A DNA stretch of 52,667 bases, taken from Candidatus Nanohaloarchaea archaeon (GTDB taxonomy: Archaea > Nanohalarchaeota > Nanosalinia > Nanosalinales > Nanosalinaceae). The DNA is taken from assembly GCA_042217695.1 (NCBI GenBank), contig JBDGSE010000036.1, forward strand, positions 1 to 52,667. Direction: 5' to 3'. Under the pieces are notes generated by a model, which did not search any database, was not told where the DNA came from, and was given only the letters and a program-made list of their open reading frames with translations. The position numbers were made by a program, and so were the translations under genes. Shown in pieces: positions 1-52,667 of the stretch. Position 1 is the stretch's first letter. Each line of letters starts with the position of its first letter.

Positions 1-2025
1 TCCAAGCTAGCAATACTGGCCGTCCTCACACTTCTAACCCTCGGAACCGTTTCGGGTGCTTTAAGTTGGTCGAACCCATCTAGTGGAGAAATTTTCAATA
101 CTACAACGATTGATTTAGTTGTAAACTACGATGGTTCTGGAGATGTCGGCTTCTGGTATAAAGCATCTACAGATGTTAACTATACTCATTTAGGCTATGA
201 TTCCAATAGTACCGGGACTCGTTACGCCATTCAAGATTTTAGTAAGCAATCAGGCACCTACGACTTGAAGGTGAACGCCTCTGGTACGTCAGAGACTTCT
301 ACAATCCAAGCTACTTTGGATGTGGTAAAGCCTTCTGCCAATAGCCAGGAACCTCAGGGCTTTGTTCAGGATTCGGTCACGGTTTCTGTTTCTCCGTCGG
401 ATGAGCACTCGAGCGTTGATTACACGTTCCTGAACGTGACGGATATGTCCACGGATTCACAGGTTGGCAGCACGAAAGGCACAAGTCTCGACCTTACCGA
501 TCTTGAGGATGGAGATTTCCGCGTTGACTATAAAGTTGTGGATGCCGCCGGTAATACCCGAACAGGAAGCTGGATTTTCACGGTCGACACATCGTACAAC
601 GGTGATACTGCCCCGACGGTTTCGCCGCAGCCGCAGGTGTTCCGGGTGGATGGCGATAAGGTGATGTTCGAGGTCAACCTTACGGAGAAGGACGAGGCCT
701 CTGCCATCAAGGTTCTGTGTATGAACGGGGATTCGACCATTGTCGATGCCGGATACCAGCAGGTCAACGGCTACGAGATGTACAACTGTGTGATCGATTC
801 GTCGGATTACCATGACATCGGTATCAACCTGAAGATACAGATGCAGGACCGGGCGGGTAACGCCTGGACCTACGATGTGGGAAGATACGTGTTCGATTTC
901 ACGCCGCCGGAGTTCGGCAATCTTTCCACTCCGGTGAACGTCTTCAACGATGATTTCCGGGTGGATTTCGAGGGAGGTGACGCCGCCTCCAGTATAGAGA
1001 AAGTGCATTACCAGGTTGGTGACAGCGATTTCTCGCTTTCGCAGGGTCGCAACGTCTCGGTCAGCGACGGTTTCAAGGTCTCTGTTGATGAGCTTTCGTC
1101 CGGGGACCACACGCTTTACGCCTGGGCTGTTGACAGGGCGGGGCGGTGGAGCGACCGTGCCTCTATAGAGTTCACGTATCTGCCGAACGCGCAGCCTAAG
1201 GTCGATGTATCGGCGCCTTCAGAGTTCCATGTGACGGCTGGAGAGGCCACGCAGCTGGAGGTCAATGTCACGAACACAGGACAGCTCCTGGTGAAGGACC
1301 TGAAGGTGAAGGCCGAGACGGAGCTTCTGAACGCCACGAGAACTGTAGAGTCGTTGACGCCGGAGAGCACCGCCCAGGTCAGTTTCGTTGTGAACACGGT
1401 GAAATCTGACCTCGGGGCGTACAGTGTGGAGGTCTACACGGAGAACCCGCTGTCGTCTGAAACCGTTAAACTGGTGGTCGAGGCCACTGATAGCCAGCAG
1501 CAGAAGATACAGTCGAGGTTCGAGAAATACCTCTCGAAGTACAGGAGCCTGAGATCGAACGTCACAGAGCTTATGCCGAAGCTTAACGAGCAGCGTTCCG
1601 CGGAGCTGAAGGGTAACTACACTCCCTTCAACGAAACGATGCAGAAGGCTATCCGCGCCCAGGAGAAAGGAAACTACTACCGGGTTGAATCCCTTCTCAC
1701 CAATATATCGGAGAAATACAGGTCTGCACAGTCCTCCTACCAGGACATAAGGAAGGAGCATGCGAAAGCGGTCCGGAACAAGTTCATAGGACTGTTCCTG
1801 TTGCTTGTGGTCCTCGGTGGCGGGGGAGCTGTAGGGTACTTCGTGGTCCTTGACGACGAGTACTACCTGGATGTCGAGGAGCTGAAGAACCTGGAGTTCA
1901 TAGATGAAATCCGGGAGAACGGTCTGAACACGGAACCTTTCCGGGAGGCCTACGACCGTCTCATGAACTACCTGAGGGATGAGGAGCAGGAGGCCGAAGA
2001 GTACGTTTTCAAGGGCTTTAACTAG
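1..2025 (+). CDS. Secreted/surface protein with Ig-like beta-sandwich repeats, CARDB-like domain, coiled stalk and C-terminal TM anchor (5'-truncated by window)
   Basis: Frame is open from base 1 (SKLAILAVLTLLTLGTVSGA signal-peptide-like), upstream of the 265 ORF call; repeated D.AGN/DRAG Ig-like motifs, VTNTG CARDB-like motif, hydrophobic FIGLFLLLVVLGGGGAVGYFVV near C-terminus. Confidence 0.75.
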   Translation, partial: SKLAILAVLTLLTLGTVSGALSWSNPSSGEIFNTTTIDLVVNYDGSGDVGFWYKASTDVNYTHLGYDSNSTGTRYAIQDFSKQSGTYDLKVNASGTSETSTIQATLDVVKPSANSQEPQGFVQDSVTVSVSPSDEHSSVDYTFLNVTDMSTDSQVGSTKGTSLDLTDLEDGDFRVDYKVVDAAGNTRTGSWIFTVDTSYNGDTAPTVSPQPQVFRVDGDKVMFEVNLTEKDEASAIKVLCMNGDSTIVDAGYQQVNGYEMYNCVIDSSDYHDIGINLKIQMQDRAGNAWTYDVGRYVFDFTPPEFGNLSTPVNVFNDDFRVDFEGGDAASSIEKVHYQVGDSDFSLSQGRNVSVSDGFKVSVDELSSGDHTLYAWAVDRAGRWSDRASIEFTYLPNAQPKVDVSAPSEFHVTAGEATQLEVNVTNTGQLLVKDLKVKAETELLNATRTVESLTPESTAQVSFVVNTVKSDLGAYSVEVYTENPLSSETVKLVVEATDSQQQKIQSRFEKYLSKYRSLRSNVTELMPKLNEQRSAELKGNYTPFNETMQKAIRAQEKGNYYRVESLLTNISEKYRSAQSSYQDIRKEHAKAVRNKFIGLFLLLVVLGGGGAVGYFVVLDDEYYLDVEELKNLEFIDEIRENGLNTEPFREAYDRLMNYLRDEEQEAEEYVFKGFN

Positions 2026-2366
2026 AGTATCTTCTCGGTGTCGGCGAACTCCTCTTTCAGTAGCCCCTTGTCTTTTACTGTACTGACTACCTGCGCCAGC
2101 TGGTCTGTGAACCTCTGTTCTTTTGCGGCCCGGGACGCGGCTTCGTCAAGTAAGAGTTCGACCTGCGGGTCTTCCTTCAGTTTCTCCAGTATCTCCTGGT
2201 CGGCCCGGGACCTGTTCATGTACTGGGAGACCGCGGGCTGTGTAACCCCGAGCCTCTCCGCTATCTCTGCCTGCTTGAAACCGTAGTCAGAACGGAGCTT
2301 GCGGGCCACTATACTCCTCATGGCGGGCAGCAGTTCCTCGGAGACGACCTCGACTTCGAAACGCAT
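2022..2366 (-). CDS. HTH transcriptional regulator (COG2522-like)
   Basis: LLPAMRSIVARKL..YGFKQAEIAERLGVTQPAVSQY HTH signature. Confidence 0.85.
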   Translation of the reverse strand: MRFEVEVVSEELLPAMRSIVARKLRSDYGFKQAEIAERLGVTQPAVSQYMNRSRADQEILEKLKEDPQVELLLDEAASRAAKEQRFTDQLAQVVSTVKDKGLLKEEFADTEKIL

Positions 2367-2429
2367 CGATATATTACGCTGTTATAAAACTAAAAAAGGT
2401 ACTGGGGGAGAGAACCGGGCCGGGGTACG

Positions 2430-2771
2430 TCAGTAATCGGCCTGCTGTACGTCCCGGGAGAGCTTTTCGATGTCTGCGGAGAGAGCCTCCAGCTTTCTGG
2501 AGACGCGTTCCTTCTCCTTGATGATGTTCTCCACTTTCTCGTACTTCTTCGCCGCGTTGTCCAGGTGGTGTTTCTCCACGTACGCGGCTTCTGTATCCAT
2601 CATCTGGTCTATGATCTCCTGTGCGATTTCTCCCAAAAGCAGGTTTAAACCGTAGTAGACGTTTGTCCTGACGTACTGTCCTTCCGCCGCCTTGTCGCGG
2701 ACCATCCGCTTTACCCTGGCGTGGGTGAACGGCAGGTCATCGACTTCAGTATCTTCTGGTACTTCAACCAT
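2430..2771 (-). CDS. Histone-fold protein with C-terminal coiled-coil extension
   Basis: LPFTHARVKRMVR...YV resembles histone-fold alpha1/L1; long alpha2; heptad-like C-terminal helix. Confidence 0.7.
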   Translation of the reverse strand: MVEVPEDTEVDDLPFTHARVKRMVRDKAAEGQYVRTNVYYGLNLLLGEIAQEIIDQMMDTEAAYVEKHHLDNAAKKYEKVENIIKEKERVSRKLEALSADIEKLSRDVQQADY

Positions 2772-2858
2772 GTTATCACGTAAAAACTTCCTTTTAGAAG
2801 CTTTTAATGGTTTCTAAGCTGTAAAAGAGAATTTAATCTTTGACTGGTTGTTTCAGGT

Positions 2859-3449
2859 ATGGAGTTCGAATGCACCAGGGAAGAGTTCGAGGCGATGCAG
2901 AGCCACTTCTTCCCCGGCGATAGCAAGGGTAAAGAGCTGGATCAGGACGCCCTCACGCTCGTGCTGGTGGTGCTGGGTGTGAAGAGAGGCGGGGTAGTGC
3001 ACGACCACGGGACGGAGAACTTCGAGGAGGCCCTTCGGGAATCCGGGCTTTATTACCGGACGCCACCCACCGAGGTTGAGAGGGAGTTCCCGCTGGAAGG
3101 TTTTGAATACCTCATCTCCAGGGAGAAGCAGAGGCTGGAGATGGTGGAAGAGAGTTACAGCGATAGATCCGGGTTCCGGCGGCATCTGGGTCTTTTCTGC
3201 GGTTACCCCAGCGAGGACGTGGAGTGGTATGTGCAGGAGGGCAACGGTGAATGGGTGGACTGGCGTGAAAAACCAGAGTTGAAGGAGATAGCTACCTTTG
3301 CGTTCTACCGGCCGAAACCGCAGGAGGAGAACCTGGAGCGGGCCCGGGAGCGCATGGAAAGGAACCGTCAGGCGTTGAAAGAGATGGACGAAAGGTTTGG
3401 CACGGACCTTGGCGACAGGCTCCTGAAATCCCTGGAATCCACGTTATAG
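2859..3449 (+). CDS. Hypothetical protein
   Basis: 196-aa acidic ORF, typical codon usage, TATA-like TTTAAT upstream; LGLFCGYP..DVEWY motif. Confidence 0.7.
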   Translation: MEFECTREEFEAMQSHFFPGDSKGKELDQDALTLVLVVLGVKRGGVVHDHGTENFEEALRESGLYYRTPPTEVEREFPLEGFEYLISREKQRLEMVEESYSDRSGFRRHLGLFCGYPSEDVEWYVQEGNGEWVDWREKPELKEIATFAFYRPKPQEENLERARERMERNRQALKEMDERFGTDLGDRLLKSLESTL

Positions 3450-3488
3450 ACGGTAGATATAAAATCGAGGCTGGACAAAACATTTTCC

Positions 3489-3728
3489 ATGGTGCAGCTT
3501 GTCCTGAACGCCCAGACGGTTGAACTTGTGAACAGTCTTCTGCTGGTACCTCTTCTGCTGCTGGCTATACTGCTGCTCTACCGTTTGAACCGGATATTCG
3601 AGTACGGTGAAAGTTCTGTCGAGTCACTGGAGAAGACCGCCGAGAACGTGGAGGCCTCGTCTGAGACGGTCGATGACGTGGTGGGGCTGGCCCGCAAGAT
3701 CCCGCTGGTGGGTGGTCGACGTGACTAA
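3489..3728 (+). CDS. Small single-TM membrane protein
   Basis: Leu-rich N-terminal helix followed by acidic amphipathic tail. Confidence 0.65.
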   Translation: MVQLVLNAQTVELVNSLLLVPLLLLAILLLYRLNRIFEYGESSVESLEKTAENVEASSETVDDVVGLARKIPLVGGRRD

Positions 3729-3966
3729 CGAGTTCCTGGAGGCCGCAAGAAATGCAAACAGTCAGGAGGAGAACAGCGAGGAACGTTACGAGAAACTGAA
3801 GAAGCAGGAGGCCGGCACTTCCGATACAACGCCCGCGGAGGAGCGTTTCAACGAGCTGAAGGAGAAGGCGAAGCAGGAGTTCAAGAGGAAGGAACGTGAG
3901 CGGGAAGAAGCCGAGGAAGAAGAGGAAGAGGACGGAGAAGAGAGCGACCCGTTCGTGACCTACTGA
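3721..3966 (+). CDS. Small acidic coiled-coil hypothetical protein
   Basis: GTG start overlapping previous stop, GGTGG SD upstream; internal repeat EERYEKLK/EERFNELK; poly-Glu tail. Confidence 0.6.
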   Translation: MTNEFLEAARNANSQEENSEERYEKLKKQEAGTSDTTPAEERFNELKEKAKQEFKRKEREREEAEEEEEEDGEESDPFVTY

Positions 3967-4011
3967 ACCGAATCAAAGGATTCATAACTGGTTCCCCACA
4001 GAGTTTTTTCT

Positions 4012-5190
4012 ATGGAGTTTGACCGTGTCCCCCGGATAGCAAAGTACCTTTCTGCGACTTTCCTTCTGTCCTGGTTCGGACGGTCCACGGTATGGTTTTT
4101 CCTGCCCATCTACTTCGAGCAGCATATAGCCAGTGTGTTCCTGATAGGTATAGTTATGTCCCTGCCCTCTGCTATACCCATACTCCTGGACATCCCTACA
4201 GGGAATCTCGTGCAGAGGGCGGGCGAGAAGATAGTTATCTTTCTTGGGTTGGTGGCGCAGATAGTCCCGGCCGCGCTCTACATCACTGCCGCGCCGGCGA
4301 TCCTTGTGCTTGGAAAGGCCGTGGAAGGGCTTGGAAAGGTGCTGATGTGGAACGGGGGATGGAGTCTCTCGCTCAGGAGTTCGGATGAATCGGTTGAATC
4401 CGAATCCGTCTCCGTTTTCCTGCTCGGGGTGAACCTGGCACGGATAATCGGGCCGATAATCGGCGGGTACCTGATAGCGTCCAGCGGCTTCCCCATAACG
4501 TTCAAACTGTGGATGTTCACCGCATCTCTCGCAGTGCTTGTGTTCATCGGCTATATCGGTGTCGACAGCGAGAAGCCGTTCGGCAGGTCGATGGGGGAAC
4601 TGCTCCAGAGGAAGACGTACCTGGATGACTGGCGGCATCTCCGCGACAACTGGGAGCAGATGAAGTACCCTTTCGCACTGATATTCCTCTACTCGATAAT
4701 ATTCTCATTCTACTGGCTGGCCGTCCCACTTCTCCTGAAACAGGTCGATGCAGGTTACCGGGTGATGGGTGTGATATTCGGAGTTGCAGCTATCCCGAAG
4801 GCATTCCAGTTTGTTTTCGGCGATATAGCGGACCGTTTCGGGAGGTTGAAGACTCTGCTTGTCCTCAGTGCAGGTCTGACTCCTGTGCTGGTGGCCATGA
4901 ACTTTCTGTCAGGTATAATGGTGGTCGGTGCAGCTTTCTTCGTTGCCAGACTGCTTTCCTCCGGCATGTCTCCAGCTATACACGCAGTTTTCGATGAGAA
5001 GGCTCCTGACGAGCTGGAAGGCGAACTCACGGGTTTCCTGGAGTTCTTCAAGCACTCGGGCCAGGCTCTGGGACCTTTTGTCGCGGGCACCGTTGCCTCG
5101 GTATGGAGCATAAACGTCTCGTTCCTGGCAGCCGGGGGCGTCTCCATTCTCATATTCGTGGCGTCGGTCTACGGTATAAGGAGCCAGTAA
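4012..5190 (+). CDS. MFS transporter
   Basis: About 12 hydrophobic helices; GDIADRFGR motif A. Confidence 0.9.
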   Translation: MEFDRVPRIAKYLSATFLLSWFGRSTVWFFLPIYFEQHIASVFLIGIVMSLPSAIPILLDIPTGNLVQRAGEKIVIFLGLVAQIVPAALYITAAPAILVLGKAVEGLGKVLMWNGGWSLSLRSSDESVESESVSVFLLGVNLARIIGPIIGGYLIASSGFPITFKLWMFTASLAVLVFIGYIGVDSEKPFGRSMGELLQRKTYLDDWRHLRDNWEQMKYPFALIFLYSIIFSFYWLAVPLLLKQVDAGYRVMGVIFGVAAIPKAFQFVFGDIADRFGRLKTLLVLSAGLTPVLVAMNFLSGIMVVGAAFFVARLLSSGMSPAIHAVFDEKAPDELEGELTGFLEFFKHSGQALGPFVAGTVASVWSINVSFLAAGGVSILIFVASVYGIRSQ

Positions 5191-5289
5191 TCGTCAGGTA
5201 TCCGGCCAGAGATCTCTGACGGTACCAGTCATGGATTCATGAACGGTCTGGGCCTGGATGGAAGATGTACTGTCCTGTGGATTTCAGCA

Positions 5290-6012
5290 TCAGATCCTCC
5301 CGATCTCGGGGAACTCGAACAGGCCTGCCTCCCTTGAAACCGCTACTGCTTCAAGCTCATCGATGTCGACCTGTTCCCTCAGGACAGGCGAGAGGAGCTC
5401 CTTTTGCGGCATCTCGTTTACCTGGGATCCTTCGGAGACCTGGGCGTAGGAGGGCATCACGATGATATTGCTGCCGTCCCTCATCTCGCCGTACAGGAAG
5501 CAGTCCACTTTCTCGGACACACCTATCTCGTCCTCCAGTTTCAGGGCGGGATGTTCGTGACCGATGACCAGTGTGTCGTAACCGTTTCCGACTTTCTCGT
5601 GGCCGTGGGCAAAGGTCACGCCGTCCTCGGAGTAGTTCTCCTGGAGTTCAAGGCCCTCTCTGTCAACGGTCTCCTCTATCATCGTGTCGTGGTTTCCCTT
5701 TACCAGTATGACCTCGTCAAACGTTTCTTTCGCGAACTGGAGAAATTCCTGGACCTCGCTTCTCTCCGCGTAACTTGTCCGGAACTCGTTCTTCAGGTCT
5801 CCGTTGACCAGCAACCGGGAGGCCTCTGTCTCTCTGCGGGCGTCTTCAAGCTCCTCCCTGAGGTCGTCCAGCTGGAACTCGGGGACGTAGCTGCCCATCG
5901 AGGTCATGCTGGCCTCCAGCCCCAGGTGAAGGTCGGCGATCACTATCATCTCGAGTCCTGGATGGTGGAGTGCGGGCAGAGAGTCTATGGTTTCGAACTC
6001 GAAGAGTTCCAT
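5290..6012 (-). CDS. Calcineurin-like metallophosphoesterase (COG1407-type)
   Basis: DLHLG, GDLK, GNHD, HGH, GHEHP motifs. Confidence 0.9.
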   Translation of the reverse strand: MELFEFETIDSLPALHHPGLEMIVIADLHLGLEASMTSMGSYVPEFQLDDLREELEDARRETEASRLLVNGDLKNEFRTSYAERSEVQEFLQFAKETFDEVILVKGNHDTMIEETVDREGLELQENYSEDGVTFAHGHEKVGNGYDTLVIGHEHPALKLEDEIGVSEKVDCFLYGEMRDGSNIIVMPSYAQVSEGSQVNEMPQKELLSPVLREQVDIDELEAVAVSREAGLFEFPEIGRI

Positions 6013-6049
6013 GGAGGATGTTGTGTTCGAAAACTTTTTCTCTATGTTT

Positions 6050-6907
6050 TCAGGAGTTCAGCAGGTTCCACACCGACAGGAATGACTCGAAGAAGTCCTG
6101 GCCGGTGGATAGCTGCATGTATTCGGCGCCGTGGCTGTGCGCCACTTCTTCAAGCTCCGAGATGTGTTCCTGGAGCCTTCCACGGTAACGTTCCTTTGTC
6201 CGCTTCGAGAGGTACGTCCTCAACCGGGAGTCTGATTCGGGGTCGGTCAGTATCTTGTCGCCCTCCATCCCCGGGTCAAGTTCGGTGGGGTCGAAAACAT
6301 TGACAAGCAGGGTATCGGTGTCCTGCAGGCCCTCGATACCGGACTCGATCGATTCGATATCGCTGAGGAAGTCCGAGAGGATGATGACCGCGGACTTGTT
6401 CTCGATCCTGGAGGAGTACTCTGTTACGCACCGCTCTATCCTGCTCTCCGGCGTCTTCCGTATCTCGTTCAGGGTGTCAACTATCCGGGGGAGGTTGGAG
6501 TTCCTTCTACCCGAGGATATGTCGGTCAGAGTTTCAGAGAAAACGGAGAACCGGTATCTGTCGTTCGTGTTCAGCGCCATGTAAGCCAGTGCTATCCCGA
6601 GTTTGCCGGCGTAGTCGTACTTTTTCGGGTCCCCGTAGTTCATAGAACTGCTCCTGTCAAGCAGGATGTGGAGCGTGACGCTCTTCTCCTCCTCGTACCT
6701 CTTTATGAAGTAGTCTCCGGTGCGGGCGTAAGCCTTCCAGTCTATCCTGCGTATGTCGTCGCCGGGGACGTACTGCTTGTGGTCCTTGAAAACCATCCCG
6801 TGTCCTGTTGATTCCGAGGACTGCTCTCCCTCCTGCATCTCGACGGAGTTCTTCTTCAGGGCCAGCTGGAAGCGGTCCAGCTCGTCCAGGAAATCTATCT
6901 CTATCAT
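6050..6907 (-). CDS. DUF58 / vWA-domain protein
   Basis: YVPGDDIRRIDWK, DRSSSM MIDAS, ILSDF. Confidence 0.9.
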   Translation of the reverse strand: MIEIDFLDELDRFQLALKKNSVEMQEGEQSSESTGHGMVFKDHKQYVPGDDIRRIDWKAYARTGDYFIKRYEEEKSVTLHILLDRSSSMNYGDPKKYDYAGKLGIALAYMALNTNDRYRFSVFSETLTDISSGRRNSNLPRIVDTLNEIRKTPESRIERCVTEYSSRIENKSAVIILSDFLSDIESIESGIEGLQDTDTLLVNVFDPTELDPGMEGDKILTDPESDSRLRTYLSKRTKERYRGRLQEHISELEEVAHSHGAEYMQLSTGQDFFESFLSVWNLLNS

Positions 6908-7869
6908 ACCGCGTGTACGATCTCCTCGATGACCTTGTCCTCGTCCTTGCCTTTTTTCTCGGCCTGGAAGCTGAGCCCTATCCTGTGCCTGAGAACGGGT
7001 TTGGCCATGTTGTTGACATCCGAGACTGATACATGGTTTCTCCCCTCCACGAGCGCTCGGCCTTTAGCCGCGAGTATGAGGTTTATCGTCGCCCTTGGGG
7101 AGGCGCCGTAGTCAAGGTTCTCGTTTTCCCGGGTCCTCTTCACTATCTTGATGGCCCGGTCCCTTATGTCGTCCGCGATAGGCACCTGCCGGGTGAACTC
7201 CTGCAGACGTTTCACGGAGGGTTTGGATACCACCTGTTCCAGGTCGGGATCGTAGTCGAGTTCCGAGGTAAACCGGTCCACTATCTTTCTTTCCTCGTCC
7301 TCGGAGGGGTAGTCCAGCTTCACCTTCATCATGAACCTGTCGCGCTGTGCTTCAGGCAGGGGATAGGTGCCTTCCTGGTCTATCGGGTTTTGCGTCGCCA
7401 TCACGAAGAACGGCTCCTCCAGCTTGTATGACTGGTTGCCGACTGTCACCTGTTTCTCCTGCATCGCTTCAAGCAGCGCCGACTGTGTCTTCGGAGTAGC
7501 CCGGTTTATCTCGTCGGCGAGTATCATGTTCGCGAAAATGGGGCCCTTCTGGAAAACGAACTCTGTCTCCCCGGAGGACTCATCGATTATGTGCGTCCCG
7601 GTGATGTCGGACGGCATCAGGTCCGGCGTGTTCTGGATACGTGAGAAGTCAAGCCCGACGACCTCTGAGACGGTTCTTATCATCTTGGTCTTTCCCATCC
7701 CCGGGTTGGATTCGAGAAGTATGTTGCCGTCGCAGAGGATCGAGACCAGTACCTGTTCGAGGACCTTTTCCTGGCCCACCATCACTTTCCCGACTTCTTC
7801 CCTGATTTCAGCTAGTTTCTGGTTTACTGTCTCGTACTTGCCGGCCTCGCTCTGGCTTTTTATGTCCAT
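6904..7869 (-). CDS. moxR: MoxR-family AAA+ ATPase
   Basis: PGMGKT Walker [46 protein letters not shown]. Confidence 0.95.
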
Positions 7870-7907
7870 GGAAATGATTGGACATCCTAAATATTTAAAT
7901 CCGTGAA

Positions 7908-8648
7908 TCAGCTGAAATCCTTGATCGCCAGGCTGTACCTCTTCGCCAGCGCCAGGTCCTCCTGGAGGCCTCGCGGCGCAGCCTTGAAGACTGCTTCTTC
8001 AGTGGAGCCGTATGGTATCCTGGAGGTGCCGGCCTTCGCCTCGCCCTCGATGGAGAAGTTTATATCGGCGGAGTAGTCTATCTGTTCCACGTCCCTGAAG
8101 ATGCTGGAGGAGTTCCTGAGGGTGAAGTTGTCATCACCCCCCGAGAAACGGTCGAGGAAGTCGAGGCTTGAGACCGCATCATCCCTCGAGGTTATCTGGA
8201 AATCGGTCATGCCGGATACGACGGTCAGGAAACTCAGACCTCCCACGAGCAGGATCTTCTGGATTATCCTTTTACTGGGGATGATGCTCTCCGAGGACAC
8301 TGACCGGGCGCGTGAGACCACCTCGTCGAAGAGGGCCTGTGACACCACGTTCTGCTGGTCGATGTTATCTCTCGCCGTTCTCAGGACCTCCCGGAGCTGG
8401 GGGTTCTCCTCCTCGTAGATCTCCAGCCGGTAGTTGTAGGCCCTGTAAGCGAGGTCTCCCGCTCCGAAGACCAGTGTCAGCACTGCCAGTAGAGGAGGGT
8501 TGGCGAAGGTCTCGGTCAGTCTTATCGAGAATATGAACAGTAAAAGGTTGGTGGACAGGAAGAACAGCAGCGAGTCAAGACTTGCCTGTATCAGGTTGAC
8601 CTTGATGAACTCCCGTTTGAGCTGTTTGAGCAGTTTCTCTATCTTCAC
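7908..8648 (-). CDS. Membrane protein of the archaeal MoxR/DUF58 cluster
   Basis: Three TM segments; EEENPQLREVLRTARD motif; position directly upstream of moxR. Confidence 0.65.
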   Translation of the reverse strand: MKIEKLLKQLKREFIKVNLIQASLDSLLFFLSTNLLLFIFSIRLTETFANPPLLAVLTLVFGAGDLAYRAYNYRLEIYEEENPQLREVLRTARDNIDQQNVVSQALFDEVVSRARSVSSESIIPSKRIIQKILLVGGLSFLTVVSGMTDFQITSRDDAVSSLDFLDRFSGGDDNFTLRNSSSIFRDVEQIDYSADINFSIEGEAKAGTSRIPYGSTEEAVFKAAPRGLQEDLALAKRYSLAIKDFS

Positions 8649-9124
8649 GGGTTATAACCCCATTCCTGGCATTCCGAAGCTGCGCTTTCGGTCAGGTTGG
8701 AGTCTGATGTGCAGATGAACTCCAGGCTCTCCGACAGGTTCTCGTTTCTTTCTGTCAGGTTTTTTACCCGGCTCTCCAGCATCTCTATGGTGGCGGACTG
8801 GTTCTGTATGAAACCGGTCTTGTTCTCCAGATTTGACTGCAGGCGGTCTACTTTCCGCGTCAGGTTGTTTATCCTTGCAGTGGTTTTCTCCAGGCTGCTG
8901 TTGAGGGTCTCCAGCCTTGAACTCAGGTTGGAGGTCTTCGACTCCAGGTAGTTGATCCTCTGTTTTTTCTGTTCCAGGGTGTTGCTGAGCTCTTTCTTGG
9001 TTGAAACCAGTTCCTGTAGCTGTGACTGGTAAACGACCGACATCCCGGCCAGTAGCGAAAGCACCAGCACAGTAGATATCAACAGGAAAGGGTTGAGCCT
9101 TCTCTTCAGAAGCGGTGTCTCCAT
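8645..9124 (-). CDS. Membrane-anchored extracellular coiled-coil protein
   Basis: N-terminal TM, long heptad region, 8 N-X-S/T sequons, C-terminal Cys pair. Confidence 0.75.
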   Translation of the reverse strand: METPLLKRRLNPFLLISTVLVLSLLAGMSVVYQSQLQELVSTKKELSNTLEQKKQRINYLESKTSNLSSRLETLNSSLEKTTARINNLTRKVDRLQSNLENKTGFIQNQSATIEMLESRVKNLTERNENLSESLEFICTSDSNLTESAASECQEWGYNP

Positions 9125-9215
9125 TCCGTTATCCCTCTAATCCTAGTTTCCTCCCCATTCATTTATCCTTTTATGGACTCGAGATTTTAAGTAAAACTCC
9201 GACCATCAATAACAT

Positions 9216-10829
9216 GTGAGCGAAGACACCTGCAAATTCGGCCACACCTTCATGGTGGACGGGGCCGGGGACAAGATACACAGAAAAATCCGGGATGGAG
9301 AGGTAGAAACCCTGGAAGATGTAAGAGACGAACTGGGCAACGACTTCCTTAAGCCACTGTTCGGCAGCCCGCAGAAACACCTCAAGATCTCGGGAGGGTC
9401 TTCGGGCAAGGCCTATGGCGCGATTATTGGAGCGGCCGACAAGTTCCACGATGATCTGGACTACGACGTTTCGCGCTCCGAGGAACGTATCTTCGTATCG
9501 CCGCAGAACCAGATGCACCAGTCTTTCATGCAGAGAAAGAGAGAGGCGGAGAACAACGTAAAGGAAACGATGCAGAGCTACGAGCACCTGCTTAAACAGA
9601 AACACATGCTTGAACACGATATAAGAAAGCTGCGTTCCAGGGCCGAGGCCTTCGATTCGAGGGACGAGACTCTTCTCAAGGCGGACTTCGTGGAACTCGT
9701 CGATGGGAGAGGAGGTGGGACACAGCAGGGCGCCGAGGAGATGCCGCTGAAGTCGTTCCGGGACAACAACATATACCCCACGATAGTCGCGGACTTCAAC
9801 GAGATGGAGTCGGCGGACGACCTGAAACCCGAGAAGAAGGGAGGTACCGGAAAGCTCGCCGATCTGCCGAGGAACGAGAAAGCCATACTCCGGAAGAAGT
9901 GGACGATGTACGAGAAGTGGAAGGACATGTACGGCAGCGAAGTTAACCGGAAACTCCGGGAACTGAAAGGTCAGCTGAAACGTGTCGAGAAATCAATAGA
10001 GGAGACGAAGAAGTGGCTGGAGCCCTACATCCAGGACATAGTGCAGATCCACGAAAAGGAGAGAGGGGATTACGCCGACGAGATGAACAGCTACGTTATA
10101 TGGAAGGGATACGCCTCGATGGAGAGAAACCTGGAGTTCATAGGCCACAAGGGCCTGGTGAAGAAAGGAGAGGATATCGTGGTGGCGGAGGACGAGGAAC
10201 CCACCCACTACCGGATAGTCTACATCCACGGGGTACACGTGAACCTTGCCGGCGGATCCCAGCCACAGGACCCCTCACAGGGGCCATCAACCGCGGTAAT
10301 ATTCGTTCACAAGGCGATTGTCTGCAAACACGTCTTCGAGAACATCTTCCAGGCCAAGATTAACAAGAAAGAGGAACGGTTCGAGCAACTGATGGATGAG
10401 TACACCGGAGAGTTCAAATCCTCCAATGGCGAAGAACTGAAGGAGGCCCGGAAAGAGGCGGAGATGAGTGTCCGCGAACTCCGGGAGAGGATAGAGTCAA
10501 GAGTCGAGGGAAACGTCCCTCTGGAGGTGTCCTCCCGGATAAGACGGGTCGAAGACGGTCTTGACCCGGTGGAGACGCTGAGCGAGGAATACGTCGAGGC
10601 CATCGACGAGATACTCGATACGGAGTTCGCCAGTGAAGGTGGAGGGGGAGGTTCGGAGAATATGTACTCCGATTTCCAGCAAACACTGCGAGAGTTCGTC
10701 GGACTGGTGGACGACTACCACCTGACAGGTGACCAGGCGAAGACCGCTATGGGCGACCTCCGTGCAGACATCAAATACAACTTTTACATCGACTACAAAC
10801 TCGGTCAGGGCCTTTTCACGATGAAATAA
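9216..10829 (+). CDS. Uncharacterised coiled-coil protein with embedded XRE-type HTH
   Basis: 537-aa ORF, TAATG overlap with next gene; GEELKEARKEAEMSVRELRERI...SRIRRVEDG. Confidence 0.7.
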   Translation: MSEDTCKFGHTFMVDGAGDKIHRKIRDGEVETLEDVRDELGNDFLKPLFGSPQKHLKISGGSSGKAYGAIIGAADKFHDDLDYDVSRSEERIFVSPQNQMHQSFMQRKREAENNVKETMQSYEHLLKQKHMLEHDIRKLRSRAEAFDSRDETLLKADFVELVDGRGGGTQQGAEEMPLKSFRDNNIYPTIVADFNEMESADDLKPEKKGGTGKLADLPRNEKAILRKKWTMYEKWKDMYGSEVNRKLRELKGQLKRVEKSIEETKKWLEPYIQDIVQIHEKERGDYADEMNSYVIWKGYASMERNLEFIGHKGLVKKGEDIVVAEDEEPTHYRIVYIHGVHVNLAGGSQPQDPSQGPSTAVIFVHKAIVCKHVFENIFQAKINKKEERFEQLMDEYTGEFKSSNGEELKEARKEAEMSVRELRERIESRVEGNVPLEVSSRIRRVEDGLDPVETLSEEYVEAIDEILDTEFASEGGGGGSENMYSDFQQTLREFVGLVDDYHLTGDQAKTAMGDLRADIKYNFYIDYKLGQGLFTMK

Positions 10830-13372
10830 TGAAATACAGCAAATACATCCTGGACTCCGTGAAGGAGGCGTTCGGCGACACCGATGAGAGCAGCGGGTTC
10901 CCCGATCTGAACTATGTGGTGGGTAACACCTCTGGCCTGGACGTGGCGCCTGATGTCCCCTCGCCGATGAGCCAGAGGATCGGCCAATTAGCGCAGCGCG
11001 GCGGGAGCGTGATGGAGCTGATAATATCGAACCCGGCGACGTTCCAGGTCGACAAGGCAGAGATGATGAACACGATAGACCAGCTTGATATCGATGTTTC
11101 CATCCACTCCGATCCCTCCACTGGTTTCGCCTCTGCCTACCGCACGAGGGGAAGGCAGGGTGCAGGATACGACACCGCCCACGAATACTTTACCCGTTAC
11201 CTCAAGCAGGTGGCGATATTCAAGAGCGAGGTCGAACAGCGGGGTATCGACTTCGACATACAGCGCATAAACCCGCATATCTCCACCACAGGGCTCCCAT
11301 CGCTTACAGAGAGGATGGCCGACGACGTGGGGGTGGACCCGTTCGGTTTCGAGATGGGAAAGCTCGGTAAGGACTCCAGGGCCGAGAGAAACAAAGATGG
11401 ACAGAACATCTTCGCGAACGAGGAATTCCTGCGCCGTTTCTACCACATGTTCCTGACGGAGAGAACGCCCGAGCCCAAGTGGAGGCTGTTCACCAACTAC
11501 CTTTCCCGGTACTCCCGAAAGTTCGACAGGATTTACAGGGACGCCCAGAGACAGGCCTGCGACTACTACTTCCAGGCCGGCGTGGATAGGGAGGAAGACG
11601 ATCCGTTGATGACCAAGGTCGCGCTGGTATCAAGCGCGGCAAGGGCGGATACAGGCGCCCAGACAGAATGGCTGGACCTGGTGAGCGACCCCCTTGATGA
11701 GTCCGTGGAGGTGCCCATGGCGGTTGCAAGGCAGCAGGCCAACGTGACAAGAGACATAACAACGCTTGAGGATGTCAACGACCTGCTGGGTATGAATACC
11801 CGGGTATCAAGGCTTTCCATGCTTCCGGAGGCAGTTCACAGGATAAGGAACGGGAAATGGGCTAGCAGGGAGATAGATATCGAGAACACCCCGGATGCGA
11901 AGCTCCAGAGGATAAGAGAGATGGCTCTCGAGGCAATCAGGGAACGTCTTGAAGAGCTCTGGGAGGGTCACGGCGACAAATTCCTTATCTCGGTCGAGGG
12001 TAAGAGGAGCGCGATATCGAACCACCTGGACATCGAGGTACAGCAGATACTGCAGTCCGCGGTAAAGGTTGGGAAGGCGGAGGACTTTGAAACCGGCGAC
12101 GAATACGAACTGGACGAAGCTGCCGAAAAAGTGGTGATGGGTAAGAAAGAGTTCTTCATGGAGGACGATGAACACGTTGAAGAGCGTTACCACAGCATGA
12201 TGGAGGAGATCGGGCGACAGTACGACCGACTGATGTGGATGGAGTCCAACCTGTTCTACTACATAATACCTGCGTGGATGACCACTTCCTCGAAAGAGTA
12301 CGAGAACCATCCTGGATGGGACGCACCCGAGTTCATCTGGAAGACCCTGGTCGAACGCAAATGGGGCGACAGCTACGATCTGGACCTGACCGAGCCCGAC
12401 AAAGAAGGCGGCTACTTCCAGGCACTGGAGAACCGTAAATTCCAGATGGACGTTGCCGCCGCGGTAGGTTCTGTCTACGTCTGGGGCCACTTCACCCAGA
12501 AGAAGAAGCACTTCAAGATAGACAGGGAGCAGTACGTCGACGACCTGGAAGGCGAGTTCACATGGATAGAATGGATGAACCAGTTCGGAATAGGGGTGAA
12601 CATGGAGACGATGGTGGGTGGAGCAGACCAGCTGATTAAGATCTGGAGGCCCAAGGACATCGTCACCGCGTGCAGGGCTATAAACATGACTGCGCGCGAC
12701 GAACTCGACGAGATACACCCGGATCTCTACGGCAGGCCGGCCAAGTTCACCATCGACCTTGAGCACACCGCGTCGTTCGGCGTCGACCCGTGGAAGGAGA
12801 TGGAGGTGCTGATAGAACAGGAAAAAGAACTCGCGAGGAGCGGGTTCATAGACGCAGACCCGGAGAAACCTCTTGCGGACATCCTGAGGAACTGGCACAT
12901 GATAAAACCCGGGCTTGAAACCCAGCAGAGCGACTCCAGGCACGGCCCCTGGGCCAGGGGAGACACGCAGATGTACGAGTGGCTGTACAATATGGTGGAC
13001 GCAGGTTTCGCCCGTGGAGATGAGGTGGCGTACCTGATGTACGAGGTCGGTGGGGAACAGCGGGGCACGGTTTACACGGCGAGGATAGCCATGAACCTGG
13101 TAGAGCTGGGCGTGGAGCCGGATGAACTGGACCCCACGGAGATAGATCCTGACGGCAACTACGACAACGAGAAAGAGGCGCTGATGGCGCGTTTCTTCGG
13201 GATGGACAGGGCCAGTATCGACCAGGAATGGGCGAAGATCGAGGAGCACGCGTTCGATCCGTTGAAGGGCCTTCTCGAGGCGGAGGAGTTCGACTACACC
13301 TGGTCCGGCAGGGCGGCCCTCGATGAAGGGGAGAAGAGGCCGGGTGAATGGGAGGGAGAGGAGTACAGGTAG
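10829..13372 (+). CDS. Large xylose-isomerase/endonuclease-IV-like TIM-barrel metalloenzyme with long insertion
   Basis: SIH(93)SDP, NPH(150), NME(593)T, TID(643)LEH(646), WH(690)M, RH(705)GP, MYE(739). Confidence 0.7.
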   Translation: MKYSKYILDSVKEAFGDTDESSGFPDLNYVVGNTSGLDVAPDVPSPMSQRIGQLAQRGGSVMELIISNPATFQVDKAEMMNTIDQLDIDVSIHSDPSTGFASAYRTRGRQGAGYDTAHEYFTRYLKQVAIFKSEVEQRGIDFDIQRINPHISTTGLPSLTERMADDVGVDPFGFEMGKLGKDSRAERNKDGQNIFANEEFLRRFYHMFLTERTPEPKWRLFTNYLSRYSRKFDRIYRDAQRQACDYYFQAGVDREEDDPLMTKVALVSSAARADTGAQTEWLDLVSDPLDESVEVPMAVARQQANVTRDITTLEDVNDLLGMNTRVSRLSMLPEAVHRIRNGKWASREIDIENTPDAKLQRIREMALEAIRERLEELWEGHGDKFLISVEGKRSAISNHLDIEVQQILQSAVKVGKAEDFETGDEYELDEAAEKVVMGKKEFFMEDDEHVEERYHSMMEEIGRQYDRLMWMESNLFYYIIPAWMTTSSKEYENHPGWDAPEFIWKTLVERKWGDSYDLDLTEPDKEGGYFQALENRKFQMDVAAAVGSVYVWGHFTQKKKHFKIDREQYVDDLEGEFTWIEWMNQFGIGVNMETMVGGADQLIKIWRPKDIVTACRAINMTARDELDEIHPDLYGRPAKFTIDLEHTASFGVDPWKEMEVLIEQEKELARSGFIDADPEKPLADILRNWHMIKPGLETQQSDSRHGPWARGDTQMYEWLYNMVDAGFARGDEVAYLMYEVGGEQRGTVYTARIAMNLVELGVEPDELDPTEIDPDGNYDNEKEALMARFFGMDRASIDQEWAKIEEHAFDPLKGLLEAEEFDYTWSGRAALDEGEKRPGEWEGEEYR

Positions 13373-13406
13373 TTTTTACTGAGGAGTAATAAATAATTGA
13401 CAAAGG

Positions 13407-13413
13407 TTTATAA
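13407..13413 (+). promoter_or_regulatory. TATA box with purine-rich BRE upstream of the nucleotidyltransferase
   Basis: CAAAGG-TTTATAA about 33 nt before ATG 13446. Confidence 0.6.
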
Positions 13414-13445
13414 GTTTCGTGAAGGAAGACACTACCGTGGTCTCC

Positions 13446-14681
13446 ATGAGTTCAAAGGACAAGATGAAAGAGATGCGCGAGAAATCGCAGGAAAGACGTA
13501 TCGAGGCCGTGGAAGAGTTCTCGGAGAAACTTAAGGACAAGCTCGGCGACAAGGTAAAGGTAGTCGCGGTCTGGGGCTCCGTCCCGAAAGGAGAACACGG
13601 CTATGAATCCGACATCGACACTCTCGTTGTGCTGGATGACACCAAGCTCCAGAATGATGTCCCCGAGGACGCAAAGAAGAAGATACGTAGAAAGGTCACA
13701 GACCTCGCCAAGGAGACCGATGAAAGGATAACCATACAGTACTTCCCGTTCCTCACCGATTTCTGGGACTCCCTTAGGAAGGGGGAACCGCTGGCCATCG
13801 AGGCCGTGAGAAACGGGGAACCTGTCTACGACACCGGTATATTCATGCCGGCGAAACGCTTACTGGAGAGGGGAAAGATCTCCGGCACACAGGAGTCAGT
13901 CCGGAAAAGACTGAAGCTCGCCGCCACGGGATACAAGAAGGCGGAGAAGAACCTGAAGTCATCCATCCCCCACAAGCTGGAACAGGTGATGGCGAACGCC
14001 GGGCAGGCACCTATCATGCTGGTCGGTAAGACCCCGCCAGGCAAGGAGAAAGTGCCGGACACCCTCGAGGAGATGTTCGTCGAGAAAGACATGCTTGAAG
14101 AGGAATACGTTGAACTTGCGAGAGACATCTACGAATTCGCGGACCAGGGAGAGAAAGACCCCTCCGAGGTGAAGGGTGCAGAAGTCGAGGAACACCTGGA
14201 GAAGACCAACGAGTTCGTGGAAAGGATGCACAAACTGGTGTCCCAGCTGGGCGCACGGAAAAAGGTCAAGGGGATTGTGGATGACTACAAGCGTTTCCTG
14301 AAGGCGAACGTTGCCGCACTGAAGTCGAAGGGTGTCGAACCACCGGAGGACAAGGAGGACCTGCCCTCGGTGGTCGAGCAGAACCTGGACGTTGACGAGG
14401 AGCACGTGGAGATGTTCGACCGCTGGGAATCCGTTATCGAGAAAGTGAAGAACCGCGAACTGGACGAAGTCAACGACAAGGAGATATACGAACTGAAGAA
14501 CGAGACCCGCGACTTCGTGTCGGAGATCGGCAAGGATCTGAAGAAGGCCAAGGAGGGCAAGAAGATGGCTCCCGATATGGACGCTTCCTCGATCGCGAAG
14601 GCCGCCGACACCGGGGAAGTCGTGCCAGACCTGGAAAAAGAGGCGGAGAAGAAGGTAAATGAGGAAGAAAGTGACGAGTAG
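13446..14681 (+). CDS. Pol-beta-superfamily minimal nucleotidyltransferase fused to HEPN-like helical domain(s)
   Basis: WGS...SDIDTLVVLDD (GS/DxD) motif; helical C-terminal region; ATG 13446 preferred over GTG 13419. Confidence 0.85.
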   Translation: MSSKDKMKEMREKSQERRIEAVEEFSEKLKDKLGDKVKVVAVWGSVPKGEHGYESDIDTLVVLDDTKLQNDVPEDAKKKIRRKVTDLAKETDERITIQYFPFLTDFWDSLRKGEPLAIEAVRNGEPVYDTGIFMPAKRLLERGKISGTQESVRKRLKLAATGYKKAEKNLKSSIPHKLEQVMANAGQAPIMLVGKTPPGKEKVPDTLEEMFVEKDMLEEEYVELARDIYEFADQGEKDPSEVKGAEVEEHLEKTNEFVERMHKLVSQLGARKKVKGIVDDYKRFLKANVAALKSKGVEPPEDKEDLPSVVEQNLDVDEEHVEMFDRWESVIEKVKNRELDEVNDKEIYELKNETRDFVSEIGKDLKKAKEGKKMAPDMDASSIAKAADTGEVVPDLEKEAEKKVNEEESDE

Positions 14682-14688
14682 TGTAGAG

Positions 14689-15081
14689 ATGGAAAAATTC
14701 CCTGTCGGAAGACTCCGGGGATCACTGCTTTTCGTACGCTACGACTGGAAACCCGGAGAACTGTACGAGATATTCTCTGGACTGGAACAGGACCTGCAGG
14801 GACTTGCCGCAGAGGTCGAGACCGAACCGGTGTTCTTCCTGTACGACGAGGAAGACTGGGAGACGGATTCGATCGATGACCTGCTCGATGGAGACACCTT
14901 TCACGTGGGCTGGGGCCGGCTGTCCGCCGACTCCGAATACTTTGAGGGCTCTGCGACATACCTGCCCGCTGTGTCAGGGAACAATGCGTCGATAGAGGCG
15001 GAATTCGAGGTGGAGGACAACTACGAAAGGGAGTTCCGCGAGGTCCTGGAGGATAACGGCTTTAAAGAATACCGGGTTTAA
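14689..15081 (+). CDS. Acidic hypothetical protein
   Basis: ATG 7 nt after the NTase stop; typical codon usage. Confidence 0.6.
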   Translation: MEKFPVGRLRGSLLFVRYDWKPGELYEIFSGLEQDLQGLAAEVETEPVFFLYDEEDWETDSIDDLLDGDTFHVGWGRLSADSEYFEGSATYLPAVSGNNASIEAEFEVEDNYEREFREVLEDNGFKEYRV

Positions 15082-15701
15082 TCCTCTTCCGCCATCTCCT
15101 TGACCTTCTTCATCCGGAACGTTTCCTCCCTCTCTGACTCTTCCAGGGTCTGTGAAACGTAATCGAGCGCATCTCTCATCTCTGGAATAGTCTTGTGTTC
15201 CAGCGCGTTCACCCTGCGTTTGGTCTTCTCGATTTCCTCGAGAAGCCGCAGTATCTTGGTCTGGGTCTCTGCCGCGTCAACGATCTTCTCCAGTAGCTCC
15301 TCGTATTTTTCCGCGGTGGAGTCGATGCGGGAGCTTGAATCCATCAGGCCGTACTCCTTCTCAAGGATGGAGCGCTTTATCTGGCCGGACTCGATCTCCG
15401 GGACCACGACACCCATTATGTTCTGGGTGTCGGTCTCCAGCTCGGGTTCATCCGTGACAGGAAGGGCGTTGGCCCTGACCGCGTCCTCGCCGTCGTAGAC
15501 CTTCGCCATCAGGAGTTTGAAACGGGCCTGGGTGTAGAGATCGGCCAGTTCCTGGTTGACCGCCTGGGCGTCCTCCACGACCTCCATGAATTCATGGATC
15601 AATCCGTCGCGTTTCTTCTCCAGGATCTCGTGGCCGTTCTCGGCGAGCTCGATGCGTTCCTTCAGACGGAGTTCCTCCGAACGCGTGGGTTTGACATCCA
15701 T
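15078..15701 (-). CDS. atpD: A/V-type ATP synthase subunit D
   Basis: DVKPTR, GHEILEKKRDGL, EIEKTKRRVNALE; GAGGTGA SD 7 nt upstream of ATG 15701. Confidence 0.95.
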   Translation of the reverse strand: MDVKPTRSEELRLKERIELAENGHEILEKKRDGLIHEFMEVVEDAQAVNQELADLYTQARFKLLMAKVYDGEDAVRANALPVTDEPELETDTQNIMGVVVPEIESGQIKRSILEKEYGLMDSSSRIDSTAEKYEELLEKIVDAAETQTKILRLLEEIEKTKRRVNALEHKTIPEMRDALDYVSQTLEESEREETFRMKKVKEMAEED

Positions 15702-15749
15702 CGGGTTATCACCTCGGGTTGTCCGGGAGACCATGCAACGGCAGGGCCA

Positions 15750-17144
15750 TCATTCCCTGTCCCCAGAGTTTTCTTCCTGGTTTTCCATGTACTCCTCCCG
15801 GGTCTCCGGGTCGATGCGGGTGAGTTCTTCCTCGGGCACGATCGAGAGCAACTCCCAGGCCAGCTCCAGAGACTCCTCGATGGAGCGGGCCTCGTGGTTA
15901 CCCTGGTTGACGAACTGCTTCTCGAACTCCCGGGTGAACTCGAGCACGCGCTCGTCTTTGTCGCTCAGTGCGTCCTCTCCAACGATGGATACAAGGTCGC
16001 GGAGGGACTGCCCCTCCGAGTACAGCGCGTATAACTGGTCTGATACCTCGGAGTGGTCCTTCCGTGTGAATCCCTCTCCTATACCGTTGTCCATCAGCCG
16101 GCTCAGGGACGGTAAAACGTCGACGGGCGGCACGTATCCGCGGTTGTCCAGGTCTCTGTCGACCACTATCTGGCCTTCTGTGATGTAACCGGTGAGGTCC
16201 GGGATCGGGTGGGTTATATCGTCGTTGGGCATCGTCAGGATTGGGAGCTGTGTTACAGAACCTTCCTGGCCCTCGATTATCCCCGCCCTCTCATAGAGTT
16301 CGGCGAGGTCGGTGTACATGTATCCCGGGTATCCTCTTCTGCCCGGCACTTCCTCTCTCGCGGCGGATACCTCCCTCAGGGCGTTGCAGTAGTTGGTCAT
16401 GTCGGTCATGATAACGAGGACCTCCATCCCTTTCTCGAACGCCAGGTACTCTGCGGTCGTTAATGCCATCCTCGGCGTGATTATTCTTTCCGGCGCGGGG
16501 TCGGAAGCCTTGTTGAGGAAGACGACGGAGCGTTCAAGCGCTCCTGTTTCGCGGAATTCCTCGATGAAGTCCTGGGATTCCTCCTCGGTGATACCCATGC
16601 CGGCGAACACAACCGCGAACTCCTCGTCCTCGCCTTTCACGTCGGCCTGTCGAGCGATCTGCATCGCCAGCTCGTTGTGTGGAAGTCCCGACCCGGAGAA
16701 GATCGGCAGTTTCTGTCCCCGGACGAGCGTGTTCATAACGTCTATAGATGAGATACCGGTCTCGATGAAGTCCTCGGGAAGCTCCCGGGAGTACGGGTTG
16801 ATGGCCTCTCCTATGATGTCCCGCTCTTCCTCGGGGATTATCTCGGGTCCGGAGTCGATCGGGTTGCCTGTGCCGTCAAGTACCCGTCCGAGCAGGTCCT
16901 CGGTAACAGGCATCTTCACGTTCTCCTCGAGGAAACGTACATGGGCGTCCTGTCCGACTCCCTGGGTTTCCTCGTAGACCTGGACGACAACGACATCCTT
17001 CGAGGTCTCAAGTACTTCCCCGCGTTTCACTTCTCCGTCGGGGGTCTCTATCTCCACGATGTCGCCGTAGGCGATGTTCTTGGTTTTCTCAACGAATACA
17101 AGCGGTCCTTTCACCTGGTCGATTGTCTGGTATTCTTGCTGCAT
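15750..17144 (-). CDS. atpB: A/V-type ATP synthase subunit B
   Basis: [45 protein letters not shown]. Confidence 0.98.
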
Positions 17145-17150
17145 GATAGG

Positions 17151-18905
17151 TCACCTCTCCAGCTCGGAGAACTCCTGCTGCATCTGTTCCCTGAGCTCTC
17201 CGATTTTCTCCTGGTAGTCCTCCGCGGTTTTGACCTCGCTGATCCTGGTACGTGTGTTGAGCGAGATGATGTCCTCCACGAGGGCGCCGTCTTCTAAAGC
17301 GTCGTAGGCGAGGTCGCCCCAGTCCAGTATCAGGTCAAGTATCTCGTAGGTCTTCTCTGGCGACGAGTACTGGTCCACCGGGTGGAAAGCGTTCTGCTGG
17401 AGGTAGAACTGTTTCACCATCGTCGCGATCTCCAGTGTCAGACGTTCGCGGTCCGGCAACGCATCCTTGCCGACCAGCTGGACGGTCTCCTGCAGTTCGC
17501 CGTCCTCCTGGAGCAGGTCCTTCATCCTCTGGATGTTCTCCTGCCATTCCTCGTCGACCTCCTCCTTGAAGTGGTCGGAGAGCATGTCCGAGTAACCGGA
17601 GTAGGAGTCATCCCAGTTGATGGCCGGGAAGTGCCTCTTCTCCGCCAGGTCCTTGTCAAGCGCCCAGAAGTTTTTCACTACCCTTAACGTGTTCTGGGTC
17701 ACCGGCTCGGAGAAGTCTCCGCCCGGCGGCGATACCGCGCCGATGATGGAGACTGAACCGGGTTCGTCCGGTCCCAGCGGTGTTACGCGTCCCGCTCTCT
17801 CGTAGAACTCCGCGAGCCTCGATGCCAGGTACGCCGGGTATCCCCGTTCGCCGGGCATCTCTTCCAGCCGGGCGGATACTTCGCGCATGGCTTCTGCCCA
17901 CCGGGAAGTCGAGTCCGCCATCAGCGCGACGTCGAGCCCCATGTCGCGGAAGTATTCGGCGATGGTTACCCCGGTGTAGATGGATGCCTCTCTCGCTGCG
18001 ACAGGCATGTTTGAGGTGTTCGCGATCAAGACTGTCCGGTTGATTATCCTGTCGCCGGTCTGCGGGTCCTCCAGTTCCGGGAACTCCTCGAGTACCTCGG
18101 TCATCTCATTGCCGCGTTCCCCGCATCCGATGTAGACGATGATATCGGCGTCAGCGAACTTTGCCAGCGACTGCTGTGTCACTGTCTTTCCGGTCCCGAA
18201 TCCTCCCGGAACCGCGGCGGTTCCACCTTTCGCCAGCGGGAAAAGCCCGTCAAGTACTCTTTGACCAGTGACGAGCGGCACCTCCGGCCTTAAATCGTCT
18301 TCGACCGGTCTTTCGTCACGGATAGGCCATTCCTGCCTCATCGCTATCTCCTCGCCGTTATCCAGTGTGACTACTGTTTCTTCCACGGTGAACTCCCCGG
18401 TCTCGATTTTCTCTACGGTTCCCTCTTCCGTGTTAGGCGGAACGAGGACTCTGTGGTCGCCGTAGTTTACCTCGACTTTTCCGACAGCATCTCCTGGAGA
18501 GACCTCTTCACCTTCCTCTACCAGAGGTATGAACTCGTACTCCTTTTCCGGGTCGATCCCTGGTGCGTCCTCTCCCCTGGAGATGAAGTCGCCTGTCTTC
18601 TCCTGCAGAACGGGTAGAGGCCGCTGCAAACCGTCGTAGATGGATCCCAGGAGTCCAGGTCCGAGTTCCACGGAGAGAGGCTCCTCAGTGTTCTCCACGG
18701 GTTCCCCGGGCTTCACTCCGGTGGTGTCCTCGTATACCTGGATATAGGATTTATCTCCCTCTATCTGGATGACCTCGCCCATGAGGCCTTCCTCGCCGAC
18801 GTGTACCACGTCGTACATCTGGGGTTCCATCCCGGTCGCCACCACGACCGGTCCCGTGACCTTGTAGATTTCGCCGTCTTTGTTCTGGAGGTCTGTCTGC
18901 GCCAT
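17151..18905 (-). CDS. atpA: A/V-type ATP synthase subunit A
   Basis: [10 protein letters not shown]-loop, [21 protein letters not shown]; no intein. Confidence 0.98.
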
Positions 18906-18971
18906 TAGCGGCCACCTCCGTGCTGTCCTGAACTTTTGTTTTCGTCCATTGAATTCACCTTCAAGTATTTT

Positions 18972-19283
18972 TTACGGGGTTATGTCCGCGCCTATCGCCT
19001 TCTTGATTTTCTCGTTAAGTCTTTCGGACTCCGCTTCCTCGGACAGAGGTACAACCACAGGTTCCACGGATTTCTCGGCGGACTGCATGACTCGCTTCGG
19101 CAGCTCTTCCAGGTCGGATTCCTCCACTATCAGTATCCCGAGGTCTTCCGCGTCCAGCAGGTCCCGGATTTTTTCGGTGTAGTTCTCCCTGTCGTATGTT
19201 TGTGTGACACCGGCCAGCTCGAAGCCGAGTGTGAACTCTGGCTTGCCGATGACCGCTATCTGCTTCTTCTTTTCTTCCTCCAT
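18972..19283 (-). CDS. atpF: A/V-type ATP synthase subunit F
   Basis: IAVIG..EFTLGFELAGV, IKKAIGADI. Confidence 0.95.
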   Translation of the reverse strand: MEEEKKKQIAVIGKPEFTLGFELAGVTQTYDRENYTEKIRDLLDAEDLGILIVEESDLEELPKRVMQSAEKSVEPVVVPLSEEAESERLNEKIKKAIGADITP

Positions 19284-19287
19284 TCTA

Positions 19288-20295
19288 TCACTCTGCGAGT
19301 ATCAGGTTGTTCCTGATCGTGTCGGGGTTGTGGATCCCGGTCTCTTTCGCCCGGATAAGTACTCTCAGGTTTTTGACCTCTATTATCTTCGCGATGACGT
19401 ATCCCAGGACCGTGGTTATCCCCAGTGGTTCCGTGTGCATCATCTTGAAGGAGTCCTGGAGACGTTTCGCCTCCATGGCGTGTTCTATATCTTCCAGACT
19501 GTCTCCGGCAGGTTCCTCGACCCTGTCCGACTCCAGCACGAGTTCAACTGCCTTTTCAAAGTCGGGAGCGTCTATTACCTCTCCTGCCAGACCTTTCTTC
19601 CGGTTTTCAAGCATCCGGTCCCGTATCCTGGTTTCGTCCACTCCGTATCTCTTCAGTCTCAAGGCGAGCCTGAGGTTCTGGTTCTCTATCTCCCGTGTTA
19701 TGAAGTCCTCCAGGTGTGAGCTGGAGACCCGGTCCGCGAGTTCCTCCAGTTCGTCGTAATACGCCTGGTCCAGTCCGTGTTCTATGTCCTGTAAGGTCTC
19801 CCGGTTCTCCAGGTAGCGCTGGTAGTTAACCGTTGAATCGAAGCTTATCTGCTGGACGATCTCCTCGAAACTTTTCTCGGACAGGTTCTTCAGGTCGGCG
19901 AAGCTGTATGTGGTTACCGGGGTCATCAGGTCCTCGATGTTACCTCTTTCGCCGCCTTTCTTCCACCGCAGCAATCTTTTCAGGCTGATGATGTCGTACC
20001 TCCTCAGGTAGGTCTTTGCCACTTCTTCAAGTTGCTCCGAGGAGAGCTCCACGATGTGTGAAAGTTCTCTGGAAAGGTTTCTGCTGAGTGCCAGCTCCAC
20101 CAGTCTTACTCCGTCGTACCTGGAACCCAGGGCATCGATATCCTCCTTGTAGACTCCCTCCTCCAGGTTCTTTGCTATCTCGTTCGGCTGCATCTTCAGG
20201 AAGTTGTCGTAGTCGTTCCTGTCAAGCAGTTTTGCCTTCTTGGCGCTTACCCGGGCCGACATGTAGGGGTAGTCCTGGTCCAGTCCGAAGCTCAT
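19288..20295 (-). CDS. atpC: A/V-type ATP synthase subunit C
   Basis: YPYMSARVSAKKAKLL, EVKNLRVLIRAK; operon position. Confidence 0.95.
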   Translation of the reverse strand: MSFGLDQDYPYMSARVSAKKAKLLDRNDYDNFLKMQPNEIAKNLEEGVYKEDIDALGSRYDGVRLVELALSRNLSRELSHIVELSSEQLEEVAKTYLRRYDIISLKRLLRWKKGGERGNIEDLMTPVTTYSFADLKNLSEKSFEEIVQQISFDSTVNYQRYLENRETLQDIEHGLDQAYYDELEELADRVSSSHLEDFITREIENQNLRLALRLKRYGVDETRIRDRMLENRKKGLAGEVIDAPDFEKAVELVLESDRVEEPAGDSLEDIEHAMEAKRLQDSFKMMHTEPLGITTVLGYVIAKIIEVKNLRVLIRAKETGIHNPDTIRNNLILAE

Positions 20296-20834
20296 CTCTC
20301 TTCTCCAAGCAGTTCCTCCGCGACCTCTTTCCTGTACTCGTCGCGGTACTGTTCAACGATTTTGTCGAAGGTGAAGTTCCTCCTCATGGAGCCGTCCTCT
20401 GATACCAGTATCACTCCCTCCGAATCTATCTCCTGGAAGGATTCATCCACGAGATCCCTGAATCCCGGGCTTCCCTGGACCTCTCCTATCTCGAACTCTG
20501 TCTTATCCAGACAGGTCTGCAGGAACTGTTCACGTTCCGAGTCGGATAGTTCTGAAAGCTCCTCGCGGAAGTCGGAGAACACCTGCTCGAGTACCTCTTG
20601 CTGTGCCTGGAGTTTCCGGTTGCGGGCCTCCATCCTGGCGTTGGAGAGGGCCTCACTTTCCATCGATTCTTTCTCCTTCTCTATCTCGTCCTGAACGTTT
20701 TCGCGGATCTTATCGGCCTCCTCCCGGGCCTCTTCTATGATCTCTTCTTTTTCGTTCTTTGCCTCCTGTACGATGCGTTCTGCTTCTTCCTCCGCGTCGT
20801 TCAGGATGTCGGATTTAACGTCTTCCAGTCCCAT
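20292..20834 (-). CDS. atpE: A/V-type ATP synthase subunit E
   Basis: MGLEDVKSDIL..A EA-rich stalk helix, NFTFD; operon position. Confidence 0.93.
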   Translation of the reverse strand: MGLEDVKSDILNDAEEEAERIVQEAKNEKEEIIEEAREEADKIRENVQDEIEKEKESMESEALSNARMEARNRKLQAQQEVLEQVFSDFREELSELSDSEREQFLQTCLDKTEFEIGEVQGSPGFRDLVDESFQEIDSEGVILVSEDGSMRRNFTFDKIVEQYRDEYRKEVAEELLGEER

Positions 20835-21029
20835 AAACTCACCTAGAGAGTTTAATCATTTCGAAAACCGCGGGGTTTTCTGCAAACGCAGAAACTCCAG
20901 AGGAGTTTCGAGTGTGAAGCCGCACAGGGCGGCTTTCGGTGGTTTGAGTTTCTTTCGTCGTGTTCATAGTATCGTTCTCGGGTTACGGTGGAAATAAATG
21001 AATGGGAGGGGGGAACCCCTCGGGCGTTT

Positions 21030-21248
21030 CTATATGAATCCTGCGAGCACCAGTGCCACTACGAGACCGAAGATAACCATGGTCTCAGGGATGACTGTCA
21101 TGATCAGGACCTGTCCGAACAGGCTGTCGTCCTCGGCGAGAGCGCCAACTCCCGCGGAACCGATCTTTGCCTGGGCGAGTCCTGTGCCCAGTGCGGACAG
21201 CCCGATCGCCAGTCCGGCACCGACTGCTGCTAATCCTTCTACTGCCAC
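21030..21248 (-). CDS. atpK: A/V-type ATP synthase proteolipid subunit K (c), single hairpin
   Basis: Gly-rich helix 1, IPETMVIFGLVV with carrier Glu; GTG start with AGGTGA SD. Confidence 0.95.
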   Translation of the reverse strand: MAVEGLAAVGAGLAIGLSALGTGLAQAKIGSAGVGALAEDDSLFGQVLIMTVIPETMVIFGLVVALVLAGFI

Positions 21249-21316
21249 TCGAAAATCACCTGATTTTCTGCGTGTCCAGCAAATCGTTGATTTGCGTTCA
21301 TTGCTTGATTTTCACC

Positions 21317-23104
21317 TCAAGTATCGATTTCGGATCCGAAGGGTTCGTACCTTCTTCCGCCTCCTTCAAAGAACTTCATGAACAGCTCCACGTAGTGAAG
21401 CCGGATGCCCTGAAGGAAGCCCTCTATGATTTTTATGAACGTGTTGAAGACGTGTCCGATGACGAGCACGAGTGTTCCAAGCACTATCCCGAGGACACCG
21501 CCCCGGAAAAGCGGGAGGGCCAGCGAATCGACCACTGCGGCCAGAGATACCGCGGCGACTGCCACCCCGAATATCCGGAGGTAGGACAGTATGTTGGACA
21601 GCAGCGAGGGGATCTCCACGAGTCCCTCGATTCCCTCTCCCAGGTACAGTGTAACCAGGGATATCGCCATCACTGGGGCGCCTGCTGCTGCGCCAAGGAA
21701 GTACCAGAGTCCGGCCCCGGCCTCCAGCAGCATCCAGCTGCCTTTCTCCAGGAAAGCCTCCTTTAAACCGTGTCTCACGTATTCGTTGTAGGCCCCGAGC
21801 AGGTATCCCATGTTGACGTGTACCAGCCCCATCAGCGCCGATACCTTGAACACCTTGCCCAGGTGTTCTGCCCGGTGGAACAGAACCGGTATCTCGCTGA
21901 AAAGATGGATGCCGGTGACCTGGGCCAGTTTCGAGTGCTCCCCGAATATCATGAACCCGAAAGCATCGCCGAACGCCAGGCCGAACAGGATGGTGAACAC
22001 GGAGGCGTACATCAGTGAAACAAAGATATCCTTCGCCTGAGGGAACATCCTGTATCCCAGGTAGAACACGGCCAGCGTGGTCAGACCGTAGCCGGCGTCA
22101 CCTATCATGAACCCGAAGAATAGCGGGAAAGTCAGGAATATCATGAAGCTGGGGTCCAGCTCGTTGTACCTGGGGACGGAGACCAGGTCTGTCAGGGGCT
22201 CAAATGGCTGGACTATCGCCGGGTTCTCGTGTTTCACCGGAGGGTTGTCGCCCTCTTCCCGTTCGATGTGGACCTTGCCGTCGGTCACGTCTGCGACCTG
22301 TTCCTCGAACCGGTCGTAGTCCTTCGATGGGATCCAGCCCTGTGCTATGAACGCGCTGTCCGTGGTCGCGAAATCCAGCGGGGCCTCCGCTTTCTCCACG
22401 CGTTCCGCGAGATAGTTTTCAACATCCTCGACTTTCGGCCTCCATTCGTCGGCCAGTTTCTGGAGCTTCCTCTCGGTGTCCTCTACTTTTTCCTGTATCT
22501 CGTTCCTCTCTTTCTGTATGTCGTCCAGTATGTCCTCTACACGTCCCTTCCTCTCCCTGTCCGGGAGGCTGTACTCTGTTTTACGTGCCTCAAGCAGGGC
22601 GTCCTCTGCGTCCGAATCCTTCTCGTAGACCACTGCGGACGCGGATTCTCCCTCTATTATCTCGTATCTCTCCGCTTTCGAGAGTTCCTCCCGGTCCACC
22701 TTACCTATGAAGACTCCCAGTTTTTCTGTACCTTTGAGATCCTCGTAGCGCAGGCCGGTGGACTGGAGCCTCCGGTAGAACTTTTCCTCTTCTTTCAGGG
22801 TGGAGAGCTCTCTCTTTCGTCCTTCTTTTTTCGCTATAAGCCGGTCTACATCTTCTGATACCTCGGGTATCCGTTCCTGGACCTCCTCGATGGATGCAGA
22901 GCCTGTCTCTTCTGTATCCGGCAGCTTTGATAGCAGGGAACGGGCGTCCACCAGGAGCTGTGATAGCTCTTCGGCGCCCTCGAGCGGGTCGCCTTTTTCC
23001 AGTTCTCCCTCGTAGGAATCGATGTCGAGTATTCCGAGGTCGTAGAAAGTGTCTATAACGTCCTCAAGATACTTCTTCGGGCCTGTTACCGAGATCCGGG
23101 TCAT
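21317..23104 (-). CDS. atpI: A/V-type ATP synthase subunit I (a)
   Basis: P.YNELDP, FFGFMIGDAGYG, NILSYLRI, IRLHYVE; true start may be ATA at 23119. Confidence 0.96.
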   Translation of the reverse strand: MTRISVTGPKKYLEDVIDTFYDLGILDIDSYEGELEKGDPLEGAEELSQLLVDARSLLSKLPDTEETGSASIEEVQERIPEVSEDVDRLIAKKEGRKRELSTLKEEEKFYRRLQSTGLRYEDLKGTEKLGVFIGKVDREELSKAERYEIIEGESASAVVYEKDSDAEDALLEARKTEYSLPDRERKGRVEDILDDIQKERNEIQEKVEDTERKLQKLADEWRPKVEDVENYLAERVEKAEAPLDFATTDSAFIAQGWIPSKDYDRFEEQVADVTDGKVHIEREEGDNPPVKHENPAIVQPFEPLTDLVSVPRYNELDPSFMIFLTFPLFFGFMIGDAGYGLTTLAVFYLGYRMFPQAKDIFVSLMYASVFTILFGLAFGDAFGFMIFGEHSKLAQVTGIHLFSEIPVLFHRAEHLGKVFKVSALMGLVHVNMGYLLGAYNEYVRHGLKEAFLEKGSWMLLEAGAGLWYFLGAAAGAPVMAISLVTLYLGEGIEGLVEIPSLLSNILSYLRIFGVAVAAVSLAAVVDSLALPLFRGGVLGIVLGTLVLVIGHVFNTFIKIIEGFLQGIRLHYVELFMKFFEGGGRRYEPFGSEIDT

Positions 23105-23125
23105 CTCTTCAGGTTTTATCGCCGG

Positions 23126-23446
23126 TCACCCCAGGAACTCTTCCCTGAATCTTGAGACCAGGATGTCCTTTGCGTCATCGCTTCTTTTCGCCGCCTTGCT
23201 TTTGAGCTCCCGAGCTTCATCTTTGCCTTCCTCTATGATATCTTTCCTCTCTTCTTCCATCTGTTCCCTGAAGTCCTCGAGTTCTTTCTCCTTTTCCTCC
23301 TTCGCGTTTTCCCTTGCTGCGTCGACGATGCGGTCGGCCTCTTCACGGGCCTCTTCAAGAATCTCGTCGCGAGTCTCTTCCGCGTCCTCGATTATCGATT
23401 TCGCATCTTTCTCGGCTTTTTTGACTTCTCTTACAACGTTAGCCAA
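23126..23446 (-). CDS. atpH: A/V-type ATP synthase subunit H (G)
   Basis: EA/K-rich helical stalk, first gene of operon; TTG start with AGGTGA SD. Confidence 0.88.
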   Translation of the reverse strand: MANVVREVKKAEKDAKSIIEDAEETRDEILEEAREEADRIVDAARENAKEEKEKELEDFREQMEEERKDIIEEGKDEARELKSKAAKRSDDAKDILVSRFREEFLG

Positions 23447-23483
23447 ACGGCCTCACCTACGGGTAAACAGGTGGCTGAAACTC

Positions 23484-23490
23484 TTATAAA
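23484..23490 (-). promoter_or_regulatory. TATA box of ATP synthase operon
   Basis: TTTATAA on minus strand about 38 nt upstream of atpH start. Confidence 0.6.
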
Positions 23491-23601
23491 GGAAACGAGA
23501 GCGTGTTTCCTGTTACTATTTAAAAAAATTTTTAGAGCCCGGGCAGTAACTAAAGCCGGGAGACGCCCGGGTTGAAATAAGTTTAGACCGCTTTATCTTC
23601 C

Positions 23602-24696
23602 ATGGAGGAACGCGGCATAAGGATATTCGCCCCGGACGAGGAGGAGCCCACCAAGGATTCCGAGGTGTTCTTCAACGAGGAGATGAGGAGGAACCGTGAC
23701 CTGTCCGAGATAGCTCTCAGCGTCTTCGCCGGGGAATCGGATATAGACGAGTTGCGGGCGGTTGACGCCCTTGCAGGCACCGGTATAAGAGGGATGCGTT
23801 ACGCGGGGCACGCCGACCGGGTGTTCCTGAACGATACCAATCCCTCGGCGGTTGAAAACATCGAAAGGGCCCTCGACGAGAACGGTATAGATGCCGAGGT
23901 CTCGAACAAGGACGCCAACGTCCTTCTTTCCGAACACAGGAACTACTTCCACTTCATAGATATCGACCCCTTCGGTCCATTCACCAGTTTCCTGGATTCT
24001 GCCGCGAGAGCCACCAACCACAACGGTTTCGCAGGTTTTACTGCAACAGATAACGCCGTGGCCGCGGGCAGCTATGTGAAGACCTGCAGGAGACGTTACG
24101 GTGTCGAACCGATGGACGAGAGCTTCATGCACGAGGTCGGCCTCCGGATCTATATTGGTGAGGTGTTCCGGAACTACGCCCGTTTCGACAAATGCTTCGA
24201 CCCAAAGATCAGTTTTCACCACCGCCATTACTCACGGGTGATGGGCCGTGTCACCGAATCCAAGAGACGGACCAACCGTTCCCTGGACAGTATGGGTTAT
24301 CTGTCGTTCTGTCCGGACTGCCGGTGGCGTGGCTTCGAGAGGAGAGAGGAGTGCCCTGTCTGCGGGTCAGGGACACGGATCGCGGGCCCTCTATGGACGG
24401 GCAAGTTTGTTGACAGAAGGTTTACTGAAAAGATGCTGGAGGAGTTCCCCGGGGACTGGGAGTCGAAAGAGTTCCTGGAGACAGTCCACGGCGAATCCGA
24501 GATACTGACCCCATTCTACGACATGCATGAACTTGCGTCCTCCCTGAAAGTCCAGGTACCTCCCAGGGACGACGTTCTTGAGGCGATAGAGGAGAGAGGT
24601 TATCCGGTCTCAGAGACACATTTCTCCCCCACAGGTTTCAGGACGGACGCACCCGTCGAGGATGTCCGGCAGATTATAGAGGATTTATCGCCGTAA
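23602..24696 (+). CDS. trm1: tRNA (guanine-26)-N2,N2-dimethyltransferase
   Basis: VFFN..M..NRDLS, DALAGTGIRGMRY, IDIDPFG, TATD, CxxC..CxxC, GPLWTG. Confidence 0.95.
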   Translation: MEERGIRIFAPDEEEPTKDSEVFFNEEMRRNRDLSEIALSVFAGESDIDELRAVDALAGTGIRGMRYAGHADRVFLNDTNPSAVENIERALDENGIDAEVSNKDANVLLSEHRNYFHFIDIDPFGPFTSFLDSAARATNHNGFAGFTATDNAVAAGSYVKTCRRRYGVEPMDESFMHEVGLRIYIGEVFRNYARFDKCFDPKISFHHRHYSRVMGRVTESKRRTNRSLDSMGYLSFCPDCRWRGFERREECPVCGSGTRIAGPLWTGKFVDRRFTEKMLEEFPGDWESKEFLETVHGESEILTPFYDMHELASSLKVQVPPRDDVLEAIEERGYPVSETHFSPTGFRTDAPVEDVRQIIEDLSP

Positions 24697-24733
24697 CACA
24701 GGATTCAAATACCTGGTCGCGAAATAACCAACT

Positions 24734-25147
24734 ATGAAGAATCCCTGGTACGAGGTTCTCGAGGCCCTGTACGAACACGATGAACTCTGGGAGATGGAGG
24801 CATCTCAGGTCTCCCAGCTGGCGGAACTCACCGAGCTTGAAGAGGAACAGGTTGAGGAGACGCTTGAGAACCTTGAAAACCAGGAGCTCATCAAGAGAGA
24901 GCTGGATACCATCATCCTCACGAAGAGAGGGTTTGACCTCATCAGCCAGAAGGAGACCCACGAGGAACAGTTGCTGACGGAAAGATTGCTCCTGGTGTTC
25001 GTGACCGCACTCTCCTTGGGGACGCTGATGGATACGGCTATAGCGGTGGGGCAGACCAACAACGTGTTTTTGCAGGTGGCCTACAACGCTCTCTTCGCGA
25101 TAATATTCATAGTCCTCGGCATGATTGCCAAGCAGAACATGGGGTAG
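24734..25147 (+). CDS. Winged-helix protein with two C-terminal TM helices
   Basis: LAELTEL....VEETLENLENQELI....ILTKRG wHTH pattern followed by two hydrophobic helices. Confidence 0.65.
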   Translation: MKNPWYEVLEALYEHDELWEMEASQVSQLAELTELEEEQVEETLENLENQELIKRELDTIILTKRGFDLISQKETHEEQLLTERLLLVFVTALSLGTLMDTAIAVGQTNNVFLQVAYNALFAIIFIVLGMIAKQNMG

Positions 25148-25186
25148 AAAAATAAATAGGGAGGAGAGGGCCGTGTTTGAACGGCT

Positions 25187-26254
25187 TTAATTGCTCTTTT
25201 CCTCGAGTTCGTCCTCGAGTCCGAGCTTCTCCGCGAGCTCCTTGTAGCGGTTCCGGATCGTCACTTCGGTTACGCCGACAACGTCCGCGACCTCTCTCTG
25301 CGTCCGTTTCTCGCCTTCGAGAACGGCGGCGATGTAGAGAGCGGCTGCAGCGAGTCCTGTAGGTCCTTTGCCGGATAGAAGGTCTCGTTCACGGGCCTCC
25401 TTCAGGATGTTCCTGGCTCGTGCCTGTACCTCTCCGGATAGCTGAAGTTTTCCAGCGAAACGCGGCACATAGTCCTGCGGCTTCGCCGGTAGGATCCTGA
25501 GTCCTAGTTCCCGTGCAACGTACCTGTAGGCGCGGCCGATCTCTCGCTTTTCGATGCCGGAGGCCTCGGAGATCTCGTCCAGTGTCCTCGGTGTGCCCTG
25601 CTTCCGCGCGACGATGTATATCAGCGCGGAGATGATGGACTCCATTGAGCGTCCGCGGACCAGTCCCTGGTCGACCGCCTTTTCGTAAAGACGGGCAACC
25701 TCTTCGTGGACTGACTCCGGCAGGTTCAGGTTGGAGATCATCGAGTTGAGTTCGCTCAGCGCGAATCCAAGGTTCCGGTCCTTCGACTTTGTCAGGCGTT
25801 TATGCCATTTCCTGAGACGGTAGTACTGCGCCCTCTTGTCTCCGGAAACCTTGTAGAGTTCTCCAGAACCCTTTCCGATCTCGGTGGATACGCCCATGTC
25901 GTGTTTCGTGTACGTCAGGGGCTGGCCGGCGCGGGCTTTCTTTTCCTTTTCTTCCGCGTTGAAGGCCCTCCATTCTGCGGACTCATCGATACGGTTCTCG
26001 TCGATCACCATTCCACATTCGACACAGATGAGCTCGCCCTTCGCGGAGTCCTCCTCGAATCTCTGGGACCCACATTCGGGACAGGTCAGGACCACGTCGC
26101 CTTCCTCGGCTTCCTCCTGTCTTATCTCGTAATCGGCTTCCTTTTCCTCGTCAGGTTTTTCTTCCTCTTCTTCCTCTTCCTCGTCTTCTTCCCACTCGTC
26201 GGGGATGTCGTATTCATCAAATTCTCTTCGGGGGATGTTGGCTGAGTCTGTCAT
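25187..26254 (-). CDS. tfb: Transcription initiation factor IIB
   Basis: CPECG..CVECG Zn ribbon, EWRAF, cyclin repeats GRS and GKGP, VTEVTIRNRYKEL. Confidence 0.98.
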   Translation of the reverse strand: MTDSANIPRREFDEYDIPDEWEEDEEEEEEEEKPDEEKEADYEIRQEEAEEGDVVLTCPECGSQRFEEDSAKGELICVECGMVIDENRIDESAEWRAFNAEEKEKKARAGQPLTYTKHDMGVSTEIGKGSGELYKVSGDKRAQYYRLRKWHKRLTKSKDRNLGFALSELNSMISNLNLPESVHEEVARLYEKAVDQGLVRGRSMESIISALIYIVARKQGTPRTLDEISEASGIEKREIGRAYRYVARELGLRILPAKPQDYVPRFAGKLQLSGEVQARARNILKEARERDLLSGKGPTGLAAAALYIAAVLEGEKRTQREVADVVGVTEVTIRNRYKELAEKLGLEDELEEKSN

Positions 26255-26388
26255 AGTAAGAAGATTTCACCCGCAAAACATAAAAGCCCCCCAACTTTTA
26301 AATATATTTTCCTCGGTAGATTTACGTTTTAGTGACAACAGGCCGGGATGAAAGTTAATTTAATCATTGGCTGGTAAAAGAGGAAATT

Positions 26389-27456
26389 ATGGTGGAGGAC
26401 GAATCCCGGGTCCAGAGAGAAACCTTGGCTGTCGCGGCCCTTCTGTTTCTCGGAAGCCTCTTCATACTATACCCGTTTCTTGACGCCATAATAATGGCGC
26501 TGGCCACCGCCTATCTTCTCCGGTTCGCCCACGACAGGATTAACAGCAGGATACACAACGACCTCGTATCCTCCATAATAATAATCTCTGCTGTCCTGGG
26601 AGTTGTCTCTCTGGGTACGTTCTTCTTCATAAACAACTTCTTCGATATACTTTCACAGCTCAACCAGTTCACAGGCTCCTTGAGAGACACGCTGCTCCAG
26701 ATATTTGAGATGCTAAACCTCCCGGAGACGTTCCAGCAGAACGTGGACCGCTTCATCAACCGGATATCTGAGGCGACCACTTCAACACTTCTTGGGATAT
26801 TCACCTCTCTCCCGTCTGTGTTTATCGACCTGGGCATATTCCTTGTCACGGCGGTGTACCTTTACAGGGATCGGTCCAAGATAGAGAACCAGCTCCACGG
26901 GCTGCTCGATAACCTGCCGGCGCCGGAGGCCAAGATACTGAGATCGCTCATAAGGTCTATAGACAACATATTCCGTGGCGTGTTCATGACCCAGGTGATA
27001 GTTGCATTGATACTTGGTGTGCTGACCGCCGTGGGTTTCAGCGCTATAGCCGTCCTGACATCCTCGATACCGTTCATACCGCTCTGGGCGTTCCTGGTTG
27101 GTGTGGCGGCGCTCCTCCCATTAATGGCAGCTTTCATGGTCTACGGGCCGCTGGGGATATACTACCTTTTCGTGGGGCAACCGCTGAAAGGAGTGATAAT
27201 ACTGGTTTTCGGGGCATTCCTGCTCAACGTCCTCTCGGAGATATTCATCCGACCCTACATAGGTTCCAGGCAGATGGACGAGCACCCTCTCGTGGTTTTC
27301 CTCGGTTTCCTTGCCGGGCCGCTGGTGCTCGGCCTTAAAGGCCTTATTATCGGACCGCTGCTCCTCATACTCACGAAGGAGTTCATCCTCAACTACACTA
27401 ATCTGGTTTCCGGCTACTCTGTTCCGACCCGCAGTGAGGACACGGCAGAGAACTGA
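26389..27456 (+). CDS. AI-2E (PerM) family transporter
   Basis: Multi-TM; IRP..., HPLVVFLGFLAG...G.KGLIIGP. Confidence 0.9.
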   Translation: MVEDESRVQRETLAVAALLFLGSLFILYPFLDAIIMALATAYLLRFAHDRINSRIHNDLVSSIIIISAVLGVVSLGTFFFINNFFDILSQLNQFTGSLRDTLLQIFEMLNLPETFQQNVDRFINRISEATTSTLLGIFTSLPSVFIDLGIFLVTAVYLYRDRSKIENQLHGLLDNLPAPEAKILRSLIRSIDNIFRGVFMTQVIVALILGVLTAVGFSAIAVLTSSIPFIPLWAFLVGVAALLPLMAAFMVYGPLGIYYLFVGQPLKGVIILVFGAFLLNVLSEIFIRPYIGSRQMDEHPLVVFLGFLAGPLVLGLKGLIIGPLLLILTKEFILNYTNLVSGYSVPTRSEDTAEN

Positions 27457-27847
27457 TTTGCCGGCCACAGTTGTCACAGACCTGCACCCAGCTTCTCTTT
27501 TCTTTGACCGCTGGCTCCATGAAGCCCTCGAAATCCGCCTCCAGGTGGAGAGCCAGATTCTGGAGGTCTTTATCGTCTGTTACCAGATCGGTGTCCAGAG
27601 TTAACGCCAGCGCAAGCAGTTTCTCGTCTACTTCCGAAGTATCTGACCCAATCTCCTCCGATTTCTTTTTTACGCGTTCCAGTTTATCTTCGTCGGGTTC
27701 TTCCGGTTTCAGGTCAATTGTGTCGGCCTGGAGACGTGCACTGGAGCTTTTGAGCTCGTCAAACATCTCAGGTACAGTATACGCTGATTTAAACGGGTAG
27801 CGTCCCCTTCCATGTATCAGGACGTTTGCGTCGACCACTGGCGGCAT
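27398..27847 (-). CDS. nob1: Nob1-like PIN-domain endoribonuclease
   Basis: VVDAN, SEVD..LLALAL, TDD.DLQNLA, C-terminal CxxC..CPxCG. Confidence 0.88.
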   Translation of the reverse strand: MPPVVDANVLIHGRGRYPFKSAYTVPEMFDELKSSSARLQADTIDLKPEEPDEDKLERVKKKSEEIGSDTSEVDEKLLALALTLDTDLVTDDKDLQNLALHLEADFEGFMEPAVKEKRSWVQVCDNCGRQISSLPCPHCGSEQSSRKPD

Positions 27848-27912
27848 CTTTAACCCCTGATGACCTATGATTATTAAAAAATATTTGCAGAAACAGTTTA
27901 ACGTGATACACA

Positions 27913-28110
27913 ATGACACTACCTGATGCACCAATCGAGCGAATAATCAGAAAAGCAGGAGCCGAAAGAGTATCAAAGGACGCCGTGGAAGAGCTCAGAG
28001 ATGCTGTAGAAGAGCTAGGCGAGGAAATCGCCCGGGACGCCATAGAGATGGCCGAACACGCAGACCGGAACACGGTGAAAAAAGAAGACATCGATCTTGC
28101 AACGGAGTGA
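27913..28110 (+). CDS. Archaeal histone (HMf-type singlet)
   Basis: [28 protein letters not shown]. Confidence 0.97.
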
Positions 28111-28164
28111 TCTCCCTTGAAAACCGTAGATTCACGGCTTTCAGAGGTAGAGGGTGGTCTCTAG

Positions 28165-28548
28165 ATGCCGCAGCAGATGGAAGCCTCCAAGCTGAGCGAA
28201 GGAACGTACGTGATACTGGATGACGAACCCTGCGAGGTGCGAGCAGTCTCCAAGTCCTCGCCGGGCAAGCACGGTTCCGCCAAGATCAAGATAAAGGCCC
28301 GTGGCGTGTTCGACGAGAAGGACCGTCACGTTACCAAGCCCGGAGACGCGATGCTGATGAGTCCCGACATCGACAAGAAGGTCGGACAGGTAGTCTCCAG
28401 GGATGGCAACATCGCCCAGGTCATGGACATGGACACGTATGAGACCGAGGAGATGGAGCTGCCAGAGGATCTCGATGCTGGAGAAGGTGACGAGATAAAG
28501 TACTGGCAGATAGACGACCGGAAACTTGTGAAGGGGCTCAACAAATAG
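28165..28548 (+). CDS. eif5a: Translation factor aIF5A
   Basis: SPGKHGSAK hypusine loop. Confidence 0.97.
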   Translation: MPQQMEASKLSEGTYVILDDEPCEVRAVSKSSPGKHGSAKIKIKARGVFDEKDRHVTKPGDAMLMSPDIDKKVGQVVSRDGNIAQVMDMDTYETEEMELPEDLDAGEGDEIKYWQIDDRKLVKGLNK

Positions 28549-28605
28549 CCCCTCCTCCCCTGTTTTTTGACGAAGAATTAAAATCTTCGCCGAGTACCTA
28601 GAATT

Positions 28606-29967
28606 ATGGCGTGGAAAAGGCTGAGAGAGAAAGTTCTGGACGAGAACTACCCCTCGGAAGAGGAGCTGGAGAGCACACGGGAGAAGTACAGGGAGCTCTC
28701 CAGGTTTATAAACAGCGAGTTCGGGCTTGAAACCCATTTTGCTGGTTCTGCAGGCAGGGAGACCTGCATAGCTGGTGACAAGGATATTGACCTGTTCGTT
28801 CTTTTCCCGGAGGATACGCCGCGCCGCGAGCTCGAGGAGGACGGACTGCGCATAGGAAAGGCTGTATTCAGAGAGTTCGACGGAGAGTACACGGTGGAGT
28901 ACGCGGAACACCCGTATATAAAGGGAGAGATTGATGGCCACGAGGTCGAGATAGTGCCGTGTATAGATACTGACCCGGAGGACATACAGAGCAGTGTGGA
29001 CAGGACGCCTCACCACTCCAGCTGGGCGGAGGATAACCTCGACGAGGAGCAGAAAAAGGACGTGGTTCTCCTGAAAACGTTTCTCCGGGCAGAGGGTATC
29101 TACGGCTCCTCGCTGAAGACCCGGGGCTTCTCCGGGTACCTCTCCGAGATACTTGTAGCGCACTACGGCAGCTTCCGTCAGCTTACAGAGGCGGCGAAGA
29201 ACTGGCCCGAGAAAAAGGTAATAGACCCCGAGAACCATCACTCGACGCTACCGGCCGAGCTCAGGGAAAAGTTCGAGGAGGACAATCTGGTGGTGATAGA
29301 CCCGGTCGACCCCGCGAGAAACGTTGCCTCGGTCCTCTCCCGTGAGAACTACTCCCGGTTCATATACAATAGCTGGAGGTTTGAACAGGGCCCGGGGATG
29401 GAGTTCTTCCAGGAACCGAAGGTGGAGTTCGACCGTTTCGAGCTGGAACAGGAGATCGACAGAAGGGCAGATTTCCTGGTGCTCGAGTTCGAGAACCCTG
29501 GAGAAGTGGAAGATGTGGTGTATCCCCAGTTAAGGAAGACTGTGAGACGTCTGCGCTCGGAGCTTGACAGGAGGGATTTCCGGGTATTCCAGCAGGGATT
29601 CCACCAGTCCGAGGTCACAAGGATCTTTTTCGAGCTGGAAAGGGAGCTTCCTGCCGTGGAGTACAAACCAGGCCCCAAGGTATTCCATGGTGAGGACCAC
29701 CTGCAGCAGTTCACGGAAAAATACGGGGACGTGTTCGTGGAGGACGACAGGCTCTACGCGAGAGTGGAGAGAGAGTACCGCGACGCAAGGGAGTTCCTCA
29801 GAGACTTCCTTGACTCAGATGCGGAGGGACTCAGGGAGAAGGGGATCCCCAACCATGTCGCGGAGGAGATGACCGATTACAGCTTTACCAGGCCGGTCGT
29901 CGAGGACGAAAAATGGTTAAAGTATCTGGCGGAAAAACTTCATGTGGCAGAATATGAGCGACGTTAA
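28606..29967 (+). CDS. cca: Class I CCA-adding enzyme
   Basis: GS..R.T....DIDLF, YAEHPY, VDRTP.H, GFSGYLSE, VIDPVD..RNVA. Confidence 0.96.
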   Translation: MAWKRLREKVLDENYPSEEELESTREKYRELSRFINSEFGLETHFAGSAGRETCIAGDKDIDLFVLFPEDTPRRELEEDGLRIGKAVFREFDGEYTVEYAEHPYIKGEIDGHEVEIVPCIDTDPEDIQSSVDRTPHHSSWAEDNLDEEQKKDVVLLKTFLRAEGIYGSSLKTRGFSGYLSEILVAHYGSFRQLTEAAKNWPEKKVIDPENHHSTLPAELREKFEEDNLVVIDPVDPARNVASVLSRENYSRFIYNSWRFEQGPGMEFFQEPKVEFDRFELEQEIDRRADFLVLEFENPGEVEDVVYPQLRKTVRRLRSELDRRDFRVFQQGFHQSEVTRIFFELERELPAVEYKPGPKVFHGEDHLQQFTEKYGDVFVEDDRLYARVEREYRDAREFLRDFLDSDAEGLREKGIPNHVAEEMTDYSFTRPVVEDEKWLKYLAEKLHVAEYERR

Positions 29968-30523
29968 CATTCTTGTAGGGCTTTCCGGAGTGGGAAAATC
30001 GACGGTACTCGAGGAAGCGATGCTTCTCTCGGACCATGAATACGAGGTCATAAACTACGGCGATCGGGTCCTTGAACTGGCCCGCGAAGAAGACCTCGTC
30101 GAGGACCGGGACGAACTGAAGAACATCGAGGTGGACACATTCAAGGACCTGCAGAGGCGTGCGGCAGAATCGATAGTCGAGGACGCAGAGGAGGAAGACG
30201 TGATAGTGGACACCCACGCCGCCATAGAATCGCCCTATGGCTTCATACCGGGGTTGCCGAAGTGGACGCTGGAACACCTTGAACCGGAGAAGATAATCAT
30301 ACTCGACGCGGATCCCGAGGAGATATTCGCCCGTAGCGAAAGGGACGAGGACCGCGATCGGGAGCACGAATCCGTCAACGATGTCAGGCTTTACCGGGAC
30401 GTTGCCCGTGAGATGGCGTCTGCAGGAGCGGTTATGACCGGTGCCTACCTGAAGGTCATCAGCAACCCTCCGAACGCCGCCCACGAGGCCGCAGAGGAAC
30501 TCCTGGAGACTCTGAACGGTTAG
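29954..30523 (+). CDS. adkA: Archaeal adenylate kinase
   Basis: GLSGVGKST, NYGD, DTHAAI....GFIPGLP. Confidence 0.93.
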   Translation: MSDVNILVGLSGVGKSTVLEEAMLLSDHEYEVINYGDRVLELAREEDLVEDRDELKNIEVDTFKDLQRRAAESIVEDAEEEDVIVDTHAAIESPYGFIPGLPKWTLEHLEPEKIIILDADPEEIFARSERDEDRDREHESVNDVRLYRDVAREMASAGAVMTGAYLKVISNPPNAAHEAAEELLETLNG

Positions 30524-30529
30524 CCCGAC

Positions 30530-31216
30530 TCAGGAAAGATAGTACTTGGGAGACACGACGAACAGGTACGTGGTGACTATTGCGGAGAGCAGCCTGCCCG
30601 CGGCAAAACCGGCGTATCCCAGCCCGCGGAAGATGCCCTGGGTCAGGCTTGCGAAGCCGAGGAGTGCAAGAGAGAACATCAGCAGCAGGCCGACCTCACG
30701 GGAGTTATCCGTGGAGGTCGAGACCGATTCGGTAAGACTCTTAAGGAACGAACGGTTCTTCACGATGGTTATCGGCAGGAAGTAGACCCCGAAGCTGAGT
30801 GCCAGAACGGCGGCGAGCGAGAGGGCGCTGCCTGCGACGAGCGCCGTGATATTCCCCTCCAGCATGTAGAGGATGAACCCGGCGCTCATCGGAAGTGAGA
30901 AAAGGAGCCCGGTCACCAGGAAAAGTGCTGAGGCCTTCAGAACTGTCTTCCAGCGGTTCACAGTGGCTCTGAAACCGTCTTTCAGTCCTCTGTCGGAGTC
31001 CACCATTGCCGCCACCATGACCGACACGGCGACGCCAAGTACTACGAGGAACGGAAGGGCTGCGGCGTAGTAGAGATAGGATGGCTGACCTATGGAGTTG
31101 AGCAGGCCCAGCATCCATACCGTACTTACGGAGGTGGAGAAGATCTTCGGGGCAAACAGCCTTGGTCTCTCCTCCAGCAGCTCGAAGCTCTCTGAAAGTA
31201 CTCTGGCCAAGCCCAT
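30530..31216 (-). CDS. Multi-pass membrane protein
   Basis: About 6 hydrophobic helices. Confidence 0.75.
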   Translation of the reverse strand: MGLARVLSESFELLEERPRLFAPKIFSTSVSTVWMLGLLNSIGQPSYLYYAAALPFLVVLGVAVSVMVAAMVDSDRGLKDGFRATVNRWKTVLKASALFLVTGLLFSLPMSAGFILYMLEGNITALVAGSALSLAAVLALSFGVYFLPITIVKNRSFLKSLTESVSTSTDNSREVGLLLMFSLALLGFASLTQGIFRGLGYAGFAAGRLLSAIVTTYLFVVSPKYYLS

Positions 31217-31415
31217 GTTATATGCAGGGGCCCATAGACTTCTAAACCTTGCCCGAGATTATTTGTTTTTGGAGAGTAACTACACCTTTAGCCGCCGCGG
31301 ATTATCGAACGCTGTGTTGTCACCCTCCGCTGGAAACAGAGAACGGTGCTAAGGCCGTGTTTTTTCACTTCCTGAAAGCAAAAGGTTAATAAGACTTATA
31401 GACTGTAGAATCCTT

Positions 31416-31697
31416 ATGGCGAGCCTCTGGGACATCGGTAAGAGTACTAAGGAGAAGCTCGCCGATGAATGGGAATCCAATGGCGTTCTAGAAGAGAAGG
31501 TTGAACAGCACAGGGACAAATTCGAGGACGAGTTCAGGCAGAACATGCAGGAAGACGTGCCTACTCATCCGTACAAGATTTACAGGGAGATAGTCGAGTC
31601 TCGGGAACTTTCGGACGAGGAGCGTATAGCCCTCGAGTTCATGAAGGACGAGTTCTCCGAGAAATGGCAGAGACTCAAGAACACCCATTCCAACTGA
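31416..31697 (+). CDS. Hypothetical protein
   Basis: 93-aa acidic ORF with upstream TATA-like TTAATA/TTATA. Confidence 0.7.
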   Translation: MASLWDIGKSTKEKLADEWESNGVLEEKVEQHRDKFEDEFRQNMQEDVPTHPYKIYREIVESRELSDEERIALEFMKDEFSEKWQRLKNTHSN

Positions 31698-31754
31698 GAA
31701 TTCATCGGTGAGCATTCGGGAGGGGGTTCGCGCCCTTCTTTTTCTTTTTGTTCT

Positions 31755-33329
31755 CTACTCAAGCTCTCTGACCATGTAGGGTCCTTCAAGCTCGTACCCC
31801 ATCTTGCGGTAATACTCCCGTGTTCCGACCGCCGAGATCACAGCGACTTTTTCCTTTCCGAGTTCGCGGGCCTTCTCCTCCGCGGCCTCCATCAACCGCT
31901 TCCCGAACCCCTGGTGCTGTACTTCGCCCTCCGAACCGATGTCTGCCGCGGCGCCGAGCACCTTTAACTGCCGGACTATCAACGTGTCGGAATCTATCTC
32001 CGGCCGGTGGGATCCCGGGGGAGCCCTCAGCCTTGTGAAACCCAGGATGATATCTTTCTCCCTGTCTTCAAAGCTCAGGAAGTACTCGTGACCGCCTGAC
32101 GCGGCATAGTCGCGCTCCACGAGTTCCACGTCCTCCGGCTCTTCATCCCTTTTCCTCCTGACGTGGCCGACCTCCCTGCAGCGGATGCACCGGCAACGTT
32201 TGCCTTCCTCCTCGAGCTCCTGTAGTGCCAGCTGTCTCATGTTTGTGAGCGCCGGCCCCGCATCCACCTCTGTGGATGGGATGTCTCTCATAACGCGTTT
32301 TATCCTTACGTGAGGAGGGATGTGGTTTACCTGTATCTCTTTCAGCCTGTCTTTGGCCTCCTCTTCATCGATGGGTTCGAACTCTCCCTCCTCGTACCGC
32401 CGGTACAGTTCCGTGCCCTTTATGACCTCCGTAGGGTATATCTTCACCTCGTCGGGCTGGTACTTCTCCTCAGAGAATATCTTCCTGAACTTCTCTATGT
32501 CGTCTTCCCGGGTTTCGCCAGGCATCCCCAGCATCATGTGGTAGGCCACCTTGAAACCTGCGTTCTTCAGACGTTTCGTGGCCTCTATAACCGGTTCCAT
32601 GCCGTGACCCCGGTTTGTCAGCTCGTGAGTCTCATCGAAGACGGTCTGGACGCCCATCTCCACACGGGTACCTCCAAGCTCAAGTATACGGTTTATGTGC
32701 TCTTTCTCCGCGATGTCGGGCCGTGTCTCGAACGTTACACCCACGTTCCGGACATCCGCGGTCTCGTTCCTTCGCTGTGCCTCTTCAAGCGTCTCCGCCT
32801 CTTCCCCTCCACGGTACGTGTTAAAGCCGTCGAAGGCCCGTTTCACGAACTCTCGCTGGTACTCGGGGTCCTGGAAGGGGAACGTTCCTCCCATAACGAT
32901 AAGTTTCGATTTGTCGATGGAATGCCCGTTCTTCTCGTACTGGTTCAGGCGGTCGTGGACCTGGTCGAACGGGTCGTAGTTGTTTCTTATCGCCCGCCGG
33001 GTGGCAGGCTCCTTCCCGGTGTAGCTCTGTGGCGCTTTCTTTCCCTTCGGACAGTAGACACATCCTCCGCCGCATGGAGCCGGTCGTGCCATCACTGCGA
33101 CGTTGGCTATACCGGATATCGTGCGCATCGGTTTGGTCATCAGGACCTTCCTGGCGCGCTCTTCATCATCCGAGGCGAACTCCAGTATGTCGCTGTTCTT
33201 CGGCATCCCCGGGAACCCCAGTTCTGAACAGAGTTCCTTCTTGCGCTGCTCTACCTCGTCTTTCGAGTCTATCTCCTCTCCCTCGATCTCATCGATTATG
33301 GTGCGGGAAAGTTTTTCCAGATCGGACAT
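31755..33329 (-). CDS. elp3: Elp3 radical-SAM/GNAT tRNA U34 carboxymethyltransferase
   Basis: CxxxCxxC (CGGGCVYC), ETRPD, ELG.TRVEMGVQ, QHQGFG, ISAVGTREYY. Confidence 0.97.
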   Translation of the reverse strand: MSDLEKLSRTIIDEIEGEEIDSKDEVEQRKKELCSELGFPGMPKNSDILEFASDDEERARKVLMTKPMRTISGIANVAVMARPAPCGGGCVYCPKGKKAPQSYTGKEPATRRAIRNNYDPFDQVHDRLNQYEKNGHSIDKSKLIVMGGTFPFQDPEYQREFVKRAFDGFNTYRGGEEAETLEEAQRRNETADVRNVGVTFETRPDIAEKEHINRILELGGTRVEMGVQTVFDETHELTNRGHGMEPVIEATKRLKNAGFKVAYHMMLGMPGETREDDIEKFRKIFSEEKYQPDEVKIYPTEVIKGTELYRRYEEGEFEPIDEEEAKDRLKEIQVNHIPPHVRIKRVMRDIPSTEVDAGPALTNMRQLALQELEEEGKRCRCIRCREVGHVRRKRDEEPEDVELVERDYAASGGHEYFLSFEDREKDIILGFTRLRAPPGSHRPEIDSDTLIVRQLKVLGAAADIGSEGEVQHQGFGKRLMEAAEEKARELGKEKVAVISAVGTREYYRKMGYELEGPYMVRELE

Positions 33330-33376
33330 GTACTCGACATTACAGTGAAAAGTTAAAAAGAAAGAGACTTCCCAGT

Positions 33377-34222
33377 ATGTATATGCGTGACAAACTCATT
33401 CTTCTTGTACTCGCTGTCCTCTTGACAGCGAACGGGACGGCATTCGACCTCGGGCTGGGATCCGAGAGGGCGGCTGTCATACAGCTTTCAGGACCCATAA
33501 CACCCACCGCCTCAGGTTTCTCCTCGGGTATAACGCCTGAAGAGGTAAGAGAACTCAATCATCGGGCCCGGCAGATGGATGCCGAGGCGATAGTCTACGA
33601 GATAAACTCCGGTGGGGGCGCGGTTGTGGCCTCCAAGGAGGCAATGAGAGCCATAGAGAACGTGGATGTTCCAACTGTATGCAGGCTCCGGGATCTTGGG
33701 GCTTCCGGCGCTTACCTGCTGTCGCTGGGCTGTGACAGGATAGTCGCGGACTCCGCCACACTTACCGGCAGCATAGGAGTTAAAAGCTCTTACCTCGAGT
33801 TTTCAGGTCTCCTGCGCCGGCACGGTATCCAGTACGTAAACATCACTGCCGGTAGATACAAGGACACGGGGAGCCGTTACATGAACCTGACGGAGGGGGA
33901 GAAGGAGATGTTGAAGCAGAAGATAGAACGTATACACGCCCAGTTCCTAGAGCTTGTGGATGAGGAGAGAAACCTTACCGCTGAACAGCTGGAAACCGTG
34001 AGAACCGGAGAGGCATTCCTGGGTTCCCGGGCGAAAGAACTGGGTCTCGTTGACAGGCTCGGCGGGAGAGAAACCGCGTTCAACGTGGCCGAGAACATGA
34101 CAGGGAAGGATCTCGTGTTCAACGTGGTGGAAAGAGAGTCAGGCTTCAGTTTCTTATCGTTCCTGTCCTCGTCGGTGTCGCTTGACTTCAGCCAGTCGGC
34201 TTTCAGCTCTGTATACCGCTAG
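33377..34222 (+). CDS. sppA: Signal peptide peptidase SppA (S49)
   Basis: INSGGG, ASGAY, TLTGSIGV, AGRYKD, GLVD.LG; start 33377 or 33383. Confidence 0.93.
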   Translation: MYMRDKLILLVLAVLLTANGTAFDLGLGSERAAVIQLSGPITPTASGFSSGITPEEVRELNHRARQMDAEAIVYEINSGGGAVVASKEAMRAIENVDVPTVCRLRDLGASGAYLLSLGCDRIVADSATLTGSIGVKSSYLEFSGLLRRHGIQYVNITAGRYKDTGSRYMNLTEGEKEMLKQKIERIHAQFLELVDEERNLTAEQLETVRTGEAFLGSRAKELGLVDRLGGRETAFNVAENMTGKDLVFNVVERESGFSFLSFLSSSVSLDFSQSAFSSVYR

Positions 34223-34257
34223 AAAAACCTGGGGGGGGAATAGAAAAGAGATGTTTT

Positions 34258-35103
34258 TTATTCAGGTCCTTCAGGCCCTTCAGGTTTCTCCGGCTTCTTC
34301 GAATGGCTCCAGAGCATGTCAAACACAGGCCTGAGAGTCTGCTCGGCCATGTGGTCGCTCTTGGACCAGAAGGCGGTCTCCTGCGTGTTGTGGACCTCGT
34401 CGTGGGTCATCGACATGGTGACCGTGTCCTCGTCCACTATGGTGAACCTCCCCTGCGGCACATCAAAGTCGTCGCCTTCGAGGTGCCTTATCTCTGCGAA
34501 CTGTCTGATGTCCTCGTAGGCGTCCCAGTTGTCCTCCTCTATCGGTGCGAGTATCTGGACGTTTACACCCTCTTCCTTCGCTTCCTTCAAGAGATCGGCG
34601 TGCTGGTTCCTGATGTTCTTCAGCCCGTCCGCGGAGGTCACTATGTGTATGCTTTCCTCGGCGTCCTCGAACATCGTGCCAAGGTGCTGGTGGATCTGGT
34701 GCGACCCCTTCAGCGAGCCAGACATCTCGGCCGGGTCCACGAGTTCCACGCCCTGGTCGTAGAGGTTCTCGAGTTCCTCGACGGCCTCGGAATCCTTGAA
34801 GGCCTCGAGTTTACCCAGCTTCTCCTCCAGATCTTTCTGATGCTGCTTCTTTATGTTGTCTATCGCCTGGCCTGGAGGGATGGCAACGTATTCCATCGGC
34901 TTGCTGGACTTGATAACAGCAAAGCCCTTGTCCGCCAGCGATTCGAGAACATCATAGGCCCGTGAACGGGGAACATTAGTCATCTCGGAAAGTTCTCCGG
35001 CGGTTGAAACTCCTCTGCCGAGCAGAGCAGCGTATATTTTTCGTTCGTACATGTTCAGCCCGATATCTTCCAGGGCGTCCAGCGTCTCTTGGCTTGCGAC
35101 CAT
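34258..35103 (-). CDS. TrmB-family transcriptional regulator
   Basis: GLNMYE.KIY..LL, VPRSRAYDVLESL..KG HTH plus effector domain; AGGTG SD supports ATG 35103. Confidence 0.92.
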   Translation of the reverse strand: MVASQETLDALEDIGLNMYERKIYAALLGRGVSTAGELSEMTNVPRSRAYDVLESLADKGFAVIKSSKPMEYVAIPPGQAIDNIKKQHQKDLEEKLGKLEAFKDSEAVEELENLYDQGVELVDPAEMSGSLKGSHQIHQHLGTMFEDAEESIHIVTSADGLKNIRNQHADLLKEAKEEGVNVQILAPIEEDNWDAYEDIRQFAEIRHLEGDDFDVPQGRFTIVDEDTVTMSMTHDEVHNTQETAFWSKSDHMAEQTLRPVFDMLWSHSKKPEKPEGPEGPE

Positions 35104-35234
35104 CTGTTTTTGCACCTACGTCTTATCTAAATCTTCTTTAAAGGCAGTTATAAACCTTTTTCCAAGGGATTCAAGGCTACTCCCCCGGTTTAAAGGTTTT
35201 TATCATCGCCTGGTAAACAATGCCCTGTGAATAT

Positions 35235-35879
35235 TTATAAAAGCTTGCTTAACCGGCGCCTCACCTTGTCCACGAGACCCCTCGATTTCTTGCCGTATAT
35301 CCTCTTCTCCTCGTACAGCCCCTTCCATTCAACGCCGTCGAACACGCTCGCGATCTGGTTCCCGTACTCGTCGTAGTAGGTCATCTCGTTCATCCGGAAC
35401 TTGGGCTCCCTGTCCTCCGGCTCGTCAGTGTACGCAAAGCTTACAATCCCCACCACCAGCTTTCCTCCAGGTACTTTGAACTGGTCCGCCACCACTTCCT
35501 CGTTAAAACCGCTGACCCAGATGGACGTGATGCCGTTCTCCCTCGCCACGAGCCTCATGTTCTGCGCGGCCACGGAGGCCTCTGCGACACATGCCGAACG
35601 GGCCTGGTCCTCTCCAAGCCGGCGGGCCATCCTTTCTATGTCCGAGACCACGAGGACCGATGTCGGGGCCTCTTCGACCCGGGGATCGCCGACAGCGCTG
35701 GCCAGGGACTCTTTCTTCCCGGAGTCCTCCACAACGATGAACTCCATGGACTGTATGTTCTTGGGAGAGGGGGCCTGTCTCCCGGCCTCCAGTATCTTCC
35801 CCATGGTCTTTCTGGGTATGGTCTCGTCTTTACACTCGCGGAACGTTTCCAGATTGACAATGTTCTCGAAGGAACTCAT
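35235..35879 (-). CDS. Nitroreductase-family protein
   Basis: ILEAGRQAPS..N.Q..EFIVV, AAQNM.L.A...GI.S.W. Confidence 0.9.
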   Translation of the reverse strand: MSSFENIVNLETFRECKDETIPRKTMGKILEAGRQAPSPKNIQSMEFIVVEDSGKKESLASAVGDPRVEEAPTSVLVVSDIERMARRLGEDQARSACVAEASVAAQNMRLVARENGITSIWVSGFNEEVVADQFKVPGGKLVVGIVSFAYTDEPEDREPKFRMNEMTYYDEYGNQIASVFDGVEWKGLYEEKRIYGKKSRGLVDKVRRRLSKLL

Positions 35880-35936
35880 ATACCAGTTAACAATTGGATG
35901 GTTACGGTTTAAACTTTCACCCGGGAAAACAGGTCT

Positions 35937-37610
35937 ATGGAGTACTCAAAGCTTGCGGAGACCTACCAGGAACTGGAGTCGACGCAGAAGACACTGGAAA
36001 AGACATCGATACTTGCAGAACTCTTCCGGGAGGCGGGCGAAGACCTTCCAGAGGTGGTGCTCCTCAGTCTTGGCCGCCCCTACCCGTCCTGGAAGGCACA
36101 CGAGATAGGTATATCAAGCAAAATGATGGTCGATGTGATCAGTCAGGCCACAGGACACTCTGAAGACGAGGTAGAGGAACTCTGGAAGGAGAAGGGTGAC
36201 CTCGGCTCTGCCGCCGAAGAGATGGTGGGTAAAAAGACTCAGCAACGGCTTATGGCACAGGAACTCACCGTGGAAAAGGTGATGTCCCGTATAAGAAAGG
36301 TCGCGGAGAAGGAGGCCTCGGGCATATCGGAGTCGGTGAGCCAGGACAAGAAGAAAAAAGAGATAGCAGGCCTGATATCGTCTGCCGACCCCCTCGAGGC
36401 CCGTTACGTGACAAGGACGGTGCTCCAGACGCTCCGGCTGGGGGTCGCAGAGGGTATAATACGTGACGCGCTGTCAGAGGCTTTCTTCGACGGCGAGCAT
36501 CCCGAAGAGATCCAGCGAGGGTTCGACGTGACAAACGATTTCGCCGAGGTGGCGGAGGCCTGCACCAGGGGGCTGGAGGCAGTTGAATCGCTGGAGATGG
36601 AGCTTTTTCGCCCGGTGAACTCCATGCTTGCCAAGAAGGTGGATACCATCGAAGAGGGCTTTGAAGAGGTCGGGGAGCCCGCCGCCATCGACTACAAGTA
36701 CGACGGGATGCGGGCCCAGATACACCTGGAAGAGGATGAGGTGGCTGTATTCACCCGGAGGCTTGAGGATGTAACAGAACAGTTCCCGGACGTGGAGGAG
36801 GCGGTCAGGGAACATGTCGACGCCGAGAGAGCGGTTATAGACACCGAGGTCGTGGCCTACGACCCTGAGGACGGCTCAACTATCCCCTTCCAGAAGCTTT
36901 CGCGCCGCATCAAGAGAAAATACGACATACAGAAGATGAAGAAGGAGATCCCTGTCGAGGTCCGGCCCTTTGACCTGATCTACCTTGACGAGCCTCTTCT
37001 CTCCGTCCCCTACAGCGAGAGATGGCGCAGGCTGGGAGAGATCGTCGAGGAAAACGACCAGGAACTCACGCTCGTCGACCACAGGCAGACCTCGGAGGAG
37101 GAAGAAGTCAGCTCGATGCAGCAGCGCGCCCTGGACGAGGGCCACGAGGGCATAATGATGAAAGCCCTGGACCGCGGATACAGGCCAGGTTCCCGGGTCG
37201 GCTACATGGTGAAACTGAAACCGGTGATGGAGACCCTGGACCTGGCGATAGTCGGCGGCGAATGGTCCGAAGGCCGTAGAAGTGGATGGATAGGCAGCCT
37301 GACCCTGGGCTGTTACAACGAGGAAAGAGGAGAGTACCAGGAGGTCGGCAAGATGGCGACCGGCCTCACAGACGAACAGCTCCAGGAGATAACCGACAGG
37401 CTGGAGCCACTGATAGTGGACGAGGAAGGGCGTGAAGTGGAGGTGAAGCCCGAGGTCATAGTCGAGGTGGAGTACGAGGAGATACAGGAATCCCCGCACT
37501 ACAGTTCGGGTTACGCGCTGCGTTTCCCGAGGCTGAAGCAGTTCCGTGACGACAAGAAGGAACCTGACTCAAAAGAAAAGGTAAAAGAACTGTATAACGA
37601 CCAGAACTGA
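35937..37610 (+). CDS. lig: ATP-dependent DNA ligase
   Basis: YKYDG.RAQ, EGIMMK, VKLKP, ALRFPR. Confidence 0.98.
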   Translation: MEYSKLAETYQELESTQKTLEKTSILAELFREAGEDLPEVVLLSLGRPYPSWKAHEIGISSKMMVDVISQATGHSEDEVEELWKEKGDLGSAAEEMVGKKTQQRLMAQELTVEKVMSRIRKVAEKEASGISESVSQDKKKKEIAGLISSADPLEARYVTRTVLQTLRLGVAEGIIRDALSEAFFDGEHPEEIQRGFDVTNDFAEVAEACTRGLEAVESLEMELFRPVNSMLAKKVDTIEEGFEEVGEPAAIDYKYDGMRAQIHLEEDEVAVFTRRLEDVTEQFPDVEEAVREHVDAERAVIDTEVVAYDPEDGSTIPFQKLSRRIKRKYDIQKMKKEIPVEVRPFDLIYLDEPLLSVPYSERWRRLGEIVEENDQELTLVDHRQTSEEEEVSSMQQRALDEGHEGIMMKALDRGYRPGSRVGYMVKLKPVMETLDLAIVGGEWSEGRRSGWIGSLTLGCYNEERGEYQEVGKMATGLTDEQLQEITDRLEPLIVDEEGREVEVKPEVIVEVEYEEIQESPHYSSGYALRFPRLKQFRDDKKEPDSKEKVKELYNDQN

Positions 37611-37634
37611 AAGGGAGAAAGAAAAAACGGGGTT

Positions 37635-37964
37635 CTAGTCGTGTTTCTGGGCCTGATGGATCTTCATTCCTCTCTCCGTGTCGAACTCCTTTCCGCATTC
37701 GGGACAGGCGTAACTCTCGTCCTCCTCTTCTGTCTCCTGCTCCTCGGCGGAGAACCGATCTTCAACATCCAAGGTCTGCTGCTGTTCCCGGCGCATCTTC
37801 CACTCATCGCTTTCAAGCCACACGATGAACGCGCCCACCAGTATCAGCAGTGGACCGATGCCGGCCTTGATAAGCATGACAAGTTCGTCAAGGAATGTTA
37901 CGGTGGAGAAAACTCCGACCACGACCATCAAAGCTCCGATCAAAATTTTAATTGCTGGATGCAT
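37635..37964 (-). CDS. Two-TM membrane protein with C-terminal C2H2 zinc finger
   Basis: YACPECGKEFDTERGMKIHQAQKH. Confidence 0.8.
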   Translation of the reverse strand: MHPAIKILIGALMVVVGVFSTVTFLDELVMLIKAGIGPLLILVGAFIVWLESDEWKMRREQQQTLDVEDRFSAEEQETEEEDESYACPECGKEFDTERGMKIHQAQKHD

Positions 37965-38079
37965 GGTATCACACCTGGATAATAACAGTTAGGTCTTTTA
38001 TGTGTTTTGATGGAGCGAACCCTGTTCCGAAGGGATTTATAACATTTTTCAATCCTTTAATCGTTACGAGGATGTTAAA

Positions 38080-38652
38080 ATGGGATACTACGAGTACGCC
38101 CGCGAACAGTACGACCAACCGAAAGAGAACCTCGACGAGGTCTGGCAGGAAAGACTGGTCGAGTGGAGACAGGAAGACGCCATAGTGGAGACAGAGCCCA
38201 CCCGGCTTCCAAAGGCACGACAGCTCGGATACAAGGCAAAGAACGGGTTCAAGGTCGTACGTGTGAAGGTCGACAAGGGAGGGACGAAAAGGTCCCGTAC
38301 CTCGGGCGGGAGACGTCCCAAGAGATCCGGTCAGAACAGGTTCTCCCGGAAGAAATCCAAGCAGGTTATCGCGGAACAGAGAGCCTCCAGAAGGTTCGAC
38401 GGACTGGAAGTACTGAACAGCTACTGGGTCGCGGAAGACGGCAACCGTAAATGGTTCGAGGTCATGCTGGTCGATCCGGAACACCCCGAGATCCAGAGCG
38501 ACGACGACCTGAACTGGATCTGCGACGAGAAGAACAGGGCTGAAAGAGGTTTAACGCCGGCGGCAAGAGAGTCCCGAGGCCTGAGGAACAGGGGCAAGGG
38601 AGCCGAGAAGCTGAGGCCCTCACAGGCAGCAAACGACAACAAGGGAAAGTAA
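38080..38652 (+). CDS. rpl15e: 50S ribosomal protein L15e
   Basis: PTRL.KAR.LGYKAK, LEVLNSYWV.EDG..KWFEV.LVD. Confidence 0.98.
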   Translation: MGYYEYAREQYDQPKENLDEVWQERLVEWRQEDAIVETEPTRLPKARQLGYKAKNGFKVVRVKVDKGGTKRSRTSGGRRPKRSGQNRFSRKKSKQVIAEQRASRRFDGLEVLNSYWVAEDGNRKWFEVMLVDPEHPEIQSDDDLNWICDEKNRAERGLTPAARESRGLRNRGKGAEKLRPSQAANDNKGK

Positions 38653-38685
38653 AGTTTTCTATCCCTTTCCCCCATAAACTAACAT

Positions 38686-39294
38686 ATGCCAGAGTTCTAC
38701 GACCTCTGCCTGAAAGAGGATTCCTCAGAAGTATGCGGACTGGCAGAGGAACTCGGCTGGACCTCGCCGTGCGAGATCGATACGGTATTTCTTGAAGCAG
38801 GGGACTGGGGAGAACTGAAGAAGAAGATAAAACGGGAGAGGGAGGAAGCTGACGTACTCGTGTTCCTGGGAGGCGACGAGGAGCTCAACAGGAAGGCTGC
38901 CTCAGATTCCCGTGTCGACGTGCTTCTGCACCCTGAACGCGGCAGAAAGGACTCCGGAATCAACCACGTGGTGGCGAAGGAGGCCGCCGAGAACAATGTG
39001 GCGATCGGGTTCGACTTCTCGAGGCTGCTCAGTGACAGCAAGGCGAAAACCCATGTGCTGTCGCACTGGCGCCGCAACCTGAAACTATGTGAGAAGTACG
39101 GCGTCGAATACGTCCTGACGACAGGAGCTGAAGAAAGATATGGTTTGAGAGCTCCCAGGGATATCGCGGCCGTGATAGACTCCCTGGGGTACAACGGTTT
39201 CCAGGCGGTCTCCGAAAACCCGCAGAAGATACTTGAAAGGGTAAGGGAGAGGAAAGACGACGACTTCGTCATGCCAGGGGTGAAGAAGAGATGA
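38686..39294 (+). CDS. rnp3: RNase P protein subunit Rpp30
   Basis: NRKAA....VDVLLHP, INHVVAKEAAENNVAI, LRAPRD; conserved synteny after rpl15e. Confidence 0.92.
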   Translation: MPEFYDLCLKEDSSEVCGLAEELGWTSPCEIDTVFLEAGDWGELKKKIKREREEADVLVFLGGDEELNRKAASDSRVDVLLHPERGRKDSGINHVVAKEAAENNVAIGFDFSRLLSDSKAKTHVLSHWRRNLKLCEKYGVEYVLTTGAEERYGLRAPRDIAAVIDSLGYNGFQAVSENPQKILERVRERKDDDFVMPGVKKR

Positions 39295-39614
39295 AGCCGC
39301 TGCCACCTTCCCTCCGGGAGAATGAGAGATACCTGAGGTTCAAGGTACACTCCGGGGAGCCTGTCCAGTTCGGCGACCTGGTTGACGCCGTCTGGGACGC
39401 GGTTCTCGGATATCTCGGAGCCAGGGATGCGAGCCAGGCCAACATCTGGATAGTCAAGAACCGGTTCGACCACGACTCCCAGAGAGGGGTCATAAAATTT
39501 GATCGTGAGACACAGGAGGATGTAAGAGCAGCTCTGTCCCAGCTAACAGCTGTAAAAGGCCAGGAGTGCTTCCTGGAAGTGGAGAAAATCTCGGGAAGTA
39601 TAGATAAACTTTAA
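39291..39614 (+). CDS. rnp2: RNase P protein subunit Pop5/Rpp14
   Basis: MKPLPPSLRE..RY, ISGSI. Confidence 0.92.
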   Translation: MKPLPPSLRENERYLRFKVHSGEPVQFGDLVDAVWDAVLGYLGARDASQANIWIVKNRFDHDSQRGVIKFDRETQEDVRAALSQLTAVKGQECFLEVEKISGSIDKL

Positions 39615-39620
39615 AACTTT

Positions 39621-39884
39621 TTATCCGGTGGTAAGGTTCGCTATATCGCTCCAGCCCTTGATTGAGGCCTTGTAAAGCGAGTAAAGACCAGATATGGATT
39701 GTCTGAGAAGCCCTGGGTCTTCTGGCCGGTCTCTGTGTTGCGATATCTGTTCCGGAGATTTACTGTCGTCTCTGTCTCCCAGAGAGGTTTTTTGGATATC
39801 TCCGAAGTTCACAAACACAAACGCTAAAGCTAATAGAATCATGAAACCTGCCAGAAGAACCAGCTGCCTCTGTTTCTCGTTCAT
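39621..39884 (-). CDS. Small membrane-anchored hypothetical protein
   Basis: N-terminal TM; fills the intergenic gap. Confidence 0.55.
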   Translation of the reverse strand: MNEKQRQLVLLAGFMILLALAFVFVNFGDIQKTSLGDRDDSKSPEQISQHRDRPEDPGLLRQSISGLYSLYKASIKGWSDIANLTTG

Positions 39885-40056
39885 CGATGTCCAGTACCTG
39901 TTTAACGCCCGATGGACGTTTTAAAACACGTACACCGGGACTTATTCTCCCCTGTTCAATATAATGCGAAGACCATTATTTAAAAGAGTTCATTTTTAAA
40001 CCAGTTATAAACTATTTAAATGGCCCTTGCCCTGGGGCGTTCAAATAGGTGAGAAC

Positions 40057-40608
40057 ATGGTCAAAGACGAAGACATCAAGATCCAAAACGTGGTTGCATC
40101 CGCAACCTTCGACAGACGACTCCCACTAGATAGAATCGCTATCTACCTGGAAAACACGGAGTACGAGCCGGAGCAGTTCCCTGGCCTCGTGTATAGACTC
40201 GAGGAACCCAAGGCGGCCGCGCTCCTGTTCGGCTCCGGAAAGATTGTCTGTACAGGCACGCAGTCGCCTGAACAGGCGAAGGAAGCCACTCACAAGATCA
40301 TCGACGAGTTGAAAGAGGCCGACGTAGAGATCGGCAACAAGCCAGAGATAACGGTTCAGAACATCGTGGCGTCCTCAGAACTTCCGGGAACACTGAACCT
40401 CAACCGCATCGCTTTCGAGCTTGTGGGTACCGAGTACGAGCCGGAGCAGTTCCCTGGCCTCGTGTATAGACTCGAGGAACCCAAGGTGGTGTTCCTGCTC
40501 TTCTCCTCCGGCAACCTTGTCTGTACCGGTGGAAAGACCTACGAGGACGTGAAGGAAGGCATCGAGAAGCTGGAAGAAAACCTCGAGGATATAGGAGCTC
40601 TCAACTAG
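40057..40608 (+). CDS. tbp: TATA-box binding protein
   Basis: Two repeats NVVAS/NIVAS ... YEPEQFPGLVYR ... SG..VCTG; AGGTGAG SD before ATG 40057. Confidence 0.98.
   Translation: MVKDEDIKIQNVVASATFDRRLPLDRIAIYLENTEYEPEQFPGLVYRLEEPKAAALLFGSGKIVCTGTQSPEQAKEATHKIIDELKEADVEIGNKPEITVQNIVASSELPGTLNLNRIAFELVGTEYEPEQFPGLVYRLEEPKVVFLLFSSGNLVCTGGKTYEDVKEGIEKLEENLEDIGALN
40159..40486 (+). repeat. Perfect 55-nt direct repeat (40159-40213 and 40432-40486) within tbp
   Basis: GAGTACGAGCCGGAGCAGTTCCCTGGCCTCGTGTATAGACTCGAGGAACCCAAGG occurs twice identically. Confidence 0.95.
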
Positions 40609-40632
40609 CCTTCCTCACATATTTCTCTTTAT

Positions 40633-41082
40633 TTATTCGAAATACTCGATAGCTTCCCTGGCAGTGTATCTGACGTTCTCGGGGACACCGCCCTCATCCA
40701 GTTCATCCTTTGAGAACCATCTCGTGCCGTCGTGTTCGTGGGCGTGAGAGGCCTCGCCCTCTTCTTTTACCCGGGCCAGGAACTGGAAGTCGCAGTGGTA
40801 GTGATCCTCGCGTATCGGGTGAAGGTTGACGTTGAACGGTTCATGGAGATTTACAGAGCTGTCGAGTTCCTCTCTTTCCCCGACGAGTTCCACCTCCACC
40901 CCGGTTTCCTCCCGGGCCTCCCGTCTCGCGGTCTCGTCCGGGGTCTCCCCGGGCTCGATGTGTCCGCCGGGCTGGAGCCAGAGCCCCAGTTTTGAATGCT
41001 TCAGGAGCAGGACCTCGCCTTCCTGGACTATGAACGTCCCCGCGACAAAGTCCCGATCGGCCTCTTCCGGGATCAATCCCAT
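40633..41082 (-). CDS. NUDIX hydrolase
   Basis: PGGHIEPGE...ETARREAREETG Nudix box. Confidence 0.93.
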   Translation of the reverse strand: MGLIPEEADRDFVAGTFIVQEGEVLLLKHSKLGLWLQPGGHIEPGETPDETARREAREETGVEVELVGEREELDSSVNLHEPFNVNLHPIREDHYHCDFQFLARVKEEGEASHAHEHDGTRWFSKDELDEGGVPENVRYTAREAIEYFE

Positions 41083-41372
41083 TTTATCTCGCTGACCGTC
41101 TCCTCGATTTTCTCCGCCATCTCGAAGTCCTTCCCGGTTATGCCGTCGGCCTCGTGAGACCACAGGTCGATGGAGACGGCGCCGTACTCCACCCTGACCT
41201 CGGGGTGGTGGAACTCCTTCTCCGCCAGTGAGAACACAGCGTTTGCAAAGAAAACAGCGTCCCGGTAGTTCTCGAACTCTACCCGGGTTGCAAGCCTGTC
41301 GCCTGTACGGCTCCAGATTTTCAGGTCTTCAAGCCTCCGCTCGATTTCATCATCTCCAAGTTTTTCCGCCAT
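41073..41372 (-). CDS. Pterin-4-alpha-carbinolamine dehydratase
   Basis: AE..FHHP, L.SH...GIT.KDF..A. Confidence 0.9.
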   Translation of the reverse strand: MAEKLGDDEIERRLEDLKIWSRTGDRLATRVEFENYRDAVFFANAVFSLAEKEFHHPEVRVEYGAVSIDLWSHEADGITGKDFEMAEKIEETVSEIKWD

Positions 41373-41435
41373 GTTTTCTCATCCCGTCCGAGCCTTTTCA
41401 CTTTTATCACTTTTCGCCCACCAATCATATACTGT

Positions 41436-43427
41436 ATGGACTACGGGGAGGCGGTCACGGAGTTTGAAGAATTTTTCTCTGATGAGTACTACGAGGACGT
41501 CGCTGAGGCAGTGCAGAACGGTGAAGAATCTATAATAGTGGATTTCCATGAGATGGATGTTTTCAACCCGGAGCTGAGCGAGTTCCTCCGTGAGAACCCG
41601 TGGGATGCCGAGGAAGCCGCCGCGGAAGGTGTGCTGGGCGTAGATATCGTGCCCGACGAGGAGTTCCAGGTCCGGTTCACCAACATGCCGGAGGAGGACT
41701 TCGTTCTTTTACGCAACCTGCGTTCGAAACACCTGAACAGGTTCATCCCTGTCGAGGGAATGATAAAACGCGCCTCCCAGGTGAAGCCAGAGGTGGTGTC
41801 CGCGGTGTTCGAGTGCTCGCAGTGCGGTGACCGCTACGAGAAGGAACAGGATTCCTCCAAGCTGAAGAGCCCGTACAAGTGCGAATGCGGCTCCCGGAAC
41901 TTCGATGTCGTGGAAAAGATAATGACCGATACCCAGATGATCACCCTGGAAGAGAACCCAGAGTCCCGGGAAGGCTCCGAGCAGCCGTCCTCACTTTCGG
42001 TCAGGCTGGAGGGCGACCTCGTGGACCCGGACTTCCAGAAGAAAGTGGTCCCGGGAAACGTCGTGGAGGTGACCGGCGTCCTCCAGGAGAGACCGATGAA
42101 GAAGAACTCGAAGAAATACGACATATACATGGAGGCCAACTATCTCGAACCGACGCAGCAGGAGTTCGAACAGCTGGTACTTACCCCCCAGGAAAAGGAG
42201 AAGATAGAGGGCATGGCCGAGGAAGACGAGATATTTGAAAAGATAATAAGCTCGATGGCGCCCAGTATCTACGGCCACGAACGTATCAAGGAGGCCATCG
42301 CACTCCAGATGTTCGGCGGTGTCCGGAAAACGCGGGAGGACGGAGTAGAGTCCAGGGGCGACATCCACATACTGCTTATAGGTGAGCCAGGGACCGGTAA
42401 GTCCCAGCTGCTGAAGTTCACCGGAGAACTCGCGCCTAAAGGACGCTACGTCGTTGGTAAATCATCCACGGGAGCAGGTCTTACCGCCGCAGTCGTCCGT
42501 GACGAGAACACCGGAGAGTTCTCTCTGGAGGCGGGGGCCGTCGTACTGGCGAACAAGGGGCTGGCCGCGGTCGACGAGATAGACAAGATGGCCAGCGAGG
42601 ACCGTTCCTCCCTGCACGAGGCGATGGAACAGCAGCAGATATCGGTGTCGAAGGCCAATATCCAGGCCACCCTGAACGCGCAGACATCGATACTCGCGGC
42701 AGGCAACCCCAAACTAGGGCGTTTCGACCCCTACGAACCTATCCCGGAGCAGATAAACATCGGAGACACATTGCTCTCCAGGTTCGACTTCATCTTCCCT
42801 GTGATGGACGAACCAGACGAAGAGAAGGACAAGGAGCTGGCCTCGAAGATACTTTCGAACCACCGCGAACCGGAGGAGACGGTGGGCGACATCTCCCAGG
42901 ACCTTCTCAGGAAGTACGTGGCCTACGCCAAGAAGAACTACAATCCGCAGCTCACGGAGGAGGCCTCTGAAAAGATACAGGACTTCTACGTCAGCATGCG
43001 AGAAAAGGGTTCGGACGAGGAAGGCGGAAGCGTACCTATAACTGCGAGACAGCTGGAAGCCATGATACGTATATCCGAGGCATCTGCCCGCGCCCACCTC
43101 AGGGAGAAGGTCTCCCTGGAAGACGCGGAACGGGCTATCGACCTGCTCACCTACACCCTGAAACTGGTAGGTACCGATCCCGAAACAGGAGAGTTCGACA
43201 TCGACATAATAGAGTCAGGAGTATCGTCTTCACAGCGCAACCGTCTACAGACCATCAAACACATCATCGAATCCGTGGCCGACGGAGATGCCGCGGAGAT
43301 AGAAGAGGTCCTCGAGAAGGCGGATGACGAGGGGATCAGTCAGGACAAGGCCGAAGAGATAATAAGCAAGCTGAAACGTGACGGCGAACTGTTCGAGCCG
43401 AAACAGGGCTACGTCCAGAAGATCTGA
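41436..43427 (+). CDS. mcm: MCM replicative helicase
   Basis: C4 Zn finger, GEPGTGKSQ, DEIDKM, LLSRFD, ITARQLE, C-terminal wHTH; no intein. Confidence 0.98.
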   Translation: MDYGEAVTEFEEFFSDEYYEDVAEAVQNGEESIIVDFHEMDVFNPELSEFLRENPWDAEEAAAEGVLGVDIVPDEEFQVRFTNMPEEDFVLLRNLRSKHLNRFIPVEGMIKRASQVKPEVVSAVFECSQCGDRYEKEQDSSKLKSPYKCECGSRNFDVVEKIMTDTQMITLEENPESREGSEQPSSLSVRLEGDLVDPDFQKKVVPGNVVEVTGVLQERPMKKNSKKYDIYMEANYLEPTQQEFEQLVLTPQEKEKIEGMAEEDEIFEKIISSMAPSIYGHERIKEAIALQMFGGVRKTREDGVESRGDIHILLIGEPGTGKSQLLKFTGELAPKGRYVVGKSSTGAGLTAAVVRDENTGEFSLEAGAVVLANKGLAAVDEIDKMASEDRSSLHEAMEQQQISVSKANIQATLNAQTSILAAGNPKLGRFDPYEPIPEQINIGDTLLSRFDFIFPVMDEPDEEKDKELASKILSNHREPEETVGDISQDLLRKYVAYAKKNYNPQLTEEASEKIQDFYVSMREKGSDEEGGSVPITARQLEAMIRISEASARAHLREKVSLEDAERAIDLLTYTLKLVGTDPETGEFDIDIIESGVSSSQRNRLQTIKHIIESVADGDAAEIEEVLEKADDEGISQDKAEEIISKLKRDGELFEPKQGYVQKI

Positions 43428-43477
43428 GGCCGGTCTCTGTGGGACTTTTTTATAGAACCAGAAGGAAAGCATCTGGT

Positions 43478-44041
43478 ATGAAGGCCGTTCATGCTGTCCT
43501 GGCTGCATCCCTGTTCCTGGTTCTACCGATGGCGTCCGCGGCCAGCATGGACCTGGTATCTCTCCAGGACTCACCCCTTGAGAAAGGGGAATCTGTGACG
43601 CTGGAACTCAGGGCATCGGGAGAAGACATAGCAGGCTACAGCGCCAGGATCGTCTTCAACGGAACCCGGTTGAACTATCTCAACGCCAGCGGCACCGCCT
43701 CGTTCCCCGACCCCGTGGTGAACAGCCAGTCAGACAGCATAATATTTACGGCCTCGAAGGCCACAGGCACGAACGACCCGGTGCTGGCAAGACTGGTGTT
43801 TGAGGTCGCGGGTGATGGTCAGGCCCACGCAGCGCTGAACATCACGAGGGCATCACTGAACACTCCTTCAAGAGGGATAGAACAGGTCGAGTTCAGCGGA
43901 ACCCTGGTAGAAATCCAGGCAGAGCCAGGGAAGGGAAGTCCTGCAGAGAACCAGCAGGAGGGGGAGAACAACTCCACAGGGCCGTCTGGCAACATACTGG
44001 ATAGAGTTATAGGCCTGTTGAGCAATCTTTTCGGTTTCTAG
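43478..44041 (+). CDS. Secreted cohesin-like beta-sandwich protein
   Basis: Signal peptide; V.L.L......IAGY...I.F....L pattern and LARLVFEV; amphipathic C-terminal tail. Confidence 0.65.
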   Translation: MKAVHAVLAASLFLVLPMASAASMDLVSLQDSPLEKGESVTLELRASGEDIAGYSARIVFNGTRLNYLNASGTASFPDPVVNSQSDSIIFTASKATGTNDPVLARLVFEVAGDGQAHAALNITRASLNTPSRGIEQVEFSGTLVEIQAEPGKGSPAENQQEGENNSTGPSGNILDRVIGLLSNLFGF

Positions 44042-44089
44042 CGGAAGATAATCGCAACCTACTAAAGAGTTTTACCTTATCATTTTAAC

Positions 44090-44833
44090 ATGCCACAGCA
44101 GAAAAGGCAGACTGCAAAACTTACCAACACAGAGGAACTTAACTCGGGTAAATACTTTCAGAGAGAAGGTTTCGAGCCGAATTTTCTGCTTACGCCCGAG
44201 GGAAGGAGGCTTTCCCGCGCCCGTTTCGTGGGGACTGTAGTTGACACGTTTGTAAACGATGACGAGACTTACGGCTCGCTGACGTTCGACGACGGCCGTG
44301 ACACGGTACAGGTGAAGTTCTTCAACGAGATAGCGAGGATGCAGGAGTTCGATATCGGTGATATAGTCGAGGTCGTTGGAAAGGTCCGGGAGTACCAGGG
44401 ACAGATATACCTGGATGCAGAGATACTGAAGAGCCGCTCCGTGGAAAAAGAGCTGTTACACCAGTTAAAGTACAGGAAATCTGAGGAGGAGTGGAAACAG
44501 ATACGGGAGACAGTCCGGCAGCTGAAGGAGTCCGGAAAGGACCAGGAGGAGATCGAGAAGGAGATGGCCGGCAAACTTGAGGAGGAAGAGGTCGATGCAC
44601 TTCTGCAGAGCTTCGGGGAAAGCTTCTCGTCCGAGGAGATTGAGGACGTGGAGAACCTGGAACGCGATGTCCTTGACGCTGTGGAGAAACTCGACGAGGG
44701 CGACGGCGCCGACTACTCGGATATAGTCGATGAACTGGACGAGCCGGAGGACGCGCTCGAGGACACGATAAACTCGCTTCTATCCGAGGGAACGTGCTAC
44801 GAGCCGCAGCCCGGCAAGATAAAGAAGCTTTGA
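44090..44833 (+). CDS. RPA2-like OB-fold protein with C-terminal winged helix
   Basis: SRARFVGTVV, DDG...V, V.VVGKVREY; LL.EG.CYEP.PG. Confidence 0.85.
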   Translation: MPQQKRQTAKLTNTEELNSGKYFQREGFEPNFLLTPEGRRLSRARFVGTVVDTFVNDDETYGSLTFDDGRDTVQVKFFNEIARMQEFDIGDIVEVVGKVREYQGQIYLDAEILKSRSVEKELLHQLKYRKSEEEWKQIRETVRQLKESGKDQEEIEKEMAGKLEEEEVDALLQSFGESFSSEEIEDVENLERDVLDAVEKLDEGDGADYSDIVDELDEPEDALEDTINSLLSEGTCYEPQPGKIKKL

Positions 44834-44834
44834 G

Positions 44835-45239
44835 GTGACGGAAATGGACTACGACGAGATGCTGGAAAAGGGACAGGAAGAGGTACCGGAAGACATGGGT
44901 TCTGAGGAAAGGTTCGACATACCGGACCCGGAGACGAGAAAGGAGGGTTCCCGCACGATACTGGAGAACTTCTCCGAGATCGCGGACGTCTTTGGCAGAG
45001 AGGAGAGCCATCTCTCGAAATACATACAGAACGAGCTCGGTACCGCTGGCCACATCGAAAACGGAGAACTGGTGCTCAACGGAGAGTTCCGCCGCGGCCA
45101 GATAAAGGGCCGTATCCACCAGTACGCCGACGAATACGTTTTCTGCCCTGAATGCGAACGCCCGGATACAGAGATCGTAAAGGAGAAGGGCGTGGAGATA
45201 ATGAAGTGTCAGGCCTGCGGCGCCAGGACCTCTCTCTGA
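44835..45239 (+). CDS. eif2b: Translation initiation factor aIF2 beta
   Basis: ERF.IP, NF.EIA....R, ELGTAG, YV.CPEC..PDT, CQACGA. Confidence 0.96.
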   Translation: MTEMDYDEMLEKGQEEVPEDMGSEERFDIPDPETRKEGSRTILENFSEIADVFGREESHLSKYIQNELGTAGHIENGELVLNGEFRRGQIKGRIHQYADEYVFCPECERPDTEIVKEKGVEIMKCQACGARTSL

Positions 45240-45289
45240 GTCGAGAGAATTTAAATAGCCTTTTCGGTAAAAACTATTTGTGGTATCTG

Positions 45290-45568
45290 ATGGCGGGAGA
45301 GAGATTCTATACCAGGGCCGCCCGTGAAATCGTGGACAAATATGAAAGCGTGATAGGGGAGGCCGCTGAAGGCATAGCAAAGAAAAATGATAACGTCGAA
45401 TTCGAGGATGGCGAAGTAAAGAGCTTCGATGGAGGTGCCGAGGAACTGGACGGACTGGTGCAGGAATACGTGGATACCGTCGGTGACGTGGCCCTGCGAC
45501 TCGCCCAGCAGGTCCTGAACGGCATGGAGGGTGCCGGGGAAGCTGATCTACCCGACCGGCTCGCCTGA
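45290..45568 (+). CDS. Hypothetical protein
   Basis: 92-aa acidic ORF after AT-rich promoter-like region. Confidence 0.65.
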   Translation: MAGERFYTRAAREIVDKYESVIGEAAEGIAKKNDNVEFEDGEVKSFDGGAEELDGLVQEYVDTVGDVALRLAQQVLNGMEGAGEADLPDRLA

Positions 45569-45679
45569 ACCCTGTTATCCCGCTTTCCGCGGCACTGATT
45601 CTCGAAACCGAACTCTTCTCAACTGGCTGCAGAGGGTTTAAAGGGTTAAGGGAGGAACAAGTAGTTACAGGTGTTTAAT

Positions 45680-45889
45680 ATGGCAGAAGAAGTAGACACG
45701 CAACAGGCACTCCAGATCTTTGAGAGAAGGCTGAACGACATCCAGCTTACAGTTCACGCCCTGCTTTCAGTACTCGAGGAAAAAGACATGGTTGATCAGG
45801 ATACCATCAACGACAAGGCACAGGAAATAGTTGAGGAGATCGAGGAACAGCAGGACCAGCCAGGAGATCTGGAAGACCAGCTTGAATAA
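45680..45889 (+). CDS. Small helical hypothetical protein
   Basis: AGGTG SD and TTTAAA box upstream; ALLSVLEEK.MV pattern. Confidence 0.7.
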   Translation: MAEEVDTQQALQIFERRLNDIQLTVHALLSVLEEKDMVDQDTINDKAQEIVEEIEEQQDQPGDLEDQLE

Positions 45890-45907
45890 AAACCTCTTGA
45901 GGGGCCA

Positions 45908-46585
45908 TCACCCTTCCGGGTCCCTGTCCCCCGTTACAAATTCTTCATAGTACCGGCATCCCTCTTTCAGAACACAGTTCTCGCAGTCCGGGTTTCTGGC
46001 GGTACATGTCTCCCGGCCGTGTGTTATCAGGAGCCGGTGGAACTCGTATTTTATCCCGTCAGGAACCTTTTCCTCCAGGATGTCATGGGCTTTCTCGCGG
46101 GAAGCGTTCTCCGGCACCAGTCCCAGCCGTTTCGAGACCCGGTGGACATGGGTGTCGACCGGTATCACGGGTTTCCCGAAGTGGAAACAGAGTATTATTG
46201 CGGCGGTCTTCGGGCCGACACCCGGGAGCTTTGTCAGCCACTTCTTGGCCTCATCTATCTCCAGATCCTCTATAAATTCTAGCGTGTAATCTCCCCGTTC
46301 CTCCCTGATTATCTGCAGCGATTCCTGGATACGTTTCGCCTTGGTGGGGCCGAGACCTGCCGTGCTTATGGTCTCGGCCAGCCGTTCACGGTCGGCGTTC
46401 TCCACCTCCCGGTAGGAGTCGAACTCGTCCTTGAACTGCTGGAAAGCCCGGTCCCGGTTCACGTCGTTGGTGTTCTGCGATAGTACTGTCTCGATCAGGT
46501 AGTCCATCCCGGACTGCTCCTGAGGTCTCTCGGGTTCGCCGTATTCCTCCTTCAGTCTGTCGTTCAGCTCTTTGATGCGATTCAT
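45908..46585 (-). CDS. nth: Endonuclease III (HhH-GPD glycosylase with 4Fe-4S)
   Basis: LSQNTND, LPGVGPKTA, VDTHV.R, CTARNPDCENCVLKEGC. Confidence 0.95.
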   Translation of the reverse strand: MNRIKELNDRLKEEYGEPERPQEQSGMDYLIETVLSQNTNDVNRDRAFQQFKDEFDSYREVENADRERLAETISTAGLGPTKAKRIQESLQIIREERGDYTLEFIEDLEIDEAKKWLTKLPGVGPKTAAIILCFHFGKPVIPVDTHVHRVSKRLGLVPENASREKAHDILEEKVPDGIKYEFHRLLITHGRETCTARNPDCENCVLKEGCRYYEEFVTGDRDPEG

Positions 46586-47445
46586 CGTTCCGCCTTCTGG
46601 AAGCTGTAGAGTTTTTCGGGTGCTTTCCTGTGGGGGTCGAAACCTCCAAGATGGGTGCCGGGCAACTCCTTGCAGAGCCTTTCCTCGCCCAGCAGTAGAG
46701 GGTCTTCGTGGTCCTCGAGGGCAGCCCTCACCTCCTCCAGATGGTTCTCTACCTGTTCCTCTCTCTTCCGTTCGAACCGTGACTGGGAGTAACCGCCCTG
46801 CGAATGCTTGTGTTCTATCCTGGATTTGATGTGGTCGAGTTCCTCCACCCGGCCGCCCTCCTCTCTGTATATCTTTGTATCGCCGGCAGAGACCAGGACC
46901 CAGATCTTCTGCTCCTCGATGAACTCCCTGATTGTGGAGGTATCGAAACCTGTGTCAAGGCTCCATTCAGGGCTGTAGAATACCCTTGTCTTTAGCCTGA
47001 TGTCCGGGAGCTGCGAGTCGAAGAAGTACACTCCCGGCGACTCCTGGAGGAAAGCCAGTTGCTCCCCTGTTATAGAGTTTTTCAGGCCCTGGAGGTCTCC
47101 TATCTCATCCACGGATTCTCCCCGGTAAACCGTCACCATGTCCCTCTCCCCGGACTGGATGGATCCCAGCTTCCGGACCAGCTGGAGGGCTTCCTCGAAC
47201 CCCAGTTCTTCAGGGGACGTTCCGTCTTCATCTTCTTCATCGTCCTCGTCGTCTTCCAGTGTACGCAGTCTGTCTTTCAGCCTGTTCAGCTCTTCTTCCG
47301 CCTCCTGCTTCTTCCGCGAGAGTTCCTGTCGCCGTTCGGACTCTGCCTCGTACCTCTCCTTCCAGGACTCGATTTCTTCTTCCAGTTTCTGTACCTGTTG
47401 CCGCAGCCGTTCCTTTTCCTCGTCCTCTTCCCAGGGCCAGTCCAT
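46582..47445 (-). CDS. Vms1/ANKZF1-like (aVLRF1) release factor with N-terminal coiled coil
   Basis: KHSQGGYSQSRFERKREEQ motif. Confidence 0.85.
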   Translation of the reverse strand: MDWPWEEDEEKERLRQQVQKLEEEIESWKERYEAESERRQELSRKKQEAEEELNRLKDRLRTLEDDEDDEEDEDGTSPEELGFEEALQLVRKLGSIQSGERDMVTVYRGESVDEIGDLQGLKNSITGEQLAFLQESPGVYFFDSQLPDIRLKTRVFYSPEWSLDTGFDTSTIREFIEEQKIWVLVSAGDTKIYREEGGRVEELDHIKSRIEHKHSQGGYSQSRFERKREEQVENHLEEVRAALEDHEDPLLLGEERLCKELPGTHLGGFDPHRKAPEKLYSFQKAER

Positions 47446-47534
47446 ACCCCTGTTTTGGGTTTGAAAGTTTAAATTGTGGCGAGAAACAGGAAACCTTTTA
47501 AGTTTCATTTAAATACAGTGAATTAGTGGTTTAG

Positions 47535-47831
47535 ATGCCGAAGATGACGGTTGAGGAACTGGAAGCCGATTCTGACAATGTCGAAATCGATGGCAAGATA
47601 AAAGAACTGCCCACTCCGCGAGCTGTTTCAACCCAGTACGGGCAGAAGAAGATCACTACAGCGGTGTTCGAGGACGACACCGGCGAGATCGATCTCACGC
47701 TCTGGGAGGAAGAGATCGAGGAGGTAGAAGAGGACGCGGAAGTACACATCGAGGGAGCCTACGTTAGAGAGTGGGCCGACGACATCCAGCTCAACATAGG
47801 AAGGGAAGGAACCATAGAGAAGACCGAGTAA
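47535..47831 (+). CDS. ssb: Single OB-fold ssDNA-binding protein
   Basis: DDTGEI.LTLW, AYV.EW....QLNIGREG. Confidence 0.9.
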   Translation: MPKMTVEELEADSDNVEIDGKIKELPTPRAVSTQYGQKKITTAVFEDDTGEIDLTLWEEEIEEVEEDAEVHIEGAYVREWADDIQLNIGREGTIEKTE

Positions 47832-48025
47832 ACCTGTTTCTATCTTATCTTTCTGTGCGGACAGCGCTACAGCCAGGAGACCCATGTGTTGTAACTTTCC
47901 AATAATAACGCCGGGTGCGGGCGCCTGGAGAGGATCGAGCAGATACGCCGGCCCGTGAACTGTACGGGTTAGAACGGGAAGAAAGTTTAAGCTCGCCCCA
48001 GAAATATCTTACACGGAGGGGGCGG

Positions 48026-48727
48026 ATGGAGGACACAAAATACTTCTCGTCAAGGAGTGCACGGAGAGACTTCGTCATCCGCGCATCACTGGTTACAGCA
48101 GTTCTGCTGGCGTTTACAGCAGTGATAAAGCTCAGATTCGGCTTTCTTTTGAACCCGGAGGAGGCCCGGAACTGGGTGGCCGAATTCGGCTTCTACGCGC
48201 CCCTGGTATTCGTACTGGTACAGACAGTACAGGTGATACTGGCCCCGATACCCGGGCAGATAACTGCTGTGGCCTCCGGATATCTCTTCGGGGTCTGGAA
48301 GGGCACTCTCTACAGCATGGTGGGTATCGCATTCGGGAGCCTGATCGCGTTCCAGCTCTCGCGGATGTACGGCAGACCGTATGTGGAGAGGGTACTCGAT
48401 GACCGGGTTATAGATGATTTCCACAGATTCGCCCAGGAAAGAGGGGAGCTTGCGCTGTTCGTAATCTTTCTAGTGCCGGGTCTTCCCGATGACGCCATAT
48501 GCTTCCTCGCAGGCCTGACAGATATCGATGCCCGCAAATTCCTGACCGTGCTGCTGGTAGCGAGAACACCCAGCTTTTTCCTTTCAAGCCTTGCAGGCTC
48601 CAGCCTTGCGACCTCCAGGGTAAAACTTGGTTTCGCAATCCTTGTCGTGGGTGCCATGGTTTCGCTCGCCTTCTACCGCTGGAGAGAGGTCCTGGGAGAG
48701 TACTACCGGGTGCCCGGCGACAGATGA
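48026..48727 (+). CDS. DedA/VTT (TVP38/TMEM64) family membrane protein
   Basis: QVILAPIPG, GYLFG, LVPGLPDD.IC..AGLT. Confidence 0.92.
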   Translation: MEDTKYFSSRSARRDFVIRASLVTAVLLAFTAVIKLRFGFLLNPEEARNWVAEFGFYAPLVFVLVQTVQVILAPIPGQITAVASGYLFGVWKGTLYSMVGIAFGSLIAFQLSRMYGRPYVERVLDDRVIDDFHRFAQERGELALFVIFLVPGLPDDAICFLAGLTDIDARKFLTVLLVARTPSFFLSSLAGSSLATSRVKLGFAILVVGAMVSLAFYRWREVLGEYYRVPGDR

Positions 48728-48770
48728 GGAATCTAAAGGTTTTTCAAGTTGGACTCCGCTCCAGAAACTG

Positions 48771-49853
48771 ATGGGTATCGAGGACAGGATCCAGGAACTG
48801 GAGGAAAAACTGGAGAAGACACCGGTGAACAAGGCCACCGAGACCGAACGTGCCCGGATAAAAGGACAGATAGCCAAACTGAAAGAGGAGAAGGAGAAGA
48901 AACAGAAGGGCACCGGCGAGACCTCGGGATACGCCGTCAGGAAGCAGGGCGACGCGACAGTCGCTCTGGTGGGGTTTCCCTCGGTCGGGAAGTCAACGCT
49001 TCTCAACCAGTTGACAAACGCGGATAGCGAGACCGGGGAGTACGAGTTCACGACACTCGACGTGGAGCCCGGGATGCTGAAACACAGGGGGGCAAACATA
49101 CAGATACTTGATGTTCCCGGCCTGATAGGCGGGGCTGCCGAGGGCCGTGGAGACGGTACACAGGTGTTAAGTGTCGTGAGGAACGCGGACCTCGTGCTCA
49201 TACTGCTTGATCAGGAAAACCGGTACGAGGAGATCTCATCGGAGCTTTACAAGGCCGGTATAAGGCTTGACACAGAGCCGCCCAGGATAAAGGTGGAGAA
49301 AAAGGACCGCGGCGGGATAGATATATCCGCGACGGCAGACCTGGAACTGGAGGAGGACACTATAGAACAGCTGATGGAGGACAACGGCTACGTCAACGCC
49401 GACGTCATAATCCGGGAAGAGGTCGATATAGACAGGTTTATCGATGGACTGATGGACAACAGGAAGTACGTGCCCTCTCTTACGGTTATGAACAAGGCAG
49501 ACCTTCTGTCAGGGAAGGAAAAGGAAAGATATGGCGAAAAATACGACCTGCTGGTATCCGCGGAGGAAGGCAAAAACCTGGAGGAGCTGAAAGACGAGAT
49601 ATTCAACGGTATCGGGCTTATCCGGGTCTACATGAAGGAGAAGGGAGAGGAGCCCGATAAAGACGAACCGCTGATACTCCGTGAGGGAGACACCGTGGAG
49701 GACGCGATGGACGAACTGCCTGGCAACATGAAGGAAAGGTTCAAGTCCGCAAAGGTCACCGGCCCCAGCTCGAAGTTCCCGGAACAGAAAGTCGGGGAAG
49801 ACCACGTACTGCAGGATGAGGATGTGCTGGAACTCAACCTGAGACACGTCTAG
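48771..49853 (+). CDS. DRG/OBG-family GTPase with TGS domain
   Basis: TPVNKATE, GFPSVGKST, YEFTTL, DVPG, NKAD, QKVG.DH.L.D.D. Confidence 0.95.
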   Translation: MGIEDRIQELEEKLEKTPVNKATETERARIKGQIAKLKEEKEKKQKGTGETSGYAVRKQGDATVALVGFPSVGKSTLLNQLTNADSETGEYEFTTLDVEPGMLKHRGANIQILDVPGLIGGAAEGRGDGTQVLSVVRNADLVLILLDQENRYEEISSELYKAGIRLDTEPPRIKVEKKDRGGIDISATADLELEEDTIEQLMEDNGYVNADVIIREEVDIDRFIDGLMDNRKYVPSLTVMNKADLLSGKEKERYGEKYDLLVSAEEGKNLEELKDEIFNGIGLIRVYMKEKGEEPDKDEPLILREGDTVEDAMDELPGNMKERFKSAKVTGPSSKFPEQKVGEDHVLQDEDVLELNLRHV

Positions 49854-50006
49854 CTTAACCTTCTGTTCTCCCCATGTAAAGGGTTTTTAACAGAGAATTC
49901 TTTAGAAGGTCTGTAAAGCGGTAAAAAATCTTCTTCAACGTTTTTGAACGATTAGCGCTGCTTTCACGCTCTAGATTTAAAAGGTTTCAGGGAGAACCAC
50001 AACCTG

Positions 50007-50117
50007 ATGCAGACCGATTTCATAGACGATACCGGGCACCAGATCCCCGTGGAATTCGAGGAACCCGGTGTCGCAAGAAAGGTCTTCACCTATCTGAAAT
50101 CCCTTGTAAGAGGGTAA
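50007..50117 (+). CDS. Putative 36-aa small protein
   Basis: TTTAAAA box 49976-49982, ATG 50007, T-tract after stop; MQTDFIDDTGHQIPVEFEEPGVARKVFTYLKSLVRG. Confidence 0.55.
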   Translation: MQTDFIDDTGHQIPVEFEEPGVARKVFTYLKSLVRG

Positions 50118-50134
50118 GTTTTTCTCCCTCTATT

Positions 50135-50587
50135 TTATTTCGATATGCTCTCGAGAAAATCGCGCTGCTCCTCATCTATCTCGTCGCGCTTCTTTTCCAC
50201 GGTCAGAACCACGAGGTCGTCGCTGTCAAACTTTTCCAGGTCCGAACCCTTCACGTACCGCGCAAGACACGAGGTGTTCCTCGCTGGTGAGACGATGAAC
50301 TCCAGCTCGTAGTCCGTCTCATCCCCTCCAAAAACTATTCTCACAAAGTCTCTCCGGGTCTGCAGATGTCTCCTGATGGCTTCCGCCGTTTCATCGTCGA
50401 AAGCGGGATACTCATGTACCTTCCAGGAGTCTCCCTCCGGCGTTGCACGTTCGATGGACACTGTGTAGAACTCGCACCTTTCGCCGTACTGGCCATGACA
50501 GTACCTGGTTATCTCCTCGGCAAGGTCCTCAAGCTCCCCGCTGTAAACTGTGTAGACCGAGTTCTTCCCCTGGTTCTCCATCAACAT
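50135..50587 (-). CDS. Hypothetical protein
   Basis: 150-aa acidic ORF; start 50587 or 50581. Confidence 0.65.
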   Translation of the reverse strand: MLMENQGKNSVYTVYSGELEDLAEEITRYCHGQYGERCEFYTVSIERATPEGDSWKVHEYPAFDDETAEAIRRHLQTRRDFVRIVFGGDETDYELEFIVSPARNTSCLARYVKGSDLEKFDSDDLVVLTVEKKRDEIDEEQRDFLESISK

Positions 50588-50630
50588 ATGCAGTAATGGG
50601 GGCTGGACCGATAAAAAACTCTGTTATCCC

Positions 50631-51005
50631 CTACTCCACAGGTACCGCGTTGATTACGCCGTCCTGACCGGGGCGTGAAGTGATGCGGGCCTTCCCCTCG
50701 GGTGTCTGGATTATGGTTCCCTTGGTAAGCAGCGAACGTCTCACGTAGTTCGGGTTGGCCGGGTTCTCCTCGACCGACTCGATCTCCACGTTCTTGACCT
50801 CGCCATCGACGGACAGGTTCACGGAATCGGCTCTCTTCACAACGTTCTTGGTGTCGCCACCCCGGACATCCTTCTTCCGGATCCTGGACTCGCCGAGCTC
50901 CGGAGCCGAAAACTCGTCTCCCAGCTCGAACTTCCGGGATTTCCGGTATCTCCGGGTTTTACCTCCCGTCTTCTTGGTAAGGGATCTTCTGTGCCATATT
51001 GCCAT
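50631..51005 (-). CDS. rps8e: 30S ribosomal protein S8e
   Basis: RS..KKTGG, RGG..K, NPAN..YVRR..LTKG.II, TSRPGQDGVINA. Confidence 0.98.
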   Translation of the reverse strand: MAIWHRRSLTKKTGGKTRRYRKSRKFELGDEFSAPELGESRIRKKDVRGGDTKNVVKRADSVNLSVDGEVKNVEIESVEENPANPNYVRRSLLTKGTIIQTPEGKARITSRPGQDGVINAVPVE

Positions 51006-51134
51006 AGTTCCAGTATCCTGACAAAATTTTATAAAAAGAACTCTCGACGCGGTTTCAACCCGGAGAAAGAGCCGGACCGCGGTAGGTTTATATAATTTGT
51101 CAAGGGAATTGAGGCATACAGGTGCCCAGATTTT

Positions 51135-51374
51135 ATGTCAGAAAACAAACGACCATTTGATGTTCTAGACGAGTCGAAAGGAGGAAACGTACTAGTAAAA
51201 CTGAAGGCCTACGGCCGTGACAAGGAGCCCACGGTCTCGGGAGAGCTTCAGGCATTCGACAAACACCTGAACATCTGGCTCGACAACGCCAGGGTCAAAA
51301 CCGATGACTCCACCACCGAGTACGGAAAGCTCTTCGTACGCGGAGATAACGTTCTGTTCGTCAGCCCAGAGTGA
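51135..51374 (+). CDS. Sm-like (Lsm) protein
   Basis: RPFDVL, G.L.AFD.HLNI.L, VRGDNV. Confidence 0.95.
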   Translation: MSENKRPFDVLDESKGGNVLVKLKAYGRDKEPTVSGELQAFDKHLNIWLDNARVKTDDSTTEYGKLFVRGDNVLFVSPE

Positions 51375-51380
51375 TCCCGG

Positions 51381-51542
51381 ATGGGAATGAACAAAGGTAA
51401 ACGGAACAAGAAAACCCACGGCAAATGCAGGCGCTGCGGAAAGAAGGCTTTCCACCTGCAGAAAGGCGTGTGTGCAGCCTGTGGTTTCGGGAAGTCCAAG
51501 AAGAGAGAGGACTTCCAGAAGGCGAAGAACCGCAAGGACTGA
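51381..51542 (+). CDS. rpl37e: 50S ribosomal protein L37e (missing from ORF track)
   Basis: [20 protein letters not shown]....VCAACGFG; conserved Lsm-L37e synteny. Confidence 0.95.
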
Positions 51543-51598
51543 AAAAGCATTCAAATATTTCTGCCGGCATTTCTAACATCGAAGAGCCGGGTATACCT

Positions 51599-51731
51599 GG
51601 GCCTGTAGCTCAGTCTGGCAGAGCACCGGCCTTTTAAGGCCTGGCTCCTCTTGCGAGGGGCTGGCCCAGAAGACCGCGAGGTCTTCGTCGAAGACAGCCG
51701 GTAGTCGCGGGTTCAAATCCCGTCGGGCCCA
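51599..51731 (+). tRNA. tRNA-Lys(UUU) with 59-nt intron at 37/38 (51637-51695)
   Basis: Acceptor GGGCCTG/CGGGCCC, anticodon stem CCGGC/GCCGG, TTCAAAT T-loop; canonical BHB (CTTT/GAAG helix, TA|A and AC|A bulges); no encoded CCA. Confidence 0.93.
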
Positions 51732-51789
51732 TCTCTTCGAGATGGTCGAGACGCGGATCCCCAGAAAATCTTCGAATCCTTGGTTCGTC

Positions 51790-51805
51790 AATCCCGTCGG
51801 ACCCA
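51790..51805 (+). repeat. Imperfect direct repeat of tRNA-Lys 3' end (att-like)
   Basis: AATCCCGTCGGACCCA vs AATCCCGTCGGGCCCA (51716-51731), 15/16. Confidence 0.7.
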
Positions 51806-51945
51806 AACTCGTCTACAGAGTTTGATCATTTTAAGGCGTTCAAACAGAACGCCTTTCAGAATCCCTGACTGTTTCTTCTGGGGGCTGATTAACTCTGTTC
51901 TGGAATCCAGGCGCCGCAAGTATGCCGGTGGTGATTCCCTGTACT

Positions 51946-52431
51946 TCACAGTTTGACGCTTCTCTTCACGATGCGCGCCATCTTGGTGAACTTTGCTGCA
52001 AGACCGGTGTTGGCAACGGTTGAAGAAGCCACGAGTTCCTCGGCTACGGGTGCCTCTTCCCCGGCCACCAGTGAAAACGCCCGGACCTCCTGGAGCATGG
52101 AGAACACCGGGATCAGCAGCATTATATCGAGCCAGTGCCGGTGCACGAAGTCCTGATGCGAGTTCGATAAACGGTAGGCGATGCCGAGCCGGACCGCGAA
52201 GAAAGCTATGAGCGCCCAGTTCGCGTAGTTTATGAACCGGATGTATACCGGGTCCAACGGACCGAGAAACTGTGTGAAGACCAGGAAAGCTATCATCAGC
52301 ACTGCTAGAGGCATGAAACCGTCGAGAAACCTCTTCGTGTTCGTCAGATGCCGCTTCGACAGCCTGTGCTCCACAGAGGTCTCCAGCTCTTCAAGGTCTT
52401 TCCGGTACCGGCTTCTGAGACCCATCAACAT
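51946..52431 (-). CDS. Stand-alone ion-channel voltage-sensor-like (S1-S4) membrane protein
   Basis: Two TM helices, WLDIMLLIP (S3-like), K..K..R..K (S4-like); no pore segment. Confidence 0.65.
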   Translation of the reverse strand: MLMGLRSRYRKDLEELETSVEHRLSKRHLTNTKRFLDGFMPLAVLMIAFLVFTQFLGPLDPVYIRFINYANWALIAFFAVRLGIAYRLSNSHQDFVHRHWLDIMLLIPVFSMLQEVRAFSLVAGEEAPVAEELVASSTVANTGLAAKFTKMARIVKRSVKL

Positions 52432-52522
52432 CCAATTGTTGAACGCTGTTAAAAATAGTTTGAGTTCTGTTCCATGCGATGGAATGTATTAAAAATATTT
52501 GGCGTTCAGTGTAATTCACGTT

Positions 52523-52667
52523 GGACCGGTAGCTTAGCCCGGTTAGAGCGCCACGCTGATAACTGGTTACGCCCAGTTAGCAGGCAAAGACCTGCTCCGC
52601 AGGTCGACGAGCTATGCTCGTCAGATCAGACACGTGGAGATCCCCAGTTCAAATCTGGGCCGGTCCA
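52523..52667 (+). tRNA. tRNA-Ile(GAU) with 70-nt intron at 37/38 (52562-52631)
   Basis: Acceptor GGACCGG/CCGGTCC, anticodon stem CCACG/CGTGG, T-arm CCCAG-TTCAAAT-CTGGG; CTGA/TCAG central helix with AC|A bulge. Confidence 0.93.

What the first reader, a model, noticed from the sequence alone, without database searches (positions are those of the whole stretch)
6050..15081. Uncharacterised divergent locus: MoxR/DUF58/membrane operon back-to-back with coiled-coil-HTH protein, giant EndoIV-like TIM barrel and nucleotidyltransferase
Seen: two transcription units diverge from a 91-nt gap (9125-9215). Leftwards are a glycosylation-rich extracellular coiled coil, a membrane protein, MoxR and DUF58. 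Rightwards are a 537-aa protein translationally coupled (TAATG) to an 847-aa metalloenzyme, followed by a GS/DxD nucleotidyltransferase and an acidic ORF. Established: MoxR-vWA pairs act as chaperones for assembly or metal loading of client complexes. From memory (unverified), the 537-aa protein and the large TIM barrel resemble a hypothetical gene pair in other DPANN lineages (Woese-/Pacearchaeota). Inference: a DPANN-specific system, possibly a nucleotidylation writer/eraser pair or nucleic-acid-processing complex matured by MoxR and linked to a surface structure, perhaps relevant to the symbiotic lifestyle. The locus sits among core genes with normal composition, so it looks vertically kept rather than a mobile island.
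Basis: partly seen in the sequence, partly recalled or inferred. Interest (0 to 1): 0.8.

Follow-up and report, generated by a model that had tools for sequence, protein, structure and literature searches.

The report
DPANN core trio; MoxR merely neighbours
Three of the eight flagged genes (a coiled-coil protein of no known family, a predicted metal-dependent phosphodiesterase and a nucleotide-adding enzyme) form a gene trio kept in order in most sampled genomes of three lineages of tiny symbiotic archaea and likely work as a reversible nucleotide-tagging switch, whereas the MoxR chaperone genes next door are only local neighbours.

Summary
The eight ORFs and the 91-nt gap are real, but the locus is two separate units. 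Rightwards, P537 > TIM847 > NTase420 is a mostly single-copy trio found in 28 of 28 good Nanohaloarchaeota genomes. Each gene is in 60 of 61 Aenigmatarchaeota-phylum genomes, and a diverged form in the same order is in a Woesearchaeota-containing sample (NTase 80/80, barrel 78/80, P537 66/80). TIM847 is an endonuclease-IV-like barrel split by a ~440-residue insert, with 8 of 9 metal-ligand positions kept. NTase420 is MNT plus HEPN-like helices lacking the RNase motif here. P537 has a long coiled-coil arm and no whole-fold match. The genome encodes separate Nfo and CCA enzymes. Leftwards, CC159-DUF7502-MoxR-DUF58 is adjacent in only 21 of 46 same-family genomes and 0 of 6 others, and is undetected in several genomes that carry the trio. 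The acidic ORF is local (1 of 40 loci). Best mechanism (~35%, inferred): reversible nucleotidylation, NTase writer and barrel eraser on or around P537. In print I found only the NTase family flagged (PMC6393860).

The parts
9216..10829 (+). P537, first gene of the trio. Predicted beta-alpha-beta/beta-beta-beta-alpha core with an inserted antiparallel coiled-coil arm (helices 99-147 and 219-277, helical tip between them) and an XRE-like HTH at about 403-467 that distant relatives lack; no named family
10829..13372 (+). TIM847, endonuclease-IV/xylose-isomerase-like barrel split by a ~440-residue mostly helical insert (about 150-590). Conserved H93, H150, E593, D643, H646, H690, H705, E739; conserved but low-confidence C-terminal tail (811-847)
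13419..14681 (+). NTase420 (likely true start Met10 at 13446): Pol-beta-type MNT domain (G53-S54, D65-x-D67) followed by two HEPN-like helical repeats without the R-x4-H motif; 54-83% identical across the phylum
9125..9215 (.). 91-nt divergent intergenic region; TATA-like TTTTAAGT at 9185-9192, 23 nt before the P537 start (read by eye, not tested)
8645..9124 (-). CC159: N-terminal membrane anchor plus coiled coil with 8 N-glycosylation sequons; first gene of the separate MoxR operon
7908..8648 (-). DUF7502 membrane protein; the family also occurs in Haloferax volcanii and Methanosarcina acetivorans; separate MoxR operon
6904..7869 (-). MoxR AAA+ ATPase (AAA_3 + AAA_lid_2); separate operon
6050..6907 (-). 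DUF58 protein with a weak vWA match and a DxSxS motif; MoxR partner, separate operon
14659..15081 (+). Acidic 140-aa ORF, local insertion between the NTase and atpD; not part of the conserved unit

Best explanation
The region holds two separate units: a trio (P537 > TIM847 > NTase420) conserved in order across sampled genomes of three DPANN lineages, which likely works as a reversible nucleotidylation switch, and a MoxR-DUF58 operon that is adjacent in only part of one family. Shown: the co-occurrence, order, mostly single copy number, conserved catalytic residues and the broken MoxR linkage (about 90% sure of this anatomy). Inferred (about 35%): the NTase is built like kanamycin nucleotidyltransferase or GlnE/GlnD, with an MNT catalytic domain plus HEPN-like helices used for substrate binding and dimerisation rather than as an RNase. 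It would transfer an NMP from an NTP to a hydroxyl on a protein acceptor, most simply P537 or something P537 holds. The multi-metal barrel would hydrolyse that phosphodiester and reset the switch. P537 and the barrel's helical arm would form the scaffold that brings writer, eraser and target together. Retention in near-minimal symbiont genomes suggests control of a core process such as the dormant-versus-growing state; this last step is speculation.
For: Nanohaloarchaeota: TIM 65/70, P537 68/70, NTase 66/70 genomes, each 28/28 among good genomes. P537>TIM in 38 of 40 fetched loci and NTase downstream in 35 of 40; 4 of the 5 misses end at a contig edge. Phylum of G070 (record titled Aenigmatarchaeota): each gene in 60/61, the same genome lacking all three; P537>TIM adjacent in 53/60 and TIM>NTase within ~2.5 kb on the same strand in 43/60 (my counts). 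Phylum of G071 (Woesearchaeota by record title and names): NTase 80/80, own-type barrel 78/80, P537 profile 66/80, P537 just upstream of the barrel in 45 of those 66. P537 homology there is backed by hhalign, probability 99.3, E 7e-21. Barrel ligands are invariant across two phyla and sit in the same motifs as the genome's own Nfo. NTase GS..DxD is invariant and the best PDB sequence matches are kanamycin nucleotidyltransferases. R-x4-H is absent in 22 of 22 Nanohaloarchaeota and 7 of 7 short Woesearchaeota proteins. Separate canonical Nfo and CCA enzymes exist in this genome. No viral, phage or plasmid relatives were found for the queries tried. PMC6393860 (passages read) notes that a DPANN MNT-HEPN fusion is unusually conserved and in housekeeping context.
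Against: No substrate, product or physical contact was shown. The NTase is the least tightly linked gene (not within ~2.5 kb of the barrel in 17 of 60 Aenigmatarchaeota-phylum genomes), and up to 2-4 kb of other DNA lies between barrel and NTase in some Nanohaloarchaeota. R-x4-H is intact in 4 of 5 Aenigmatarchaeota NTases read, so an RNase role there is open. The ninth ligand position of the barrel varies (D, H or A). The top Foldseek matches are ketose 3-epimerases and glycosidases, none at E<=0.001, with endonuclease IV only at rank 49. The Woesearchaeota barrel aligns to ours only weakly (probability 71, E 3.6e-5; 0 of 80 genomes with our profile), so orthology of that barrel rests on gene order and architecture. 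The MoxR block does stay adjacent in 7 genera, 5 of 8 single-contig genomes. One weak P537 hit is labelled Thaumarchaeota (partial, 2.4-kb contig).
Confidence: 0.38

Rival explanations
1. The trio is a nucleic-acid end-processing machine: the barrel removes blocked 3' ends (phosphate, cyclic phosphate, adducts) from RNA or DNA, the NTase adds nucleotides to the freed 3'-OH, and P537 with its arm (and, here, an HTH) is the nucleic-acid-binding scaffold.
For: Endonuclease-IV-type ligand set; 3'-repair activity of Nfo and tailing by Pol-beta-family enzymes are established knowledge (recalled). XRE-like HTH in P537. R-x4-H kept in 4 of 5 Aenigmatarchaeota NTases read.
Against: The genome already has Nfo and CCA enzymes. 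TIGR00587 does not hit TIM847 or five relatives. The HTH is missing in distant relatives. The NTase matches small-molecule and protein NTases best, poly(A) polymerase only at E 0.04.
Confidence: 0.25
2. The NTase makes a nucleotide second messenger (cyclic or linear oligonucleotide), the barrel degrades it, and P537 is the receptor or effector.
For: Weak matches of the NTase core to a PADLOC cyclase model (E 2.3e-6) and of relatives to Hailong HalB (E about 1e-5). Synthetase plus phosphodiesterase in one operon is the usual layout of messenger systems (recalled).
Against: All these matches cover only the generic MNT core and the NCBIfam ones are far below cut-off. P537 has no known ligand-binding domain. 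Near-universal single-copy inheritance is unlike defence signalling.
Confidence: 0.15
3. The pair salvages or remodels a host-derived small molecule (cobamide, nucleotide-sugar or cofactor): the barrel is a CbiR-like phosphodiesterase or a sugar epimerase and the NTase activates the product.
For: CbiR and ketose epimerases share this barrel superfamily; the closest PDB sequence to the Woesearchaeota barrel is MJ1311 (3wqo, E 6e-11).
Against: NF041277 (CbiR) does not hit TIM847 or five relatives. The large helical insert and a constant 500-aa coiled-coil partner are unneeded for small-molecule chemistry. The conserved His at strands 3 and 4 and at 705 go beyond a single-metal epimerase site (ligand sets recalled).
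Confidence: 0.1
4. One reading: MoxR-DUF58 loads metal into or assembles TIM847/P537 and ties the trio to a glycosylated surface structure.
For: Divergent adjacency in 21 of 46 same-family genomes and 7 genera; MoxR-vWA pairs act as assembly chaperones (recalled).
Against: 0 of 6 in other families. DUF7502 was not found in 14 of 20 other-family genomes that mostly hold the trio, and no close MoxR was found in G004. No MoxR/DUF58 gene lay among the neighbours scanned in 8 Aenigmatarchaeota loci. DUF7502 occurs in non-DPANN controls. Flanking housekeeping genes are equally or more syntenic.
Confidence: 0.06
5. A domesticated fused MNT-HEPN toxin-antitoxin module: the MNT AMPylates its own HEPN RNase and the barrel reactivates it.
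For: Fused MNT-HEPN TA systems regulated by oligo-AMPylation are described (PMC13000451, search listing and start of abstract only); PMC6393860 suggests a TA origin; R-x4-H in 4 of 5 Aenigmatarchaeota proteins.
Against: The motif is absent in this protein and in 22 of 22 Nanohaloarchaeota rows although the protein is very conserved; MntA model score 16.5 against cut-off 60; distribution is not patchy.
Confidence: 0.06

Closest known systems
[quoted passage not shown]
   Same: MNT-HEPN fusion, DPANN-restricted, unusually conserved; JGI names our relatives 'nucleotidyltransferase/UPF0332'.
   Different: The passages read give no operon, partner or mechanism. Our protein has a second helical repeat. 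Sequence identity with NEQ050 itself was not tested, nor whether P537 is their cls.004340 (NEQ484, 'alpha helical protein').
Endonuclease IV (Nfo, TIGR00587; PF01261 superfamily) and MJ1311 (PDB 3wqo)
   Same: TIM barrel with the same order of His/Glu/Asp metal ligands; Aenigmatarchaeota orthologues hit PF01261 (4 of 7 over cut-off).
   Different: About 440-residue helical insert between strands 4 and 5, conserved C-terminal tail, no TIGR00587 match, and a canonical Nfo elsewhere in the genome.
Kanamycin nucleotidyltransferase / GlnE / GlnD-type NTases with helical substrate-binding domains
   Same: MNT core plus non-RNase HEPN-like helices; best PDB sequence matches are KNTases. GlnD pairs a writer with a metal phosphohydrolase eraser (recalled).
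   Different: Matches cover only about 50-60 residues of the core; the eraser here would be a separate EndoIV-type barrel rather than an HD or second NTase domain; no PII or glutamine-synthetase link seen.
Type VII HepT/MntA and fused MNT-HEPN toxin-antitoxin systems (PMC7641770, PMC13000451; search listings and abstract starts only)
   Same: Domain pair and protein-nucleotidylation chemistry.
   Different: RNase motif lost here; mostly single-copy vertical inheritance; fixed partners.
MoxR-DUF58/vWA chaperone operons (MoxR-proper type; subfamily name recalled)
   Same: The leftward unit is an ordinary member with DUF7502 and a membrane coiled coil.
   Different: No BatA-like vWA gene in this block; its client is unknown and is not shown to be the trio.

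Membership tests
Endonuclease IV (Nfo) | TIGR00587 score over cut-off | tested here: not met
   No hit for TIM847 at E<=0.1 or for 5 relatives at E<=0.001, while the genome's own Nfo scores 267 bits
Endonuclease IV (Nfo) | (beta/alpha)8 barrel of the PF01261 superfamily | tested here: met
   Model pLDDT 85.6; Foldseek barrel matches at probability about 1 but E>0.01; PF01261 over cut-off in 4 of 7 Aenigmatarchaeota orthologues; Atlas lead 0.89
Endonuclease IV (Nfo) | Nine-residue trinuclear metal site | tested here: inconclusive
   Eight positions invariant or >=90%; the Asp before the last His is D, H or A; ligand list recalled and compared by eye with the genome's Nfo
Endonuclease IV (Nfo) | DNA-flipping loops and abasic-site cleavage | not testable with these tools
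   Needs an assay
Type VII / fused MNT-HEPN toxin-antitoxin | GS-x9-10-DxD adenylyltransferase motif | tested here: met
   G53 S54 D65 D67 invariant
Type VII / fused MNT-HEPN toxin-antitoxin | HEPN R-x4-6-H RNase motif | tested here: not met
   0 of 22 Nanohaloarchaeota rows, 0 of 7 short Woesearchaeota rows; present in 4 of 5 Aenigmatarchaeota rows
Type VII / fused MNT-HEPN toxin-antitoxin | Patchy, mobile distribution | tested here: not met
   66/70, 60/61 and 81/81 genomes
Archaeal CCA-adding enzyme | TIGR03671 match | tested here: not met
   The genome's only match is another gene, window 28624-29811
CD-NTase / CBASS / Hailong | Cyclase-family match plus a known effector | tested here: inconclusive
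   Only weak core matches; no PADLOC hit for P537 or TIM847
CbiR cobamide phosphodiesterase | NF041277 match | tested here: not met
   No hit for TIM847 or 5 relatives
MoxR-DUF58/vWA chaperone operon (leftward unit) | AAA_3 + AAA_lid_2 ATPase beside a DUF58/vWA gene | tested here: met
   E 1e-62, 2e-19 and 2e-33; MoxR stays directly behind DUF7502 when the block lies elsewhere
MoxR-DUF58/vWA chaperone operon (leftward unit) | Conserved linkage to the proposed client (the trio) | tested here: not met
   21 of 46 in the family, 0 of 6 outside
SMC / ESCRT-III / prefoldin (for P537) | Fold match beyond a generic helical hairpin | tested here: inconclusive
   Best Z 11.1, all within residues about 100-297, tied among unrelated hairpins; the alpha/beta core was barely tested

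The most novel reading that the evidence does not exclude
The trio is an ancestral, near-universal DPANN signature machine with no described counterpart: a protein-nucleotidylation switch with a new eraser class (split EndoIV-like barrel) acting on a new coiled-coil scaffold family, controlling a core step of the symbiont life cycle such as waking on host contact, division or dormancy.
Probability: 0.25. Interest if true: 0.88.

Novelty: new variant of a known kind. Interest (0 to 1): 0.62.

Why it matters
DPANN archaea have shed most metabolism, and few genes are specific to them; PMC6393860 counted 47 such clusters and singled out the MNT-HEPN fusion as unexpectedly conserved. This work gives that enzyme class fixed partners in three lineages, a candidate opposing enzyme with defined catalytic residues, and a candidate target, so the question 'what does it do' becomes three purifiable proteins and a radiolabelling assay. 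If it is a nucleotidylation switch, it would be a lineage-defining regulatory circuit of archaeal symbionts and a new de-nucleotidylase family. The negative result also matters: the MoxR operon should not be built into the model.

Tried and rejected
MoxR/DUF58/DUF7502/CC159 as part of the system: rejected. Acidic ORF as a member: rejected (1 of 40 loci). NTase as the missing CCA enzyme and barrel as the missing Nfo: rejected, both exist separately. CC159 as the orthologue of the divergent ~165-aa genes of Aenigmatarchaeota: rejected (15% identity). Those ~165-aa genes as relatives of the P537 core: no support (hhalign probability 0.1). Mobile-element origin: no relative found in viral contigs (single protein; one alignment), plasmids (P537) or phages (TIM847); these are limited-sensitivity searches. 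PDB sequence searches with TIM847 and its Nanohaloarchaeota profile found nothing meaningful. No whole-fold match for P537 by Foldseek, VIA-align or the Atlas; this does not show the fold is new. hhalign of the barrel profile with the genome's single Nfo sequence was uninformative (probability 12). Rfam found no RNA in the finding or in three related loci. No RNA holder was listed. The VIA-align search of the barrel had not finished. The paper reader closed, so I did not see the supplements of PMC10266531 (expression table) or PMC6393860 (cluster members); these may bear on expression and on the NEQ050/NEQ484 identity. The script machine was lost, so later linkage counts are by hand from printed coordinates and no tree was built. 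An attempt to reach Micrarchaeota through G072 returned the same genomes as the G070 sample; Micrarchaeota, Iainarchaeota, Undinarchaeota and Altiarchaeota are untested.

Full report
Observation. The eight ORFs, the 91-nt divergent gap and the one-base overlap of the 537- and 847-aa genes are as described. Composition is ordinary. Named homologues place the organism in Nanohaloarchaeota. Pfam identifies DUF58, MoxR, DUF7502 and an NTP_transf_2 domain, and nothing credible for the 537-, 847- and 140-aa proteins; NCBIfam and PADLOC add no match over a cut-off for these or the NTase.

Which genes travel together in Nanohaloarchaeota. Of 70 genomes of the phylum (own included), TIM847 is found in 65, P537 in 68 and the NTase in 66, each in 28 of 28 genomes at least 90% complete. 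I fetched up to 20 kb around the barrel from 40 of the 64 other positive genomes, chosen for spread and contig length. P537 precedes the barrel in 38 of 40; the two misses are short contigs. The NTase follows in 35 of 40, and 4 of the 5 misses end at a contig edge. The NTase is the most conserved (54-83% identity, against 24-55% for the barrel and 28-57% for P537). The MoxR block is adjacent in 12 of 24 same-family loci and 0 of 16 other-family loci (11 of which have at least 3 kb upstream), while the ATP-synthase operon is adjacent in 18 of 24 and the acidic ORF in 1 of 40.

Genome-wide test of the MoxR link. DUF7502 is next to P537 in 21 of 46 other same-family genomes that hold both (5 of 8 single-contig genomes; some of the 25 negatives may be contig breaks) and in 0 of 6 from other families. 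It was not found in 14 of 20 other-family genomes (hand counts). Where it lies elsewhere, MoxR still follows it directly (G032, G050, G065). G004 (93% complete) has the trio but no DUF7502 or close MoxR hit. The DUF7502 family also rings in Haloferax volcanii and Methanosarcina acetivorans among 14 controls. The leftward operon is therefore a self-contained unit whose adjacency is shared synteny in part of one family.

Beyond the phylum. A search of 1.84 billion representatives gave 106 P537 relatives. Of 20 looked up, 3 clusters are named Aenigmatarchaeota, 1 Thaumarchaeota (partial, 2.4-kb contig) and 16 carry no taxon. A genome scan returned 80 loci, most titled Aenigmatarchaeota or unclassified archaea. 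Of 8 read and scanned, 5 have P537-like > barrel > NTase, 2 have P537-like > barrel and 1 has P537-like alone. In 61 genomes of the phylum of G070 each gene is found in 60, one genome lacking all three. By hand count P537 is adjacent to the barrel in 53 of 60, an NTase follows within about 2.5 kb in 43 of 60, and 19 have a short (~290 aa) and a long (~400 aa) NTase in tandem.

Woesearchaeota. In 80 further genomes of the phylum of G071 (Woesearchaeota by record title and names; Nanoarchaeota in GTDB, recalled) our barrel profile finds nothing at E<=1e-8. The NTase profile finds 80 of 80, usually a ~270-aa and a ~620-aa copy, and the P537 profile finds 66 of 80. I fetched 12 such loci chosen because the two hits were close and read 7. 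All show P537-like > zero or one helical ORF > 600-750-aa protein > short NTase; the two I translated show a split barrel with a full EndoIV-type motif set. The P537-like proteins are homologous to P537 (probability 99.3, E 7e-21) and form a family of at least 1,691 sequences. A profile of that barrel hits 78 of 80 (7 of them were its seeds), and it lies just downstream of the P537-like gene in 45 of 66. The two barrel profiles align only weakly (probability 71). So the order partner > split barrel > NTase is shared by three lineages, with the barrel's orthology least secure.

Anatomy. TIM847 (model pLDDT 85.6, pTM 0.84, 26 sequences) has barrel strands at 29-34, 61-65, 89-93, 144-147, then 589-593, 638-643, 686-691 and 734-738, with a mostly helical insert between. 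H93, H150, E593, D643, H646, H690, H705 and E739 are invariant or at least 90% conserved, and the equivalents of all but H646 are invariant in a two-phylum alignment. They match by eye the motifs of the genome's own Nfo (ligand list recalled). Foldseek gives only weak barrel matches, led by ketose epimerases; the Woesearchaeota profile's best PDB match is MJ1311. The tail 811-847 is conserved yet has pLDDT under 50, which may mean it folds on a partner (inference).

NTase420 has an invariant GS..DxD and best PDB matches to kanamycin nucleotidyltransferases over about 50-60 residues. The helical part is called UPF0332 by JGI for some relatives (that this is HEPN is recalled, and Pfam HEPN did not hit). 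A second helical repeat is my reading of the alignment, consistent with short paralogues ending at about position 290; it was not modelled. R-x4-H is present in 4 of 5 Aenigmatarchaeota proteins and absent in 22 of 22 Nanohaloarchaeota and 7 of 7 short Woesearchaeota proteins.

P537 (pLDDT 87.2, pTM 0.77, 91 sequences) is an alpha/beta core with a long antiparallel arm whose tip carries the most conserved residues (D135, D163, F194, K228, W235). No Pfam family is shared among 91 members. Structure searches match only the hairpin and a small XRE-like HTH (placed at about 403-467 from the Pfam range and the model's helices), which distant relatives lack.

Mechanism. A nucleotide-adding enzyme and a multi-metal phosphodiesterase-type barrel inherited together with a non-enzymatic partner, in a genome that has separate Nfo and CCA enzymes, fit best with opposing activities on one bond. 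Loss of the RNase motif and the KNTase-like layout favour a protein or small acceptor over RNA cleavage. I put reversible protein nucleotidylation at about 0.35-0.4, nucleic-acid end-processing at 0.25, a nucleotide messenger at 0.15, small-molecule salvage at 0.10, and a MoxR-matured complex and a tamed toxin-antitoxin at about 0.06 each. No step of the chemistry or binding was shown here.

What is known. PMC6393860 (passages found with four terms, including Table 1) lists DPANN-specific clusters cls.004259 (NEQ050, MNT-HEPN, 36 of 67 genomes) and cls.004340 (NEQ484, alpha-helical, 35 of 67). The first is probably our NTase family and the second may be P537; neither identity was tested. PMC10266531 (passages) did not mention this operon in the passages returned. 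PMC7641770 and PMC13000451 were seen as search listings with abstract starts only. Searches listed no paper describing the trio; most subscription papers are outside that library, and supplements were not seen. Earlier notes of this scan describe the same trio in other genomes. One says the partner has no relatives outside two phyla, which contradict; two describe the Nanoarchaeota version, which tie to this one.

Verdict. The strange part is a three-gene, mostly single-copy DPANN core module of unknown chemistry; the MoxR operon and the acidic ORF are neighbours. Novelty: new variant of a known kind (NTase plus phosphodiesterase) with one component of no named family. Interest 0.62.

Noticed in passing
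L074:5333-6360, L112:4471-6121, L121:5630-6636, L125:5642-6623, L148:5626-6699: In the 5 Aenigmatarchaeota loci with the full trio, two paralogous ~165-aa genes with no Pfam or NCBIfam hit sit divergently upstream of the P537-like gene (hhalign 98.7 between them); they may be further members of the module.
   Followed up: partly
L031:7167-7715, L051:6425-7735, L054:12115-13970: In Nanohaloarchaeota loci without the MoxR block, the divergent upstream genes are 1-3 low-complexity proteins ending in a shared short helix (Q-N-x-x-I/M-I/L-x-L-L), possibly the older neighbour of the trio.
   Followed up: partly
L163:10851-12659; G003, G004, G005, G019, G020, G068: A ~620-650-aa NTase paralogue with a second MNT-like part is near-universal in the Woesearchaeota-containing sample and present in 6 of 70 Nanohaloarchaeota genomes.
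   Followed up: no
window 9214-9219: An out-of-frame ATG followed at once by TGA overlaps the GTG start of P537; most relatives' ORFs begin M-S-x. Natural GTG start or a small assembly slip; not checked.
   Followed up: no
G071:C109 and G071:C12, C50, C60: G071 carries an Aenigmatarchaeota-type trio on one contig and Woesearchaeota-type genes on others; a mixed bin or a transfer.
   Followed up: no
L040 (G055), L039 (G061): In G055 the barrel ORF is only 597 aa with much of the insert missing; in G061 P537 is split over two frames and a second partial barrel lies 30 kb away. Assembly errors or decay.
   Followed up: no
window 51599-51731 and 52523-52667: Two tRNA matches of 133 and 145 nt, probably intron-containing.
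   Followed up: no
window 28606-29967: The archaeal CCA-adding enzyme lies in this same window.
   Followed up: yes
window 4012-6012: An MFS transporter and a TIGR00024 phosphoesterase move together with the MoxR block in all 12 loci that carry it.
   Followed up: partly

Follow-up and report, generated by a model that had tools for sequence, protein, structure and literature searches.

The window considered here, a stretch of 52,667 nucleotides from the 757-kb genome of a Nanohaloarchaeon (G000), carries on its minus strand the genes atpK (21030..21248), coding for the 72-residue c subunit of an A-type ATP synthase (Pfam PF00137, 1.9e-19; orthologues in 33 of 41 genomes), and atpE (20292..20834), coding for the 180-residue subunit E (PF01991, 1.4e-18), and on its plus strand a tRNA-Lys(UUU) gene (51599..51731; Rfam RF00005, 58 bits; aragorn -i). 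A sequence-only reading had picked out a common hairpin motif at three places, and a new search of the window with CAGAARAYC-N4-GRTYTTCG gives exactly the same three matches, at minus 20862-20882, minus 21250-21270 and plus 51667-51687, with the stems GAAAACC/GGTTTTC, GAAAATC/GATTTTC and GAAGACC/GGTCTTC and a different 4-nt loop in each.

Two inserts at the starts of ATP synthase genes

At the atpI-atpK junction the motif belongs to a 53-nt double-hairpin insert (21246..21298, minus), made of hairpin 1 (CAAATC/GATTTG, 21294-21280), the linker CTGGACACGCA and hairpin 2 (GAAAATC-AGGT-GATTTTC, 21268-21251), and ending with the GTG start codon of atpK itself (21248-21246), which lies 2 nt after the stem of hairpin 2 and was fixed by aligning orthologues that begin ATGGCAGTAGAAGG. 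As had been noticed before, the loop of this copy holds the SD, formed by AGGT and completed by GA of the 3' arm. A uORF of 20 codons (MNANQRFAGHAENQVIFEWQ*, 21239..21301, minus) begins at the ancestral atpK ATG behind a first SD (GAGGTGA, 21318-21312), passes through both hairpins and is closed by a TAG lying 7 nt beyond the first base of the GTG.

A 193-nt metagenome contig (run X1) joins position 21245 to position 21299, exactly 21246-21298 being absent, and 22 of 30 assembled relatives likewise have no insert after the atpK ATG, reading ..ATG|GCAGTAGAAGG. The same 53 nt recur with 100% identity in a genome of another genus (G023), where the flanking 40-nt windows are mostly 55-97% identical; this shared copy could also come from recombination or a binning error. 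Full-length relatives of the atpK-type unit, 74-86% identical, stand before other genes in other genera, with matches at E<=0.05 in 23 of 49 other genomes of the family, and in atpK-type copies the loop of hairpin 2, together with its 3' arm, contains the SD of the start now in use.

In the leader of atpE lies a 55-nt double-hairpin insert (20860..20914, minus) with hairpin B (GAAACTCC-TCT-GGAGTTTC, 20909-20891), the linker TGCGTTTGCA and hairpin C (GAAAACC-CCGC-GGTTTTC, 20880-20863). It is enclosed, together with hairpin A (20935-20917) and hairpin D (AAACTC-TCTAGGT-GAGTTT, 20853-20835, minus, with the SD in its loop), in a uORF of 42 codons (20839..20967, minus), whose first codon is the ancestral atpE start (gatactATG) and whose stop is a TGA inside the SD AGGTGAG, 7 nt ahead of the first base of the atpE ATG. 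Hairpin D is fully covarying in relatives (GGTTA/TAACC, CAGTT/AACTG, GGGT/ACCC, AAACTC/GAGTTT). The 55-nt module stands before atpE in G000 only, among the relatives compared, and in run X3 a 222-nt contig has just one letter between 20859 and 20915, so that exactly the 55 nt (20860-20914) are absent in that relative. An 88-bp stretch including the insert is 84% identical between the atpE leader and the leader of uS15 (contig C12), and is the only similarity between these two loci; contigs of runs X1, X2 and X3 have 4 letters in place of the entire 154-nt uS15 leader.

A dispersed family of structured units

Both atp copies have the layout hairpin 1, TG-N-CA linker and hairpin 2 of the type GAAAAYC..GRTTTTC. 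A covariance model (R1) trained on 30 modules, all from other genomes, gives 62.5 bits to the atpK copy (E 1.5e-16), 54.1 bits to the atpE copy (E 6.5e-14) and 44.8 bits to the uS15 leader copy. Over the whole of G000 it returns 22 matches at E<=0.01, representing 15 loci, and 34 at E<=1. Matches are present in 53 of the 70 genomes of the order (MAGs or other assemblies), from 0 to 56 per genome, and congeners can be far apart (0 versus 19 in genus g21, 0 versus 21 in genus g2); the copies are paralogues, not independent events. When 185,579 species were scanned for the exact pattern of hairpin B, 42 matches were found, 23 of them in MAGs of Nanohaloarchaea type or of uncultured archaea, several per genome, and 19 scattered in bacteria, where by our arithmetic chance would give about 9.

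The genes downstream of the module in G000 include, besides the atp genes, uS15, S6e, uS7, uS4 and RpoP, and in relatives EF1A, EF2, aIF2-gamma and many ribosomal-protein genes. The idea of a device specific to the c-subunit cistron is thus not supported, all the more as most relatives read have no insert at atpK and G000 alone has the module before atpE. Some members belong to mRNA leaders, others lie within tRNA genes or next to them. Of the 21 loci in the complete genome G016, 10 are leader copies with a uORF and 5 have a tRNA gene no more than 200 nt away, and relatives of the module were met in introns of tRNA-Thr, tRNA-Ala and tRNA-Arg in related genomes and of tRNA-Thr(CGU) and tRNA-Lys(CUU) in G000.

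In the covariation alignment, which was fitted to the model and in which many loci were entered on both strands, 95.7% of cells pair versus 81.0% in shuffles (0 of 500 shuffles were as good), slid controls pair at 65.8% or less, both stems covary, and 13 of 14 pairs have changes on both sides, in agreement with the earlier statement that stems are compensatory while loops are free. No description of this double-hairpin repeat family was found in the literature searched, and the proposal of an undescribed, dispersed and structured element is borne out. As to the claim that copies always lie in RNA-sense orientation, all mRNA copies are indeed sense, but this carries little weight for the bare motif, since the module C|GAAA..TTTC|TG-N-CA|GAAA..TTTC|G is strand-symmetric; R1 gives the atpE copy 54.1 bits in sense and 47.3 bits in antisense orientation. 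Near tRNA genes, 7 copies are sense, 1 is antisense and 2 are ambiguous.

One could object that A/U-rich hairpins resemble each other by chance, and that the absence of the three-site pattern from 100 out of 100 shuffles is circular, the pattern having been derived from these very sites. This explanation is scarcely credible. An unbiased count of perfect 7-bp hairpins with 3-6-nt loops finds 300 in the genome versus 184-246 in five Markov shuffles, headed by GAAAATC (7 copies) and GAAAACC (5), where the shuffles never reach more than 2 copies of any stem, and the independently trained R1 gives the atp copies E-values of 1e-14 to 1e-16. Chance is refuted for the two atp copies and is possible only for the tRNA-Lys intron, whose stem GAAGACC has 2 copies in that count.

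The hairpin in the tRNA-Lys(UUU) intron

The third site (GAAGACC-GCGA-GGTCTTC, 51669..51686, plus) lies in the canonical 37/38 intron of 59 nt (51637-51695, plus), whose 3' GAAG pairs with the anticodon-loop CUUU between two 3-nt bulges, as read from the sequence. It had been taken for a third copy of the element, and there are reasons for a view in which all three loci are one element and the intron a captured copy: its 59 nt are the size of one unit and show in succession a hairpin, CTG..CA, a GAAGACC hairpin and G; among full-length R1 matches in the window it ranks first after the atp copies; GAAGAC-type hairpins also occur in the G000 tRNA-Thr intron, the uS7 leader and tRNA flanks; and the intron is missing in 6 of 25 relatives read. 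We nevertheless consider this membership doubtful, and not demonstrable. The intron is not among the 34 G000 matches at E<=1, and with filters off R1 gives it 9.2 bits sense (E 0.39) and 11.4 bits antisense (E 0.081) in the window alone. A GAAG..CTTC hairpin with covarying inner pairs is kept in the homologous introns of G013, G004, G003, G016 and G019, and the intron carrying it is common to six genera, but these five introns have CGAGGAYNNA ahead of the hairpin instead of the CTG-N-CAG linker, and their hairpin 1 is unlike that of the family. Moreover, the stem GAAG repeats the 3' GAAGAC needed for pairing with the anticodon loop, so that the likeness may be imposed by the splice motif. This hairpin is an old structural part of the intron beside its splice motif, and at most a distant relative of the repeat.

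Leader cassette, spliced RNA or mobile DNA

What then are the atp modules? In 27 of 34 leader copies a uORF of 13-47 codons, beginning at or beside the original SD/start of the gene, runs across the module, its stop (in the form RTGA, TAATG, the TGA of GGTGA, or TTTTGA-ATG) falling between -12 and +7 nt of the main start, whatever frame the variable loops impose. Such uniformity would be expected of a translational leader cassette selected by the host, in which the uORF and an SD-sequestering hairpin tie translation to ribosomes engaged upstream, three overlapping hairpins (hairpin 1, TTTCTG..CAGAAA and hairpin 2) form a ribosome-sensitive switch, and duplication or recombination spreads the whole. 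An SD held by hairpin 2 (loop plus 3' arm), the central hairpin TTTCTG-N5-6-CAGAAA present in most modules, the sense orientation of all mRNA copies, and stems that covary while the encoded peptide changes (EIQRIS, ENQRFS, ETHRVS) are in line with it, as is the fact that 22 of 30 downstream genes code for ribosomal proteins, translation factors or aminoacyl-tRNA synthetases, in a sample biased by the way loci were fetched. We regard this explanation as unlikely, since the module also sits in tRNA introns and leaders, where there is no translation, its presence varies among congeners and strains, the carrier gene changes from genome to genome, atpK and atpE do without it in most relatives, and the copies have neither a common sensing codon nor a terminator U-tract after hairpin 2. 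Still, the uniform uORF design, the many translation genes downstream, the sense bias on the tRNA side and the G-U pairs that have arisen where C>T makes a stop codon (G051, G013, G007) show that the RNA is under constraint, and a regulatory leader selected by the host would account for them too.

Very improbable, in our opinion, is a spliced element that the tRNA splicing endonuclease would cut from the atp mRNAs at a bulge-helix-bulge, releasing circles and restoring the ancestral leader. It is true that module relatives occur inside tRNA introns and that removal of the 53-nt unit gives back the exact ATG|GCAGTAGAAGG. However, neither minimum-free-energy folds nor inspection reveal a 3-nt bulge/4-bp helix/3-nt bulge formed by the flanks of either atp unit, which leaves cleavage by the splicing endonuclease there unsupported; where a unit lies at the 5' end of a tRNA, the sequences on its two sides are direct repeats of the tRNA end and not complementary; and if the unit left the RNA, conserving a uORF and its stop would make no sense.

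In our view the atp modules are copies of a double-hairpin repeat of 50-55 nt that is dispersed in Nanohaloarchaea and absent at the same sites of relatives, and this repeat likely spreads as a non-autonomous mobile DNA insertion. Of the options of the sequence-only reading, the mobile mini-element shuttling between tRNA introns and mRNA spacers comes closest; members exist in both settings, but the tRNA-Lys(UUU) intron cannot be shown to be one of them. The unit was probably inserted rather than deleted, although palindromes are also prone to deletion, and it would be copied by a mechanism supplied in trans. Against mobility speak the lack of a clear target-site duplication and the fact that no mobilising enzyme was found with PF01797, PF01609 or PF07282.

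The REP, BIME and REPIN sequences are bacterial elements mobilised by RAYT Y1 transposases. They too are short palindromic units, often in linker-joined pairs, with dozens of copies per genome, lying between operon genes with compensatory stems and uneven copy number in close relatives (PMC10969869). The nanohaloarchaeal repeat differs in its archaeal host and in the absence of the Y1 transposase (PF01797) from G000 and 39 of 40 relatives, and its units are not simply extragenic, being found at start codons within translated mini-ORFs, and in introns of tRNA genes. Prokaryotic MITEs, including the Rickettsia palindromic elements inserted in frame into genes, are likewise small, gene-free and multi-copy with variable number, have inverted ends (here CGAAA..TTTCG) and are tolerated in expressed sequence through ribosomal reading (PMC10969869). 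They measure about 100-250 nt, whereas our unit has 50-55 nt and its inverted ends are no more than the outer arms of the hairpin pair; the Rickettsia elements fuse in frame to the host protein, whereas our unit forms a uORF apart from the gene, complete with stop, SD and start. Unlike MITEs, it has no clear target duplication (a 2-nt ambiguity at the atpK insert, none visible at the atpE insert) and no parent IS was found, PF01609 and PF07282 having no hit above cut-off in 5 complete genomes with 11-35 matches each. The transposed tRNA introns of Thermoproteales, closely similar short sequences in different tRNA genes of one lineage at canonical and other positions (Fujishima et al. 2010, as summarised in PMC4090602), also imply spread at the DNA level and vary among relatives, as the intron of tRNA-Lys(UUU) does here, but most nanohaloarchaeal copies are outside tRNA genes, at the starts of protein genes, the atp copies have no bulge-helix-bulge, and duplicated gene ends enclose those at tRNA 5' ends.

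Persistence at start codons

A mobile insertion of this kind would survive at a start codon because it carries an SD and a start codon of its own, with stops nearby. Ribosomes starting at the old site would read through the unit, melt its hairpins, terminate, and re-initiate on the gene, which would stay translated because of this re-initiation after the uORF. Termination-reinitiation coupling is tied to overlapping stop and start codons in PMC6728339 and PMC10666635, and here too the stop of the uORF overlaps the main start or lies right beside it (RTGA, TAATG or a few nt); compared with those systems, the upstream partner is a repeat-borne ORF of 13-47 codons instead of a gene, and the downstream SD is in a hairpin. 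In tRNA genes, related units may persist as introns or beside duplicated gene ends. At the protein genes, translational coupling is the likely way in which the Nanohaloarchaea live with this repeat.

Three hairpins, two of them copies of one repeat

The sequence-only reading had joined three hairpins into a single element, and all three are present in the sequence as it described them. On the minus strand, the atpK-atpE spacer reads CAGAAAACCCCGCGGTTTTCG (20882-20862) and the atpI-atpK spacer CAGAAAATCAGGTGATTTTCG (21270-21250); on the plus strand, CAGAAGACCGCGAGGTCTTCG (51667-51687) lies within the tRNA-Lys(UUU) gene, which Rfam places at 51599-51731 and in which aragorn, with introns allowed, finds a 59-nt intron at the canonical position. 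Each hairpin belongs to the minimum-free-energy fold of its region (z-scores -2.9, -2.3 and -3.8). The ribosome-binding site (SD) that had been seen in the loop of the atpK hairpin is there as well, AGGT forming the loop and GA falling in the 3' arm, and the GTG of atpK, which follows the stem after 2 nt, corresponds in the alignment to the ATG of its orthologues (ATGGCAGTAGAAGG). The common pattern was itself built from these three sites, so that its expectation of zero in shuffled sequence carries little weight.

The host genome of the window (G000; an assembly of 757 kb in 44 contigs, the window being contig C30, and 82.7% complete) holds 300 perfect 7-bp hairpins with loops of 3-6 nt, versus 184-246 in five Markov shuffles; its commonest stems, GAAAATC and GAAAACC, occur seven and five times, versus a maximum of two for any stem in the shuffles. 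A looser census counts 67 GAAR..YTTC hairpins; a greedy set of ORFs spans about 90% of the genome, and 42 of the hairpins fall outside it. The hairpins are often paired, joined by ..TTTC-TG-N-CA-GAAA.. At the gathering score, an Rfam scan of the whole window returns two tRNA matches only, and no family for this double-hairpin unit; ARAGORN without its intron mode finds no tRNA in the window, whereas Rfam and aragorn -i do.

A covariance model of the unit (R1), made from 30 double-hairpin modules that all come from genomes other than G000, scores the atpK copy (21246..21298, minus strand) at 62.5 bits, the atpE copy (20860..20914, minus strand) at 54.1 bits, and a copy before the uS15 gene on contig C12 at 44.8 bits. 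The genome-wide scan with this model, a covariance-model scan having been among the checks named for the proposal, gives 22 matches at E<=0.01, representing 15 loci in G000. The family is dispersed through the order: 53 of 70 genomes have R1 matches, with 0 to 56 per genome and strong differences within genera, and full-length relatives of the atpK-type unit (74-86% identity) stand before other genes in other genera.

The stems covary, as had been claimed. In an alignment fitted to the model (111 matches, 102 distinct rows), which leans towards R1, includes both strands of many loci and has paralogues as its rows, 95.7% of cells pair versus 81.0% in shuffles; none of 500 shuffles and no slid control approaches the observed pairing, and double-sided changes are found in 13 of the 14 pairs. 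The first hairpin occurs as GAAATTC/GAATTTC, GAAAATC/GATTTTC, GAAACTC/GAGTTTC, GAAGATC/GATCTTC and CAAATC/GATTTG, and the peptide of the mini-ORF (uORF) that spans the unit varies along with this stem; it is therefore the pairing that is kept, and not the peptide.

Some other readings and tests were dropped. The unit forms no CRISPR array; cagATGATGA..CTG has no CUGA box to make it a C/D-box RNA; and the A/T-rich stretch after the second hairpin of the atpE copy was discarded as a TATA box, the uS15 copy having no A/T-rich box there. Orientation could not be read from the A before and the G after the stem, the unit being symmetric in form and its first hairpin having opposite flanks, and a test of strand asymmetry (G-U versus A-C) on alignment A2 was abandoned because hairpins with 4-nt loops were out of register and produced false A-C cells.

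The tRNA-Lys intron

The third site probably does not share the module as had been thought: in G000 R1 gives no match at E<=1 to the intron of tRNA-Lys(UUU), and with filters off it scores this intron at 9.2 bits in sense and 11.4 bits in antisense. Among 25 genomes with the tRNA-Lys(UUU) gene, six lack an intron, 13 have unrelated introns (26-214 nt) and six (G000 and the relatives G013, G004, G003, G016 and G019) have a homologous intron of 57-65 nt. A GAAG..CTTC hairpin is kept in all six, its inner pairs covarying (ACC/GGT in G000, AGC/GCT in G019; a shorter GAAGC/GCTTC in G004, G003 and G016; only GAAGA/TCTTC in G013), and what precedes it in the five orthologous introns is CGAGGAYNNA, not CTG-N-CAG. 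The hairpin is thus a real and selected feature, but one that belongs to this intron. Every intron ends in GAAGAY or a variant, which pairs with CUUU of the anticodon loop and so makes the splice motif; in that of G000, read from the sequence, a bulge-helix-bulge is present, with CUUU/GAAG between the bulges UAA and ACA. The resemblance to the atp consensus would appear to be in part forced by the GAAG repeat and in part fortuitous.

Long tRNA-Lys(UUU) introns of other families (93-214 nt; loci L102, L110, L103, L093, L094, L104 and L105) carry AAAGCGCTGAGG towards their 5' end and CGATGAT towards their 3' end, an order that would be expected of a C/D-box RNA only after circularisation of the intron.

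Filled and empty sites

Comparison of the window with metagenome contigs of relatives, all of them DNA contigs, shows the units to be discrete; among the sequencing runs listed as containing this stretch none is of RNA. A 193-nt contig (run X1) joins 21245 directly to 21299, so that 53 nt are absent, and in a 222-nt contig (run X3) a single letter separates 20859 from 20915, so that 55 nt are absent; in each case the missing piece is hairpin 1, linker and hairpin 2, plus a few bases on the flanks. At atpK the emptied site reads ..AATG|GCAGTAGAAGG, which is the plain junction of 22 of the 30 assembled relatives. The remaining eight have an insert after the atpK ATG: the identical 53 nt in G023, a 31-nt version with one hairpin in its congener G007, and short uORF versions in G006, G013, G009, G024 and G002 among them. 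The 53-nt unit (21246-21298, versus locus L059) is 100% identical in G000 and G023, which belong to different genera, while identity in the 40-nt windows on either side is mostly 55-97%; this could be due to recent transfer, to gene conversion, to one master copy that inserted repeatedly or to a binning error.

In the atpE leader the 55-nt unit is found in G000 only, nested in a longer insert after the ancestral start (gatactATG), and at that start the inserts of five other genomes are different. Some 88 bp around this unit match the uS15 leader at 84% identity, the sole similarity between the two loci, and contigs from runs X1, X2 and X3 have four letters in place of the entire 154-nt uS15 leader, with SD, spacer and ATG remaining. 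As to a duplicated target, the position of the joint at atpK is uncertain by 2 nt (TG), no repeat is visible at the atpE unit, which takes the place of one letter, and units at the 5' ends of tRNAs follow copies of the tRNA end that vary in length from 5 to 8 nt.

Leaders with an upstream reading frame

We examined 34 leader copies, seven from G000 and 27 from loci of relatives. In 27 of them the unit is spanned by a uORF that begins with ATG, has 14-47 codons and ends at -12 to +7 relative to the main start, by an RTGA overlapping the start, by TAATG, by a TGA inside the SD GGTGA, or by TTTTGA-ATG, which arose by a C-to-T change. The other seven are RpoP, whose ORF is below the length limit of the script (by eye its stop lies at -2), one copy with an early uORF stop, two without an ATG-initiated uORF and three without a long ORF downstream. 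The atpK uORF (MNANQRFAGHAENQVIFEWQ) begins at the ancestral ATG, behind the ancestral SD, and ends at a TAG 7 nt into atpK; that of atpE runs for 42 codons from the ancestral ATG to the TGA inside AGGTGAG, 7 nt before the atpE ATG. Both thus have the stop within a few nucleotides of the start (+7 and -7), the geometry of termination-reinitiation; overlapping stop/start pairs are tied to this process in PMC6728339 and PMC10666635, as far as the available parts of these papers go.

Thirty of the downstream genes were scanned with Pfam, a sample biased by the manner in which loci were fetched: 17 encode ribosomal proteins (S4e among them as a weak match below cut-off), and the others are aIF2-gamma, EF1A and EF2, SerRS and ProRS, RpoP and Spt4, AtpK and AtpE, an E1-beta-like protein, an ABC ATPase, an RFC-like AAA protein and DnaJ. 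A less biased census in the complete genome G016 (21 loci fetched from 38 matches) puts ten units at gene starts, with uORF stops from -13 to +8, five less than 200 nt from a tRNA gene and six elsewhere.

Some further features of the atp region were noted in passing. cagATGATGAAACTCTCTAGGTGAgttt (window 20835-20860, minus strand; also in loci L005, L006 and L007) is a recurrent leader end before protein genes and tRNAs, and encodes a mini-uORF, MMKLSR (MIKLSR in the window), with its stop inside the SD. In the minimum-free-energy fold of 20825-20975 (minus strand), the region of the ancestral start (CUAUGAAC) is predicted to pair with that of the present atpE start (GUUUAUGG), which would close the whole inserted leader as one domain. 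Right after the atpK stop (window 20990-21029, minus strand, and loci L055-L083), most relatives, judged by eye, have a G+C-rich hairpin followed by CATTCATTTATT; this may be a candidate terminator or attenuator, or an internal promoter for atpE.

Copies at tRNA genes

An exact pattern for the first hairpin of the atpE copy (hairpin B), CGAAACTCC-N3-4-GGAGTTTCTG, was scanned over 185,579 species, one genome each. It has 42 matches, about nine being expected by chance on our own arithmetic; 19 are scattered among bacteria and 23 are archaeal (18 titled Nanohaloarchaea or Nanohalobium, one Asbonarchaeaceae and four "uncultured archaeon"). The archaeal copies sit in tRNA introns, in tRNA trailers or directly before tRNAs, in the last case behind a 5-8-nt copy of the 5' end of that tRNA. 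Taking the strand with the better R1 score, seven tRNA-linked copies are in sense, one is in antisense (by 3.4 bits) and two are ambiguous.

The tRNA genes carry other hairpins too. The tRNA-Ile(GAU) gene of the window (52522-52667, plus strand) has a 70-nt intron beginning with ACTGGTTACGCCCAGT, a hairpin with the fixed loop TTACGC that also opens the tRNA-Thr(CGU) and tRNA-Lys(CUU) introns of G000 and lies a few bases into a tRNA-Arg intron of the same genome (contigs C6, C12 and C16 for these further copies), and that in relatives stands ahead of hairpin B within tRNA introns and trailers; it is a second conserved module family. Downstream of tRNA-Lys (51770-51860) are the hairpins AAACTCGTCTACAGAGTTT and AAGGCGTTCAAACAGAACGCCTT, and a near-identical AAGGCATTCAAACAGAATGCCTT is found on contig C28 at about 150-180, beside another GAAAACC hairpin and a tRNA-Pro fragment. 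On contigs C1 (1-320) and C6 (15940-16020) of G000, double-hairpin units alternate with tRNA 3'-end fragments: ..GGTTCAAATCCCGGACGCCGCA occurs twice on C1, and C6 has a T-arm-like GGGGTTCGAA.

Mobile insert or host leader

We think that the unit was probably inserted at the filled sites rather than deleted from the relatives, that it would be copied by a factor supplied in trans, and that termination-reinitiation may rescue translation of the gene that carries it. An alternative is a coupling leader selected by the host. The uniform design of uORF and stop, the sort of genes downstream and the bias towards sense all speak for such a leader, but the copies also occur in tRNA genes, are patchy among congeners, and change their target gene between genomes. 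Compared with a leader-peptide transcription attenuator, which has alternative hairpins, leader-peptide codons with a regulatory role and a terminator hairpin before a U-run, the unit has three mutually exclusive hairpins (hp1, TTTCTG..CAGAAA and hp2), and we saw no shared codon run and no U-tract behind hp2. That the atp units could be bulge-helix-bulge introns has no structural support, since folds and inspection show two 3-nt bulges and a 4-bp helix at neither of them.

Returning to a mobile insert, the search for a mobilising enzyme covered PF01797, PF01609 and PF07282. The first (Y1, IS200/IS605-like transposases), in a search whose control was positive in six of 14 known genomes, has no match in G000, 82.7% complete, and is absent from 39 of 40 relatives, G039 alone having any; the other two have none above cut-off in five complete genomes. 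The unit resembles the REP/REPIN-RAYT system, one of its nearest kinds together with BIMEs, in being a short palindromic repeat present in many copies as doublets (a double-hairpin unit, at 15 loci in G000 and in 53 of 70 genomes), but it lacks RAYT, the defining feature that was tested, the cognate PF01797 transposase being absent as just described. Small MITEs, including Rickettsia palindromic elements, are also among the nearest kinds (PMC10969869, in its available part). As to the terminal inverted repeats of a MITE, the ends read CGAAA../..TTTCG, as both are hairpin arms of like sequence, and no separate repeat lies outside the hairpins; there is no parent IS among the three families searched and no clear target duplication. 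Rickettsia palindromic elements insert in frame and add a conserved peptide, whereas each unit ends in a stop together with a new start, and its peptide varies at the covarying stem positions. A further kind is that of the transposed tRNA introns in Thermoproteales, which the part of PMC4090602 available to us summarises; the atp units differ from them in having no splice motif. The accessible portions of the literature on Nanohaloarchaea tRNA introns and palindromic intergenic repeats hold no description of a double-hairpin element; PMC5829648, in the portion available, only names a Nanohaloarchaeon as one of the genomes in which tRNAs were sought.

Implications

For annotation, these leaders shift the true start codons, atpK starting at a GTG behind a 20-codon uORF, and the mini-ORFs that they create will be missed or miscalled by gene callers. 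If the units are mobile, they would illustrate the way in which a genome as small as this (about 0.9 Mb and 90% coding; those of the relatives are about 1 Mb) tolerates selfish repeats, placed where the ribosome can read through and then restart, and they would make a natural library of initiation sites, each a uORF plus hairpin, before genes for ribosomal proteins and factors. The members in and beside tRNA genes bear on the gain of archaeal tRNA introns, the mechanism of which is described as unknown in the part of PMC4090602 that we could consult.

The boldest reading, which we offer tentatively and consider rather doubtful, is that of a selfish "portable start site": a mobile element of 50-55 nt that settles on the start codons of the most translated genes, bringing with it a mini-ORF, a ribosome-binding site, a start and stops in every frame, so that the host gene would be kept working by re-initiation, and that in tRNA genes would be the source of new archaeal tRNA introns. 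If true, this would add a new, translation-aware class to the mobile elements, and would give a direct handle on the origin of archaeal tRNA introns.
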